Part shown: positions 1 through 64,000 of the stretch, piece after piece | How the letters are laid out: each line of letters opens with the position of its first letter | Numbering within the stretch: position 1 is the stretch's first letter | Assembly: GCF_004010195.1 (NCBI RefSeq) | Contig: NC_057719.1 | Coordinates: 49,313,336 to 49,377,335, forward strand | From: Chiloscyllium plagiosum | Taxonomy: Eukaryota | Direction of reading: 5' to 3' | Length of the DNA stretch: 64,000 nt | Notes under the pieces: model-generated | What the model was told of the DNA's origin: nothing | The model's input: only the letters and a program-made list of their open reading frames with translations | Database searches by the model: none | Position numbers and translations under genes: made by a program

Positions 1-339
1 AACACCAAGTTATAGTCCAACAGGTTTAATTGGAAGCACACTAGCTTTCGGAGCGACGCTCCTTCATCAGGTGATTGTGGAGGGCTCGATCGTAACACAG
101 AATTTATAGCAAAAATTTGCAGTGTGATGTAACTGAAATTATACATTGAAAAATTGATTGTCTGTTAAGCCTTTCATCTGTTAGAATACATTGATAGTTT
201 CACTTCTTTCATGTGTAAATCACAAAACCCCTTTTTTAAAAGTTGCATTCTCGGGTTAGCTAACCGAGACTATAACCTGGTGTTGTGTGATTTTTAACTT
301 TGTACACCCCAGTCCAACACCGGCATCTCCGAATCATGA
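1..339 (-). mobile_element. Penelope-like element (family B) pLTR fragment with inverted tail, cut by window start
   Basis: Bases 1-75 match 52757-52830; 268-339 is the reverse complement of the same terminal sequence seen at 52711-52782; carries a hammerhead core on - strand. Confidence 0.75.
36..75 (-). ncRNA. minimal type I hammerhead ribozyme motif (intact core)
   Basis: Minus strand reads aucac-CUGAUGA-a-GGAGC-guc-GCUCC-GAAA-gc-UA-gug: both core boxes, 5-bp stem II, palindromic AGCU in place of stem III, cac/gug stem I. Confidence 0.8.
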
Positions 340-1744
340 AAAACAGGGTCAGTCTTAATTTTTTTCCCAGCTGTATCCTTGGTCACGTCGCATGTACATG
401 CAATTAGATGCTTTCCAACTTGAATTGTGATCTCTGAACTTGAATATATTACCACTGCGTGTGAAGATATCATCTCTGTATGTGATGACACCACCTTTGT
501 GTGCTGTAATGTGTTTGTTATTAGTGACCTATGAGAATGGCCATCCTACACTCTTTGCCCTTCACACTATTCCAAGTCCATTCTATATCAGGATAAGTGA
601 GGTCCCCCATTATCACAACTCTGTATTTTTGTACATCTCTGTAAGTTCTGTGCATATTGCTCCTATGCATCTTTCTTGCTAGTTGGTGGCCTGCAGCATG
701 CAGAAAATTAATGCAATGTTGCCTCTATTGTTTCTTCAATCTAATCAAATAGATTTGCTCTTGACCCTCCCAGGACATCCTCTCTCTCTGTAATAGTCCT
801 CCTAATCATTACAGCTACCTCTTCCTTTTTCTTCTTGTCCTTACCTTCTGTGAAAATTTGGCATGCAGGAAAATTTAGTGCTTGATCCTGTATTTTATTT
901 GAGTAAATTCCTTGTTATTGCCAGGGCATCGTATTCCATGTAACTATGTGACTCTTTAATGGAAAATGTGGTACAATTTTCTCTTTGTAATCTCTTACAC
1001 CATATTTAGTTTTTAAATTTAATTTACTTGTCTTAAGTAATTAAGTTAGTCATTAGAAATTCATGGATGATTAATTCCCAGCATGTTTATTTTCAAAAGG
1101 AACTCATGCAGTGTTTAATGAGAAGAAGCTACTTATGATATTTGGTCAAACCCTAATGAAGCATTTTAATGGGATTGAGCTGGTAACTCTATGGATATAC
1201 ACATTTCTGCACACATGAGCACACCTATGATTTCCAGCCTGTTTATTTGTAAAAGAAACCTTATTGCTTTTATGAAAACTAAAGTCGATCGTTTGGTTAA
1301 AATTTAACACGATTTTAGTTTAGTGAGCTATGAAGTCTTTTTATGGATACTTATGCATGTGCTGGCACGTAAAGTTTCCAGAATGTATTTAACTTTTGAA
1401 AAAAGAAACACAAAAGCTCTTTTTAATCTCATGATCTTTGGATAATGTCGCTGTGGGATATATTGGATCCCTATCCATTTTCGTACCCACCCAATATTCC
1501 ACCGTAATTTGCAGCCAATGGAAATACCTGCCCTAAAGTGGATGGGTGTATTTAAAAGGAACAATAATGACATGCTGATCTGTCAACTGTCCCATTTTCT
1601 TTCATTACTGTCTCATTATCACCCAACGACAATCACACCCATATAAAATATGCTAGGCAGTAAGTGAAAAGAAAAGCTTGATTTTAAAGACTCAGCAGTT
1701 CTTTTTTTGGGAGGATTCGCCAAAAAGTTATTTCTTGACTAAAA

Positions 1745-2760
1745 AAAGGAAAATGCCGTAAATCTAAAATTAAAAACAAGAAATGTTGAAAATGCTCAGC
1801 AGTATCTATGGACAATGAAACAGAGCTAATTGGTTTTGCCAGAATTGGAAAAGGTTAGAAATGTAGCAAGTTACAAAGAAGTGCAGAGGCAGGTAAAGTG
1901 GAGAGGGGAGCAAGAACGAAATGGGAAGTGTGGAATGTAGGAAAGATTATTTGGCAGAGGCGATGATAGGTAAAAGGAGATGGAAATGGGACAGGTAAAG
2001 TAAAGATGTGAGAATGGAATAGCCAAGAGGTCATCAAGACCTTTTGCCTGACAAAATGGTAGCAGTGTGGAAGATTGTCTGATTGAAAGATGAGGTATCG
2101 GTCCTTAAATTTCATTGGAAGAGTACAAGATGCTGAGGTCAGAGTCAAAATGGGATCAGGAGAAGGAGCTGGATGAAGAGTTAAAATAACAAATAATTAG
2201 AAGTTCAGTCATGTTTGCTGACTGAATCTGTTCTGCAAAGTGGTCATCCAATTTGCATTTATCTCACCGGTATAAAGGAGATTACGTTGTGACCAGGCAG
2301 AAACATTTGAATGAATTGCTGATGACACAGTGAAAAACCTACTAGGCTCTTGAGGCACAGTGTTAGTGTCCTTATCTCTGATCAACACCCTCCTGCTTCA
2401 AAGGTGTGTAGCTGCATCTCTGGACAGTTCAATGATAAAATATCTACATTATGAGGGGAGAATGCAGCACCGTAAATACAATGAAATACAGATAAATTGC
2501 TGTCTCAACTGGAAGGAGTGCTGGAGAACTGGTAAAGGAAGAGGTTAAAAAGAAGCAAGTGTTAGATCTCCTGTGGGAAGATGTCAGATGAAAGGGAGAG
2601 AGGGTTAGCAGCAATTTGAGTATCTCAGAGAAGGAATGCCAGGAATAGTTCATTTACAACAGTGAAAGAAGAGGAGAATAGTGAAATGTTTGATGCTGAA
2701 GATGTTGAAGATGTTACATTAGATATAGAGGTTTGTTGGTGCAGGGTGAGGATAATAGAT
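1745..2760 (-). mobile_element. highly degraded Penelope-like relic
   Basis: Starts with a decayed version of the PLE terminal motif (aaatgttgaaaatgctcagcag...gaaacagagctaat) followed by purine-rich sequence like the younger copy at 34.4-34.7 kb; no intact motif. Confidence 0.35.
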
Positions 2761-3009
2761 GTCTATCATGAATTCTGGAGGGAGGGAAAGAGTTGAGAGC
2801 AGAAGTGCAAGAAATGAAAAGGATATGATTAAAGGACTGGCTATTTATGATGAAAAGGAAGTGGTAAACTGGATAGGATTAAAGTGTCATATGACTGAAT
2901 CTTACTTTTTTTGGCAAAGTGTGGTGAAATGTTTCTCACCATGAGACTGAATGGATTTACTTGTCATAATTTACCAAACTTGCCAAGTTAACTTTATCAC
3001 ATCTGATTT

Positions 3010-4165
3010 CTGCTCCATCTTACCATGCAGGGTTTCTGACTCACAACAAATATCTGGCAGGATTTGACAAAATCAGCAAGGACTTACTTGTGAAATGGAA
3101 ATCATCCTTGACTGGAATTCTTTGAGCATGCAACTAGTAGGGTTGATGAGGGGAGACAGTGGTTTACTTGGTTTTTCTGAAGATTTTTGACAAAGTCCCA
3201 CTCAGAGATTAGAGTGTAAAAGTAAAGTGCTTGGGATTGAAGGTAATGTACTGAAATGTATTTTTAAAACATTGGTTGGCAGACAGGAAATAAACAGGTA
3301 TTTTTCTGAATGGATAGCAGTGAGTAATGGAGTACCCATTTGGTCTCCTTATTTGAGGAAAAATGTTCTTGCAAAACAGGGAGTGCAGTGAAGATTTACC
3401 AAATTGACTCCTGGAGAGGTGGGATTGACAGATGAGGAGATGTTGAATCATTTAAGGTTATATTTTGTAGCGTTTAGAAAAATGAGAGGGAAATCTCGTA
3501 GATCGCATATAACATTCTAACAGGACTGGACAGGTAGATGCAGGAAGGATGTTCCTGATGATAGGGGAGACCATTCCAGGGAATCACAATCTAAGGATAA
3601 GGGGTAAACCATTTTTGGACGGAGGTGTGAAGAAATTTCTTCACCCAGAGAGCAGTGAACCTCTGGAGGTATTGAGAAAGCAATTGAAGCCAAAACGTTG
3701 TGTGATTTCAAGAAGAAGTTGAATATAGCAGCTGGGGCTAAAGGGATCAAAGGATATTAGATTACATTACATTACATTACAGTGTGGAAACAGGCCCTTC
3801 GGCCCAACAAGTCCACACCGACCCGCCGAAGCGAAACCCACCCATACCCCTACATTTACCCCTTACCTAACACTAGGGGCAATTTAGCATGGCCAATTCA
3901 CCTGACCCTGCACATCTTTTGGACTGTGGGAGGAAACCGGAGCACCCGGAGGAAACCCACGCAGACACGGGGAGAACGTGCAAACTCCACACAGTCAGTC
4001 GCCTGAGGCGGGAATTGAACCCGGGTCTCAGCCGCTGTGAGGCAGCAGTGCTAACCACTGTGCCACCGTGCCGCCCACTAATGGGGAAAAGCTACTGGAT
4101 GAATGGCCATGATCAAAATAAATGACAGAACAGGTTTTAAGAGCCTAATTGCTTCTATTTTCTAT
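3010..4165 (+). mobile_element. old CR1-type LINE 3' fragment, interrupted by an HE1 SINE
   Basis: Decayed similarity to the RT and 3' region of the younger CR1 copies in this window (gaagatttttgacaaagtcccac; tttcttcacccagagagcagtgaacctctgga). Confidence 0.65.
3757..4076 (-). mobile_element. HE1-type tRNA-derived SINE, full length
   Basis: Minus strand begins gggcggcacggtggcacagtggttagc (A box) then gggttcaattccc (B box); LINE-like 3' end and (GTAAT)n tail; near-identical copies at 24.0, 33.8 and 60.0 kb. Confidence 0.92.
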
Positions 4166-4214
4166 GTTTCACTGAAGATCCCAGAATTGACTGGCATTCC
4201 TGAGGGGCATAGTT

Positions 4215-5600
4215 CCTGATGTTTGTGCCAGGGGCTTTCTGGGCCTGGTTCTGGAGATCCTGCTGGATGCAGTACACACAGGTAGAACTACTACTTCCCA
4301 AGGACCAGACCATGCCAGCCTGCTATAATATTGCCAATCTGGTTTGAGCAGTCTCAGCCATTTGGAACAATCAGTTCTGTAGGAAGAAGCTCAGGGTCCT
4401 CTATATTTCACCAGGGTAACAACCACCATCTTCTCTCTGATACTTGGAAATTATTTTGCTTCTGTTGCTGGACCCATCTCTCACCAAAGCTCACGCTCGA
4501 CCACTTTCACTGTTGCAACATGCCCGCTCAGCCAGCCCAACTTCTGACACCAGGAACCCTGTTGCCTACTCACTCACTTGGACATTTCCTCCCCTGCACC
4601 AACAGTACAGGCTGTGCCACCCACTTTCATCTTGCACAACACCTGCCTCTCTCTCTCATTCTAGGAGCAAACCAGCCTATAATAGGGCAGAAAGAGCCAA
4701 GCTGGATAGTGTACTGCCCAGTATTTGGCTCCTTACCCCTTATGAGGAGACAATCCTGACTCTGACCACTCCAGGCTGGGCCTGGACAGCTAACAGTGGC
4801 TGCCCTTGACTTACTCTGCCTGAGTCAAGGCCATCTCCTGCAACCAGAGTGAGGCTTGCTGTCAACAATGACAAATTTCCTGGCTTTGTGTCAGTGCTAA
4901 TGACAAGGCAAGGTGGTAATACCATGAGCCTGGCATCAGGTTGTGGGAGAATACTGCAAAAAGCCAGTGCAAGGCAGTTCAAAGCAGAATGGTGTGAGCA
5001 TCCAGGTAAGCTCAGAGTGAGTAAGTGCTATGACAGTGAGTGAACAGCTCAGATATATGATGTAGCCTGGTCCAGTTCATGAGCTGGGTGCGTGTTCCTG
5101 AGCACAGTGTCCTTGCTGCAGCACTACAATGATAGTTACCAGTGTATCTCAAGTGCAGCACTGAAGTGCAGAAACGTCCTGTAACTGGATGATCAAGGTT
5201 GGCACATGGGTGTGGGGTTCATGTAGCCAGTATCCATGAAATATGCTGGACATAGTGACTCGATGGTGTCCAACATGGAGGTCTTTTGGAGCAACAATAA
5301 ACTGAAACCACCAAGAACTCACTCTAGTCTACATGTCGCATTTTTCCGATTACTAGTTTATGTGGTGAACTTAGTAAGTTCACAACCTGTTGTGAGTTGG
5401 CTATCAACAAACAATAATGAGCATGTTGGGAATTTATGTCCATCTAGTGAGAATCACGCCATAAGACACAGTGAGATGATCTCAACATTGAGAAGCGATT
5501 CACTGAACAACTCACCCAATTGTACCCATATCTTGCCGAGGCCCCAGTGCTCAAGCTGATAAGAATCTGCCCTCAGGGTGTCAGAAGTTAGGTTGGAGGG
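4215..5600. mobile_element. degraded Harbinger/PIF transposon (Myb/SANT-like gene on +, transposase C-terminus on -)
   Basis: + strand 4240-4410 gives, across frameshifts, LEILLDAV...QTMPACYNIANLV...QFCRKK, resembling the Harbinger Myb-like protein and the 50.6 kb copy; weak transposase-like remnant at about 5450-5550 on -. Confidence 0.5.
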
Positions 5601-6389
5601 AACAGTCAGGACAAGAGGAGAGAAAAATTCATCTGAGGGAAAAGTACAGCTGAGATAGGAAGAAATGAATTCTGTGGGGAAGAATGCTGAAATGATGGAT
5701 GATATTGAATGGAGGCTGTAAGAGCAGAGACAACTTGGACAAGTGAAATTAGTTCAATTTCTGTTATCAGACTGAGTGTGAGAAATTCAGCCAACAGTGT
5801 GTCACTGAGAACACCTTGCCAATTGTAGCCCATTTACCATGTACTTATCTTCCATGGATATTCATTAAATAGAAACATTGCCAGTTTGAAATTAAGTCAG
5901 CATTTCATGGGAAACTCAGGGCTCCCATTTCCCCTCCACTAAAGGTGATGTGCGCCAGATGAGGATACTCAATCTTTAGATCTGAGGTGAGATTTGTCTT
6001 TGTCTAACTTTGCAGCACAGATGACAGCAGCTAGAAAACTGAAACAAAACCAGAAAATACTATAAATACTAAATACTTCAGACACAGTTTGTGGAGAGAG
6101 AAAAACATAGTTAAAATTTCAGATCTTTTGTTAGGATTAGAAAATATATGTGATTTTAAGCAAGTGCAGAAGTAGGGAAAGCAGAATGGGAAAGAACAAT
6201 TGTACCGGAAAGAAAATATTAATGTTGAGGAAGTGTCAAATAGAAAAAAAAATACCTCAACAACAGCTGGCATTTGAATAAAAAGGCAGAAGTAATAATT
6301 TGAAATTGGTGAACTTGGTGTTAAGTTTGGAAAATTGTAAGATGCAGGATTGCAACATTATTTCTGAGCTGATTTGAAGAATTATTTTC

Positions 6390-6570
6390 CCTTCTTGCTG
6401 TTGAATCAGCAGGCTGAAGGTTCAAGCCACACTCCATGACTTGTACACACAACCTTGCTGACACTCCAATGCAGTGCTGAGATGTCTATTGTCAACTGAG
6501 ACAATAAACTGAAAACCTACTTGCTTTTTTCAGGTCCTAGTGGCAACCTGGGGCATGGGCCAAATATGTT
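6390..6570 (+). mobile_element. DeuSINE/SacSINE-like fragment
   Basis: gaaggttcaagccacactcca...gctgacactccaatgcagtgctgag resembles the longer copy at 40.36 kb. Confidence 0.5.
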
Positions 6571-9500
6571 GTGGTGGAAGAAAACCTACTGATTGAAGGA
6601 AGAAATATTTATGTTTATTTGACAGGGGAACGAACATTGCATGAACAATGGTCTATGTCTATATCATTTCTATTCCCATCATAAAAATGGTGTCATGTAC
6701 AAACCTCTTGCTGACTATATAGACTCACAAGGTTACATTTACATCACCTCAACAAAGCTGCAATCAACCTTTGGAAAAACTATGTATATATGCACAAAAA
6801 CAGCAATATTATTTCCTATTCATACCATGTGTGCTTGTTTTATCATCTTTACCATAATTCTGTCCTTGTGTATGATGCTTGATCCCTTAAATCTAAAGTG
6901 TTGTTCATCCAAGGTATTGCCCAGCAAACATCTATGAGTTGGCTGGCTTCTAAGTTCCAGTATTAACATATTTTTTAAGAATAAGGTAGCCTTTGCGCAA
7001 TATTAGCTACTTCCCAAAATGCAGCAAAGGTCTCCAGAGTCACAACGCAGAGAATGACATTCAGCCACTTGTGTCAATGCTGGGGTCTTTGCTATAGAAA
7101 GCAACTACATGTCCTGTTCTCTTGAATTGCCTTTTATCTTATTTTTATACACATGTTTATTTATTCTACTTTTAAAACAGAGCTCCATGCCTTAATTCCA
7201 CCAGTCCCTTTCCTTTCATTCCATTCTCTTCAAAAGGAAGTGCACTTGCTGAACAATGCATAGGAACATTGGTCATTTCTTACTTAACAAGTCCTAACTT
7301 CATTCAATTCACTTTCTGCCATCCTAACAGTTCCATTGCATGGTACTAACAGAATTATGAACAATCTCTAACAGATGCAGACATTTCACCGGAGAAACTA
7401 TAAGACTGGAAAGCATTGGAAAACATAGGTTCCACGCAAATACTTTTCTCCAAAGCATGCTAGACAAAATATCATATCTTAAATCACTCCTGTATTGTAT
7501 TCCAAATTATTATTTTCTGAAAGACATTTACAGAATTTTCATTTGAATGAATGAACTAACTTTTGCCTCATTTCCCTTGGGTATATCAGAACATGATATT
7601 ACTTTAAAATTAGACTGAGATTTCTGAAATGTGCATTGGACACCTACAGAGGAAGTACTTCATGCACTTTTAGACCAGACATACTGACGACCATATTGAG
7701 CCTTAGGCGCTCATTTTATGCCTGTATCAGAGGTGCAGAGCAATTGATTTTCCATGCTGTTGGCTAACCACATTTGTGCTTGTATTAAAATGGAGCAGTG
7801 CAAAATATTTGAGAAATAAATGATGCTTGTTATTTACAGTAATAAAAGGCTGTAATAATATGAATATCAGAAAACTGTGAAGTGCTAGTACCCATTTTAT
7901 GTTTTGTTTTATAAAAACTATATTGGTTACACTTGTACTTGCAGATGACAGCAGGCTGGAGGCAGTCTTGTTTTGATGAACATTAGCATTGGGCAAAAAT
8001 TCAAAACCTTGATCAGAGTGAGAGCTAGAGGGAAGTGTTGCTTTTAAGTCTTGTATCTATATCCCTTAATTCGAGTTAGTGATTGACAATCATGACTTAG
8101 TGTATTTGAATCCCTTTCTAATCTTGAAAACCCTCTGATTTTATTTGCATATTATTTTGTCATCCCATTCAAAAAGGTAAATGGAAATCTTAGTTATGGA
8201 AAAACACCACCCTCTGTTCCAGTTGCATCACATTTTGTTGCTTTTATAGTTAACTGCTTAATGTAACATGTTTTGTCCTGAAAATGCAATTAGAAACTGT
8301 TTGAAGAAGTTGGAATCCTTTTTGTTGCCCAGTGTCAGGTATAACAGCTCAGATATAAAATGATCAGATGAAAAGTTCTCTTGACTTTCTGTTGGCAGTT
8401 CACTGCTTTAATTCCGAACTGTGATTATTGCTATCACTTTAATATCGTAATTTCCGACATCAGCCTTGTAGATCCATTGAGATTGTCAACTGAGTTCCAG
8501 GTTTAAATGTAAGAATCAATTTGGCAAGGCTGTGTCCTGCCTGACATGTAGCCTTGCTTAAAGGGGGCTTGAGTAGGAGAACCAGGTGTACTATTTCAGA
8601 GCCTCCCAATTTTTCACTAATTCATTTTAATTGTTGGAACATAGGGACACATAAGGTGCAATTACCTCCTTGTCTAACTCTCCAATTGCTTTGTGACAAA
8701 TGATAACCTGTCCCTGAAGTGGAGTCTGGCCAATCCTTTCAAGATTGGAATGCAAAAAGGCCACAAGACATGGGAGATGAATGACAATAACTTACACTGT
8801 GAACAACTTATTTCATTTATTAGGAAATATCAAGTAAATCTTCCAAGGATAGAAATCATTATAAAGTTTAGCCCAGTCCTACAAACAATTTGCCTTTTAA
8901 AACAAGGTGAATTTTGCATTATTTAAGCTTGACTTTCAGAAATGCACAGACGAGTTGAAAGTTGACGACACATTGCATAGTAAGACTGGGGTCAACAGAA
9001 GGCAATGGTCCTGTCCACTTCCTGGGAGGTAAGGGGAGAATCAACCTTTGTCCCAGAAGTCACAGTATTATTTTGTGTGGCTCAGGAGTTTAGCTGCCTA
9101 AAGTCTAACTACCACACCCCCCGAGACAGGATGCTGACCAGAGTACCTGCAACTCTTCAGTGCCAGTGCTATTGAGAACAGTGGCAATTACTGAGTCTGT
9201 AGCAGGCCCTGGATCAGGAGCATTGTTGACAATCTTTTAATTAAAGTGACTGGCTCATTGGGGTCACCCGGCCAGGAACAGGTGAGTGGGTGAGTGGCAA
9301 TCGAGATGTCAGGGCTGTTCTTGCAAGCAGAGTTGCTGACGACCCTCATTAAGTGCCTGACCAGGAAGGGGCCCCAACTAGTTGTAGGAGTAAATGTGTA
9401 CCTGGAATCCTCATCACAATGCAAGGCATACCCTAACACTGGTAAAAATCAGTGGCAATGGAAGGAGACATTTCCGTAATCATTAATAACTGTAAGCTGT

Positions 9501-10322
9501 AACTATTACTTAACAATCAATTCCGAAACCTTCCCCATGATACGTGTCAAGCTAACTGGCCTATAGCATTCTGTTTCTTGCTTCCCTGTTCCTGAATAGA
9601 GATAAAATAAACAGAAATAAAATTCTTAAAAATATCGAAAAAATGCGACATATCCAGATTCTAGTGAATTTTGAAATATTAACACCAACTCCTTAACTTT
9701 ATCATTAGCCATCTCGACTACAATTGAATCAAAGAGCTGTACAGCATGGAAACAGATGCTCCAGTTCAACTCACCCATGCCGATCAGATATTCTAAATTA
9801 ATCCAGTCCCATTTGCCAGCATTTGGCTCAGATCCCTCCCAATTCATTTACCCATCCAGATGTCTTTTAAGTGTCGTAATTGTACCAGCCTCCACCACTT
9901 CCTCTGGCAGCTTATTCCATCTACGGACAACACTCCATGTGAAAAAGTTGCTCCTTAGGTCCCTTTTAAATCTTTCCCCTCTCACCTCTCACCTAAGTCC
10001 TCTAGTGTTGGACTCCCCATGCTGGGGAAAATACATTAGCTATTCAATCTATCCATGCCACTCATGATTTTATAAACTCCTGTAAGGTCACTCCTTAGCC
10101 TCTAAAGCCCCAGGGAAAATAGCCCCAGCCTATTCAGCCTCTCCCTACAACTCACACCCTCCAACCCTTGCAGCAGCCTTGTAAAACCTTTCTGTTCCAA
10201 AAGTACCTAACCAATGTCCTGAATAGCCTCAACATGATCTCTCAACTCCTATACTCAATGCACTGACCAATAAAGGCAAACATACCAAATGCTTTCTTTA
10301 CTATCTTGTCTACCTGCAAGTC

Positions 10323-12309
10323 AGGTGTGGACAGGATAGATCAAGTGAATCCTTAGAAGAGTATAAAGGAAGTAGGAGTATACTTAAGAGGGAAATCAGG
10401 AGGGCAAAAAAGGGACATGAGATAGCTTTGGCAAATAGAGTTAAGGAGAATCCAAAGGGTTTTTACAAATATATTAAGGACAAAAGGGTAACTAGGGAGA
10501 GAATAGGGCCCTTCAAAGATCAGCAAGGCAGCCTTTGTGTGGAGTCACAGAAAATGGGGGAGATACCAAATGAATATTTTGCATCAGTATTTACTGTGAA
10601 AAGGATATGGACGATATAGACTATAGGGAAATAGATGGTGACATCTTGCAAAATGTCCAGATTACAGGGGAGGAAGTGCTGGATCTTTTGAAATGGTTAA
10701 AGGTGGATAAATCCCCAGGACCTGATCAGGTCTAGCTGAGAACTCTGTGGGAAGCGAGAGAAGTAATTGCTGGGCCTTTTGCTGAGATATTGGTATCATT
10801 GATAGTCACAGGTGAGGTGGCGGAAGACTGGAGGTTGGCAAACATGGTGCCACTGTTTAAGAAGGGCAGTAAAGACAAGCCAGGGAACTATAGACTGGTG
10901 AGCCTGACCTCGGTGGTGGGCAAGTTGTTGGGGGGAATCCTGAGGGACAGGATATACATGTATTTGGAAAGGTAAGGACTGATTCGGGATAGTCAACATG
11001 GCTTTGTGTGTGGGAAATCATGTCTCACAAACTTGATTGAGTTTTTTGATGAAGAGTAACAAAGAAGATTGATGAGGCAGAGCAGTAGATGTGATCTGTA
11101 TGGACTTCAGTAAGGCGTTCGACAAGGTTCCCCATGGGAGACTGATTAGCAAGGTTAGATCTTATGGAATACAGGGATAACTAGTTATTTGGATACAGAA
11201 CTGGCTCAAAGGTAGAAGACAGAGGGTGGTGGTGGAGGGTTGTTTTTCAGACTGGAGGCCTGTGACCAGTGGAGTGCCACAAGGATCGGTGCTGGGTCCT
11301 CTACTTTTTGTCATTTACATAAATGATTTGGACACAAGCATAAGAGGTACAGATAGTAAGTTTGCAGGTGACACCAAAATTGGAGGTGTAGTGGACAGCG
11401 AAGAGGGTTACCGCAGATTACAACAGGATCTGGACCAGATGGGCCAATGGGCTGAGAAGTGGCAGATGGAGTTTAAATCAGATAAATGTGAGGTGCTGCA
11501 TTTTGGGAAAACAAATCTTAGCAGGACTTGTACACTTAATGGTAAGGTCCTAGGGAGTGTTGCTGAACAAAGAGACCTTGGAATGCAGGTTCATAGTTCC
11601 TTGGAAGTGGAGTCGCAGGTAGATAGGATAGTGAAGAAGGCGTTTAGTATGTTTTCCTTTATTAGTCAAAGTATTGAGTACAGGAGTTGAGAGGTCATGT
11701 TGCGGCTGTACAGGAGATTGGTTAGTCCACTGTTGGAATATTGCATGCAATTCTGGTCTCCTTCCTATCGGAAAGATTTTGTGAAATTTGAAAGGGTTCA
11801 GAAAAGATTTACAAGGATGTTGCCAAGGTTGGAGGATTTGAGCTACAGGGAGAGGCTGAACAGGCTGGGGCTGTTTTCCCTGGAGCGTTGGAGGCTGAGG
11901 GGTGACCTTATAGAGGTTTACAAAATTATGAGGGGCATGGATAGGATAAATAGAAAAAGTCTTTTCCCTGGGGTCGGGGAATGCAGAACCAGAGGGCATA
12001 GGTTTAGGGTGAGAGGGGAAAGATATAAAAAAGACCTAAGGGGCACTTTTTCACGCAGAAGGTGGTATGTGTCTGGAATGAGCTGCCAGAGGATGTGGTG
12101 GAGGCTGGTACAATTGCAGCATTTAAGAGGCATTTGGATGGGTATATGAATAGGAAGGGTTTGGAGGGATATGGGCCGGGTGCTGGCAGGTGGGATTAGA
12201 TTGGGTTGGGATATCTGGTCGGCCTGGACAGGTTGGACTGAAGGGTTTGTTTCCATGCTGTACATCTCTATGACTCTATGACTCTATGACTCTATGACTC
12301 TATGACTCT
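10323..12309 (+). mobile_element. CR1/HER1-type LINE, 5'-truncated, nested in the opposite-strand copy
   Basis: RT motifs [55 protein letters not shown]; octamer tail; AAGTC repeated at 10318-10322 and 12310-12314. Confidence 0.95.
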
Positions 12310-12310
12310 A
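12266..12310 (+). repeat. (CTCTATGA)n octamer tail of CR1 LINE
   Basis: About 5.5 direct copies at the LINE 3' end. Confidence 0.95.
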
Positions 12311-13271
12311 AGTCCACTTTCAAAGAACTGAGAACCTATGCTCCAAGGCATCCTTGTTCAGCAACTCACCCCAGGTAATCACCATGAAGAGCATTAGTCC
12401 TGCCCTGATTTGTCTTTTCAAAATACAGAACCTCATATTTATCTAAGTTCAACTCCATCTGCCATTTCTTGGCCCAGTGGCCCATCTGATCAAGATCTTG
12501 TTGTACTCTGAGGTAACCTCCTTTGCTGTCCACTACACTAATTTTGATGTCATCTGCAAACTTACTAACTATACCTCCTATGTTCACACCCAAATCACTT
12601 ATATAAGGGACAAAAAGCAGTGGACCCTGCACCAATCGTTGTGACACACCACTGGTCACAAGCCTCCAGTCTGAAAAGCAGCCCTTCACCACCACCCTCT
12701 GCCTTCTACCTTCAAGCTAGTTCTGTACCTGAATGGCTAGTTCTCCCTGTGTCTAACGTTGTTAACCAGTCTCCCATGAGGAACCTTGTCGAATGCCTTT
12801 ACTGAAGTCCATATAGATCATGTCCTCTGCTCTTGCCTTCATCAATCCTCTTTGTTACTTCTTCAAAAAATTCAATCAAGTTAATCAGACACCATTTCCC
12901 ATGCAAAAAGCCATGTTGACTATCCCTAATCAGTTCTTGCCTTTCCACATACATATAAATCCTGTCCCTTGGGATCTCCTTCAACAACTTGCGCACCACT
13001 GATGTCAGGGTCACTGGTCTATAGTTTCCACTCTTTTCCTTACCACCTTTCTTAAATAGTGACACCAAGTTAGCTAACCTCCAGTCTTCCGGCACCTTGC
13101 ATGTGGCCATAGATAATACCAATATCTCAAGAAAGGGCCCAGCAATCACTTCCCTAGCTTCCCACAGAGTTTGAGGGTACACCTGATGAAGTTCTGGGAA
13201 TTTATCCACTTGTATACATTTGAAGGTATCCAGCACTACCTCTTCTGTAATATGGACATTTTTCAAGATGT

Positions 13272-13494
13272 GAAAATGTGTTGCTGAAAAAGCGCAGCAG
13301 GTCGGGCAGCACCCAAGGAGCAGGAGAATCGACATTTCGGGCATGAGCCCTTCTTCAGGTTTCCTGAAGAAGGGCTCATGCTCGAAACATCGATTCTCCT
13401 GCTCCTTGGATGCTGCCCGACCTGCTGCACTTTTCCAGCAACACATTTTTAGCTCTGATCTCCAGCATCTGTAGTCGTCACTTTCTCCTAGAAG
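13272..13494. mobile_element. Penelope-derived fold-back insertion (family A) with hammerhead motifs on both strands
   Basis: Inverted arms centred at about 13361; 14-bp TSD ATTTTTCAAGATGT at 13258-13271 and 13495-13508; CTGAAGA-stem-GAAA on each strand. Confidence 0.88.
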
Positions 13495-13719
13495 ATTTTT
13501 CAAGATGTTGTTATTTATTTCCCCAAGTTCTCTCGCTTGCATATTGTTCTCCATAGTAAACACTGATGCAAATTACTCATTTAGTATTTCCCCCAATTCC
13601 TGCGGTTCCATACAGAGGCAGCTATGCCGATCTTTAAGGGGACCTATCCTCTCCCTAGTTACTCTTTTCTCCTTAATGTATTTGTGGAAAAACTGGTTTA
13701 ATCCATGAAAGGTTCCAGG

Positions 13720-15360
13720 TATTTAAAATCAGATGATGAAAGTTGAATAAGGAATTTTATTATTTACTGACCCATTTTTACCAGTCTGCCAACACCTCCA
13801 TGCAATGAGAAACACAGTTTACAGTGAACATTTTTTTATGAGCTCTATATGAAATAATGCAAAAATTGGAATGACATGGACACATGTTCACTCTCTTTGT
13901 CCTAACCTGGGTTTGAAACCTATTTTGGAAATGGTACCCAGACTTGTTCCCTGGCTGTGGAATCTTTCTGAATTTTAACTCTTCACTGCCCAGTTTTTTA
14001 TTCCATGTACTATATTCAGGCATTTTCCAAATTTGATTTCTAGGCGGTGGGTGGGAGGTTACCTGATGTCTGCCTCCCAGATCTGCATCCTGCACCTCAC
14101 TCTCATTTAACTTTTCATCAACCTGTTTGCCCCTTTTGAAACTTCCTGTTGTTCTTTTGATCTCCCAGTAAGCAATTCTGTTTCTAATTCACTGGAATTC
14201 CCATGGCATCTTCATCAATGCTGTTCCTGTGGACTATGTTTCTTTTCCTTTCTTACCTTAATTTTGGGAATGATTTTCTCTGAGCCTGTACCTCGTACCC
14301 TGGAAGATTTACTGCCATCAGGGGGTATTCAGATTTTGCTATTTGTCACCTGTTATCTGCCTTTCCTTTCTCTGCCACAAAACTCGGGGATATTTGGGGT
14401 CTAAACATCTCCTGTATTTCACTGTGAAAGTTTCTGCATTCCAGTGTCCCTGAGTTTATGGGTCTGTTTGTTAACTCATAGATATCAGACAGAATGGCTG
14501 CCTGTCTGGGTCCTCCCACCTAATGTTCTTCTATGTTTCATCTGAGTTAGAAATGGTATTGAGTTATTGAATCTTTGAGGAACGCCTTTCCATATGTGGT
14601 CCCAATTTTAAGTATCTGAACTCACTAGTCAAATGTGAGCTACTTAAATCATTCAAATTCCAGCTATGTCTGGTCAGGCTTTTTCTTGAGAGTAAAGAAT
14701 TGTTGCCAGTAAGCCTCTGGCACTAACTTTTCCACACTGAAAACAGGCCCATTTGCTGCCACCTAGTCATTTACAAACTCCTCAGGCAAGAGGGAGTAAA
14801 CTTTGTGAGCTTTCTCTGTCAACCTGCTTTGTGTCTGCTGTTGGTTTGGTCACTTTAATTGCTGTTCTAACTTCTCAAAGCAATGAAAAGATGTCCATTT
14901 CTTTCTCATCAAACCTGTGGAATGAATGAGTGATCTTGAATATCTCAGCTCTTAAATTTAAGTTTAAGGTGGTTCCCTGAATTCAATGGAATTCTGCCTT
15001 CTCAGCACAAGCCATCTCAGTGACATTCCCTTTCCATCCTGTCCTTCTCTCCCTTCCTTGGAATTTTCTTCCCTTTCCCAAAATTCACTTTCCATCCTTT
15101 GATGTTGAAATTCTACTTCTAATTTCCTGATCTGCTACAGTTTTATTTTATCTGTGTAATTGCCCTCTGTCTCCACCTCCTTGAGGTTTTGCTACACATT
15201 TCGCATTTTCTGTTTCTCTGGCTTTTGGGCAGAACTCACTTTTAAGTATTTAGCTATTACTTGTTCCAATTCTTCCCAGGAGAATACTTTTAATTGTTCA
15301 AAAGTTAACTTGTCCTTCTCTTTGAAAGGAATGACATCAAATGGAGACATCTTTGCACTT
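13720..15360 (-). mobile_element. Gmr1-like Ty3/Gypsy LTR retrotransposon relic (SCAN-like gag region)
   Basis: Minus 14750-14635 translates VEKLVPEAYWQQFFTLKKKPDQT*LEFE, like the Gmr1 gag motif YELVPEAYRQKFR; upstream FEKLEQQLK and QSRLTEKAHKVYSLL; many stops; ends approximate. Confidence 0.7.
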
Positions 15361-15622
15361 TAATGTGATTGACTATTAACTTCCCTCTAGGCTATTAGGG
15401 ATGGGCAATAAATGCTACCCAGTGACACTTTCATCCTGTGAATGAACAAAAAAAGATTGCAGATCCAAGAAAACATTTTCTTGCTTTTTTTTTTAAACAG
15501 CTTTAAAAGAATTACTTATTTTTCCCACTCCAATTCTTATTTAGGCTCTTGGAACATAGCATCTGAGGCTCCAACTTTAGTACAAATAGGTGAGGAGGAA
15601 TGAATGGACTGTCCTCTTTTTA

Positions 15623-16159
15623 GGAGAAAGTGACGAGTGCAGATGCTGGAGATCAGAGCTGAAAAATGTGTTGCTGGAAAAGCGCAGCAGGTCAGGCAGC
15701 ATCCAAGGAGCAGGAGAATCGATGTTTCGGGCATAAGCCCTTCTTCAGGAATGAGGAGGGTATGCCAAGCAGGCTAAGCTAAAAGGTAGGGAGGAGGAAC
15801 TTGGGGGAGGGGTGTTGGGAATGCAATAGGTGGAAGGAGGTTAAGGTGAGGGTGATAGGCCNNNNNNNNNNNNNNNNNNNNNNNNNNNNNNNNNNNNNNN
15901 NNNNNNNNNNNNNNNNNNNNNNNNNNNNNNNNNNNNNNNNNNNNNNNNNNNNNNNNNNNNNNNNNNNNNCCTTAACCTCCTTCCACCTATCGCATTTCCA
16001 ACGCCCCTCCCCCAAGTCCCTCCTCACTACCTTTTATCTTAGCCTGCTTGGCACACCCTCCTCATTCCTGAAGACGGGCTTATGCCCAAAACGTCGATTC
16101 TCCTGCTCCTTGGATGCTGCCTGACCTGCTGCGCTTTTCCAGCAACACATTTTTCAGCT
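15623..16159. mobile_element. Penelope-derived fold-back insertion (family A), assembly gap in its centre
   Basis: Long inverted arms either side of N run 15862-15969; 14-bp TSD CTGTCCTCTTTTTA at 15609-15622 and 16160-16173; hammerhead motifs at about 15718-15749 (-) and 16066-16096 (+, GAAA changed to AAAA). Confidence 0.88.
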
Positions 16160-16578
16160 CTGTCCTCTTTTTAACCTACTCAGTTGACCCCCATGAAGAG
16201 CTTTAACTCTTTTTAGCATGTGGCTGTATCACATTTCAATTAAAACGTAGTTTGCTGGTTCAAATTTCTGGAGCCAATGATAACGTATGCTTGAATGAAA
16301 GGAAAATATTTTTTTATTTTCTGACTAACCCTGAGAAAAATAATAAAGCATGATATCTCTCTCACTCACTCACTTTTAAAAAGAGGCAAGTGCCCACTGT
16401 AAACAGGAAGATTAAAAGAATGTGCAGTTCTTGAGGTGTTAGGTTGAACTTGAAACTTCTTTTTAATCAATGACTTCTGTCCTCAGCTGTAGCAAAATTT
16501 GTAGATGTCTTTGAGTTTTTGGTGAATTTGGATGTTTCTCTGATTTGCTTCCCATCAAGTCTTATCCACTGAGAGGCT

Positions 16579-16600
16579 GAGAGAGAGAGAGAGAGAGAGA
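16579..16600. repeat. (GA)11 microsatellite
   Basis: Direct read. Confidence 0.95.
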
Positions 16601-16851
16601 GGAGCCTTCAGCGCCCTTTTTGCAGAATAGATTTCTGTAAGTTTCCTTTTGGTGCGGGCCATTCTTAGAAGATAATATGTTTGTTGCTTGTTGACAACCT
16701 CGACTATCGTCATCCAACTCAATTCCTTAGGAATATTGTTGAGGCATCCATTTTGTCATTCTTTGTAGGTTTCGGCTAACTCGCAGCTCAGGTGGCTTCT
16801 GCAGTCATCCTAATATCGGGCCCTCGTTACGTAAAGGTGTTTTCTCCTAAA

Positions 16852-17058
16852 GGAGAAAGTGAGGACTGCAGATGCTGGAGATCAGAGCTGAAAATGTGTT
16901 GCTGGAAAAGCCCAGCAGGTCAGGCAGCATCCAGGGAACAGGAGAATTGACGTTTCGGGCATAAGCCTGAAGAAGGGCTTATGCCCGAAATGTCGATTCT
17001 CTTGTTCCCTGGATGCTGCCTGACTTGCTGCGCTTTTCCAGCAACACATTTTCAGCTC
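16852..17058. mobile_element. Penelope-derived fold-back insertion (family A)
   Basis: Inverted arms; 14-bp TSD TGTTTTCTCCTAAA at 16838-16851 and 17059-17072; + strand hammerhead CTGAAGA(16967)-agggc-ttat-gccc-GAAA-tg-TC. Confidence 0.88.
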
Positions 17059-20000
17059 TGTTTTCTCCTAAACAAAAGTCCCAGGTATTAAATCAATCAA
17101 TTGAATTAAAGATTAATAAGACATAATTTGTAACTCCATGACCACCTAGTAACACTTTCAAAGTTGAGATAGCAATGAGTTGCCTGAGAAGGATATCAAA
17201 CATATGAATCAAAGGTGAATAAATGTTGTTGAGGTACAGATGAACAATGATTTGAGTTAATGGTAGAACAAGTTGTAGAGGCTTAATGGCCTACTCCTGG
17301 ATCATTGCTATAGGTTTACTCTTCTTTCTGTAATGCTGTAATCTATTTTTAGGCAGTTCTTCCTAGTGTTTATTATTTAAATGTACAACTGTGCTAAGAA
17401 GAGTTTCTAAAACAATATGGAGAGAATTCCACCAAAATAATGCTTCTATTTGGCTGATATACATTCAGTACATTTTCCATGTTGATTCACATCCTATCTA
17501 CTTAAGCCTAGAGAATTCAGACACAGGTTGGTAACAGTCAGGCCCTATAAGCAGAAGGAAAGGTTACTGCTGAAGCTAAACCAACTCAAACTCCATAACT
17601 TACCAACACAAAGTACTGGAATGCTTCTACTTGTACAGACAGGACTACCCAATTTGTTTGGGCATTGATTTACAAGGTTAGCAGGAGCCAGTGGCAAGAA
17701 TCCCAGCCCTATTTTCTGATCTGCAAATCTTGGATGCATTTGAGCATTCTATTGTACAGCTATTTTCCCTGGTATCATTTTGTTGGATTAAAGGCTATTT
17801 TGCCTGATGAGTCTTGTTCCCACTAGTAGCTGAACAAAACTGCTCAAACTCATTATACAAATAATTAAGGGAGGAGTCACAGATGTTACATATTGGATGA
17901 CATTACTGGTGTCCAAGGTTAGAAGTGGCCACACATAATCCTCCCGTGGTATTTTGCAATTAAAAATAATTAGTACATAAATTAAGTCATTGAATACTGA
18001 TTATAATAATGATGAACTTTAATATTATATAAATAAAGCTCAGTTGTCCATTTCTCTGTTATCTACTGGGCTACTGTCACTATATATATGATGTACTATT
18101 TTACTCCAGATAATGAATCTAATCAATAAAGTTAATTTTATATAACTGATTTCAGTTTTCCCTTATTAACAGCACATATATAAACAACGAGAAGTTATGA
18201 GATGATGTGTAAACACTGAGATGGCGATGTTTGGCTGCTTAACACCCTTTTTAACTTTCTGGTGACTTAAGTTATGTTTTGTCCCTAAAATTGTATCTGT
18301 GCTATGCATGCACACATCTGGTGTGAGCAGGACCTGACTGTATTTTGGTCAGGCCATTATTTCACACAGTCTGCCTGCTGGAATCATACAGCTGAGGCAG
18401 ATTATTATGTCATTCAGTGTGTAATGCTGACTTGATACCACCTTTGCCATTTTGGCATTCAGTACTTCAGCTAGCATTCTTTTAGATATGCACAGCAGTA
18501 TTGTGTAAGATAATGGTTCTGTAGCGGTTAATATTCATGTTACATTTGGTTCCAGTCATTCTATTGATGTGAAACAGTTTGTGGCTGGAGACAAGGAATT
18601 CTACTTTAGCTCTCAGAGGTAGCAGATATATCTGTAACAGCTCCCTAAGGTCCTAGTAAAAATGTCTGAACAAACTTACTGCTAATCCAGTTTCTATTTC
18701 ACTATACTACTTACTATTGGTACTGCAATAAACCGTCTTGCTATGTGAAATTTGTGTCCCTCTGAACAAACCTACAGTGTGTAATATCTGCAACAAATCA
18801 CTAACTATGCCTCAGACAAAGTAAAGGGAAATTAGCATTTGTGGCAAATAACTATTTCAGAGAACCCATGCCTGGTGCCATATGTTCTTTAAAATAACAA
18901 ACGATACAGGTTACCGGAAATGGTCACCTTGGAAAATGACACATTGCTGCAGCAGTGTGAATCTGGTCCTCAACATGAGCAGAAGAAATCCAGAAGACCA
19001 AGAGGCAAAGGAAAACTTTATGGTATGTTTGTTTACCACTTTAAGAGTATTACTGCTTTAAGAAGATACAAATAATCATTTGGCGAATAAAAGTATTTGT
19101 CAACAGTGAGAGATGGCAGTAGGTATGGCAGCAACAACAACAAAAAATAAAGTTAGCACTCCAAAAGCAAAACTTCATTCAGAAGCTGATAAGAAGTCCT
19201 TGGACAAAATTGTAAGGTAAGGAAGAGAGAGAAAAGCATAGAAAATAAAATACAGGGCTCCTTAGCTATGGAGGTTCTGTAAGGAACATACAAAGCAGCC
19301 AGGAAGTAGTATGAGATCCTTCAGGGAAAACTGAATAACTATGTGAAAATGGTACAAAAATCATAAAGGGAAGGGAAGAGAGTGTAAAAGAGAATTTTCA
19401 TCTCTCATAATGAGCATCACCACTATCGGCATTAGTATTCATAAGATTCAACAGCAATGAACATAGAAAAAGCCAGCAATGAAATTTAGACCGAGGCAAT
19501 AGATAAACTCTCAGGGCTGATTTCAGATGATAAACAGTAACCTTAAATGAACCCAGTAAAAGAGTCCAGCAGAAGAAGAAAATTCAGGAAAATTTAAAGA
19601 TCTATAAGGGCTGCAACATGATAGTTTATTTTGGCAGAACGATCAACAATTGCAGCTAGAATACTTTTTGTTTAAAACATTGTACAGAAGTTCTTGGTGT
19701 TTTAAACCATGAAAAGCAGAAAAGCATCCATTTTACTTGGACAGAAGTGGGAAAACTACAACTTCTGCAGATAGTGGGGAAACTATCAAAGAAGCAGGTT
19801 GCCATAATTTTGTTTGTTATAAAAGGGAGAAGAAAACCCCCAAAAAAGACAGAATAACCCAGTAAACAGTGAAGAAATGTAGTATTACAAAGAAACAGAT
19901 TTAAAAATTACGGAGGAAGTAAGTTATTATGAATAGGCAGTGATACACCTTAAAACTTTACTGAAGAATTCAATACAATATTACAGGAATAGAGTTTTAA

Positions 20001-20249
20001 AACATGACAAATAAAGGAAATACTGTAACATTGTTGTGGTACAGAATGTAATCAGTTTTAGTCTTCAATTTAAAATGTAAAAGGGTAAATGCAAGAATAA
20101 AAGCTTAAAAGACAGCAGATTATAAACAGTATTGCAATGATACAGATTTTAGACGACTTTATGCTGTTGACATTAATCAGCACATTGACAAGTAATAGAG
20201 AAATATTTAATATTTCTGAGAAGATTCAGGGCAGAGATGGACAATACAG

Positions 20250-21030
20250 AACACAAGATTGCATTTCATGGTGGCAACATTTTTTAAATTTACTATATTA
20301 TCACAAAATGAAATGCTAAGACCAAAGCTGAACGAATGAATATGCTATTGCATTCAATAGGTCTGATTATAGATAATGTAAGTTAACAGACAAAACACCC
20401 ATGAGAGTACTTCATCTCTTGAAGATATCTGTAAAGCTTTTGATAATCACTTTATTTAAGAACAAATAAAATTCTTGAATGCACAAACTTTAGTGGAAGA
20501 GTTCTGTTTCCAGAAGACTCTGTAGAGAATTTATTAATAACCTCTACAGAATAGTGGAAAACTGTGAGTATGAAGATTTGGAGTCAGAATTCATACAAGA
20601 CAATTATTGGTGGAATTCTTGATTTAACATTGTCATATTTTTTACTGTTCATGGAAGATTTAATTTTGGAAGCAGAAATCAGAAAAGACTAGTACATAGC
20701 TCGTCACTCACATCCCTTCAAAATAGCAATAGTCTGTTAACTTTACATGGCATGGACACTCTAAAGATATGTGACATGCCTACACAGAGGACAAGCCTAA
20801 TTTTTTTTTTAAAGTGTTGGTTCAGGGTAACAATGGCTCATAGATACAGACAATGTCCAGCTATCACAAATGGATGCTACATTTGTAAACTGCAAAGATG
20901 ACACTATATGATGTGTGTGCAATAACTTTCAGAAGCATAGGAATGCAATAGGTTTCAGTAAATTGTATTGCATATAAAGAAACTTGAAAACGTGAATTTT
21001 TTGCAAGGGTCTGCACATATATCTTGACTT
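20250..21030 (+). mobile_element. degraded Ty3/Gypsy gag with zinc-knuckle remnants
   Basis: Across frameshifts: EDICKAFDNHF/NKILECTNF..EDSVEN/INNLYRIVENCEYEDLESEFIQD/IIGGILD..EDLILE, then HRYRQCPAITNGCYICK at about 20840-20890. Confidence 0.7.
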
Positions 21031-21039
21031 CTCCAAAGG

Positions 21040-21714
21040 GACCTAGGGGTGCAGATGCACAGGTCCTTGAAAATGGAGTTGCAGGTAGACAGGATGGTGA
21101 AGGCATTTAGCATAGATGCCTTCATCAGTTCGTGCATTGAGTATAGGAGTTGGGATGTCATATTGTAGCTGTACAAGACATTGGTTAGGCCACTTTTGGA
21201 ATATTGTCTTCAATTCTGGTCTCCCTCATATTGGATAGATGTTGTGAAACTTGGAAGGGTTCAGAAAAATTTACAAGGATGTTGGCAGGTTAGAGAGTTT
21301 GAACTATTGTTAGTGGCTGAATATTCTGGGGATTTTTTTTCCCTGGACTGTTGGGGGCTGTGGGATGACCTTATAGATGTTTATAAAATATTGAGCATCA
21401 TGGAAAGGGTAAAGAGCCAAGATCTTTTTCCCTGGGTAAGGGAATCCAAAACTAGAGGGAAAAGATTTAAAATGGACCTGAGGGGTAACATTTTCACTCA
21501 GAGAGTGATGTATGTACAGAATGAGCTGCCAGAGGATCTGGTGGAGGCTGGTACAATTATAACATTTAAAAGGCATATGGATGGGTGTATGAATAAGATG
21601 GGTTTAGAGGGATATGGGCCAAATGCTGGCAAATGGGACTAGATCAGTTTAGGGTATCTGGTCAGCATGGACGAATTGGGCTGAAGGGTCTGTTTCCATG
21701 CTGTATGAACTCTA
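21040..21714 (+). mobile_element. CR1/HER1-type LINE 3' fragment
   Basis: ORF 21181-21642 VRPLLEYCLQFWSP...FTQRV...; 3' end matches 12.2 kb. Confidence 0.92.
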
Positions 21715-21963
21715 GGTATGGCAGCATCTATAACGTCTTGGGGCAACACTGCTTTGTAAACACGTTCAAGAATAAAACATTATTGACCAAACCATCAAGT
21801 GGCAACCAATATGAGACCTCTTTGGACACTCTAGACTTCAAACAGAAGAAAGATTGAAATGAGATCACCATGACAGTACTAGACTGACATAAAATGTCTA
21901 CAAGGAAAGCCATCCTCTATGCAGGATAGCCAAGAATTAAAAGTCTCTCCACAGATCGACAGT

Positions 21964-22008
21964 CTTCAAACAAGAGACATAATATACTTCAAACAAGAGA
22001 CATAATAT
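21964..22008. repeat. 23-bp-period tandem duplication
   Basis: cttcaaacaagagacataatat occurs twice. Confidence 0.85.
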
Positions 22009-22999
22009 TCTTACTTGTGCAAAGAGAAACCACTGAAGCTTTTTGCAATTTGTTTTTGGTGTGTTCTTCTTTTATTAGCTTGCATGCATATTATATTTTC
22101 CCTTTTCTTCATCATTTCTTGATTGTCCTTTGTTACATTCTAAAAATCTCCCAAAATATCAGAATTACTATTATTTCTGGTAACATTCTATGTCTTTTCT
22201 TTAAATCTTATACAATCCATAACTCCCCCACAGTTGACTATGTTTTGAGTGTTTGAACCTTAAAGAAATGTATAGTCGTTGTAAGCTATGTAATAGTTCT
22301 TTAAAGACTAGGTATTGCCTCTGTAATGCCTTTTCCTAATCCACCTTAGCCAAATTGTGTCTCATGCCTTTTGTAATTTCTCTTATCCAAAGTTAAAACC
22401 CTTGTTCGGGTTTAACTTGCAGGTTGAAGTTATCTTAAAAACTGTGTCGCCTCTGTTACATGCTTCTCTCATTTTTTAATTAATACCAAGCTTCACACTA
22501 CACTGTTTTTTTATGGCCAAAGACTAACTCCAACAATGTCTCCTGCTCCTTGCTATTTTTCAGCCCCAACCAAACAGATTCCACATTGTTCTTCCAATAT
22601 GAGATCTTCACTTCTAAATATTTCATCTCTTATTATAAGTGCAATTCCATCTGATTTACTGACTTGTCTGCCCTTCCTAAACATCAAACATCCTTGAATG
22701 TTCAGTTTCCAGTCCTGGAAACCATTCAGCCATGCTTCTATAATGGCAATGAGATTGTAACCACCTATCCTTATTTCTGCCTACGAGGTTGCTTAATACT
22801 AATACTCTTAATTTGTTTTTTTTGGTTAGCATTCAAAGCATATTTGATGTTTGGCTTTGTTTCTCTTGTCATCCAATCTCCCTAGCAGCTTTTCTACTTC
22901 CAGTTGCCAACTTTACTCTCTTTCAAATTCCTACTTTTTAAATTTCCTGTAAAGGTACTCAGTGATGTCTAGAGTTCAGCAAAGTTGTTAACATTTACA

Positions 23000-23650
23000 T
23001 GGCATATTGCAATAGCTGAGGAATTTGCTCTGTTCTGCACAAACTGCAAGTTCCCTGGTATAGATACTATCATAAGAAATCTCCTTGGACTATAGCACAA
23101 CAAGAAGCATTCAAATGAATCTGCCAACAGCCAGAACTTCAGTGTCAGAGTGGGCAAACTTCAGCGTTGCCAGTGGTTGTGACAGTGACTGTGGCCATGA
23201 ACTTGTACGTGTCAGACTCCTTTCAGGCCAGATCAGATGATATTTGGAACATCATCTAGTTTGGAGCCTATTGTTCCATAAGGATGATCCCTTAGTATCT
23301 GTATTTTAAGACAACTGAAGAGATTTCGTTCTCATTTACTAGGAAGAAGCAGATGGAGTGAATTTGCATCATTGTAATGATTGCAGGTTTTTTTCTGCAC
23401 GATGCAGGGTTCCATTAACAGCATACAGGTCATTTTGCATGTGATGTTTGTCAACTCTGAGAGGTGCAGTCACTGAAACAGATTCCATTCCCTCAATGTG
23501 CAGCCAACTTGTGAACATTCGCAGTAGTCATGATGCCTTCATTCTGTGCCAGTCTACTGTACCATTTGCATTTGAGTCAATGTGGCAAACTAGTGAGTGA
23601 ATACTGGATGTCAAGAGCTGGCACTGATGCTGTCCATGGCCAGTTTTTTG
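23000..23650 (+). pseudogene. Harbinger DDE (HARBI1-like) transposase relic
   Basis: LPVVVTVTVAMNLYVSDSFQ (about 23167), FHSLNVQPTCEH (about 23483), SSHDAFILCQSTVP (about 23523), with stops and frameshifts. Confidence 0.8.
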
Positions 23651-23991
23651 AAAGACTATTTCCATGTTGAATGGAAACTCAATGGATGATGGGGAATTTG
23701 TCTGCTGCTGGGCAGCCGCCATCATTTCATTGACAGCCTCCTGGTACAATTTTTTCCTGGTGTGCCAAGTGGAAAAGGCAGCATTAGGAAAGTGTCTTTA
23801 ATTAAACTCTGAAGGGGTTTTAATTGGGTTCAGGCAGGTAACTATTTCTGTCATAGACTCAGTTCCTGTAGAATCATGTGCAGATGGGAACAGGTTGAGA
23901 AGCTGTTGTTTGTTTCTGTTCTCACCTAACTCCAGCTTTGGTCCACGGACCATGAAAATTCATCTTAATGATTTTGATTACACCAATATTT

Positions 23992-24321
23992 GGGTGGCAC
24001 GGTGGCACAGTGGTTAGCACTGCTGCCTCACAGAGCCAGAGACCCAGGTTAAATTCCCGCCTCAGGCAACTGTATGTGTGGAGTTTGCACATTCTCCCCG
24101 TGTCTGCGTGGGTTTCTTCCGGGTGATCTGGTTTCCTCCCACAGTCCAAAAATGTGCAGGTTAGGTGAATTGGCCATGCTAAATTGCCCATAGTGTAAGG
24201 TGAAGGGGTAAATGTAGGGGAATGGGTATAGTTGGGTTGCTCTTCGGAGGGTCGGTGTGGACTTGTTGGGCCGAAGGGCCTGTTTCCACACTGTAAGTGA
24301 TCTAACCTAAACAGTAATCTA
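23992..24321 (+). mobile_element. HE1-type SINE, full length
   Basis: Same head, body and tail as 3757-4076. Confidence 0.92.
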
Positions 24322-24644
24322 ATATTAAATTGGAGGAAATTTCTGCTCATGCATTACTGGATGTATAGAAAGAAAAGGCACCATGTGAGAATTGAGAGAA
24401 GTGATAGTTAAGCTATAGTTGGGTATCATTAGCGTACATGTGAAAACTAACACTATTTTCACTGTATAGTAGCATGCCGATGAGAAAGAAGACATGAAAA
24501 GAATGGATCCTGTGGGTATCCAATGTAATGACAGAGAAGGTGAAAGAGAAGCCATTGCAGATGATTCTCTGCTTACAATGACGTACGTAAGACAGGAACT
24601 AGGTAAGAGCTGTCACACTGAGGAGGAAAATGATGCGGACAAAT

Positions 24645-25388
24645 ACGCTTATACACTTAATGGTAAAGTCCTGGGGAGTGTTGCTGAACAGAGACCCAGG
24701 TGTGCAGGCTCATAATTCCTTGAAAGTGGAATCCAAGGTAGATAGGATAGTAAAGAAGTTGTTAGGTATGCTTACCTTTATTGGAAAATGAATTGAATAT
24801 AGGAGTTGGGAGGTCATGTTACGGCTGTACAGGACTTTGGTTAGGCCACCTTTGGAATACAGCATGCAATACTGGTTTCCCTCCTACAGGAAGGATGTTG
24901 TAAAACTTGAAAGGGTTCAGAAAAGATTTACAAGGATGTTGCCAGGTTTGGAGGGCTTGAGCTATTAGGAGCGGCTGAATAGGCTGGAGCTGTTTTCCCT
25001 GGAGAGTTTAAGGCTGAGGGGTGATGTTATAGAGGTTTGTAAGATCATGAGGAGCATGGATAGGGTAAATAGACAAGGTCTTATCCCCAGGGTGGGGGAC
25101 ATAGGTTTAGGGTGAGAGGGGTAAGATTTAAAAGGGACCTAAGGGGCAACATTTTCACACAGAGGTGGTAGGTATATGGAATGAGTTGCAGACGAAGTGG
25201 TGGAGACTAGTATGATTACAACATTTAAAAGGCATTTGAATGGGTATGTGAGTAGGAAGGGTTTAGAGAGATATGGGCCAAATATGGGCAAATGGGACTG
25301 GATTATTTTAGGATATTTGGTCGGCATGGATGAGTTAGAGTGACAGGTCTGTTTCCCTGCTGTACAACTCTATGATTCTATGATTCTA
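24645..25388 (+). mobile_element. CR1/HER1-type LINE 3' fragment
   Basis: Collinear with 11530-12300; ends in ctctatgattctatgattctat. Confidence 0.92.
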
Positions 25389-26770
25389 TTTGAAGAACAG
25401 ATGAGCAAAACTTGGAGAGAGAGAGACTCAGTAACAATATCAATTAAAGTGGGGACCATTAAGGGAAATTGGATGATGACCAGTTTAGTGAAAATAGGGT
25501 CAAAGGAGCAGGAGGTGGTTTTAATGGACAAGGTGAGCTTGAAGAGAACATGAGGAGAGATGGATTAGAGAATGATATGTGTTTAGGACCAGAGAAAAAA
25601 GGAATATTTAGTAAGGTTTAAGATAAGTGGGTCAAAGGAAGGAAGAACCATGGAGGCGACAGCTGATTGGATAGACAGAACTTTAGAGATAAAGAACTCC
25701 ATGAGCTCATCACTCTTATTGGGATGAGGGGGTTCAAGAAACAGTATGCAGTAGAGAAAAGAAGCTGGATGTTATCTTTGCATTTCAGGATGATCCTGTA
25801 ACAATGAACAAATTCAGCAGGTGACAGCAGTACTGAGAGTGCTCTATGTAGTTCAGCCAGATCTGGCAGGGAATGGCTGAATCAATTATTGCTTGATATG
25901 GCTTTTCAAGTCTGTGTCCCCTGGACTGCAGGGGTTGAAATTGAGGGCCATACTCACTGTTGAAATCAAGTCAATGTGGCTGAGTGCCGAATGACATGTG
26001 GTTGACTGATACTTAATTCTATCACTAGATAACTGTCTGTTCCCTATCCATGCATCTGATACTCAAAACAATCCTGATCTTCAGTGTCTCCTCAAGCTCT
26101 GAGCTTCCAGATTGCTTCAAGCACAGGGACACCTTTTGAAGCAAGTAGATCAACTTTTTAACAAGGGTAAACTGCTTTTAATTAATCTTACTTTTAAGGC
26201 TATGCAGGGATTTGCTAAAGTCCATCGTAATTTCTACCCAATAAGAAAAGTAAGCAAATCTTAAGTAGTATTACTTAATTGAAAGATGAAAGAAAAACAT
26301 TTACATAAGTTTGGTGCAATTTTCCTAATGATTATTCTGGACTAATGTACCAAAATCACTTGAAAAGGCAGAGTATAAAATGGTTGTATGTCTTCTGAAC
26401 ACTGTTGGTAAACACTGTATGCAGATTACGTCAATGAAGACAAGCTTTTTGAAGTGAAATCATCATGATATGCTGCCTTTATTCATTTTTTAACTTATGG
26501 AGTTTACAGCTTAGGGCAAACGATCATTCAATTAAAATGCAGATCACTGCATGTCCCTTTAATCTCCTTTTGGGTCTGAGTCATGAAAAAAAACAGTGAG
26601 AAATGCTGTCTTCAGCTGTCACCAGTGCGAAACAGTGCGCCAACCCCATGTTTACACAAACAGATGTAAAGCTCAGATCTGAGCTGCTGACTGTGAAGGT
26701 GAACAGTGCCACACTACATCTCTCTCTGTCTGTCTGTCTGCCTCCCTGTTGCCCCATCACTTTCCTTCAG

Positions 26771-26788
26771 TCGGCAAAAGGCTCATAG
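26771..26788 (+). other. candidate 18-nt microexon TCGGCAAAAGGCTCATAG
   Basis: About 50-nt pyrimidine tract with UGC motifs ending TTCAG; donor AG|GTGACT; length is a multiple of 3; non-repetitive context. Confidence 0.55.
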
Positions 26789-28644
26789 GTGACTGCTGTA
26801 TTAGGGATCAGCATAAAAGTTCAAACACTTAGCGGTGCATTAGTTTTTGTTATTATTCATGTCTTGTTAATTTGAGCAGAAACAATCATCACATAAGCAG
26901 CCCTTTTCCCACAGAAATGAATGGCAGCCTCTGGAGAGAGACGGCAGCTCCAAACACTTGTGCCACTGACTCTGTACGCTTCACCAGGACGAAGCAAGGG
27001 CCTCATTCCAGCTTTCTGTCTTCCTAATTTTTATTTGCGCAGGGCAGAAAATAAAATCCAATATTTCTCATCCCATGCTGAGATGGGTGTAAAGCAGTGT
27101 ACATTCCAGACTGCAGCATTGACAACTCCTCCCATGGAGGCCTTGCTGCTCATGTCTCAATTTATTTGTGTGCTTCAGAATCACCTGGGCAAAGAGCACA
27201 GGCATCTTTCACCACTTTCATCAGTCAAACTTGACAGCATCTGGGCATTGATTTGGATGGGGTTATAATTTTTCAATCGTAATTGAGTTCACTGTTTTTC
27301 GAATGGTATTTTTGTGTTTTTGCCTTATTAATGTACCAAATTGCTCCTCTAGCTGTTTTATGGAAGAGTTAGCAAAAGCACAGCTTAGCAGTTTGTGTTG
27401 TACCTTTTAATCATCCCTGCAGATGATGAAAACCTATTCCAGTTTGTTCTTGTATGTTCTCCTAGAGGGCCAAAGCACTCTTTTCATATTGAGCCCTTGG
27501 TTTAATTTAAACACATTGTTGCACTAAAGAGGAAGCCTTGATAACTGTTGTGGTGAATAAACATCCAATTCATGCGGGAAATATGAAGTAGTGCTGATTG
27601 CTGATCTCTGACTTACTTAAATACAAACATCGTGATAATTTCTTCACTTAATGAACTCGTAAGACTCAGCTGATTCTTCTGATTGAAATAAGGTGAATGT
27701 AATGTTATGTTTAACACTTTAATTGTTTGATATTCACTTGACAGAAGTATGGCGAATCACTACACAAATTAGTACTTTCTTTTGCTGAAATATACTTCTA
27801 ATTGTGCATAATTCTGACTTTTATTGAATCGTTTGATTTATATTCCCACCATTCTGGGATGAACTGAGCAATATGGATGCAAGGAAAGTCTGTGAAATGA
27901 CACACGTTGTGACGCAATGTGAATCTCTTGCCATTGCTCTGGCTGTGATGCATATGGTGTTTGTATCTGAGAGAGAAAAAAAATCTAGTAGTGGTTCAGT
28001 GGAGACATAAAACAATCAAGTGTTTTCTTTCTTAGAATCTATTGCCTCCCCTGTAACATAGAGATATGGTCAATTTTCTTTGCTCCTCTGATCCTTTTAC
28101 ATTGAAAATCTATGTGTATAGATCTGAATAAATTGCCTCCTTCTGGCAAAATTTGCACTGCAAGTGTTCCCTGTGTAGCTGTTAACCTTTCCTATGTGTA
28201 GACTAGAACATGTGCACAAATGGAAAAATCTAAGCCAAATTCTTCAATGTTAAAAGAACTACAGGGAAGATTTCATAAAGGTACAATTGATATTGTGTTG
28301 ATGGCTTTGCTGCAGAGGTTTTGCTTCTCTCTAAATGTCTTCATTTGTCATTGTTATCAATGTTAGCATTACAATTGTACATGCACTGAATAAAATACTA
28401 CACTGAAATTGCTTCTAAATTGAATTTTGTATAATATTTGTTATAACCAAACCCTCCTCTTCGACTCAGCTGTTGACAGCAGGGTACTCCAGCTCACCTG
28501 AAACTTAAGCTGGTTCCCAGATTAACTGAAATGATAATTTACCATTACATTTACCCCTCCACCTGACTAGACTGCGGGATAGAAATTCAATTCATTTCTA
28601 ATTTAAGTATATATTGGGAAATCTTTCATGTCTTCTACAAATAG

Positions 28645-28692
28645 TCCGAGGAGTGGAAATCTGTTTAGAGGTGGGTTTGGGGCGAATGTGAA
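28645..28692 (+). other. candidate small exon (26 or 48 nt, two alternative donors)
   Basis: Acceptor tctttcatgtcttctacaaatAG; donors AG|GTGGGT (28671) and AA|GTAAGT (28693). Confidence 0.35.
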
Positions 28693-31600
28693 GTAAGTAG
28701 TAAACAGGGGTCAAGTCTGATTACAGCAGAGATTCTTGAGTTTTGTCTTCCCCCAGAAAACCTTAACTCTACTTAATTTTCGATGCTGTTTGTTTCTGAT
28801 TCACTTAATTTAAATAAGCAATAATAACAACAATATTCTTATAATACCAATGTAACTTCTATGGGCCCATACAAATGGAAATAGACAGGTAAGTGGCCAT
28901 GAGCAATTGAAGGAAGCATTCAGAGCCGTACCTGGGGGAGAAAATGATTTTGGGATTTCTTTTTAAAAGGAGTATTAATATGAAAATACAGAGATTGGGA
29001 CTGTCGTGTTATGTCTTACAGCAAATGAGTGGTACATCTTTAAGGGAAATGCTCATGAAGTAATCACCAGGTCGTGGTATTATAAAGCTCTCAGTCTCCA
29101 CTTAATGGGCTCTGTTCTGTGACAGTATGACATGCTGAGGGAGGTTTGCTACAGTACACCTGAATTGTTGCTTCAATTGAACCCGGACATGCAAGTGCCT
29201 GTGAGTGTAGTGTACATGTGTGAATGTCAGGCATTGAACTGAAAGTTCATTGAATTATTCAGTATTACATGATTCACGTCCCATCCTTATATTATGGAAA
29301 CTAATATAAGTATCACAGCATGATTGTGGGAGGGACATCATATCACATGAGGGACCAAAATACACAAAGACCATAGGATTCATTGGTCCCTTGGATATCA
29401 AATAAAATATAATGTTATTTAGCAATCTTAACATTTCCCTCATTCAATCCTTGCGATCCAAATGGCAGGAGATGTAATCCTGGGTGTGGATCACTTAGAC
29501 ACAGTTAGTATTGAAAAATAAAGGAGGCTATAGCACAAGTAATACTCCCATTTTTCTTAATTTAAGTGAATCAAATATTAGACAGGCTCATTTACAGGGT
29601 TTCATTTACAGGTGGATAAAGTTAGTTAAATCCTGGGAAAATCTCACCTTACACATCTCTGCTTTCTGCTCCTTTGTCGAGATGATGCAACACTGGAAAC
29701 ATTTGTCTTATGGTACATTTTATCAGGCCATTTTATACATAACAGCGAGCTATTGAAGCAATTAACTTAGCCTCAATTACTTTTGCTGTGGATCCCTCTC
29801 TAGTAGACAGCAGAAGATACATTTTCCACTTGTTCTCATCAGATGCAGATGTTTGATCTTCTGGAGTGTGTGCTAAGGAATTGTACATCTATTAAATTAA
29901 TGGAAATTTGTAAATCAGTAAACGTGCTGTTAAGTGCTCCCTCTAAGTCAGTGTCTGTGTCAGGAGTGTTCATTCTGTAGCTCCTTAGTCCTAACATCCA
30001 CAATTCTTTATTTTAAATCTGAGCCCAAACCAAAGAAAGTTGAACAATTGTGTGGCTGGTAAATATTTCGGTTGACTTTTCAAATGAAAGTTATCATATT
30101 TACTGCAGTAAAACTGTAAAATATGAGCACTGAAGTAATCTTGTAAGATTAGAGGAAAAGAGGACAAATTATACTTTCTTTTGAAGATACTCTGTACCTT
30201 GAGAGATCTTGTATCATCAGCTGTGGGTTTTAAAGCTCAAATATTAGTATTTTCAAAAAAAAAGTTTTTTTTTACTTCAGCAAATGATCTGTTAAGAAAA
30301 TGCTCAGGAAAAGATGTTCAAAATTCATCTACTGAAATATCTCCAAGAATCTCATTAATTTATAATTTCTTATCTTTCTGAAACACTATAAGATAGTAGT
30401 TATTCAATTTTTATAGGAAACTAAATATGCTTGAGCAACCACTATAAAAATCATTGTTGTAAGGTAACCGTTTTGTATAATGTATCTTTTGCTTTAATGT
30501 TATGACAGAGCCTTGCATCCACTTACATTTTCTGAACCCATGTGTTTAATCCCATGTAGTGACCTGGAGTACAATGGTGATTACATTCAATGCATTGTCA
30601 ATTGATTTGTTAGCCTTACAGTTTCTTCTTTATTTGAATTATCCATTTCTTAAGAATATCTGTGCATGTATTTGATCTTACTAATAGGATTTTACATTTC
30701 TTTGTAAAGTAAGACATCTTTTCAACTTTTTCATTATTGCTTGTTCATTAGCACATATGCCTATAGGCAATTTTGAAAAAAAATTAGGTTAAAAGTAACA
30801 AAATTATGGCCATGAAGTGCACAGTAATTTATAGTATCGTGATTCATTAATTTTACAGATTTAAAAGAGCAAAGGCTGAAATGAGATTGGATTAGGTATA
30901 TCTTTGTACATATTTGTTCTAAGCACCCTAAAGGATTTCTTACTAAGTTGCAGAGTATATTATGTAAATCTGAATACATCTTTAGGTGCCTTGCAGGCTT
31001 GATGAGGTAATGATTTTTAGACGTGACTGATTAAAATATTAAGTACCCATGGCCTAAAGATTTCACCTTTCTCCTTTATAAAAATGATTTGCAATGATGA
31101 AGGAAACATAATGCGAATTACATTTAGAATAATCCTGAGCATGAAATATGGTACAGACTTTTTTTTTATAATGGAGCACTACTTATTTAGTTTGTGAATG
31201 AAAAAAATGAACTCGGCACATTTGAATATAACACTGTGGATAATAGATACAGCTTTCTTTTTAAAGATTTGATGATCACAGAACAAACACTGTATTGCCC
31301 TAAACGTAACAAATCCAATATGGCTGTTTATTTAGTTAAGTATGTACTTTATGTAAGTAAGCAGTCATCGACTAGGAAAGTGACAATCAAAGTTCTGCAG
31401 GATTGATGTTTAAGAAAATAATCCTGAAACTACACTCTACCCACATTATTCTGAGCAACATCCAATGCAAATGCAAATGAATACCTTTCCTCCCCCATCA
31501 ATTTCTCACTATTCACGTATTTCACTAAATTGAGCATGCTAGCTTTCAAATTGACAAAGCAGCTTCTCTAGTTGACTCCAAGAAACTTGAATTTAATCGA

Positions 31601-33798
31601 GGAAATGTTAGAAAACAAGCCAATCCTACCACCTGTAAGAATCCTTTTCATGCCCAGCCAGCTGCTATGACACTCTGTGTGTATATTTCATGTTTTATGT
31701 CAGCAATCAGTTAAGGGGTGGACAAGGAAGAGCATGACTTTGTTGTAAAAGCTGAACATTCAATTTGTAAAGCCAAATCTGCTGACAGGGATGTGAGGAT
31801 GACAAGTGATAGTGTGATCAACAAAAGAAATAATACATTTGGTGGCACTGAACAGACAGCCACCATACAACAAGGGCAAAGAGCCTGACAAAACAAAGAA
31901 AGTGGATAAACATCTCTATGACTCTAAACACTGATTCCAGTAAGTGAGAAACTGCAAGGATATCCAGAAGTTTGTGAAATGATTATTTTTTTTAAAAGAC
32001 CACTTGGAAAATGTTGCATTCCTTATGTGACATATCAACAGTATCAATGTGAGAGAATATTGTGATTTAAAATTCAGGACTTTTTAAACTAACATTTGAA
32101 ATGGTTAAGATTATTATTGCCAAATTCTCCTTTCTTCATGCTGAGTTGATTAGTGTGATAAAAATGCTGGAAAGGACTTGTTTTTCCTCTCTAGTGTCTA
32201 CAATTCAACTTGTGAATTAACCTATACTGCAATTTTGTCAAAGGAAATGTGATAAGGTTTACAAATCGTTGTGAAATTCCCCTGAAGAAGGTGTTAAAAT
32301 GAATGAGAACAGATTTGATTTAATACAGAAGGATGAGTTTGAAGACATCAAAAGTCCCTCTGAAGTGTTTCTATACAAGTTCAAATATCAGTTGAGTGAA
32401 GAGCTATTCACATTATTGTATCTGTATTCTGCCGGGGAAAGGAAATTCTGCAGAGATGTCATCAACTATAGGTACAATACATAGCCCATCTCTCCAAAGA
32501 GCCCAGCTTCCATCGATCCTTCTCCTTCAAAAATCTATAGTATTTTTGTTTCTGAATGAAAACACAATGTATCATTTAATATTGTGCATTGTCTACTGGT
32601 GAGGCTCACAGGATGGACCTATTGCCCTTCCAATACAGTTGGTGCAAGCACATATAATTAACTGAAGAAAGACATTGTGACCTTTACATTGGAAAAACCG
32701 CCACTAACGGAAAAAGTCTCAAAGTTTCCATTAGTGCAGGTGGGTGCATGACAAAACAGAGCTTCCATTATCTGATTAATGCAGTTTTAAATGACACAGC
32801 AACTAACAGCTGCACTGTCCTCTGTGGTTACTTGAAAAGTGCCTGTGGTAGTAGATTGCAAATGCTTGATTAAGGCTATAGGTCTTCATGAACCAGGTTG
32901 CATTACTTAGTCACCATGCCCTTGGTGAACCTGAGCTTCATCGTGCACTGTGTTATGGCCAGCACAATAAACCGGATACACTAGACTTGCCAGCACTTCA
33001 CTGCCTGTGGCATCTGTGCTCTTGGATAGCATCTACCCCCTCTCTCTCTCTGTACACTATGAAAATATTTGTCAGTGACAGCTGCACCCAGGTAGAGTTG
33101 AAAAACGTTCTGTGCTGACCCATCCAAATCTTTTTTTCAATGATTAATATTTGTTTTGTGAGGAACTTTGAAATACTTTGTTTCTACTTCTACAGCATCA
33201 TTCTGCTCAGTTTTATTCAGTTATTGGTTTAACATGTTGTTCACAATGATGCAAACAAGTTTGAGGGGCTTTTTCTCAACAATTTCTTTTTACTCAGTAC
33301 CAAAGTCTCTTTCATTTCATTTCATTTGGCTTGTTCCTTCTTCATTCACATCTTAAATATTAAATCCTGGGGAATGTGTACGATAGAGTTTCCCAGCAGC
33401 CAGTACAGCCAGGCTAAGTGTCATGCAAGTTGAATATGAAGTAAAGCTCGTCCGCTCTATTTGACATCTGCATCTTAATCACAAATTCTGTTAGTATAAT
33501 GTAGTCCATCAGTATGATAATTTTTTTTCTCCTAGCTCATTCATACTCACAGCAGCAATAATGCAGATTCAAATTTGTATTGAGTTATAAGCACTTTGAT
33601 ATACTGTGATTCAACCCATTGAGAACTTGAGTGAATCTACCCAAACTGTCTTCAGGTAAGAGCGTTGGCCAGTTTGAACCCTATTTGTCTGGGCTAGATG
33701 CAAATACTAATACCAGAGACAGCAAACTCCAAATCTGGACCATATTACTGACCTTTATTTTAATTGAGGGATAGATCTAGAAGGAAGCACAACATGTC

Positions 33799-34103
33799 GG
33801 TGGCACGGTGGCACAGTGGTTAGCACTGCTGCCTCACAGCACCAGAGACCTGGGTTCAATTCCCACCTCAGGCGACTGACTGTGTGGACTTTGCACATTC
33901 TTCCCGTGTCTGCGTGGGTTTCCTCTGGTTTCCTCCCACAGTCCAAAAATGTGCAGGTTAGGTGAATTGGCCATGCTAAATTGCCTGTAGTGTTAGGTGA
34001 AGGGGTAAATGTACGGGAATGGGGTCTGGGTGGGTGGCGCTTCAGCGGGTCGGTGTGGACTTGTTGGGCCAAAGGGCCTGTTTCCACACTGTAACTAATC
34101 TAA
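33799..34103 (+). mobile_element. HE1-type SINE
   Basis: Same head, body and tail as the other copies. Confidence 0.92.
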
Positions 34104-34340
34104 TGTGATTGTGCAGGATGCCACTAAGAGGGTAAATGGATTAGGATAGAAAATCAAATAAGCCGAAACTAATCATTGGGTGGCTCCAATTGTGTGTGTG
34201 TGTTTTAAATCTTTGTAAGAGGAAAGAAATACTGAAGGACATAAGTTTGAGAGTTTTTGAATTCCAGGCAAGGTTTCAGTTCAAGGCAGGAGACAGCTCT
34301 GATGCTAAGTAAATTGGACTGATTCTGTCTGAAGCCTAGA

Positions 34341-34714
34341 TTAGACTGGTGCTGGAAAAGCACAGCAGGTCAGGCAGCAACCGAGGAGTAGGAAAATCGA
34401 CATTTTGGACAAAAGCCCTTCATCAGGAATGGAGGCAGGGAGCCTCCAGGGTGGAGAGATAAATGGGAGGGTGGTGGGGTTGGGGAGAAGGTAGCAAAGA
34501 GTACAATGGGTGGGTGGAGGTGGGGATGAAGGTGATAGGTCAGAGAGGAGGGTGGAGCGGATAGGTTGGGAGGGAGATTGGAAGGTAGGACAGGTCATGA
34601 GGATGGTGCTGAGCTGGATGGTTGGAACTGGGGTAAGGTGGGAGGAGGGGAAATGAGGAAACTGGTGAAGTCCACACTGATGCCCTGGGGTTGAAGTGTT
34701 CCGAGATGGAAGAT
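34341..34714 (-). mobile_element. Penelope-like element 3' end (ORF C-terminus, 3' UTR, decayed hammerhead)
   Basis: Minus 34714-34652 translates IFHLGTLQPQGISVDFTSFLI, resembling the PLE GIY-YIG C-terminal motif; CTGATGA..stem..AAAATGTC at about 34398-34427; degenerate 20-bp direct repeat (17/20) at 34321-34340 and 34712-34731. Confidence 0.85.
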
Positions 34715-37700
34715 TCTGTCTGGAGTTTAGACAGATGGGATGTGGATCTAAGGTAAGGTGCCAGGTAGTTGGACTGGCTGGGCACAAGCTGGGAAGTGTA
34801 GCAAGTAAGTGACGGAGTGTTTAGGAATGGGCAGGTGATTTAGCATCAGTTAGCATGAGGCGTGGGAGGTGTTGGGTCCTGGAGGTGTGGGAAGGGTGCC
34901 AGGTCCAGCAGCAGGTGAGAGGTTGGGTATCAGTTGATGTCAGGGGTGCGATGAATAAATGGTGCTAGAAGTGACAGGCTTTGTCAGATTTCATGGTGGG
35001 GAACTTTGGGTTCTGCGGGTAAATGGTGATGTTAGATCCTGGGGTAAAGAAGGAAATTTGGAGAGGGTTTGTTAGGTCCTACGGGCGGGTAGGGTACTGG
35101 GTTCAGGGCAAAGGTAGAAGTGATATTGGGTTGTCGTGGCAGGGAGGGAGTAGAGGGTTATTGTGGGTTAGAGGAGTAGTGAATCCTAGGGCTTGGGATG
35201 TGTTGTTGATGAAGAGTGTGGGTGATCAAGTTGGTGGGGGTGGAGGTTGAGGGGATGGGTGTGAGTGTAATAGTTACTCAAGAGTTAGAGCTTTTAAAAT
35301 TCTAATTTTTCCTGAGTAAATATTTTCTTAACTTCATCAGAAACTCCCCCCAATTCTTCGATTGGAAAGGATAATTTTGGAGGGTTCCAGGCAGAGAGGA
35401 AATGTCCAGCAGAACCTTCAATTTCCTTGGCAATTCCTTTCCAGTCTACTGCATCAGGGATTCCATAGGGTCACAATGCTTACCTTTCATATACTCTGCA
35501 GAACCGATTGTCTGACTGTCATTAGGGTCTCAGGGAGTCAAGCAGTATGCAGAAGGGGCAGGAAAGTGGAAATGAGGCAGGTCAGCCATGCTTGTATTGA
35601 ATACTGGAACAGTCTCAAAGGACCATAGCATCTACTCCTGCTCCTATTTCTTATGGTCTTGAGTTCTTAATTCCACAGTGTAGATGCAAATGTATGTTTA
35701 GAAAGATATAATTATAAATGATCATGCAAAGGGACCTGATAGAGTTTTAGCATTTTATTTACTTTGGGAGCTAAGATTAGACTGTATATTTCAGTTTACT
35801 ATAACATAACCAGTAATGATCTATTTAAATTGAGATTAACTGATCCTTTGGGAATTATAGTAAAAAGCTTTACTGAGTAGCTGTGATTCTTTTCTTTTGT
35901 TCATCAGCAGTCCAGCTCTAGCTGCTTAAATTGGAGGAAGAGTAATTCTGTATTGAACAATGATAAATGTATTTCACTTCTATTTCAACATGCTTCTTGA
36001 GGCTTATGAAAAGGTACATATGGTGAAGATTCCATTCTCCAGCATAAATTACTAAATGAACCAGCCAGCCTGTGTGCTGCAGAAATGCTGTAGTTCAGAG
36101 AATGACAGTCAGCATGCTATGTAAACAATAGTATACATTCGTGCAATGAGTTGTACAATAAGGATGTAACTATTGACAATGATTAATAGCTATTATAATA
36201 TTGGTTCACTAAATAAAAAGGTATGTTCGGAATAATTTTTTTCAGGATGACTGTATTACAAAATTCACAATTTTTCAACATTGATTCATTTTTTAAAGTC
36301 ATTGATAAAACTCCAACTGCCTGAATGGTTTTCCTAAAGGCTCTGGATTCATGGTTTTCATGAGAAATTTTAATAGACATTTGTCAGAAAAGAGTTTTAA
36401 GGATCAAAGATAGAACTGAGATCCAGATCTGCCTTTATCTAATTGCATGGTGGAAGGGACTGGATTGCCTATTTTTGTTCTCAATGTTCATAAGCTTCTG
36501 CAAAACTCATCTTATTGACTGAATTGGGTACCCCAAGTTGAGAACTTCCCAACTCAGCAGATGTACCTCAATATAAAAGTGCCTGTTACATATTACTTTC
36601 ACTGCAGGGGCAGGATCGAACTGGACCTATTGATCCCAGAGGGTGAGTGTTAAGTTGATATTTAGAAGGCCCATCTCAATTCTGTAGCACTTGGTCTTCT
36701 TTGTCTTAGAGGCAGTTAGGCCCTCACACCTTCGTGGTCTATTCACTCCCCATGCACCTTCATGCCAATGCATGCCCTCACACAACCCCAGACTACTTTG
36801 TTGTCATCTCATACTCCAAAGCATACATTATGTCATTTCATATCTCCCTGATGTGTCATAACCACTCATCCATTATTCACTATGGGCAGACTTCAAAACC
36901 AATTGGAGCTTCAAAAAAAAACTTCTAACAATTTATTAACACTGATACAAACTTGATATTCACACTCATCAACTCCATTCAAAAATTTGAAATCTCCTCA
37001 TGCTCACTCTATTGTTAAAAAAAGCTGCGAACTTCCACTTAGTTACTACATCAAAGGATAGTAATACTGCAATCGTTTCTTTAAAGTAGGACTAAAAATG
37101 TCACATCAGAGCCCCCTGCTGAGATACAAATGCTTGAGTTTTCAAAATTTAGCAAGCATTTCTAATGGCCTTTCTGCTTTCGTACCAAGCCTTGGGAAGT
37201 ATCAGCAACGAGGCCTACTGAGGCTGCAGGAATCAATGATAATGGTTTTCTGGATGACTAGTCAGTCAAAGCAATTTAACATCCAATGTATTTATTTTAG
37301 CACTATCTGACAGCGATGCAGTTTTCTTTCATTATTAAAGGGCTGAGGATTTAAATAAACTTACACTATGAAAGTAAACATATTTTAGCCATCGTTCACT
37401 AGCAATTATGCCTATTTTGTAAATTTGTGACTCCCTCAGCCTGGATTAAGACCTTTCAAAAGGCATATTTAAGTTTCATTTAAAATTAGCAATAATTTTA
37501 TAACACCATACTGAGTTTAGAATTGCTATCTGATTCATGCCCCAGTCCTTTCACCCCACTAGCAAAGATAGGACATGCTTGAAATAAGGATAGGATTTCC
37601 ACATCTGAATCTCACCCACCAATTTTAAAGGTATTCTGACCAGCTTGGAACAACAGAAATCTGGCCTGGGCATTTTTGATCTTCTTTCCATTCTCTTCTT

Positions 37701-40354
37701 TCATGATTTACATCAATTTTTTAATTGAAATAGTTTTCTCCATTTTTTACAATATTAATAATAGGAATATAAATTAGTGCTTTGGTGAAATCTGATTCTT
37801 GTCTCTTATGTTGGAACTCCAGATCCATGATTACTGCATTCATGATTTGCACTTCTAGCTATGGTATAATATACAGATAACTTTGGAAAGCAGGTTTACA
37901 ATGAGGGCAGGGCTGAAACATTCTACTTGAGGTGGGCAAGAAAACTGGCTGGAGTGAGAGAGAAGGCATTTAGAACATGGTTTGAAATAGTGGAGAGCTA
38001 CACTGTTACCTGTTGACTCCAGGAAAAGTAATTTTTGATAACTACTGTTAATGGAGGATCGTAATGGAAGAGTGGTGCCATTATCTTGTGCCTGTTCATC
38101 ATTGTGTGAATAATATCCCCTCCTTGCATCACATCCATTGTGATTTGAGGCTTTGTGCTGCTTGGTTTTCTGACAAATGAACCATCATTAAAAGTATTTC
38201 TTGAGAGTAATCTGCACTGCCTTGAGATTCGGTGAAAAAGATGAAAGGCTTTCCAAACGTCCTGTGTCCAAGCTCAGGATGCAACTGCTGAAATATAGAA
38301 TTATAGAACTACCATCACAGTAAACCTCCTTTGGCAAACTTGTTCAGACTATAATAATATTTCCTCATTGTTGCTGCCAATGCTTATTTTCATCCCTCCC
38401 AAGCCAGCATGGACAGCATACCTCTGAGGAGGACAGTGCCCAATGAACCAATTCTCTTCTTTTTTTTAAGGGCAGATTCCTCAGCATCAAATCAGCTATC
38501 CACTTTTTCCTTTGGATTATTCTGAACTTTATTCACACATCTGCTTCAGTTGTAGCAAATTCAATGTTCTCTGTGAAGATATTGTGATGCTAAGATTGTA
38601 TCTGCGCTTTTTAAGCACATGAATAGATTTTCCATTTCTATGCTCCTAACCTGGAGCCTCACCTGCTGGGTGAACATTTCAGAAAATCAAATGAGTATAG
38701 CCTTAAAGTTCTACTTCATAAATTCGATGAGTGTTCAAGAGTTATGCCATTGGAATTTTAAATTCATACTTATATGGGGAAATGCCCTGTGCGAGGTCTC
38801 GGCAGCAGAAATTTTACCCTTAACTCTTTTGCTGTGTCAGAAATCCTGCTCTGGGAATGCTGAAACATTATCCAAATAAATGAATCTTGCTAAATTTTAA
38901 AGACTGCTCAATGGACTTTTGACTAAAAGTTTACTTATGCATCTCCAAGTATCAAAACAAAAATGTTAGAAAATCATGAGCTACAGGCTTAGGATTTCAT
39001 AATTATCCATACGCAGCCTTACCAAGTGTCAAAATAGAAAATTGTGCACATCCATCAGGCTTTTCTCAGACTACTCATACTTTAAGACAGTAAAAATAAG
39101 CTTATCATCTGATAGCAGTGACAGAGTCAGTGGGAGAGAGATTAAGAGGGTAATGAATCTCCAATAAGTTTGAGCTTTGGAGGACAGCCTCCATTAACTC
39201 CCAGGAATCTCTGTCATTCATCTATGAACTCCAAATTCAACCATGCAATTCACAGGTTGGTCTTCAGGCTCGGAAAATATGCTCTCCAGTTCCCACCTTA
39301 GCCTCTTTTATTTCAAATTGGCCAAATCTTGTGTTCAATCACGTTACCCTCCCACGTCTAACCCAATCCACTGCTAACCAACCAAACCTAACACTGCTGC
39401 TGTCTGAAAGGTGATCTTTATCTCACATCTAATCTCCAAACATACTCTCTCTTCCTATGTGCCCCTCTTCCTCACTCTCTTCTTCTCCGGCATCCTTTAG
39501 AATGGTCCCTTAATATTTTGGCATAATGTTTCCTCCATCAAATGGAAGTTACTATCTAACCGTTCATTTCCGTAGCTAATTTACAGACATTTTTCTAAGC
39601 CTTTGCAAACATTAAAATGTTTACTTTCAAAAAAAAGATAAACACCTTGTTTTATTGCTAAGACAAGTGGATCTAAATTCTACTTGGGAAAATATTGACA
39701 GTCTGATTTTATTTCCTCTGTCAGACGTAATCAGAATCAGAGAGCTTTGATGTCAAAAATAGCAAGAAAGACCTTAATAAATTAGATCATTCCTGTGAAT
39801 GGGGAAACAAAGGTTTTGGGTCATGACAGGATCAGGGCAAATTATAATAATAATAATGTAAGCCAGTGAAATGACATTGATTTACTATGTAAAGATGAAA
39901 TACTTGTATCTTGCTTCCGCTAATCAGTTTTTGTTAAATGCTCCATATATTATCCTTTGAGCTGCTGAGATATACGCCAATGTATAATTTAATTGTATCA
40001 CAATGTAGTCAGTGATATTAGTGACTGCTTTTCAAGTAAATGTATGCCGATTTTCGAATTCGAAATCATATCCCCTTAATCAGAACAGATTAAATGATAT
40101 TAGAAAAAGCAAATGACAGATTAAGTTTGTGTGAGAATTAAAACTCTATTTCTGTGTTTTGAAATTGTGAAGGCAGCTTTTATATAAGCATGAATTACTG
40201 TTGATGTGATAGTTTTGTTTAATTGTGCATATGGTACAATATATAATTTTCATTGTATTTTCAGAAGGATAATCTTCTGGAAAACCAGATACATTATTTT
40301 TTGAGTACAACACTTCATTCTTGTCAATCCATCCCACTCTTAATATGATAACCA

Positions 40355-40775
40355 CGTGTTTCCTGCCTCAGAGTCAGAAGGTTATCAGTTCAAGCTCCAC
40401 CCCGGAGATTAAGCACAAAATCCATGCCGAGTTTCTCGTACCACACTGAAGGAGTGCTGCATTGTTAGAAATGCTGTAGGTCTTTTAGATAAGCTGTTAA
40501 ACCAACGTCTGCTTTGTCAGATGGATGTAGAAAATTCAATGGCACTATCTGAGTAAGATTGGTGGGTTATCTCTGTTGCCCTGGCTAATATTGAATCTTC
40601 AACAGCACCTCTGGCCATTATCATGTACATTTTTGGCACTTTATTCTCAGCAATTTAATTGCTATATTTCCTAATTTGCAGCAGTGTCTACACTTCAAAA
40701 GTGCATCCTTGAAGGTAAAGCACTTAGGCATCACCTGAGATTGCAAAAGGCATGATATAAATACATCTCATTCTT
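40355..40775 (+). mobile_element. DeuSINE/SacSINE1-like ancient SINE
   Basis: tRNA-like head (gcctcagagtcagaagg...gttcaagctccac), central actgaaggagtgctgcattgttagaaatgctg and ttgccctggctaatatt, L2-like tail gtaaagcacttaggc...gcatgatataaatac; family recognised from recall. Confidence 0.7.
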
Positions 40776-41906
40776 CCATTATTGCAACCTCAATCCCTCA
40801 TCATTCCGTGTGAATATTTCCTTCCTTTCATATAATGTACCGTAAAATCAAACAAACTTAATGCAGGATTAAGTATTTAATGACACTGGTAAAACTCCAT
40901 CCAATTGGCTCAGTTTCATAGTTCCAAACAGTTTTGTAACTCTTTGAACTTTACTTGTGTTATTCCATTCAGGACGCTTAAGTATTACATTTCATAAAAC
41001 ATTCCCAGCATTGTTCCTTCTCTACACAACACAAGGAGATTTTTGTAAGTAAACATAAGCCGTCAAGTAACATATAATTTAGTATTCATGTCGGAATGAC
41101 ATGGAACTGGAAATCTCAAATTACTGGGATTAAAAGGACAGTGAACATTAACCACCTAGAAAATAAATGTGTGATGCCTATCTGGTTGAATATGGAGAAA
41201 AAAAGAGGTGAATTTCACGTTATGTAGATTAAAAAAAAAGACATTGAGAGCAAAATTGGTTATTTACCAAATAAATCCAATAAATCATCCAGTGATATTT
41301 AGTTGAATGGTGCTTCTGATGGAAGTTAAAATTACTAGGATATGAATGCTTATGAGAACAAAAATAAATCCAGTAAATTATTCCCGTCACAGTAATATAG
41401 AACATCAAACACCCTGATAGCAGTAAGCTAGCATATCCCAGATCAGTTGAATAAAATTACTGACTGCTCTATGGATTGGCAAGATGTTGAATGAACTTTG
41501 ACTGAAATTTAAAATAATCACATCCTTTTCATCAAATAACATTTGCAAAAATGATTTGATGACGCTGTGTAATACTGATTTACAATGAATTATAACAACA
41601 GAATGGTAATATTTTGCATTTTCCATTATTTCAAAGTAAAATAATGAAAGAATGTTACAAAGATGATGTTGATGATGATGGTGGGTTAGTCTAAATGTGA
41701 TAGTTCTATAACTCATGAGCACAAAAGCTCTCTCAACATTTCCATCACGAATGAAAGAACAGTTGGAACACATCCATCGGACTGTGGGTCTAATCTGTTT
41801 CTTCCAGGACCGTTGTTTGCCTAGTACTTTTCTGGACACAGAAATATTCAGGGATTATTATTTTTGCGGGGATGCAAATAATTTTTGTTTACACTATTGT
41901 GGAACA

Positions 41907-41983
41907 TCATTGTTTGGATTTGTGATACCGTCTACTATACCCAGTGAATTCTTGTTTCACTCTACTGATAAGCCACTGTGTAA
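41907..41983 (-). other. candidate terminal exon (short coding part) of an unidentified minus-strand gene
   Basis: Acceptor gttttcctttgtatgtataactgtttaaccctttcAG; the three frames give LHSGLSVE*, YTVAYQ* or TQWLISRVKQEFTGYSRRYHKSKQ*; followed by non-repetitive UTR-like sequence. Confidence 0.35.
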
Positions 41984-43453
41984 CTGAAAGGGTTAAACAG
42001 TTATACATACAAAGGAAAACTTGCATGTAGATAACAGGCAAATTAAAAATGATGCAAAACAGGCAAGAAGCAAGATAACCAGAATGCTTATGTCGGACTA
42101 CTATCAAGTCTACTCTTTGAACACTAACGGATCACTTGGGTTCCTGGGTAACAGATGTGCTTTACTGCTGTGCCGGCTCCTTCAGTGTCACCAGATGATC
42201 GCAGTCACCAATCACAGCTTACTTTATGCAGAAAATTCTAATTAAAGCAGATTCATTCAAGATGATCCAACTGGAATGACATCCATGGCAAAATGTTTTT
42301 TTTACATTTTAAACAAGCATAGCAGTACCTCAAAGCTGCACAAACAATGATACTGTGAGGACTTTAAACACTTACGTGATACGTTCCCAGCATCTAGTTA
42401 TGCAGAAGTGTGCTAAAAATATTAAAGTGCATAATATCATGCTGTATTATACATGGCTGACGGATTGCATTACATCTGGAGGAAAAATATAATGGTGTTT
42501 AGATTTAACCCCTTCTCAACCAGAAATTGCCATTTTTTTTCGTGGGAGTTCACAGGCTCTTCTGATTGTTTGATTTGCATTAGCCCAGCAGATTTGTTTT
42601 TAACACATTATCTCACTGTCAAAGGCCATTTAACTTTAAATTTTGGCACAATTATGTATTTCTAAGTACCTGATTCTAAATACAGATTCTGTCGACTGCT
42701 GCCTATGTCTTCCTGATATTTAGTGACGAATGAAAGACACTATTTATGTTCACAATAAAATCACTGGCCACAATTTTTGTGTTTTCTGATGTATGGAAGG
42801 CCATGCTGAGTGACTGAGAAAATGGCATGATTTCCATAGCTTCACAAGGACTTGCTACATCCTCATTTTCCGATTAACTTTGTTTGGTTTGTAATACATT
42901 TTCTTGTCCCTAATCTATATACTGCTTTTCACTGAAGCAAGCTTCATGTTCGTGAGTATAAAATCCTGTCTCAAGAATGAAAAGTGCTCGAAGAAATAGA
43001 CAACTTTGATTTCATCAGCTAAAAATATTCTGCTTAAAAATATTTTTTTTTGTTAAAGGAAAGGTGGGATTATTGTGGAAAAGAGTGACAAACTTTTTGG
43101 TGCCTATGTTTGAATTGGTTTGGAAGATTGGTCTGAGCTTCTTGGAGGGCTGCCAGCTTTTTGACAGGGCTTCCCTGACAGCAGTTTCAGATTCATGTCC
43201 AGGACTTAAGCTTTCTGTTGGCTCAAGGTAATGCACAGATCCTTAGAGGGGCATCTTGTCAGCGAGCTCAGATTCCTGCACCCTAAGCAGCATCTCTCAG
43301 TCACATAAAAACTCTTTGCTCCTTGCCCTTCCTGTGATTGACAGCCTTGAGATGCAGGTCTCTGTTGGTTGGACTTGTTTGTACCCAAACAACAAGTTCA
43401 TTATATGCTAGTATCTGGCTGTGTAGTACGGCAGGCCTGTCAGTTGTACTTAC

Positions 43454-43457
43454 AGTG
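43454..43457 (-). other. candidate 4-nt microexon CACT
   Basis: Minus: ggCTAAT branch-like site, cttctgtcctgttttccccctcactgtctaaAG | CACT | GTAAGT. Confidence 0.5.
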
Positions 43458-45279
43458 CTTTAGACAGTGAGGGGGAAAACAGGACAGAAGGCTATAATAT
43501 TAGCCAACAAATTGGCTGTCATCCATTTGCAGGTGGGGGAGTTCTCTAGTGTCTGCCTGAAATGTTTCCCACAGGCTTTGTAAATGCCATTCAGTAGCAT
43601 TGGCATCATTAAAATCATTATCGATGTATTTGCATAAATAATATGGTGACCAATATTACTGTTGTGCGAAATAACGTTAAATACAAATAAAGTTTATAAT
43701 CTACATTCTTTGTGTGATTTTATTTTGTTTTTGTATATGAAAGAAGGATGTCAACATACCCGTTGTTATTTCAGAGTATTACATTCCATTCAACAATTCA
43801 TTGCAGTGGCTTTCAGGTAATCAACAAATGTGATTTTGATTCAGCCACATCTATTGCAATTTTTCTCAGATTCTTTCATTTACAAATGTTTAATTCAATT
43901 TTAGCCAATGTAAAATTACAACATTTTGGAATTCCTTTCAGATTCCCCTGCATTGTTCCACTCTGTACTTAAGAGGCAGTGAAACAGGTATTGACTTTTA
44001 AATTAGTATTGTTGTCATTCTATCTCACGTATGATCATAATCATGCATTAGAAGTATAAATATTTACACAAGAAAGATGAATCTGTGTTCTTGTCATGGA
44101 TCAAGTTTTAGCAGTTTAGTTTACTGGAAAAGTCTCTTATCATGCTCTGAGTTTGTAAGTATAAGTAAAAATCAAAAACATAGGGTGGACTCTTCTCCTC
44201 CATGAAGTGATGTGAGTAATGGTGAGAAAACTGGGGAAAATAAATCATCAATGAAAAGAATTGGAATCTTGACTATGAAAAAAATTTCCAGATTTTCCCC
44301 TTAAGCTTTAAGTGTTGGCTACAGAATCTTACTATTAAGTGGCAACTATATAATTTACATGTATTTGCATCTTATTATTAGCTAAACATTTATATGCCCC
44401 TTACAATCCTCCTGCCCTGAGAACTAGACAACACCGATACACAACGTGAAAACTCGAATGGTTTACTGGTACCTGCAGCTTATTGCTTACTTATCCTGTC
44501 CTTCACTCAAATCTATCTTCACCTCAATATCAATGGCCACTATCCTCAATCCTTCATCCACATTAGTCAGAATCGGCAAATCTCCAGTCCTGTCATAGCA
44601 ACATGGCTGCTCTCAAACCAGCTAACACAACAATTCAGAACTTCGACACTATACTTTGGAGCTCAGGGAGACGTATGTGGCTGCAAAATGGCCTTGCACA
44701 CAGGGAGACACACATCTCCTCCTTGTACGCAGGATGCATCTCTGCAAGTCTCTGTGGCTTGCATTGCTTTTTAGTGCTTAGGCTCTTCAGTGCTAAGTTA
44801 CAGGCTGGTAGTCTTTGTGTCATGTTTGATTTTTAGTTCAGAAGGACAGGCATGCAGCTTGTCATAGTTGGGAGCACTGAACAGTCAAGTGGCTGGACAT
44901 GTCACTGTGTGACAGCATACTATGTCAATGTCACATCAACAGCATGTGCCAACGAATTACATGGGCAGACAGCTTGCATGTGCTTCAAGCAAATGGTCAT
45001 GTCTGAAACTCAAAGGGGAGCTGCAGTAAATCAGGGAGTGCTACCACAGTCAGACAGTCAACCTTGTCTGATTCCAGGACAGGGAGAGAGCCATGGTCAG
45101 TCAGGTGTTTTGTCTTACCAGCATCCTGAGATCTGTGTCCTCATAGTCTGGAGGCGAGGATACAATCTATCCTGTTGGCCAAGTGTAAACAGTCTTGAGA
45201 TTAGAGGTATGAAAGTCAGGGAGCTGTGGAGCATCAGTTCAGGGGTTGGGCTATTCTCAGTATGAGTCTTGTCCTGCCA

Positions 45280-45975
45280 TAAGACCACAAATTCATAAGA
45301 TGTACGTCCAGAATTAGGCCTTTTGGACCATCAAGTCTACTCCACCATTCAAACATGGATGATATGTTTCTTAACCCTATTCTCCTGCCTTCTCCTCATA
45401 ACCTTTGATCCATGAAGAGCCTATCTGTTTCTGTCTTAAAGACACCCAGTGGCTTGGCTCCCACAGCCCTGGATGTGGCAATGATTTCCACAGATTCACT
45501 ACCCTGAGAAAATTTCTCATCTCAGTTTGAAAGGCTTATCTATTCACTGTAACTGTGGTCTCAGGTTCTAGCTTCTGATATGAGTGGTAACTCTATCCAG
45601 GCCTCTCAGTATTCTGTGATGGAGTTTAAATGAGAGCCCCTTTCATCATTCTAAACTCCATCGAATACAGAATCAATGTCCTCAACTACTCCTCATATGA
45701 CCATCACTTCATTCCTGGGATAATTTTTGTAAACTTCCTCTGAACACCGTCGAATGCCAACATATCCTCTCTTAGATTTAAGGCCCAAAACTGCTTGCAA
45801 TATTTCAAATGCAAACTGACCAGAACCATATCCCCAGTGCCACCTGAACCTGAATGTTAAGCTTAAGAGAATCCTAAACTCGGACTCTCAAGTCCTGCAC
45901 CTCAAGTTATATAAGGCTTTCCCTATTTAGAAAATAGTCTATGCCTCTATTCTCCCTACAAAGTGCATAACTTCG
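45280..45975 (-). mobile_element. old CR1-type LINE 3' fragment
   Basis: Reverse complement resembles a CR1 3' region (ttccacagattcactaccct, aactgcttgcaatatttcaaatgc). Confidence 0.65.
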
Positions 45976-46099
45976 CTGTCTGGAGTGGGGAATATCAACC
46001 ATGATCAGTCCTGGGGATTTGTTCTATGATTGTCAGGGGATAAACGAGGGGCCAATCCATGGAGTTCTGGAGAAAGCAGACAGTTAGCATTCAAAACAA

Positions 46100-47800
46100 A
46101 ACAGGTGAGTTGAGAGAACAGATAGAAACAGGTAAGTGTGATTTGGTAGCTATTACAGAGACTTGACTGCAAGGTAACATGGACAGGGTCCTGAATATTG
46201 AAGGGTATTCAGGAAGGATAGGAAGCTAGGAAATCTAAGAGTTGTATAACAGCAAATTACTGCAGATGCAGGAATCTGTACTGAAAGCAGAACAAGCTTT
46301 CAGCAAGTCAGGCAGTATCCATGAAGAGACAGAGCAAGCCAACATTTTGAGTTAGATGACACTTCGATGAAGTGAAACAAGGGAACGGCGCAGCTTTGAG
46401 AGAGAGTGAGTCGAGGTTGCTGTAGAGTGGAGTCGAGTGTGTACATATGATGTCACATGGCACTCCGTGGATCGCAGGATGTGGCAGGAACAGCAAGGAA
46501 TGTTCTATATCCTGGAGATCCTTGTAATCCTGGGTGGAATTGAAACATGAAAGGTAAAACTTGAGTTGAAACCCATGTGGGGTAAAGTCTGAGTCATTGG
46601 CAGTTGCTGACAGAGCTGTGAAAGTGAATTTTGGCAAACGCCTTGTCGAACACTCACAGTGAAATGAAAAGCAATGAAGATGCATACAGTGGAAGAGTTA
46701 CCAGAATTCCTGTTGGTGGAAAGAGCAAAATTTCTTTAGGATGGGCATTCCTGAAAGTGATGTTGCAGTTGATTAAACACAGTTTAGGAGCAAATTATTG
46801 CAGATGCTGCAATTTGTACTGAAAACAACAAATGCTGGAAATTACAGCTGGTCAGGCAGCATCCACTGAGCACCAACAAGCTAACATTTTGAGTCTAGAT
46901 GACTCTTACAGTTGTGGCCTTGTTACTTAATGATGACAATTTCATAATAGAGAGGGATGACCTAAATTCAGAAAACCAGTTGTGGAAATGATTTGGTGAA
47001 GATGAGAAGTGGGAGTTGATGTACAATCACCAGGGAAGTAATACTGAGTAAATTGTTGGAGCAATGGGCTGACAAGTGCCTAGGTCCTAACCTTAGGGCC
47101 ATAAAACAAGTGGCTAGTTCAATGGTTGATGTATTGATTTTAAATTTGAAAAATATCCTAGATTTTGGGAAGGTCCTATCAGATTGGAAGATATCAGATG
47201 TAACTCCTTTATTCAAGATGTAAGGGAGACAGACAGCAGGAAACTACAGGCCAGTTAGCTTGACATTTGTCATGGGAAAATGCTAGAAGTTATTATTAAA
47301 GAATGTATAACAGGACACTTAGATAATTTCAAGATAATCAGACTTTGTGAATGGAAAATGATATCTAGCCAATCTAATGGAGTTCTTTGAAGAGGTAACA
47401 AAGGTATGGACATCAGGGAACTGGTGGATGGACTGATAATAGATTTCCAGAAGGTGCTTGATAAAATGCCACATCAATTTTTTTTTAATGACAAGTAAAA
47501 GCTCAAGGTTTAGCGGGCAGCATACTGGCATGGATAGAAGATTGGCTGGCTACCAAACAGTAAGTACAATGGGTCCTTTACAGGCAAGACATACTGAGTG
47601 GTGTGTCACAGAGATCAGTACTGGGATATCAACAGTTCACAATTTTTATAATTGACTTGGATGAAGGGACAACAGGTATGGTCTCCAAGTTTTCTGATGA
47701 CACAAAAAAAGATTGGAAAGTAAGTTGTGAAGAAAACAAAAGGATATTAGAGATGGATAGAGGTAGGTTAAGTGAATGGCAAAAATCTGGCAAACGAACA
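46100..47800 (+). mobile_element. old CR1-type LINE ORF2 relic with a nested PLE
   Basis: Endonuclease remnant DLVAITET at about 46140; GNYRPVSLT at about 47239; KFSDDTK at about 47687. Confidence 0.8.
46251..46907 (-). mobile_element. Penelope-like fragment: two direct pLTR repeats flanking ORF remnant
   Basis: Repeats 46251-46365 and 46789-46907 (agcaaattactgcagatgc...gtcaggcagcatcca...aacattttgagt..gatgac); intervening minus ORF FTPHGFQLKFYLSCFNSTQDYKDLQDI. Confidence 0.65.
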
Positions 47801-48399
47801 TGAAAAATTATGGCATCAGGCGGTCATGAATGTTTCATTGCTTTCATTAATTGCCTCTTATTCATGTTAGCCAAACTAATGTAGTCAGACAAACTCACTT
47901 AAAAACCTCACCCAGGCTTCGAATTTCTGAAACATATTCCACAGCTAACAGTGAAAGGTGGTATTTTGAGGCTGCCACATTCACACTCTGAAATGTAAGT
48001 ATTCAAGGATATGGTCTGCAATATTTAAGTATGACTTTGTTTGGGACCAGTGGGCTATCACAGTGGCATGCTGCCAGAATTCCTCTGTCCTATTGTAGAA
48101 TGAACACTGCAACTGTGCAACATACATCAAATACCATAGATCTCCTTACCGAAGCATGCCATTGACCTCCTTGGCAAACCTCTCAGTCGCATTGTGTCAA
48201 AACATAACATGAGGCTTCATTGGTGGAATTGTTCCATTAAATGAAATGATATGCTTTCTGACATTCCACACAGATTTTCTGCTTACGTATCTAACATAAG
48301 CATCGTTGTGTCTGGAGTCCTTACGACATTGCTTTAAATGTGAAGACAATGTTGAAGGAAAGAGCAATTACAATGTTGTCAGCAACCGCCAATGGCTTT

Positions 48400-49310
48400 T
48401 GTGGAGCCTCCAGAAGGAGACGCAGGGGGTGACAATCTCCCAAAGTGGTGGAGGCGAATGATGTGACCCTGCAGCCACAGCCCTCGTTCCGGCTCTCGGA
48501 AGGACAGTGCAGGTGCAGATTAAGATGTCCTCGGCGTTATCAGTAAACTGTTTCATTTGCTGAAGCAGGACTTGTGCTCAGGAGGACTGGGTGACCATTC
48601 TAGCCCAGCACCCATCAAGGGAAACAATGCCCTGAGTTTTTATGCCAATGGCTTCTTTCAAAAAGTGACTGGGGACCTGTGAGGCAGCTCTCAATCCTCG
48701 AGCTACAGATATATCCGGATGTAACTGATGCCATTTCCTCAGATCGCAGCTATTCTCATGTCTTTCATCACAATGGGGAAAGTCAAGCAACTTGTGCAGT
48801 GGGATTCTCCACCATCACTGGCCTCCCTCAGGTGCAGGATGCTAGTGAGTACACCCATGTTGTTTTGTTGGCACCTTATCACCAAATTGCAACGTTTATC
48901 AATAGAAAGGCTTTTCACTCCATCAATGTTCAAATTAGCTGTCACCATCGATGTCAGGATTTGGAGGTTTGAAATACTCTGGGAGTTTCCAACAACGTTA
49001 CACACTAGAGTACTCTCAGGTTCCTGCCTCCTTCCAAAGTCCTCCAGCCATACAGCAATGGCTACTTGGAGATGAAGGCTATCCTCTCCAAATATGGTTG
49101 ATGATAGCTTTACAAAACTCGCAGACTGATGCAGAATGAAAAAAAAACTGTTTACACTTCCACCAGGGCCATAGGCTATAAAGAGCAGAGGCTTCGTCAA
49201 GATGAGATTTCAATGCCGTGGCCTCCCCTTAGGAACCCCACAATGTAGCCCGGAAAGCACTTCCACATCATTATGACACCCCATGCCCTTTATAACTGGA
49301 ACTGAGGAAG
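48400..49310 (+). pseudogene. Harbinger DDE (HARBI1-like) transposase relic
   Basis: ALSFYANGFFQ, GFSTITGLPQVQDASEYTHV, FINRKAFHSINVQISC, WLLGDEGYPLQIWLM, VKMRFQC; frameshifted. Confidence 0.88.
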
Positions 49311-50310
49311 CAGGAAATGTGCAACATGCAGAGCAAATGGAGGTGGGGTCAAGGTGGTGCAGTGGTCGACATGAATCTTCTGGGGATGAAGATGAGAATG
49401 GGGATCAGGACATTGACTGGGAGGGACGTGAAAGACAGTACTATGGAGCAATGCATCATTGAGTATGAGAAACTTAACAGCATAATTGACCTCCTTCAAT
49501 TGTTTAACATTTTGTTGGTGACTGGGTAAGCAGCCCCTGCTGCATGTAAAGCATGTCTGGGTTTGTTAGTTTTGCAATTGTTTCTGTAGCTGAATAAATG
49601 CTTCATTATCTTTCTGATTGTATGTTTCTTATCTTTGGATGATCCCACTTTCAAATATCTATCCATTACAGGTTCTGTTGTAATTCTTGCAGGTTTTGCC
49701 ATCAGGGCATGAGAGAGATGGACATAACTGGAGTTGCCTGAATGGAACTCTTCTGGGGTCCTGTGTGTTTCCTCCTCTCTATGGGTGCCTGCTTCCCTGA
49801 GAGGAAGGGGCACCCAGAGTGAGACCAAAGTCCCTCTTCCTCCTCTTGCCATCAGATGAATGCCAAGCTCCTCTGGCTAGAGCAATGGAGAACATGTTTA
49901 ACAGGTGATCTGGCTCTCTGTGGTTGACATCAGTCTCTCCATGAGACAACCAGTTAAAAGTATTCCAGATCCAGTTTAGTACTAATAAATGCTGGAGCAC
50001 ACTTTCATCCTTCGTTCCAGTTTACTGACTGCCTCTGAAAAACATGCCTGCTGTTCCTGTACCTGTCTGCACAATGTAATTAATGGCTGAGACCAAGGGA
50101 TCATTTCCTGCCTCATGTTTCTGAGCTTCCCATCAGTTTTGGATCTCATGACCAAGCTGCAGGACAACTTTTCCTTCCATGAGTCAAAGGGAGGGATTGA
50201 CTATGACAGAAGTGGTTGGAAGAGCCATTAGTCATGGAGCAGGAATAGAAGAAGTGGGGATATAGCCCAGTGAGTGAGTAGGAAGTGCAGAGGGCAAGGA
50301 CAGTTAATAG

Positions 50311-50405
50311 AGTCCAGATTAGAGTGGTGCTGGAAAAGCACAGCAGGTCAGGCAGCTTCTGAGGATCAGGAAAATCGATGTTTCAGGCAAAAGCCCTTCA
50401 TCAGG
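50311..50405 (-). mobile_element. Penelope-like terminal fragment with hammerhead motif
   Basis: Minus: c-CUGAUGA-agggc-uuuu-gccu-GAAA-ca-UC-gauu; same subfamily as 34341-34430. Confidence 0.8.
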
Positions 50406-50554
50406 GAGGGTTAATAATTTGGGAGGCTGAGGTCGATCACCATGTGGACAAAGTGAAGTTTGTCCATGACCCTTAGTGAGAGGAGTGTGCAGTGGGAGAG
50501 TTCAATGGAGTGGTAGCCCTGTTAATGTGAGGCCAGCAGAGAGGATGGTGCCAC

Positions 50555-50790
50555 TTACCTTTGTGCAGTGCAGACGCCATTTTCCAAGCTGTCTTGCATC
50601 ATGTTTTACCCAAGTTATAGCTTTGACATGATCCTGAATGGCTTATTCAGGTGGCATGGCCTGCTTTGACAGTATGGAGGATAGAGAACTGCCCTCCTCT
50701 CCACCACCATGTCCACCTGCACCTCTAGATCCCTATTGGACATTTCTGGGAACACGTCCTTAGCAACGATGGTCAAGCACAATAATGTGA
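50555..50790 (-). pseudogene. Harbinger Myb/SANT-like DNA-binding gene relic, convergent with the transposase
   Basis: ORF segment FPEMSNRDLEVQVDMVVERRAVLYP; splice donor AG|GTAAGT at about 50558. Confidence 0.6.
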
Positions 50791-51482
50791 AGGTCTGTTC
50801 CTGACTTGCGGTGTCTGTAGTAGCATGCAGTTTAGTTTTACCATGAACAGCAGAACATCCCAGCAATGGCGAGCATAGTGTGCCTTTCCTGCCACACAAT
50901 TCCCTGAGAAAGGAGCATAGGATGCATTATTAATGAGATGGAAAGTAAAAGATTATGTGACAACTGTTGTTTTGAGGTCTGGCAGGACAGGTATGATGAA
51001 TCTCATATCACAAAACATTTCAACCCATGGAAAAATTCAGCCCATGATTTTACATTAGACTATAACAATGAATAATTGAATAACATCTCCTCATTTTCTG
51101 CCAAGGAACATGGAGAGTTGTGATTACCAGAATAACTTCTTTATGCATGGAGTTATTGCTCTAGAATAACCATTTCATAAGAAGAATTAACATGATTTAT
51201 GACAACTGGACTTTTTAAAGTTACTGTTCAGCTAGTCAAACAACTGACTTCTTCCCTTTTAGGAATATTTTCTGAGCATTAACAATATTTTATGTGAGAA
51301 AACTGCAATCATTAAATGTTGGAGCTGTATTGACCATGGTACATAATTGATTTGGCTTAATAATGATTATATTACTTTGCTGAAGATTTCAATACAAGTG
51401 AAAATCTGGCAAGTGGGTTGAACCAAGTGGGCAGTGCAAATTATTCTCAATATATTTTCTGAAATGTTGTTTACATTATTGA

Positions 51483-51941
51483 GTGTACAAAAAGATTCAC
51501 AAAGATGTTGCTAGGGCTGGAGGATTTGAACTATTGGGAAAGACTGAATAGACTGAGGCTATTTTCCCTGAAGTGTCAGAGGCTGAAGGGTGACCTTATA
51601 GAGATTTATAAAATCATGAGGGGCATGGATAGAGTAAATAGACAAGGTTTTTTTCCCTAGGGCGGGGCAGTCCAAAACTAGAGGGCATAGGTTTAAGGTG
51701 AGAAGGACGTACCGGGCAACTTTTTCAAGCAGAGGATGGTGTGTGTATGGAATGAGCTGTCAGAGGAAGTGGTGGGGGTTCGTACAATTACAACATTTAA
51801 AAGGTACCTGAATGGGCATATAAATAGAAAGGGTTTATAAGGATATGGGTCAAATGGGACTAGATTAATTTAAGATATCTGATCGGCATGGAAGAGTTGG
51901 ACCAAAGGATCTGTTTCTGTGCTGTACAGCTCTACGACTCT
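51483..51941 (+). mobile_element. CR1/HER1-type LINE 3' fragment
   Basis: Collinear with 11795-12280. Confidence 0.9.
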
Positions 51942-52709
51942 AAGAGTGGCTGTTTCAGAACATCAATCACAAGTCTGCTTAACAGTTTTGGTTTCAAGTT
52001 CACTGAAACAAAATATTAAAGATAACCATGAAAAAAGACTGACATGACCTGAATGAGAAGGGCTGGTAGCTGTCTACTGTGTTGGTGCTAATCATATACC
52101 TCAAAGGGAATATGCATGTGGCATGAGGTACCACATTTGAGTGGAGTATGTGGTTGCTTGTGTGTACTATTTATCTTTGTTGTATCAATTACCTAAAGAG
52201 AATTTTATCTTTTTATTTGAAATATGATTTGTCTGATTCTCTTGTGTTGGTTCTGATTCATGTTAAAACAAAAGCTACAAAAAATAATGTTTTTGGTAAT
52301 TTCTTCACTTGGAGTGCTATTCAGTAAATTTGTGGCTCCCATAACAAATATGGGGCAAGTTTCGCATATGATCACAGAGACTGGAATGAACATTCCAACA
52401 TTTTAACAGGCAATATTGCAGCTCTGCATTTGTCATATTTTATTGGAAAATCAATATGACTACCTTTGAGGCTTAAGCTGAGTTTAGGAAGGTGGCTTGA
52501 CTCTTGACAACTTAAACAGTTGCAAAAACTCAATTTACAGGATGTAACAGAGCAAACGGGGATTAATGAAAGCTCAGTAGATAAGAGAGTTGGATTCTTG
52601 AAGAATTGGCTAGACACTTGAGGCTCAGGGAAGGAAGAATCATTATTGACCAAGTACAACTGGCCAGAATTTTTAAAAAAGGCTAAGAAAGGTTAACTGA
52701 GAAAAAGAA

Positions 52710-52947
52710 GTCATGATTTGGAGATGCCGGTGTTGGACTGGGGTGTACAAAATTAAAAATCACACAACACCAGGTTATAGTCCAACAGGTTTAATTGGAA
52801 GCACACTAGCTTTTGGAGTGTCGCTCCTTCATCAGGTGATAGTGGAGGGCCCGCCACTACCACTTGATGAAGGAGCGTCGCTCCGAAAGCTAGTGTGCTT
52901 CCAATTAGACCTGTTGGACTATAACCTGGTGTTGTGTGATTTTTTAA
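52710..52947. mobile_element. Penelope-derived fold-back insertion (family B) with two opposed hammerhead motifs
   Basis: Inverted arms centred at about 52845-52855; AGAAAAAGAA at 52700-52709 and 52948-52957; + core TTGATGA..GAAAGCTA, - core CTGATGA..AAAAGCTA (one core mutation each). Confidence 0.85.
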
Positions 52948-55432
52948 AGAAAAAGAAATTAGCCAGAGAAAAAAAGAAATAAAGAGATATGTAAAGAGAC
53001 AACGACAGCGAACATGTATCTCTTAGAACTGCCACTAAAACAAATTATGCATTTATTTTTCCCATTTGTTTATGAAGCTTTGCTGTTTCTCTCCCATTAG
53101 TAGCCATACTTTATGCAAACTACCAGATGTCAGAATTACATCATTGGCTGTATAGCACTTTGGTATGCCCTGAGACCATTTAAAAAAAGTAAAAGTGAAG
53201 TCACCATAGTCCTACTGGACCATAGGGCTGCTCTCTTATCAGAGAGAGCGAACTGATAATTGTTTAACCTGAGGGCTGTCACACCTCAAGTGAAACTTAA
53301 GAAAAAAAACTTAGTGATCCTTGCAATTAAACTTTATGGTTATCAATTACTGTAATTTTTATATAATTATATAATTTGCTCAACTTCAGTGATTTTGTTT
53401 TGTTGAAGAATTAGTTTATGATTTTAAAATATTGTTCTCAATATGCATATTAATCTAATTTTAAACCTGATGCATTTATAACTATTATAAATATGACTCA
53501 TTGTGGTGGAATCATCCACTGGGAGGCTCTTATATGGTCTTTTAATATTCTTTTCAGTGGCATTTGGAATGGGAGGAGTGACAGCGAGAACCAGAGGCCT
53601 GACGGGAAGGTAAATTAACAGTATACAAACTTACCTCGTGTACAGGCGGAGTGCACGCTGAGCAGGAGTGGATATGAGACTGCTGTGTAAAGGAGATTAC
53701 ATATTTGAACAGTTACTTTACCCGAAACACTACTTAGGTAGTGTCTCCCACCCATCCTCCTCCTCTAACCAAAAAAAAGGTTCTCTGCTTTGGATTGGTA
53801 AGATGAGTAGTCTTTTATTTCCTCTCTTTTAGTTTTTCAGTAGGCTCGTTGGGAATTTAGAATAGTGGGAATGGAGGTTAGGGCAATTGAGTGTTCCTCC
53901 TGCAGAATGTGGGAGGTAAGGGTCACCACTAGTGTCCCTGTTGACTGTATTTGTGGGAAGTGCACCCAACTCCAGCTCCTTGAAAATTGCATTAGGAAAC
54001 TGGAGCTGGAGCTGGATGAACTTTGGATCATTCAGGAGGTGGGAGATTATTGAGAGGAGTTACAGGAAGGTAGCCACATCTCAGGTACAAGAAGAAGGTA
54101 GGTGGGTTACTGTCAGTGGATGGAAAGGGAACTGGCAGGCAGTGCAGGGATCTCCTATGGCTGTTCCCCTCAATAACAAATATACCATTTTGGATATTGT
54201 TGGGGGGGGGGGGAACTTATCAGGGGTAAGTAATGGGGCATAGGTCTCTTGTGTCTGTCCCTGTTGCTCAGAAGGGAAGGGGGAAGAGGAGCAGAACATT
54301 AGTCATTGGGGACTCCATAGTTAGTGGTACAGACAGGAGGTTCTGTGGGAATGAGAAAGATTCATGGTTGGTGTGATGCCTCCTGGTTGCCAGGAATCGT
54401 GATGTCTTGGACAGTGTTTTCAGGATCCTTGAGGGGGAGGGGGAGCAACCCAAGTCATGACCCACATAGGCACCATCGACATAGGTAGGAAAAGGCATGG
54501 GGATTTAAGTCAGAAATTCAGGGAGCTGGGGTGAAAGCTTAGAGCTAGAACAAACAGAGTTATCTCTGGTTTGTTGCCCGTGCCACATGTTAGCGAGGCG
54601 AGGTGAGGAATAGGGACAGGGAGGAGTTGAATACATGGCTACAGGGATGGTGCAGGAGGGAGAGTTTTGGATTCCTGCATTTATGGGGCTCTTTCTCGGG
54701 TAGGTGGGACATCTACAAACATTTAGATGTCTTCAGAGGGGTACCAATATTCTGGGGGGGGATGTTTGCAAATGCTGTTCGGGAGGGTTTAAATTAATTC
54801 AGCAGGGGGATGGGAACCTGAATTGTGTTCCAGTATACAGAAAGCTGAGAGTAGTGAGGTCAGAAATAAGGTTTCAAGGTCTCAAGAGGGTACCAGCAAG
54901 CAAGAAGTTGGTTGGAAGTGTGTATATTTCAATGCCAGGAGCATCCAGAATAAGATGGGTGAACTTGCAGCATGGTTGGTACCTGGCATTTCCATGTTGT
55001 GGCCATTTCGGGGACATAGATAGAAAAGGAACAGGAATGGTTGTTGCAGGTTCCAGGATTTAGATGTTTCAGTAAGAACAGAGAGAATGGTAAAAGACAG
55101 GGAGGTGTGGCACTGTTAGTCAAGGACAGTATTATGGTAGCAGAAAGGATGTTTGAGGACTCGTCTACTGAGGTAGTATGGACTGAGGTTAGAAACAGGA
55201 AAGAAGAGGTCACTCTGTTTGGAGTTTTCTATAGGCCTCCAAATAGTTACAGAGATGTAGATGAACAGATAGCAAATATGATTCTCGATAGGAGCAAGAG
55301 TGACAGGGTATTTGTTATGGGGGACTTTTAAGTTTCCAAATATTGACTGAGAATACTATAGTTTGAGTAATTTAGATGGGTCAGTTTTTGTCCAATGTGT
55401 GCAGGAGGGTTTCCTGACACAGTACGTAGATA

Positions 55433-55631
55433 AATGTGTTGCTGGAAAAGCGCAGCAGGTCAAGCAGCATCCAAGGAGCAGGAGAATCGACGTTTTGGGC
55501 ATAAGCCCTTCTTCAGGACTTATGCCCAAAACGTCGATTCTCCTGCTCCTTGGATGCTGCCTGATCTGCTGCGCTTTTCCAGCAACACACTTTTCAGCTC
55601 TAATCTCCAGCATTTGCAGTCCTCACTTTCT
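55433..55631. mobile_element. Penelope-derived fold-back insertion (family A) inside CR1 ORF2
   Basis: Inverted arms; 15-bp TSD CACAGTACGTAGATA (55418-55432) and CACAATACGTAGATA (55632-55646), one mismatch. Confidence 0.88.
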
Positions 55632-55758
55632 CACAATACGTAGATAGGCCAACAAGGGGCGAGGCCACCTTAGATTTGGTACTGGGTAATGAACCCGGCC
55701 AGGTTTTCGATTTGGAGATAGGTGAGCACTTTGGTGATAGCGACCACACTTCAGTTAT

Positions 55759-55953
55759 GTTTACTTCAGTGATGGATAGGGATAGATATGTTCTGCAGGG
55801 CAAGAATTATAGCTGGGGAAAAGGAAATTATTCTGGCGCTGTGAGGCAGCAGTGCTAACCACTGTGCCACCGTGCCGCCCGTTTACTTCAGTGATGGATA
55901 GGGATAGATATGTTCTGCAGGGCAAGAATTATAGCTGGGGAAAAGGAAATTAT
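55759..55953. repeat. 73-bp perfect direct repeat flanking a 49-nt HE1 SINE 5' head (minus)
   Basis: 55759-55831 equals 55881-55953; 55832-55880 is the reverse complement of gggcggcacggtggcacagtggttagcactgctgcctcacagcgccaga. Confidence 0.9.
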
Positions 55954-58079
55954 GATGTGGTTAGGCAAGGTTTAGGATGTATAGGATGGGGAAGGAACCT
56001 GCAGGGGATGGGCACAATTGAAATGTGGAGCATATTCAAGGAACAGCTACTGCGGGTCCTTGATAAGTATGTACCTATCAGGCAAGGAGGAAGTTGTCAA
56101 GCACAGGAGCCATGGTTTACTAAAGAAGGTGAATCTCTTGTCAAGATGAAGAAGAAGGCTTATGTTAGAATGAGACACGAAGGCTCAGTTAAGGCACTTG
56201 AGAGTTACAAGTTGGCCAGGAAAGACCTAAAGAGAGAACTAAAGAGCCAGGAGGGGACATGAGAAGTCTTTGGCAGACAGGATCAAGGAAAATCCTAAAG
56301 CTTTCTATTGGTATATCATGAATAAAAGAATGACTAGAGTAAGATTAGGGCCAGTGAGAAGTTGTGCGTGGAGTCAGAGGAGATAGGGGAAGTGCTAAAT
56401 GAATATTTTTTGTCAGGATTCACACTGGAAAAAGATAATGTTGTCAAGGAGAATACTGAGATACAGGCTATTAGAACAGATGGGATTAAGGTCCACAAGG
56501 AGGAGGTGTTAGCAATTCTGGAAAGTGTGAAAATAGATAAATCCTCTGGGCCGGATGGGATTTATCCTGGGATTCTCTGGGAAGCCAGGGAGGAGATTGC
56601 AGAACCTTTGGCTTTGATCTTTATGTCGTCATTTTCTGCAGGAATAGTGCTGGAAGACTGAAGGATATCAAATGTCCCCTTGTTCAAGAAGGGGAGTAGA
56701 GACATCCCTGGTAATTATAGACCAGTGAGCCTAATTCCACTTGTGGGTAAAGTGTTGGGAAAAGGTTATAAGAGATAGGATTTATTATCATTCAGAAAGG
56801 AATAAGATGATTATAGTTTTGTGAAGAGTAGGCCATGCCTCACAAACCTTATTGAGTGCTTTACCAAACAGGTGGATGAGGGTAAAGCAGTTGATGTGTA
56901 TATGGATTTCAATAAGACGTTTTGATAAGGTTCCCCACAGTAGGCGATTGCACAAAATACGGAGGCATGGGATTGAGGGTGATTTAGTGATGTGGATCAC
57001 AAATTGGCTATCTGTAAGAAACGTTCATGTTAGAATTCAGTTACTAGTGGCAAGGATCTGTTTTGGGGCCACTACTGTTTGTCATTTTTATAAATGACCT
57101 GGGTGAAAGCATAGAAGAATGGGTTAGTAAATTTGCAGATGACACGAAGGTTTTTTGGAATTGTGGATAGTGCCAAAGGATGTTGTGGGTTCTAGAAGGA
57201 CACAGATAGGCTGCAAAACTGGGCTGAGAGGTGCCAAATGGAGTTTAATGTGGAAAAATGTGAGGTAATATTCAGTTTGGAAGGAATAACAGGAATGCAG
57301 ATGAGCAAAGTGATCTCGATGCCCATGTACATAGATCCCTGAAAATTTGCCAGCCAGGTTGATAGATTGTTAAAAAGGCATACAGTATGTTAACGTTTAT
57401 TAGTAGAGGGATTGAGTTTCAGAGCCATGAAGTCATGCTGCAGCTGTACAAAACTCTGGTGCAGCTGCACTTGGAGTATAGTGTACAGTTCTAGTCATTG
57501 CATTATAGGATGGATGTGGAAGCTTTGGAAAGGGTCCAGAGGAGATTTACTTGGATGTTGCCTGGAATGGGGGGAAGGTCTTACGAGGAAACGCTGAGGG
57601 ACTTGAGGCTGTTCTCATTTGAGAGAAGAAGATTGAGAGGTGACTTAATTGAGACATACAAGATAACCAGAGGGTTAGATTGGGTGGACAGTGAGAGCCT
57701 TTTCCTCGGATGGTGATGGTCATAGCTTTAAAATGAGGGGTGATACAGGTCAGAGGTAGTTTCTTTACTCAGAGAGTAGTAGGGGTGTGGAATGGCTTGC
57801 CTGCAACAGTAGTAGACTTGCTGACTTTAAGGGCATTTAAATGATTATTGGATAGACATATGGATGATAATGGAATAGTATAGGTTAGATGGGCTTCAGA
57901 TTGGTTCCACAGGTTGGCGCAACATCGAGGGCCAAAGGGCCTGTACTGCACTGTAATGTTCTATGTTCTATTTTATACCTGAAACTATCTACATTCTTGA
58001 TTTTTAACTTCCCATGAGTGATCATTTAAGCTGGTCATTTATATGCCTTTATTAACATGATCAATGAGAAGTCAAGAAC

Positions 58080-59110
58080 AGCATCAAAACTGTCTTCACT
58101 TTGCTGGGTGCTGATATCCATTCAGGTCAAAACCTGTAATGAAGATAAAGTTTAAGCTGAAGACTCCAGAGAGTAATCCCATGAAAGACCAAACCAAAAG
58201 AGATAAACTGCAAGAGGAAGATTTAAAGAAGAAATATTCTGTGCAAGTTATTATCAAACATGAGTTGTGACTTCATGACATAACAGAGCTAGATATTAGT
58301 GAGAAGGAAACAACAGAAAGGCATTGAGAGAGATTGAAACAGCAAATGAAATTGTGAAAAACTGAGATGGTGTACAAGAAAATGAGGAGGAAACATCAGA
58401 AGTAGGTGGCTGATGGAACATCAGATCTGATGGAGAAAATAAGACAGTATAAAAACAGTAAGGAAGACAATGTCAAAATAGAAAAACAGATTAAAAATCA
58501 TGTACTCAAGGAAAGATGGTACGAAGAGTGTTCCAGGCAATAGAAGACCTGAAGCAACATGAGAGCATCACATAAGAAAGTTAAGGCGCTCTCTAATAAG
58601 AATTGTAAAATCCTTACAGATTGGAAGTAGGCCTTTTGGCCCATCGAGTCCAGACCAATCTTCTGAAAAGCATCCCACCCCACAATGTTATCCCTGTAAC
58701 CTTGCATCTCCCATGACTAATCCACCTAGCCTGCATATCCCAGGCCACTATGGGTAATTTACTATGGCCAATCCATGACCAAGAAGAAAAGAATAGCTAC
58801 AAGCTGTGGTTGTTCAAACAGCAAGAAAGGCAACATTCTCGTCAAACAATAAAGCTGTAGAGAAACAATGGGGTAAAGTATATCAGAGAGCCGTTTAACA
58901 ATGAAGACAAGAGTGAATTGCTACAGTCAGAGAGCAGAAAAGGACTAGATAGAGTAGAGACAGAAGTCACTGCAACATCCAAAAAATAAAAACAAGGAAA
59001 GGTCCTGAACATTTGAAGACACTCCCTTGTTCAATCATGACAGAGTTTAATGTTAAGATGGGTTCCATGGAAAGGATAGCTATCATTCGGACATGATTGG
59101 AACATCGAGT
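58080..59110 (+). mobile_element. degraded RTE-like LINE relic
   Basis: A-rich sense strand with remnants KERWYEECS, HKKVKAL, KKGNIL, KIKTRKGP resembling the RTE endonuclease-RT linker; weak. Confidence 0.45.
58612..58776 (-). mobile_element. HE1-related SINE 3' fragment
   Basis: ggcccatcgagtcc...actatgggtaatttactatggccaatcca is similar to the HE1 body. Confidence 0.65.
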
Positions 59111-59757
59111 GATGCTAAGGATTGTTATCTTTTGAATGAAATGACAATTGCTTGCACAAGTGATGAAGAAAAGTGAACATTTTAAAAAATGGGATGACAT
59201 ATTTACAATGAAGTTTCACCCATGTCATCCATATATCCTGAAGGGTTTCTTTTTCCTTTCCCACTCTTTTGATAAGGGAGCTGGCTGACAAGCTCTTATC
59301 ATGTCTCACCACTTAATTGATTCTGATATAGATTCTGAAATACCCTTGTATGATTTCTATCAGTTTCTAGTTCGTTTAAACACTCCATTATTTTGTGATG
59401 GCAGATTTTACCTTCCCATACATACATAAGCTTTTGCACTTACAGGTATTCTTTAATGACAAATACCCTTGTTCCTTGTTTTGTTGTCGTGAATCCTGGT
59501 TGTCTATCATCTGTCTCCTCTTCTATATAGATTTGTCACTTTATTTATAAAATAATTACTAGAATCATTTTCATCACGTGGCTTATTATCCAGTCCTTGA
59601 ACATTTTGGGGCTTTGGTTTCTTTGAAACCTTAATGAACACTGACTTCTGTAAAGACCCCATATTTTTTATTGTTCTTTATTTCTGGATTGTGAACCTGA
59701 ATGGAATAAGGGGAGTGCTTTAAACCAAGGAGTGTGTGTGTGTGTTAAACATCAATG

Positions 59758-59938
59758 TTGAAAAATGTGGTGCTGGAAAAACACAGCAGGCCAGGTAGCA
59801 TCCTGAGGAAGGGCTTATGCCTGAAACGTCGATTCTCCTGCTCCTTGGATGCTGCCTGGCCTGCTGTGTTTTTCCAGCACCACATTTTTCAACTCTGGTA
59901 CTCCAGCACCTGCAGTCCTCACTTTCTCCTAGTTGATC
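59758..59938. mobile_element. Penelope-derived fold-back insertion (family A, short left arm)
   Basis: 13-bp TSD TTAAACATCAATG at 59745-59757 and 59939-59951; inverted arms. Confidence 0.88.
59799..59834 (+). ncRNA. minimal hammerhead ribozyme motif (intact core)
   Basis: auc-CUGAGGA-a-GGGC-uuau-GCCU-GAAA-cg-UC-gau: both core boxes, palindromic ACGU, GUC cleavage triplet, auc/gau stem I. Confidence 0.75.
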
Positions 59939-59952
59939 TTAAACATCAATGG

Positions 59953-60244
59953 TTAGATTAGATTACTTACAGTGTGGAAACAGGTCCTTCGGCCCAACAA
60001 GTCCACACCGACCCTCCGACCCACCCAGACCCATTCCCCTACATTTACCCCTTCACCTAACAGTACAGCCAATTTAGCATGGCTAATTCACCTGACCTGC
60101 ACATCTTTGAATTGTGGGAGGAAACCAGAGCACCTGGAGGAAACCCACGCAGACACCACACAGACAGTTGCCTGAGGCAGAATTGAACCCAGGTCTCTGG
60201 TGCTGTGAGGCAGCAGTGCTAACTGCTGTGCCACCGTGCCGCCC
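59953..60244 (-). mobile_element. HE1-type SINE
   Basis: Same head, body and tail as the other copies. Confidence 0.92.
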
Positions 60245-60479
60245 TGATGTTGGTATCAGCAACATCAAAACACTTGCAGACAATAAAGGATGACTTCATG
60301 CAATTCAGTTCCATTGAACAAGGTTTACAGGGAAGTCCTACCTCAGTTACTTTGGCTGACATTTCTGCACCTGTGTAGGTTATTGAAAGTAATGTTCCTT
60401 TGAAAGAATGCCCTTATTTTCTATTTGGCACAATCTGTGGCTCCTACAGATTCTCAGTGATCATCATAGAGCTTTGTCA

Positions 60480-61250
60480 AATTATACAGTTGTTGGAGCA
60501 GTGATTCCAATGATCAACTGATACTGGTACGACATACTTGGCATGGAAACCTGACGTGGAGGGGTCACTGATGGCCTTATTGATCCTGATGGAGAAAGGT
60601 GTTGCATTGCAGAAACACTGGGCCTTATGGTATAGCATTCTGACCTCCGTCCCTGGACAGAGTATAGCAACATTGCCCCTCTTACAGTGGATGGCATTCC
60701 ATGGAACATGAGTGACTGTAGTTCCCTGAATCTTTGCCACATAAGGAGGTTGCTTCACATCTGTTGCGGGCTGATGCTGGTCCTGGGCTTCCAGATGCAT
60801 GTGTTGCTCATCCAGCCATGTAGCAGCTCTTAGTGCAGCAGACACTAAGACAACCTCAGCCTCTCTTCCTGGATCCACTGGGGAGGGTGCCATGACCCCC
60901 TATGGACAATATCAGAAACATAGCAGCCATTAAAAGCATTCATTTCTACTGTTGGATAGTGTGGTCAAGATTGCTTGGGGCCAGGATCTTTAGTCGAGAC
61001 AGTTGATCAATGAAATGATGTTCACATTCAGAACGATGTACTAACAGACATCTTTCACGAGTACTCTGTGACATATCAATGCTACTGCCCTTTCAAAAGA
61101 GGCACCACCTCCCTCAGATAAAAATGACTTACACTGCCCATGGAGTCTGGGTATGGTGGCAGTCATTTTTGATTTTGATTGCACACTTACCACTTGGATG
61201 AGGATGGAAGACAATATTGGTAGAGATTCACAAAGTGAATCACGGACTCA
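60480..61250 (-). mobile_element. possible very degraded Harbinger transposase
   Basis: Only loose resemblance of minus-strand translations to the 23 kb and 48 kb relics; no clean motif. Confidence 0.3.
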
Positions 61251-64000
61251 GCCTCCCCATCTGGTGACCTGTCCCTAATATCCATGTTTCATTCTGCCTG
61301 GCTGTCCATGCCCCGATCCCCCTACCCCACAGCAACTCCATCCGCTTTGATCTTCCACATGTTTCCTGTTTAATGAACTGCTCATCTCCCCACGTTACTC
61401 CCAAACCCAGGCCTATGTACAGTCAAGCATAGTAATGTGCTATACTTGCGGATTGGTGGGCCCATCAATTATCTCTCTCATAGTACTCATTGTCCTCCCT
61501 TACTCAATTGTCTCTCACCCTTATATGTTGACCTGCCCATTTCACAATTACTATCCCCTTTGCATCCCATCATGTTGCCTCTAATCCCCACTATTGACTT
61601 CACCAATATTTCCACATCAGTAGTGATTCCTGATAACCCAACTGAATGTCAGTTGATAGATCTTCAGGGCTGGCCATGGCCAACCCCATTTTCCGAATTG
61701 GGAAGACAGCCCTGACTGATGAGTGAATAGACCCCTGACTGATCCCTGTGCAGTTCTTTCACTGACCTGTCACTAATCCTTCGACTGATTGTACTGGACT
61801 TCCAGCATTGACTGTGGCCCACAGCCTGGACTGTAATAATATGGACCCATTGATTCAGAACATTCCAAACAGATGACTCACTGAACCAAGTCCCTGTACT
61901 GAGGTCAGACGATGTGTTTGATTTACGTGAGCTGGAGCCCTCAGAGTGAAGACACTCCTCAGTGACCTGTGTGAGGATTACTCACCTTAGGTTTTGAGAT
62001 ATAGTCACATGGTTGATGCACATGTAGTGGGTGGAGGTGTGAGATTGCTGTGGCACTGTAGCATACAGCAATATGTCCATCCCATTTTCTGATCATCGTT
62101 GCCAAGTATAGCAAACAGCCTGGCCAACATCTACACTTAATGGCATGGCAGGGCAAGGCAGGACAGACGTGTTGTAACCGTGTGAGATTTGATTGAAGTT
62201 ATCATGTTCAAAAAGGCACAGCAAAACATGACAGAGATTCTACAGGTATCCAAGGAGGTGCAAATTGAATCCATGTTTAGAGAGCAAGCTAAGAGCCCCA
62301 GGGTGCACTCTGCTCTGATGTATGTTTGTCCCTGTGTGCAAAGGGTCCAGCAGCAACATTACAATGAAAGGTGTTTGTGTGGTGCACAATGCAGCATTGT
62401 CATAAAAGACTGCTTTCTAAGTGGGTCAGACATGTGTCATGATGATTTGTTAAGGCCAGTATATGTCAATTCGATAGACAGGGACTGCAGGTAGTCACAG
62501 CCCATGGCTATTCACTGAGATGTCCAGGGTTTGCTGTTCTAGACAGAGGCCCAGATGAGTAACTGGTGAGCTGGAGGCGAAATTAAGTACTGACAAAATA
62601 GAAGTCCTTGCAAATCAGCTTCCTGCTGCTCACTCCTGAGATTCTCAACTTGCCATTCAAATCTTGGATGGATTCTTGGTTTTTCACAGCATCAAAAATT
62701 TTATTTTTCTCATTTCACCACATTTTCCCAACTGACTCGCCATTGTTCATTTTGTTCAGAAGTTGGGGAAATTCAACCCTAGTTATTTGTTTGATGCTAT
62801 TTCCTTATTCCCCACTCTCATGTCTCCTGTCTCTACCTATAAGTGACCCAGATTCATTTCGAGCAGGCTGTTATTTCTTTTCAAATACTACAGAAGCTTT
62901 ATGTATTTCCTGCTATTTAACTCTCATGTACTGTTTCCAAATCCTTGGCCATGCTTTGCAGTACTCTAAAACCGTCCCAATTGTCAGAGTCACAACTCTT
63001 TTTGGTATCATTGTAAACTTCCTGTTCTCAAATCTTACAACTGTCTTGAACTTCTCCTGTTAACCAGGATTTGGCTACTCTCCTATGGGCTTTTAGGATT
63101 AGACAGTAATCAATGATGGTGATTGCACAGCAACGTTGGAGTTGATTTTATCTTTTGAGTTGGAAAGTGACTAAGTAAATGTCCAACACAGCTGAAACCA
63201 GCAGTAGGGGAACCATCTGTTTTCAGTCAGCAATCTTCAGAATGCCACTTGTCAACATCCCAATAAAAAGGGTAAGGAAAGCTGTTGGAAGTGGTTGCCA
63301 TATTGTTGTAATAAAATGTCTTACAATGGTTCAGGAGAAGCTCACTGTTTTGTTGTGGCAACCAAAACTGGTTAATTTATACCTCTGGCTCCTATTGCCA
63401 ATAGGTGTAGATGGATATGGAGCCCCTACTGTTTCTCTGCTCAGGTTTCAGGCAAAAATAACAGTTAAACCCAATAGCTTAATCAGAAACCCATTGCATA
63501 CTTAAAAAGTCCTCGACTGGTTTTGGCGGGGTGTCCTTTAAAATTAGAAGTGTGTAGATGATGGTAGGAATGGAGTCATCAAGTGTCCACCTGGATTTCA
63601 TCAGGCAAGGAAATCAGAATTTCTTCTGCCCAATCCCAATCCACTTTTAATTCTAATTTTTCTGATGCTATGATATTTTAATTAAGAATAAAGTAGCCAA
63701 AGAATTGGTTCATAATGAAGTAAATAACCTTTACTAAACTAGGCCTGTTATTATTTAGCTTTTGATGGTTAATATATTTTTAAATGTAGTGTCTTTAGCT
63801 AATGATTCTCGAGTTTAAGGTGGCATGTTATTTTACTGTCAGAAGGAACTGATTGCATATTCAGCTGCAGATGTTCTGTGGTTGTAATAAGGAGTGAGCT
63901 GGCTCCGATATTAAAGGAAGATACGTTTAACATAAAAGAGCTGTTGCAGTTGAAGGATTGGATAATTGGCCCCATGGCATTTCTCTGCAGAGAAACGTTT

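Follow-up and report, generated by a model that had tools for sequence, protein, structure and literature searches.

Head-to-head 5′ copies of a Penelope-like element in Chiloscyllium plagiosum as probable by-products of abortive integration

Inverted, 5′-truncated copies with a one-sided tail of 30–40 bp and a target-site duplication (TSD) are described as the standard insertions of endonuclease-bearing Penelope-like elements (EN+ PLEs) (PMC8557442, PMC3846280), and a C-x2-5-C-x2-C linker between the reverse transcriptase (RT) and the endonuclease is given as a mark of Neptune and Nematis (PMC8557442). The Penelope promoter lies in the pLTR, and regeneration of the pLTR is presented as a step without obvious mechanism (PMC2377424). 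For Poseidon, in vitro work reported two internal RT starts, nicking and extension of both strands, and the use of uncleaved RNA as template (PMC11167929). In Schistosoma, dual minimal hammerheads were reported to lie 100–700 bp apart on opposite strands (PMC4209133). Inverted pLTRs, one-sided tails and opposite-strand hammerhead pairs are already known. In the main texts of the open-licence literature, we found no description of the palindromes of Chiloscyllium plagiosum, nor of a 5′ stop boundary, twin priming or strong-stop products in Penelope.

Here we analysed one such palindrome at positions 13258–13508 of a 64,000-nt stretch of C. plagiosum contig NC_057719.1 (hereafter the window), for which an initial annotation had described a hairpin of roughly 220 bp with a hammerhead on each strand and an exact 14-bp TSD. 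The insert itself occupies 13272–13494 (223 bp) and consists of two head-to-head PLE 5′ pieces of ~90 and ~135 nt. It is bracketed by an exact 14-bp direct repeat on the forward strand (13258–13271 and 13495–13508), and it lies within a putative decayed LINE reverse-transcriptase fragment on the reverse strand (12799–13700), recognised by its frame, an RVT_1 match (E 0.007, below cut-off) and paralogous copies. Among 19 left-flank matches examined in these LINE copies, 16 matched on both flanks, and in 13 of the 16 the 14-mer is single with the flanks in register; therefore, the repeat is a true target duplication, as first proposed. The first five bases of the right TSD also match the element's own continuation, possibly a priming microhomology. 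Upstream of the insert, two opposed LINE fragments at 11000–12912 of the window form a nested inverted repeat (arms 211 and 226 nt, 79–83%); an 8-bp tandem repeat (12258–12318) terminates the first of them, and the second hosts the insert.

Element positions are counted from position 0, the A located four bases 5′ of hammerhead C3, and the predicted cut would leave a 5′ end at +32. On this numbering, the short arm without a tail (13272–13359, reverse strand) covers +3 to +91, and the long arm (13361–13494, forward strand) covers +1 to +134. They meet at a central junction (13360–13362) which differs among copies. The interval 13266–13359 pairs with 13363–13456 at 90% complementarity across a 3-nt loop, giving ~90 nt per arm, and the last 44 nt of the insert (13451–13494, forward strand) form an unpaired, one-sided tail in the sense of PMC8557442 and PMC11167929, which would lie between two putative RT start sites. 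The proposed hairpin thus agrees in total length with the insert, while only ~90 nt of each arm are paired.

Both strands carry a minimal type I hammerhead motif with the core boxes, stem II, extra base and NUH site. On the forward strand (13364–13391), the core comprises CUGAAGA at 13364–13370, GAAA at 13384–13387 and UC at 13390–13391, with the predicted cut after 13391; on the reverse strand (13358–13331), the same boxes lie at 13358–13352, 13338–13335 and 13332–13331, with the predicted cut after 13331. The self-complementary CG between GAAA and UC, which is kept in most relatives, has been lost from both, reading CA on the forward strand and UG on the reverse strand, so that the self-complementary helix III needed for the dimer fold is absent from this copy. 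The forward core has also suffered one C-to-U change in stem II, leaving a G-U pair. A hammerhead on each strand is therefore present as motifs, with helix III decayed in both, and the two ribozymes are likely inert. A search of the insert against Rfam, with E values up to 1 accepted, yielded no match to any hammerhead family, evidently because minimal hammerheads score below the family models; sub-threshold Rfam microRNA matches to the hairpins were rejected as chance. In one subfamily (L066, L073), a fully paired 4-bp helix I starts exactly at position 0, and the commoner subfamilies have a central mismatch there; hammerhead activity may differ between the two kinds. At 13378–13458 (forward strand), and also in relatives, a 26-codon frame begins with an AUG located in hammerhead loop II; this frame precedes the main ORF and is read in a different phase.

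The nature of the parent element was deduced from longer copies. On the upstream side, they contained a GIY-YIG frame (Pfam E 2e-4, 21.8–22.1 bits, just below the cut-off of 22.6), accompanied in L222, L224 and L228 by a C-x4-C-x2-C linker, and on the downstream side an ORF starting near +165 extends into RT sequence (RVT_1 E 0.0085). The RT and GIY-YIG parts were seen in separate broken copies, with Pfam scores just under the cut-off. No intact full-length element was recovered among the sampled copies, in which long "open frames" proved to be mostly N gaps, and neither Pfam for the L222 frame nor the PDB for an RT piece returned a match. The hammerhead segment both follows GIY-YIG and precedes the ORF, and in L233 an upstream pLTR is followed by the ORF. 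With GIY-YIG upstream and the RT ORF downstream, the insert therefore represents the pLTR and tail of an endonuclease-bearing PLE, present twice, which agrees with the pLTR origin already assumed for it. The linker motif points to a parent of Neptune/Nematis type.

Palindromic units of this kind are abundant. In 140 evenly spaced 10-kb stretches (1.34 Mb without N), 253 arms and 48 short head-to-head units were found, or ~36 per Mb; with the sample drawn from large contigs only, this extrapolates to ~127,000 units genome-wide. The genome-wide count called for in the initial annotation also yielded 5,380 matches to the exact back-to-back double-core pattern, against 0 for the control. One long arm with the tail and one short arm without it were combined in 48 of 48 units, and 41 of 48 had a TSD (one mismatch allowed, mostly 14–19 bp), compared with 3 of 235 mismatched controls; this is the asymmetric arrangement of EN+ PLE insertions, with the tail being 44 nt at 13258–13508. 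Solo copies that lack a partner arm use both 3′ ends too, and arm lengths are graded, up to coding sequence. The window itself contains a further three short units of this family in head-to-head arrangement (16851–17060, 55432–55632 and 59762–59932), each with a different centre and a long and a short arm, and a longer inverted unit at 15618–16162, whose arms reach at least 90–110 nt upstream of the core and whose centre is an assembly gap.

The high copy number could suggest that the palindrome is a non-autonomous element in its own right (SINE-, MITE- or retrozyme-like), propagated as a whole from master loci, and a few centre types do recur (11, 7, 4 and 2 members among the first 50 listed of the 5,380 matches). 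The same 50 matches, counted by eye, fall into 30 centre types rather than a fixed one. Moreover, the 22 oriented best matches include 13 centre types, and the commonest of these is found facing either way with respect to the tail (5 and 4 of 22). Centres differ from copy to copy, and therefore the mirror half is made at each landing. The graded arm lengths, and the fact that the units have no head-to-tail hammerhead repeats, further argue against copying from master loci, a reading which is largely refuted and to which we give very little credence.

A second reading that attributes a role to the palindrome, that of a functional self-silenced double ribozyme or a small-RNA source, had been put forward in the initial annotation, and part of its physical basis was confirmed by computation. 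The predicted fold of the insert reaches −172 kcal/mol (z −20.4), with 0 of 200 shuffles as good, in accordance with the rod-like fold that had been anticipated. When either strand is transcribed by read-through, the antisense arm comes first; the computed probability of stem II is ~1e-16 to 1e-15, and opening stem II would cost 38 kcal/mol relative to the rod, likewise in prefix folds. Each core is thus predicted to be sequestered by its own antisense; such sequestration is a property of any palindrome and not special to 13258–13508. Element ends are also present in RNA: one raw run contained 2,582 reads matching them, 93% of which continue into unrelated sequence, and the element ends ride in host transcripts as passengers. 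The same run, a fragmented library of uncertain species match in which 2 in 100 reads were examined, had no position where many molecules begin or end, and no discrete RNA ends for circular or unit-length RNA were listed in the RNA runs, whose libraries are unsuited to such RNA. A second raw run contained no matching reads, and none of the matching pieces spanned the locus at 13258–13508. Loose ends at position 0 were also present in reads and contigs from other samples.

The state of the cores speaks against a retained ribozyme function. Both cores (C3 in both arms) are kept in only 8 of the 48 sampled units, and C3 in at least one arm in 33 of 48; two-hammerhead units are a minority outcome. 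Across 98 young arms, private changes strike catalytic positions as often as the downstream flank (7/607 versus 78/5479, p 0.72), and decay of the helix III CpG equals that of downstream CpGs (24/150 versus 32/178, p 0.66). This is the neutral decay that the initial annotation had named beforehand as part of what would refute its reading. When all variants were counted, the catalytic positions were slightly less variable (7/607 versus 131/5539, p 0.06), and the six hammerhead CpG positions pooled had decayed less than the downstream CpGs (52/452 versus 32/178, p 0.037); this lower variability may reflect conservation in the source elements. Together with the helix III losses in both cores of 13258–13508 and its location in a dead LINE, these observations make a dedicated ribozyme unit highly improbable, and the variable centres argue against it as well. 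The suggestion of a small-RNA source gained no support either, with neutral-like core decay and no enrichment of cDNA ends at the cleavage site. The locus itself is likely an inert stump.

The most informative property of the arms is where they stop. Among 96 young arms (identity at least 90%, 10 of them censored by gaps or edges), 33 stops fall in 302 nt at −5 to +4, compared with 1 in 1285 nt at −100 to −6, giving a ~140-fold stop excess over upstream at a boundary just 5′ of the core. A further 20 stops in 611 nt at +5 to +14 spread the cluster over −5 to +14, and the cleavage site contributes 2 stops (379 nt surveyed) and the interval +35 to +65 contributes 15 (2680 nt). Solo copies share the same boundary, and it is therefore not a product of palindrome joining. 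Of 20 ORF-bearing copies (from a query that itself began at the boundary, one match being the query's own locus), 16 begin at −6 to +12 and 4 extend upstream. A splice-acceptor origin of the boundary was ruled out, with the upstream AG having no stop cluster (0 stops at −20 to −6, 1 at −100 to −21). Cleaved RNA as the template was likewise rejected: a single early copy (L050) stopped at the cleavage site, and the samples contained no excess there (2 of 96 paired arms).

The same behaviour is seen in a second hammerhead family, distinguished by its stem II. Its 86 arms have 38 stops in 370 nt at −11 to −2 from C3 and 0 stops in 456 nt at their own cleavage site, and 21 of 24 pairs combine a long and a short arm. 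Within a single genome, two hammerhead families that are unrelated to each other share the stop boundary and the long/short rule. In the second family, TATAAA lies 38–40 nt 5′ of C3 in 10 of the 11 copies with upstream sequence, placing the boundary ~30 nt below the TATA box and up to 12 nt 5′ of C3. The family of 13258–13508 has TTATCT at −26 to −32 in 28 of 31 upstream copies and no canonical TATA, and its boundary sequence TCATTCC is one that we take to be initiator-like. The bases before position 0, tabulated for a cap-derived G, were 11 G, 21 C, 6 A and 6 T (n = 44). We take the boundary to be the probable 5′ end of the element RNA. Two second-family copies lie in the window (52706–52944 and 1–299), one of them palindromic, and another palindrome of this family (L134:5833–6028) occupies a paralogous LINE copy, at a distance of no more than ~50 nt from the position where our insert landed.

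The boundary could alternatively reflect stalling of the RT where the hammerhead begins on its 5′ side, as might happen at an RNA dimer, with double priming otherwise retained. The helix I 5′ strand lies at the same position, there is a shoulder of stops over the core (+5 to +14), and minimal hammerheads have been proposed to pair as dimers (PMC4209133). A stall is difficult to reconcile with the second family, in which the boundary may precede C3 by as much as 12 nt and is itself preceded by the TATA box, with the ORF-bearing copies that start at the boundary, and with the finding that arms past the boundary seldom stop later. We consider such a stall improbable and retain the RNA start as the preferred explanation.

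Combined with the above analysis, the insert is probably best read as two head-to-head copies of the PLE 5′ end, an abortive integration product generated by double priming and run-off and not a working RNA. The element endonuclease would nick both target strands, 14 bp apart, and each target 3′ end would prime reverse transcription inside the RNA, from a distal start at ~+130 that gives the tail and from a proximal start at ~+90. The predicted mRNA start lies a few bases upstream of the hammerhead core, and both RT starts would be near this 5′ end; hence, both cDNAs would reach the end of the uncleaved RNA at position 0 and run off, after which annealing or repair would join their ends. As passengers of the element 5′ end, the hammerheads would be buried in any read-through RNA.

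The relation between the two arms allows this scheme to be compared with fold-back self-priming, where a single cDNA extended to the RNA 5′ end would fold onto itself and be prolonged along its own sequence, up to the point where it anneals to the second target end. The arms share subfamily variants, with 5 discordant of 104 against 28.7 expected if they were independent (background 29/1124), and a rare change at position 58 is present in both arms of the 13258–13508 copy. One RNA or one source was therefore copied twice; two different RNAs per insertion are not supported, although two RNAs of one subfamily may have served. This concordance fits double priming and fold-back equally, and head-to-head palindromic junctions have been interpreted as self-priming (PMC3846280). 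Against fold-back, the end of the short arm (+84 to +99) is the same as in partnerless solo copies and hence looks like a priming site. In addition, the 5′ boundary is retained by 26 of 48 short arms and 15 of 48 long arms (medians +4 and +11, p 9e-5), a difference that must be explained under any model, and both strands were extended in the Poseidon system (PMC11167929). Fold-back is thus unlikely in our estimation, and double priming remains the favoured route.

Beyond the single insert, a more tentative proposal, which we rate as plausible and short of probable, is that PLEs pass through a strong-stop stage, in which the mRNA starts before the hammerhead, both strands are primed within the first 135 nt, the cDNAs run off, and an obligatory jump is needed to finish. 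If so, failed jumps would leave palindromes and solo stumps, misdirected jumps would give chimaeras of an ORF fragment and a fresh copy, and correct jumps would regenerate the pLTR or a partial tandem, with the hammerhead copied uncleaved. In 9 of the 20 ORF-bearing copies and two further loci, a fresh copy that starts at −11 to +6 comes after an ORF 5′ fragment, and one more case starts at −66. Such chimaeras, with the fresh copy near position 0, are L006, L026, L231, L232, L238–L242, L246 and L250, and they appear as expected for a template jump after run-off. The palindrome at 13258–13508 is a real and ordinary by-product, and its interest is carried by this testable strong-stop reading. 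The long/short rule and the sharp stop yield specific predictions for the in vitro system that already exists, and both are relevant to pLTR and tandem regeneration. As a class, the roughly hundred thousand junctions preserve a natural archive of how Penelope elements integrate, and the cycle of these elements is understood only in part. In scans, the many perfect hairpins of this genome will also pass for microRNA precursors or viroid-like RNAs.

In L1 twin priming, two target ends prime on the RNA and give non-overlapping pieces; two target ends would likewise prime in our case, and, unlike L1, both pieces copy the same stretch. Retroviral minus-strand strong-stop DNA is a short cDNA ending at the RNA 5′ end, and the arms proposed here would likewise be short cDNAs terminating at such an end. 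Non-LTR retrozymes, as far as they are presented in PMC7229834 and bioRxiv 10.64898/2026.07.22.740005, share a non-coding, PLE-derived nature and a type I hammerhead with our units. They are head-to-tail tandems releasing circles, whereas in 13258–13508 the halves are arranged head-to-head and each strand carries a single core, so that unit-length RNA cannot be excised from it; the likeness to viroid-like or retrozyme RNAs drawn in the initial annotation is unsupported. With the minimal type I hammerheads of PLE pLTRs (PMC4209133), our motifs share the extra base before stem II, the G10.1-C11.1 pair and a short helix I; the self-complementary 15.2/16.2, a trait of that family, has been lost from both cores of 13258–13508. 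The dual motifs of Schistosoma are 100–700 bp apart in the same source, compared with only 5 bases between our two cores. Poseidon of the green anole (PMC11167929) shares two internal RT starts defining the tail, and offers a precedent for both-strand extension and an uncleaved template. It belongs to another clade, as the parent here has a linker of Neptune/Nematis type, and its ORF starts in stem II, whereas that of our parent starts near +165; palindromic products and a 5′ stop boundary are not described in the covered text of that account. The closest match is provided by EN+ PLE insertions (PMC8557442, PMC3846280), with which the units share the head-to-head inverted copy, the tail on one arm, the TSD, the pLTR hammerhead and a parent ORF with RT and GIY-YIG; what distinguishes C. 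plagiosum is that here the whole insertion consists of two short arms, that this is the commonest product, and that one stop boundary serves both arms.

Follow-up and report, generated by a model that had tools for sequence, protein, structure and literature searches.

The five mirror-image insertions of family A described here are end pieces (stubs) of retroelements of a known kind, Penelope-like elements (PLEs), and in all four copies whose inner ends can be read one arm ends 1-3 bases upstream of the core of a predicted hammerhead. They lie in a window of 64,000 nucleotides of Chiloscyllium plagiosum DNA, the whole stretch that was analysed. Their layout of head-to-head arms, a one-sided tail of 30-40 bp and a target-site duplication (TSD) is the published PLE pattern, and the features of endonuclease-positive PLEs are present, namely an inverted copy, a tail at one end, a TSD made at insertion and a predicted minimal hammerhead. 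No reading frame for a reverse transcriptase (RT) or endonuclease was confirmed within the 64-kb window, where a 39-codon remnant occurs in one sister-subfamily copy only. In the available text of PMC3846280 and PMC8557442, endonuclease-positive PLE insertion units carry an inverted 5'-truncated copy, a 30-40 bp tail at one end and a TSD; the shark copies resemble these units in their head-to-head arms, one-sided tail, TSD and palindromes at some junctions, and the basic structure of the insertions is already described. Unlike the units in those texts, the shark arms are stubs of 45-240 bp without an ORF and have one fixed inner end, and their TSDs of 13-15 bp compare with 8-10 bp in the rotifer examples.

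All five inverted insertions were found where the sequence-only reading had placed them, at 13.3, 15.6, 16.9, 55.4 and 59.8 kb. Positions of arm ends are counted from the core C of the hammerhead, with negative numbers upstream. As had been claimed, one arm always runs to the far end (+125/+126 in 5/5 copies) and the other ends short (about +85 to +95 in 5/5), so that every copy has its tail of 30-40 bp on one end only, on either side; copies 1 and 5 have 6-9 further bases between +125/+126 and the TSD. The inverted 5'-truncated partner adjoins the unit head to head in 5/5 copies. Copy 1 consists of a short, tail-less arm on the minus strand (13272..13359, inner end -1) and a long arm with the tail on the plus strand (13361..13494, inner end -3), with a 3-base loop and no microhomology at its centre. 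Copy 2 has its long, tailed arm on the minus strand (15623..15861, continuing for 113 or more bases upstream of the core) and its short arm on the plus strand (15970..16159, at least 98 bases upstream), and its centre is hidden by a run of N (15862..15969), which leaves copies 1, 3, 4 and 5 with readable inner ends. In copy 3 the long, tailed arm (16852..16967, minus strand, inner end +10) and the short arm (16966..17058, plus strand, inner end -1) share a 2-base microhomology at 16966-16967. Copy 4 joins a short arm (55433..55518, minus strand, inner end -2) to a long, tailed arm (55519..55632, plus strand) that ends at +12, or at +8 if one later substitution is allowed, and microhomology is found there only if such a substitution is assumed. 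The short arm of copy 5 (59758..59803, minus strand, inner end +45) meets its long, tailed arm (59801..59938, plus strand, inner end -2) at a 3-base microhomology (59801-59803). Microhomology at the joints is weak evidence because 2-base matches are possible at 32/88 positions.

The TSDs, given on the plus strand, are exact in copy 1 (14 bp, 13258-13271 / 13495-13508), copy 2 (14 bp, 15609-15622 / 16160-16173), copy 3 (14 bp, 16838-16851 / 17059-17072) and copy 5 (13 bp, 59745-59757 / 59939-59951). This confirms the claimed lengths of 14, 14, 14, 15 and 13 bp with unrelated sequences, with the proviso that the 15 bp of copy 4 (55418-55432 / 55632-55646) carry one mismatch and include 10 exact bases. 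The same search on random position pairs returned an exact repeat of at least 13 in 3/4000 and of at least 10 in 19/4000. Two empty-site checks could be made inside the window. The target of copy 1 is present once in a paralogous LINE near 10641-10654, with 13/14 letters alike, and copy 4 lies within a reading frame that is LINE-like, with a weak match to an endonuclease domain (E 0.13), and that is opened for 62 codons when the insert and one TSD are removed. In both cases the target is single and the duplication was thus made at insertion, which supports the proposed staggered cut of about 14 nt. This stagger is not tied to inversion, as an uninverted sister-subfamily copy on the minus strand (34335..34711) has a 14-bp TSD with one mismatch (34321-34334 / 34712-34725). 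In the search for orthologous empty sites, one contig of organism B covers the left flank and the adjoining 32 bases of copy 2, and the copy 2 insertion is therefore common to organism B.

The claim of independent PLE insertions, as opposed to a single MITE family, is supported, because the junctions differ in 4/4 readable copies and the two arms within a copy are more alike than arms taken from different copies. Arms of the same copy show 19 differences in 386 columns, against 371 in 3467 for arms of different copies, and private letters common to both arms amount to 10 substitutions over the 5 pairs within copies, compared with 9 over the 40 pairs between copies. Amplification of a whole palindromic unit as one MITE-like family is largely refuted and highly improbable. 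It would account for an inverted structure with TSDs, and a few gapped joints on contigs of depth 70-340 suggest that some junctions are multi-copy; however, each copy bears its own letters on both arms, no shared internal structure or symmetric terminal inverted repeats were found, the ends being asymmetric, TSD length varies over 13-15 bp where a MITE has a fixed short one, and uninverted relatives have the same ends and TSD length. A retrozyme, whose tandem direct hammerhead repeats yield circular RNA, is also not supported by the repeat layout, the window copies being inverted or single; elsewhere in the genome, head-to-tail joints make up 3 of the 15 joints listed out of 87. L1-type twin priming was set aside since the arms overlap on the same segment and poly(A) is absent.

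The sequence-only reading had the inversion centre differing each time. This is right in that all four readable junctions differ, but one of the two arm ends is fixed at -1 to -3. The paired inner ends are -1/-3, -1/+10, -2/+8 to +12 and -2/+45 in copies 1, 3, 4 and 5, respectively, and the end that varies is that of the partner arm only (+8 to +45, or -3 in copy 1). Five of the eight readable arm ends fall within one 3-base window (P = 3e-5 to 1.3e-3 under uniform placement), which is shared by 4/4 copies (P = 1.5e-4 to 6.6e-3 under the same placement); the span of these values depends on the range assumed, and the window was picked post hoc, with the simulation scanning all windows. The further claim that the centre usually lies in or next to the hammerhead applies to the readable family-A copies, whose centres are at most 45 bases from the core, but not to copy 2, whose centre is at least 98 bases upstream. 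Simple fold-back (snap-back) of a single cDNA does not work for copies 3 and 4 because neither arm contains the other: the tail-less arm has upstream bases missing in the tailed arm and vice versa, so that each holds bases absent from its partner.

In copy 2 the predicted minimal hammerhead and the base at -4 occupy 15721..15752 on the minus strand, with the core C at 15748, the predicted cut after 15721 (+28) and -4 at 15752. Descriptor matches to this predicted motif occur in family A, family B and the sister subfamily, and the putative stem II of family B has a different sequence that is still paired. No match was returned by Rfam at the gathering threshold, and folding of four arms gave no stability excess over shuffles (z -0.37 to 0.03). 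The predicted motif resembles the PLE terminal-repeat minimal hammerheads in the available text of PMC4209133 in its core, an extra base before stem II, a G-C first pair and a palindromic pair before the cut site. That text, which as available contains no junction mapping and does not name sharks, reports solo motifs as well as pairs on opposite strands spaced 100-700 bp apart.

The inner end was also examined in public sequencing runs, with the long arm of copy 2 (15623..15861) as the reference for comparison with three DNA runs and one RNA run; 24 of 1073 loose-end rows and 15 of 87 joints were listed. Loose inner ends pile up at 15752 (-4) in 375 contigs (X1), 344 contigs (X12) and 163 reads (X21), a pile as large as that at the outer end 15622 (381 in X1). 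The flanks there are unlike one another (agreement 0.31-0.41), and the end at -4 is seen among paralogous copies, uninverted ones included. In each of the 11 opposite-strand joints listed, one side falls at 15736-15754 (6 of them at 15750-15754), the other side being scattered over 15658-15719. RNA-read depth drops about 8-fold across 15745-15757, or from 596 to 164 once sister-subfamily reads are subtracted. The position is not among the 6 loose-end rows listed for X5, which include 15743, 15748 and 15756; the pile at 15743 is as large as that at 15752 and is tentatively read as sister-subfamily copies clipped at a variant base. A splice acceptor was rejected as the cause of the fixed end, as the sense strand has no AG ahead of -4 and no consensus is shared by the flanks at 15752.

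These data bear on the proposal that the hammerhead defines where reverse transcription turns. The place is right, but the cause is not supported: the fixed end lies at the motif's 5' edge and at neither its cut site nor its stem, and 0/4 family-B arms stop there. We regard it as improbable that RT stalls at the folded motif or copies self-cleaved RNA and then folds back or switches template. The nearness of all readable family-A centres to the core would fit, as would the variable side of 6/13 listed joints or gapped joints, which falls at 15716-15725, near the cut site at 15720/15721. However, the 11 listed inversion joints have sides at least 32 bases apart, and this cut-site cluster may be the edge of what contigs can detect. 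The cut site is absent from the listed peaks, with no loose-end row there among the 24 listed of 1073, and the fixed end lies 28-32 bases upstream of it, at the motif exit, where unwinding by RT would already be done. That the motif folds no better than shuffles, and that simple snap-back fails in two copies, also counts against this explanation, and insertion by PAc, the Poseidon of Anolis carolinensis, is unchanged by hammerhead mutants in vitro (PMC11167929).

The letter that follows the fixed end was considered as a possible trace of the RNA 5' end. In the two DNA runs listing it, the first loose letter past 15752 is a C (plurality letter only; P ~1e-5 under window base frequencies). The extra C fits a capped RNA end because C is the letter that a copied cap would give; it is A instead in the RNA run, no copy in the window shows the C, and it could come from a subfamily variant (P 0.35 with equal letter odds). 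In the available text of PMC11702581, an extra G at L1 5' junctions reflects the cap. Places where many RNA molecules begin or end were not found in the polyA single-cell library, sampled at 2 in 100, and the RNA 5' end was not observed. The base at -4 is the A of a heptamer that we take to be initiator-like, one of two such in the 239-base arm.

Other insertions in the window show how far the fixed end extends. An uninverted sister-subfamily stub on the minus strand (50316..50405), with a flanking repeat of 7 bp only, also has its inner end at -1. The sister copy at 34335..34711 begins in the 39-codon open stretch, which presumably resembles the C-terminus of a PLE endonuclease; it matched 0 Pfam families and 0 of 11 candidates in a protein homolog search, gave one unrelated match in the PDB (E 0.63) and had no usable match in the Atlas search. 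Family B is represented by two head-to-head insertions. One, at 52710..52947, has its own predicted minimal hammerhead and a 10-bp TSD, and its arms stop at a 6-base palindrome that lies about 15-18 bases upstream of the core; the other, at 1..339, is truncated by the window start and has a small palindrome at its junction, with the right arm running from near +53. None of the 4 arms of these two copies ends at -1 to -4.

Two further explanations were weighed against the joints. Centre deletion of perfect palindromes is a known phenomenon, and a symmetric palindrome with both arms reaching to near -4 could form first and receive its variable end from later one-sided deletions. The near symmetry of copy 1 (-1/-3) is in keeping with this, as is the fact that shortening can affect either arm (the long one in copies 3 and 4, the short one in copy 5), but the arms of copy 2 and of family-B 1-339 reach far upstream of the fixed end, and the same joints recur in all three DNA runs, although these may be shared old insertions and so be non-discriminating. 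We consider this explanation unlikely. Rather more doubtful is a self-primed hairpin DNA intermediate resolved by the element's endonuclease, with the fixed end as the endonuclease cut and the tail trimmed from one arm. Self-priming at junction palindromes with endonuclease resolution is proposed in the available text of PMC3846280 and PMC8557442, and both family-B junctions have palindromes. The private letters common to the arms of one copy also point this way, but would be expected as well with two RNAs made from a single source locus or with gene conversion at a later time. An ATT triplet begins at position -4, and PAc favours 5'-ATT-3' and can cut its own terminal repeat (PMC11167929); however, only this one of 5 ATT triplets in the arm coincides with a listed inner-end pile, and PMC11167929 ascribes the tail to two RT start sites.

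The best model, to which we give somewhat better than an even chance, is that both nicked strands prime cDNA, that one of the cDNAs runs off at the 5' end of the RNA and that the ends join by microhomology. Priming from both nicks is suggested by the outer ends, each of which is a 3' end of the element next to the TSD; run-off would explain why one arm ends at -1 to -3 in 4/4 readable copies, and two cDNAs why the arms are non-nested in 2/4. Each copy would be one insertion event of an endonuclease-bearing PLE, and the first step, which the TSDs show, is cutting of the two target strands 13-15 nt apart. Both 3' ends would then prime RT on the same kind of RNA, as in vitro for PAc, at the +126 start site on one strand and the +85 to +95 site on the other, the difference being the tail. 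These start sites would be internal, with only some 90-130 nt between them and the 5' end of an RNA beginning at -4, and the cDNA would often run off that end just before the hammerhead and leave the fixed inner end. Being of the same polarity, the two cDNAs could pair only through a few complementary bases, and the run-off end would be joined to its counterpart where a microhomology of 2-3 bases lies nearby, producing the variable inner end; the joints described above agree with this in part. Longer arms, as in copy 2, would come from read-through RNA, and the hammerhead would mark the place without its cleavage being used.

Several steps of this model have parallels in known systems. PAc nicks and extends both strands in vitro, initiates at two internal sites, which define the tail, yields a shorter product from 5'-truncated RNA and does not require hammerhead cleavage (PMC11167929). 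The shark copies would be like it in having two start sites 30-40 nt apart downstream of the hammerhead, both strands nicked and extended and no need of hammerhead cleavage; the main text on PAc, as far as available, maps neither inner junction nor RNA 5' end, and the steps after initiation are left unvalidated there. L1 twin priming, in the available text of PMC11702581, is similar in that a second nick primes a second cDNA, with microhomology at the inversion junction and TSDs of 12-18 bp (13-15 bp in the shark copies). The two L1 segments are adjacent parts of one RNA, whereas both shark arms copy the same 3' segment, which calls for two templates or for one that is re-used. The start site in D. 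virilis precedes by 46 bases an intron of 75 bases that meets the hammerhead at its 3' end, and an RNA start right at the motif is therefore not general. A literature search outside most subscription journals found no report of an inner end fixed at the 5' edge of the hammerhead.

The available text of PMC8557442 treats the way in which PLEs build their inverted repeats as an open question. A fixed end with a variable partner end makes this question reducible to simple counts on the assembly, namely the extra G at -4, arm nesting and microhomology at the joints. It is possible, at a little less than an even chance, that the abundant short PLE hairpins are complete and not abortive products, made by a dimeric enzyme through internal priming of both strands on a capped RNA with its start four bases ahead of the hammerhead, copying to the cap and microhomology joining. 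For annotators, the insertions are a warning that such palindromes with TSDs are retroelement ends and not MITEs. If the proposed mechanism is true, inverted repeat and tail would be explained together by it, and the genome would hold an extensive in vivo archive of the two start sites, the 5' end of the RNA and the step of joining.

Self-comparison of the window recovered five inverted (head-to-head) family-A insertions, copies 1 to 5, at 13.3, 15.6, 16.9, 55.4 and 59.8 kb, together with uninverted relatives of a sister subfamily at 34335-34711 and 50316-50405 and two inverted insertions (1-339 and 52710-52947) that belong to the unrelated family B. The target-site duplication (TSD) is exact in copies 1, 2, 3 and 5 (14, 14, 14 and 13 bp) and measures 15 bp with one mismatch in copy 4; an identical search of random position pairs found an exact repeat of at least 13 bases in 3 of 4000. 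The sequence-only reading had described five such insertions with TSDs of 13-15 bp, and this was borne out. Empty sites could be checked in two cases. Copy 1 lies in a LINE-like repeat whose paralog elsewhere in the window carries the target once, with 13 of 14 letters alike, its left flank continuing into the right flank. At copy 4, scripted excision of the insertion and one TSD yielded a 62-codon open frame that weakly matches an endonuclease domain (E 0.13). Because the target is single in the paralog and the frame is restored, the duplications of these two copies were made at insertion, as the earlier reading had supposed. One contig from organism B crosses from flanking sequence into copy 2, indicating that this insertion is shared by that organism.

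The LINE hosting copy 4 also contains, at 55759-55953, an exact 73-bp duplication on both sides of a 49-bp SINE-like repeat end; for a target duplication this is unusually long. Compared with their paralogs, LINE-like copies at 9723-12287 are inverted internally near 10194/10195, which suggests twin priming or later inversion.

Element coordinates count from the hammerhead core C, which is window position 15748 in copy 2. The family-A motif fits the minimal hammerhead layout given in PMC4209133: the core, one extra base, a stem II that opens with G-C, and, ahead of the predicted cut site at +28, a palindromic pair. The family-B hammerhead differs in stem II sequence but keeps the pairing. In all five copies the element 3' ends point outward and adjoin the TSDs, one arm running to +125/+126 and the other to about +85 to +95. 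Insertion units of Penelope-like elements (PLEs) likewise combine an inverted copy with a 30-40 bp tail, according to PMC8557442 and PMC3846280, and the tail of copies 1-5 matches the spacing of the two reverse transcription start sites reported in vitro for Poseidon of Anolis carolinensis (PAc; PMC11167929). No PLE open reading frame was confirmed in the window; the copy at 34335-34711 retains a 39-codon remnant that appears to resemble an endonuclease C-terminus, but Pfam, homolog, PDB and Atlas searches with it were blank.

The centres of the inverted copies have one fixed and one variable side. Inner arm ends lie at -1/-3 in copy 1, -1/+10 in copy 3, -2/+8 to +12 in copy 4 and -2/+45 in copy 5, so that one arm halts at -1 to -3 in all four readable copies (P 1.5e-4 to 6.6e-3 under uniform placement); the uninverted stub at 50316-50405 likewise ends at -1. 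In copy 2 the arms pass the core and continue upstream for 98 and 113 bases, up to an N run (15862-15969), so its centre is unreadable and not at the hammerhead. The window has no other N run, and this one occupies the middle of its longest palindrome, the kind of structure expected to break assemblies. The claim that the inversion centre differs each time, usually in or next to the hammerhead, therefore stands for the variable side, but not for the fixed side or for copy 2. Junctions share 2 bases in copy 3 and 3 in copy 5, form a 3-base loop in copy 1, and are blunt in copy 4, or share 3 bases there once a single subsequent substitution is assumed.

Arms diverge at 19 of 386 columns within copies and 371 of 3467 between copies, and private substitutions are shared 10 times in 5 within-copy pairs versus 9 times in 40 cross-copy pairs; both arms thus derive from a single source variant or became homogenised afterwards. 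Given these differences and the differing junctions, a single MITE family is excluded, as the sequence-only reading had argued. Its fold-back of one cDNA fared otherwise. The arm lacking the tail extends beyond the tailed one on the upstream side in copies 3 and 4. Neither arm can therefore be copied from the other, and a single target-primed cDNA snapping back cannot yield this geometry.

Four public runs were aligned to one reference, the long arm of copy 2 plus its left flank. Each DNA run gave 91,000-104,000 contig records, a figure that does not measure copy number, and the RNA run gave 3546 reads. Among the 24 of 1073 loose-end rows listed, ends pile at 15752 (-4) in DNA runs X1 (375) and X12 (344) and RNA run X21 (163), and at 15743 in all four runs (385, 319, 371 and 189); DNA run X5 shows 15743, 15748 and 15756 but not 15752. 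Loose letters at 15743 start like the sister-subfamily continuation, and we read this pile as probably clipped copies whose end lies a few bases beyond. At 15752 the flanks share no sequence, indicating ends that abut host DNA without inversion. Among the 15 of 87 joints listed, each of the 11 on opposite strands has one side within 15736-15754 and a second side scattered over 15658-15719; as their sides lie at least 32 bases apart, near-symmetric joints like those of copies 1, 3 and 4 seem invisible and a cluster near the cut site is untrustworthy. RNA-read depth drops about 8-fold across 15745-15757 (596 to 164 when sister-subfamily reads are removed), a fall that is an upper bound, since clipping also removes divergent upstream sequence. 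No concentrated molecule starts were found among the places listed for the public runs against the copy 2 arm.

The simplest model covering all the data, and a plausible one, is that both target nicks prime cDNA, at the two internal start sites, and that the fixed inner end is where the RNA template ends. Priming from both nicks would orient the 3' ends outward, keep the TSD intact and allow the tail on either side. According to PMC11167929, PAc nicks and extends both strands, its product shortens along with the RNA 5' end, and it does without hammerhead cleavage. The predicted cut site lies 32 bases from the fixed inner end. Rival accounts are post-insertion deletion in the middle of a symmetric palindrome, endonuclease resolution of a hairpin formed by self-priming, with the cut in the ATT at -4, and stalling at the hammerhead. 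Family-B arms end near -15, -18 and +53, with one arm about 190 bases upstream, which argues against a general hammerhead rule. An RNA start plausibly explains the fixed inner end. Scored against the initiator consensus, position -4 coincides with the A in an initiator-like heptamer, a class found at 1.3 in 100 positions. The first loose letter past -4, among the rows listed, is C in both DNA runs giving that letter, although only as the plurality letter and missing in the RNA run and window copies. Such a C is what a copied cap would leave, with an L1 precedent in PMC11702581, or it could be a subfamily variant; heptamer and C are weak hints of an RNA start. No report of a fixed inner end was found in the literature searched.

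Among other copies, family-B junction 235-300 holds a near-perfect 19-base palindrome ahead of the right arm start, as if a cDNA end had folded back for a short stretch before switching. At 46251-46364 and 46789-46907 a related family has left two older, diverged stubs in direct orientation, which appear to halt near a decayed hammerhead core. Joints from 15658 to 15736 and 15743 represent genomic copies in which one arm is the 37-base tail alone and the opposite arm reaches the hammerhead.

The family-A insertions are a real, clean example of a known pattern, and the RNA-start explanation is cheap to test. Joints from 15748 to 15663 and 15751 to 15667, present in all three DNA runs, are head-to-tail repeats of an 85-86 base unit bounded by the short start site and the fixed inner end. 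Dimeric hammerheads would result from such tandems and might offer a route to retrozyme-like RNAs.
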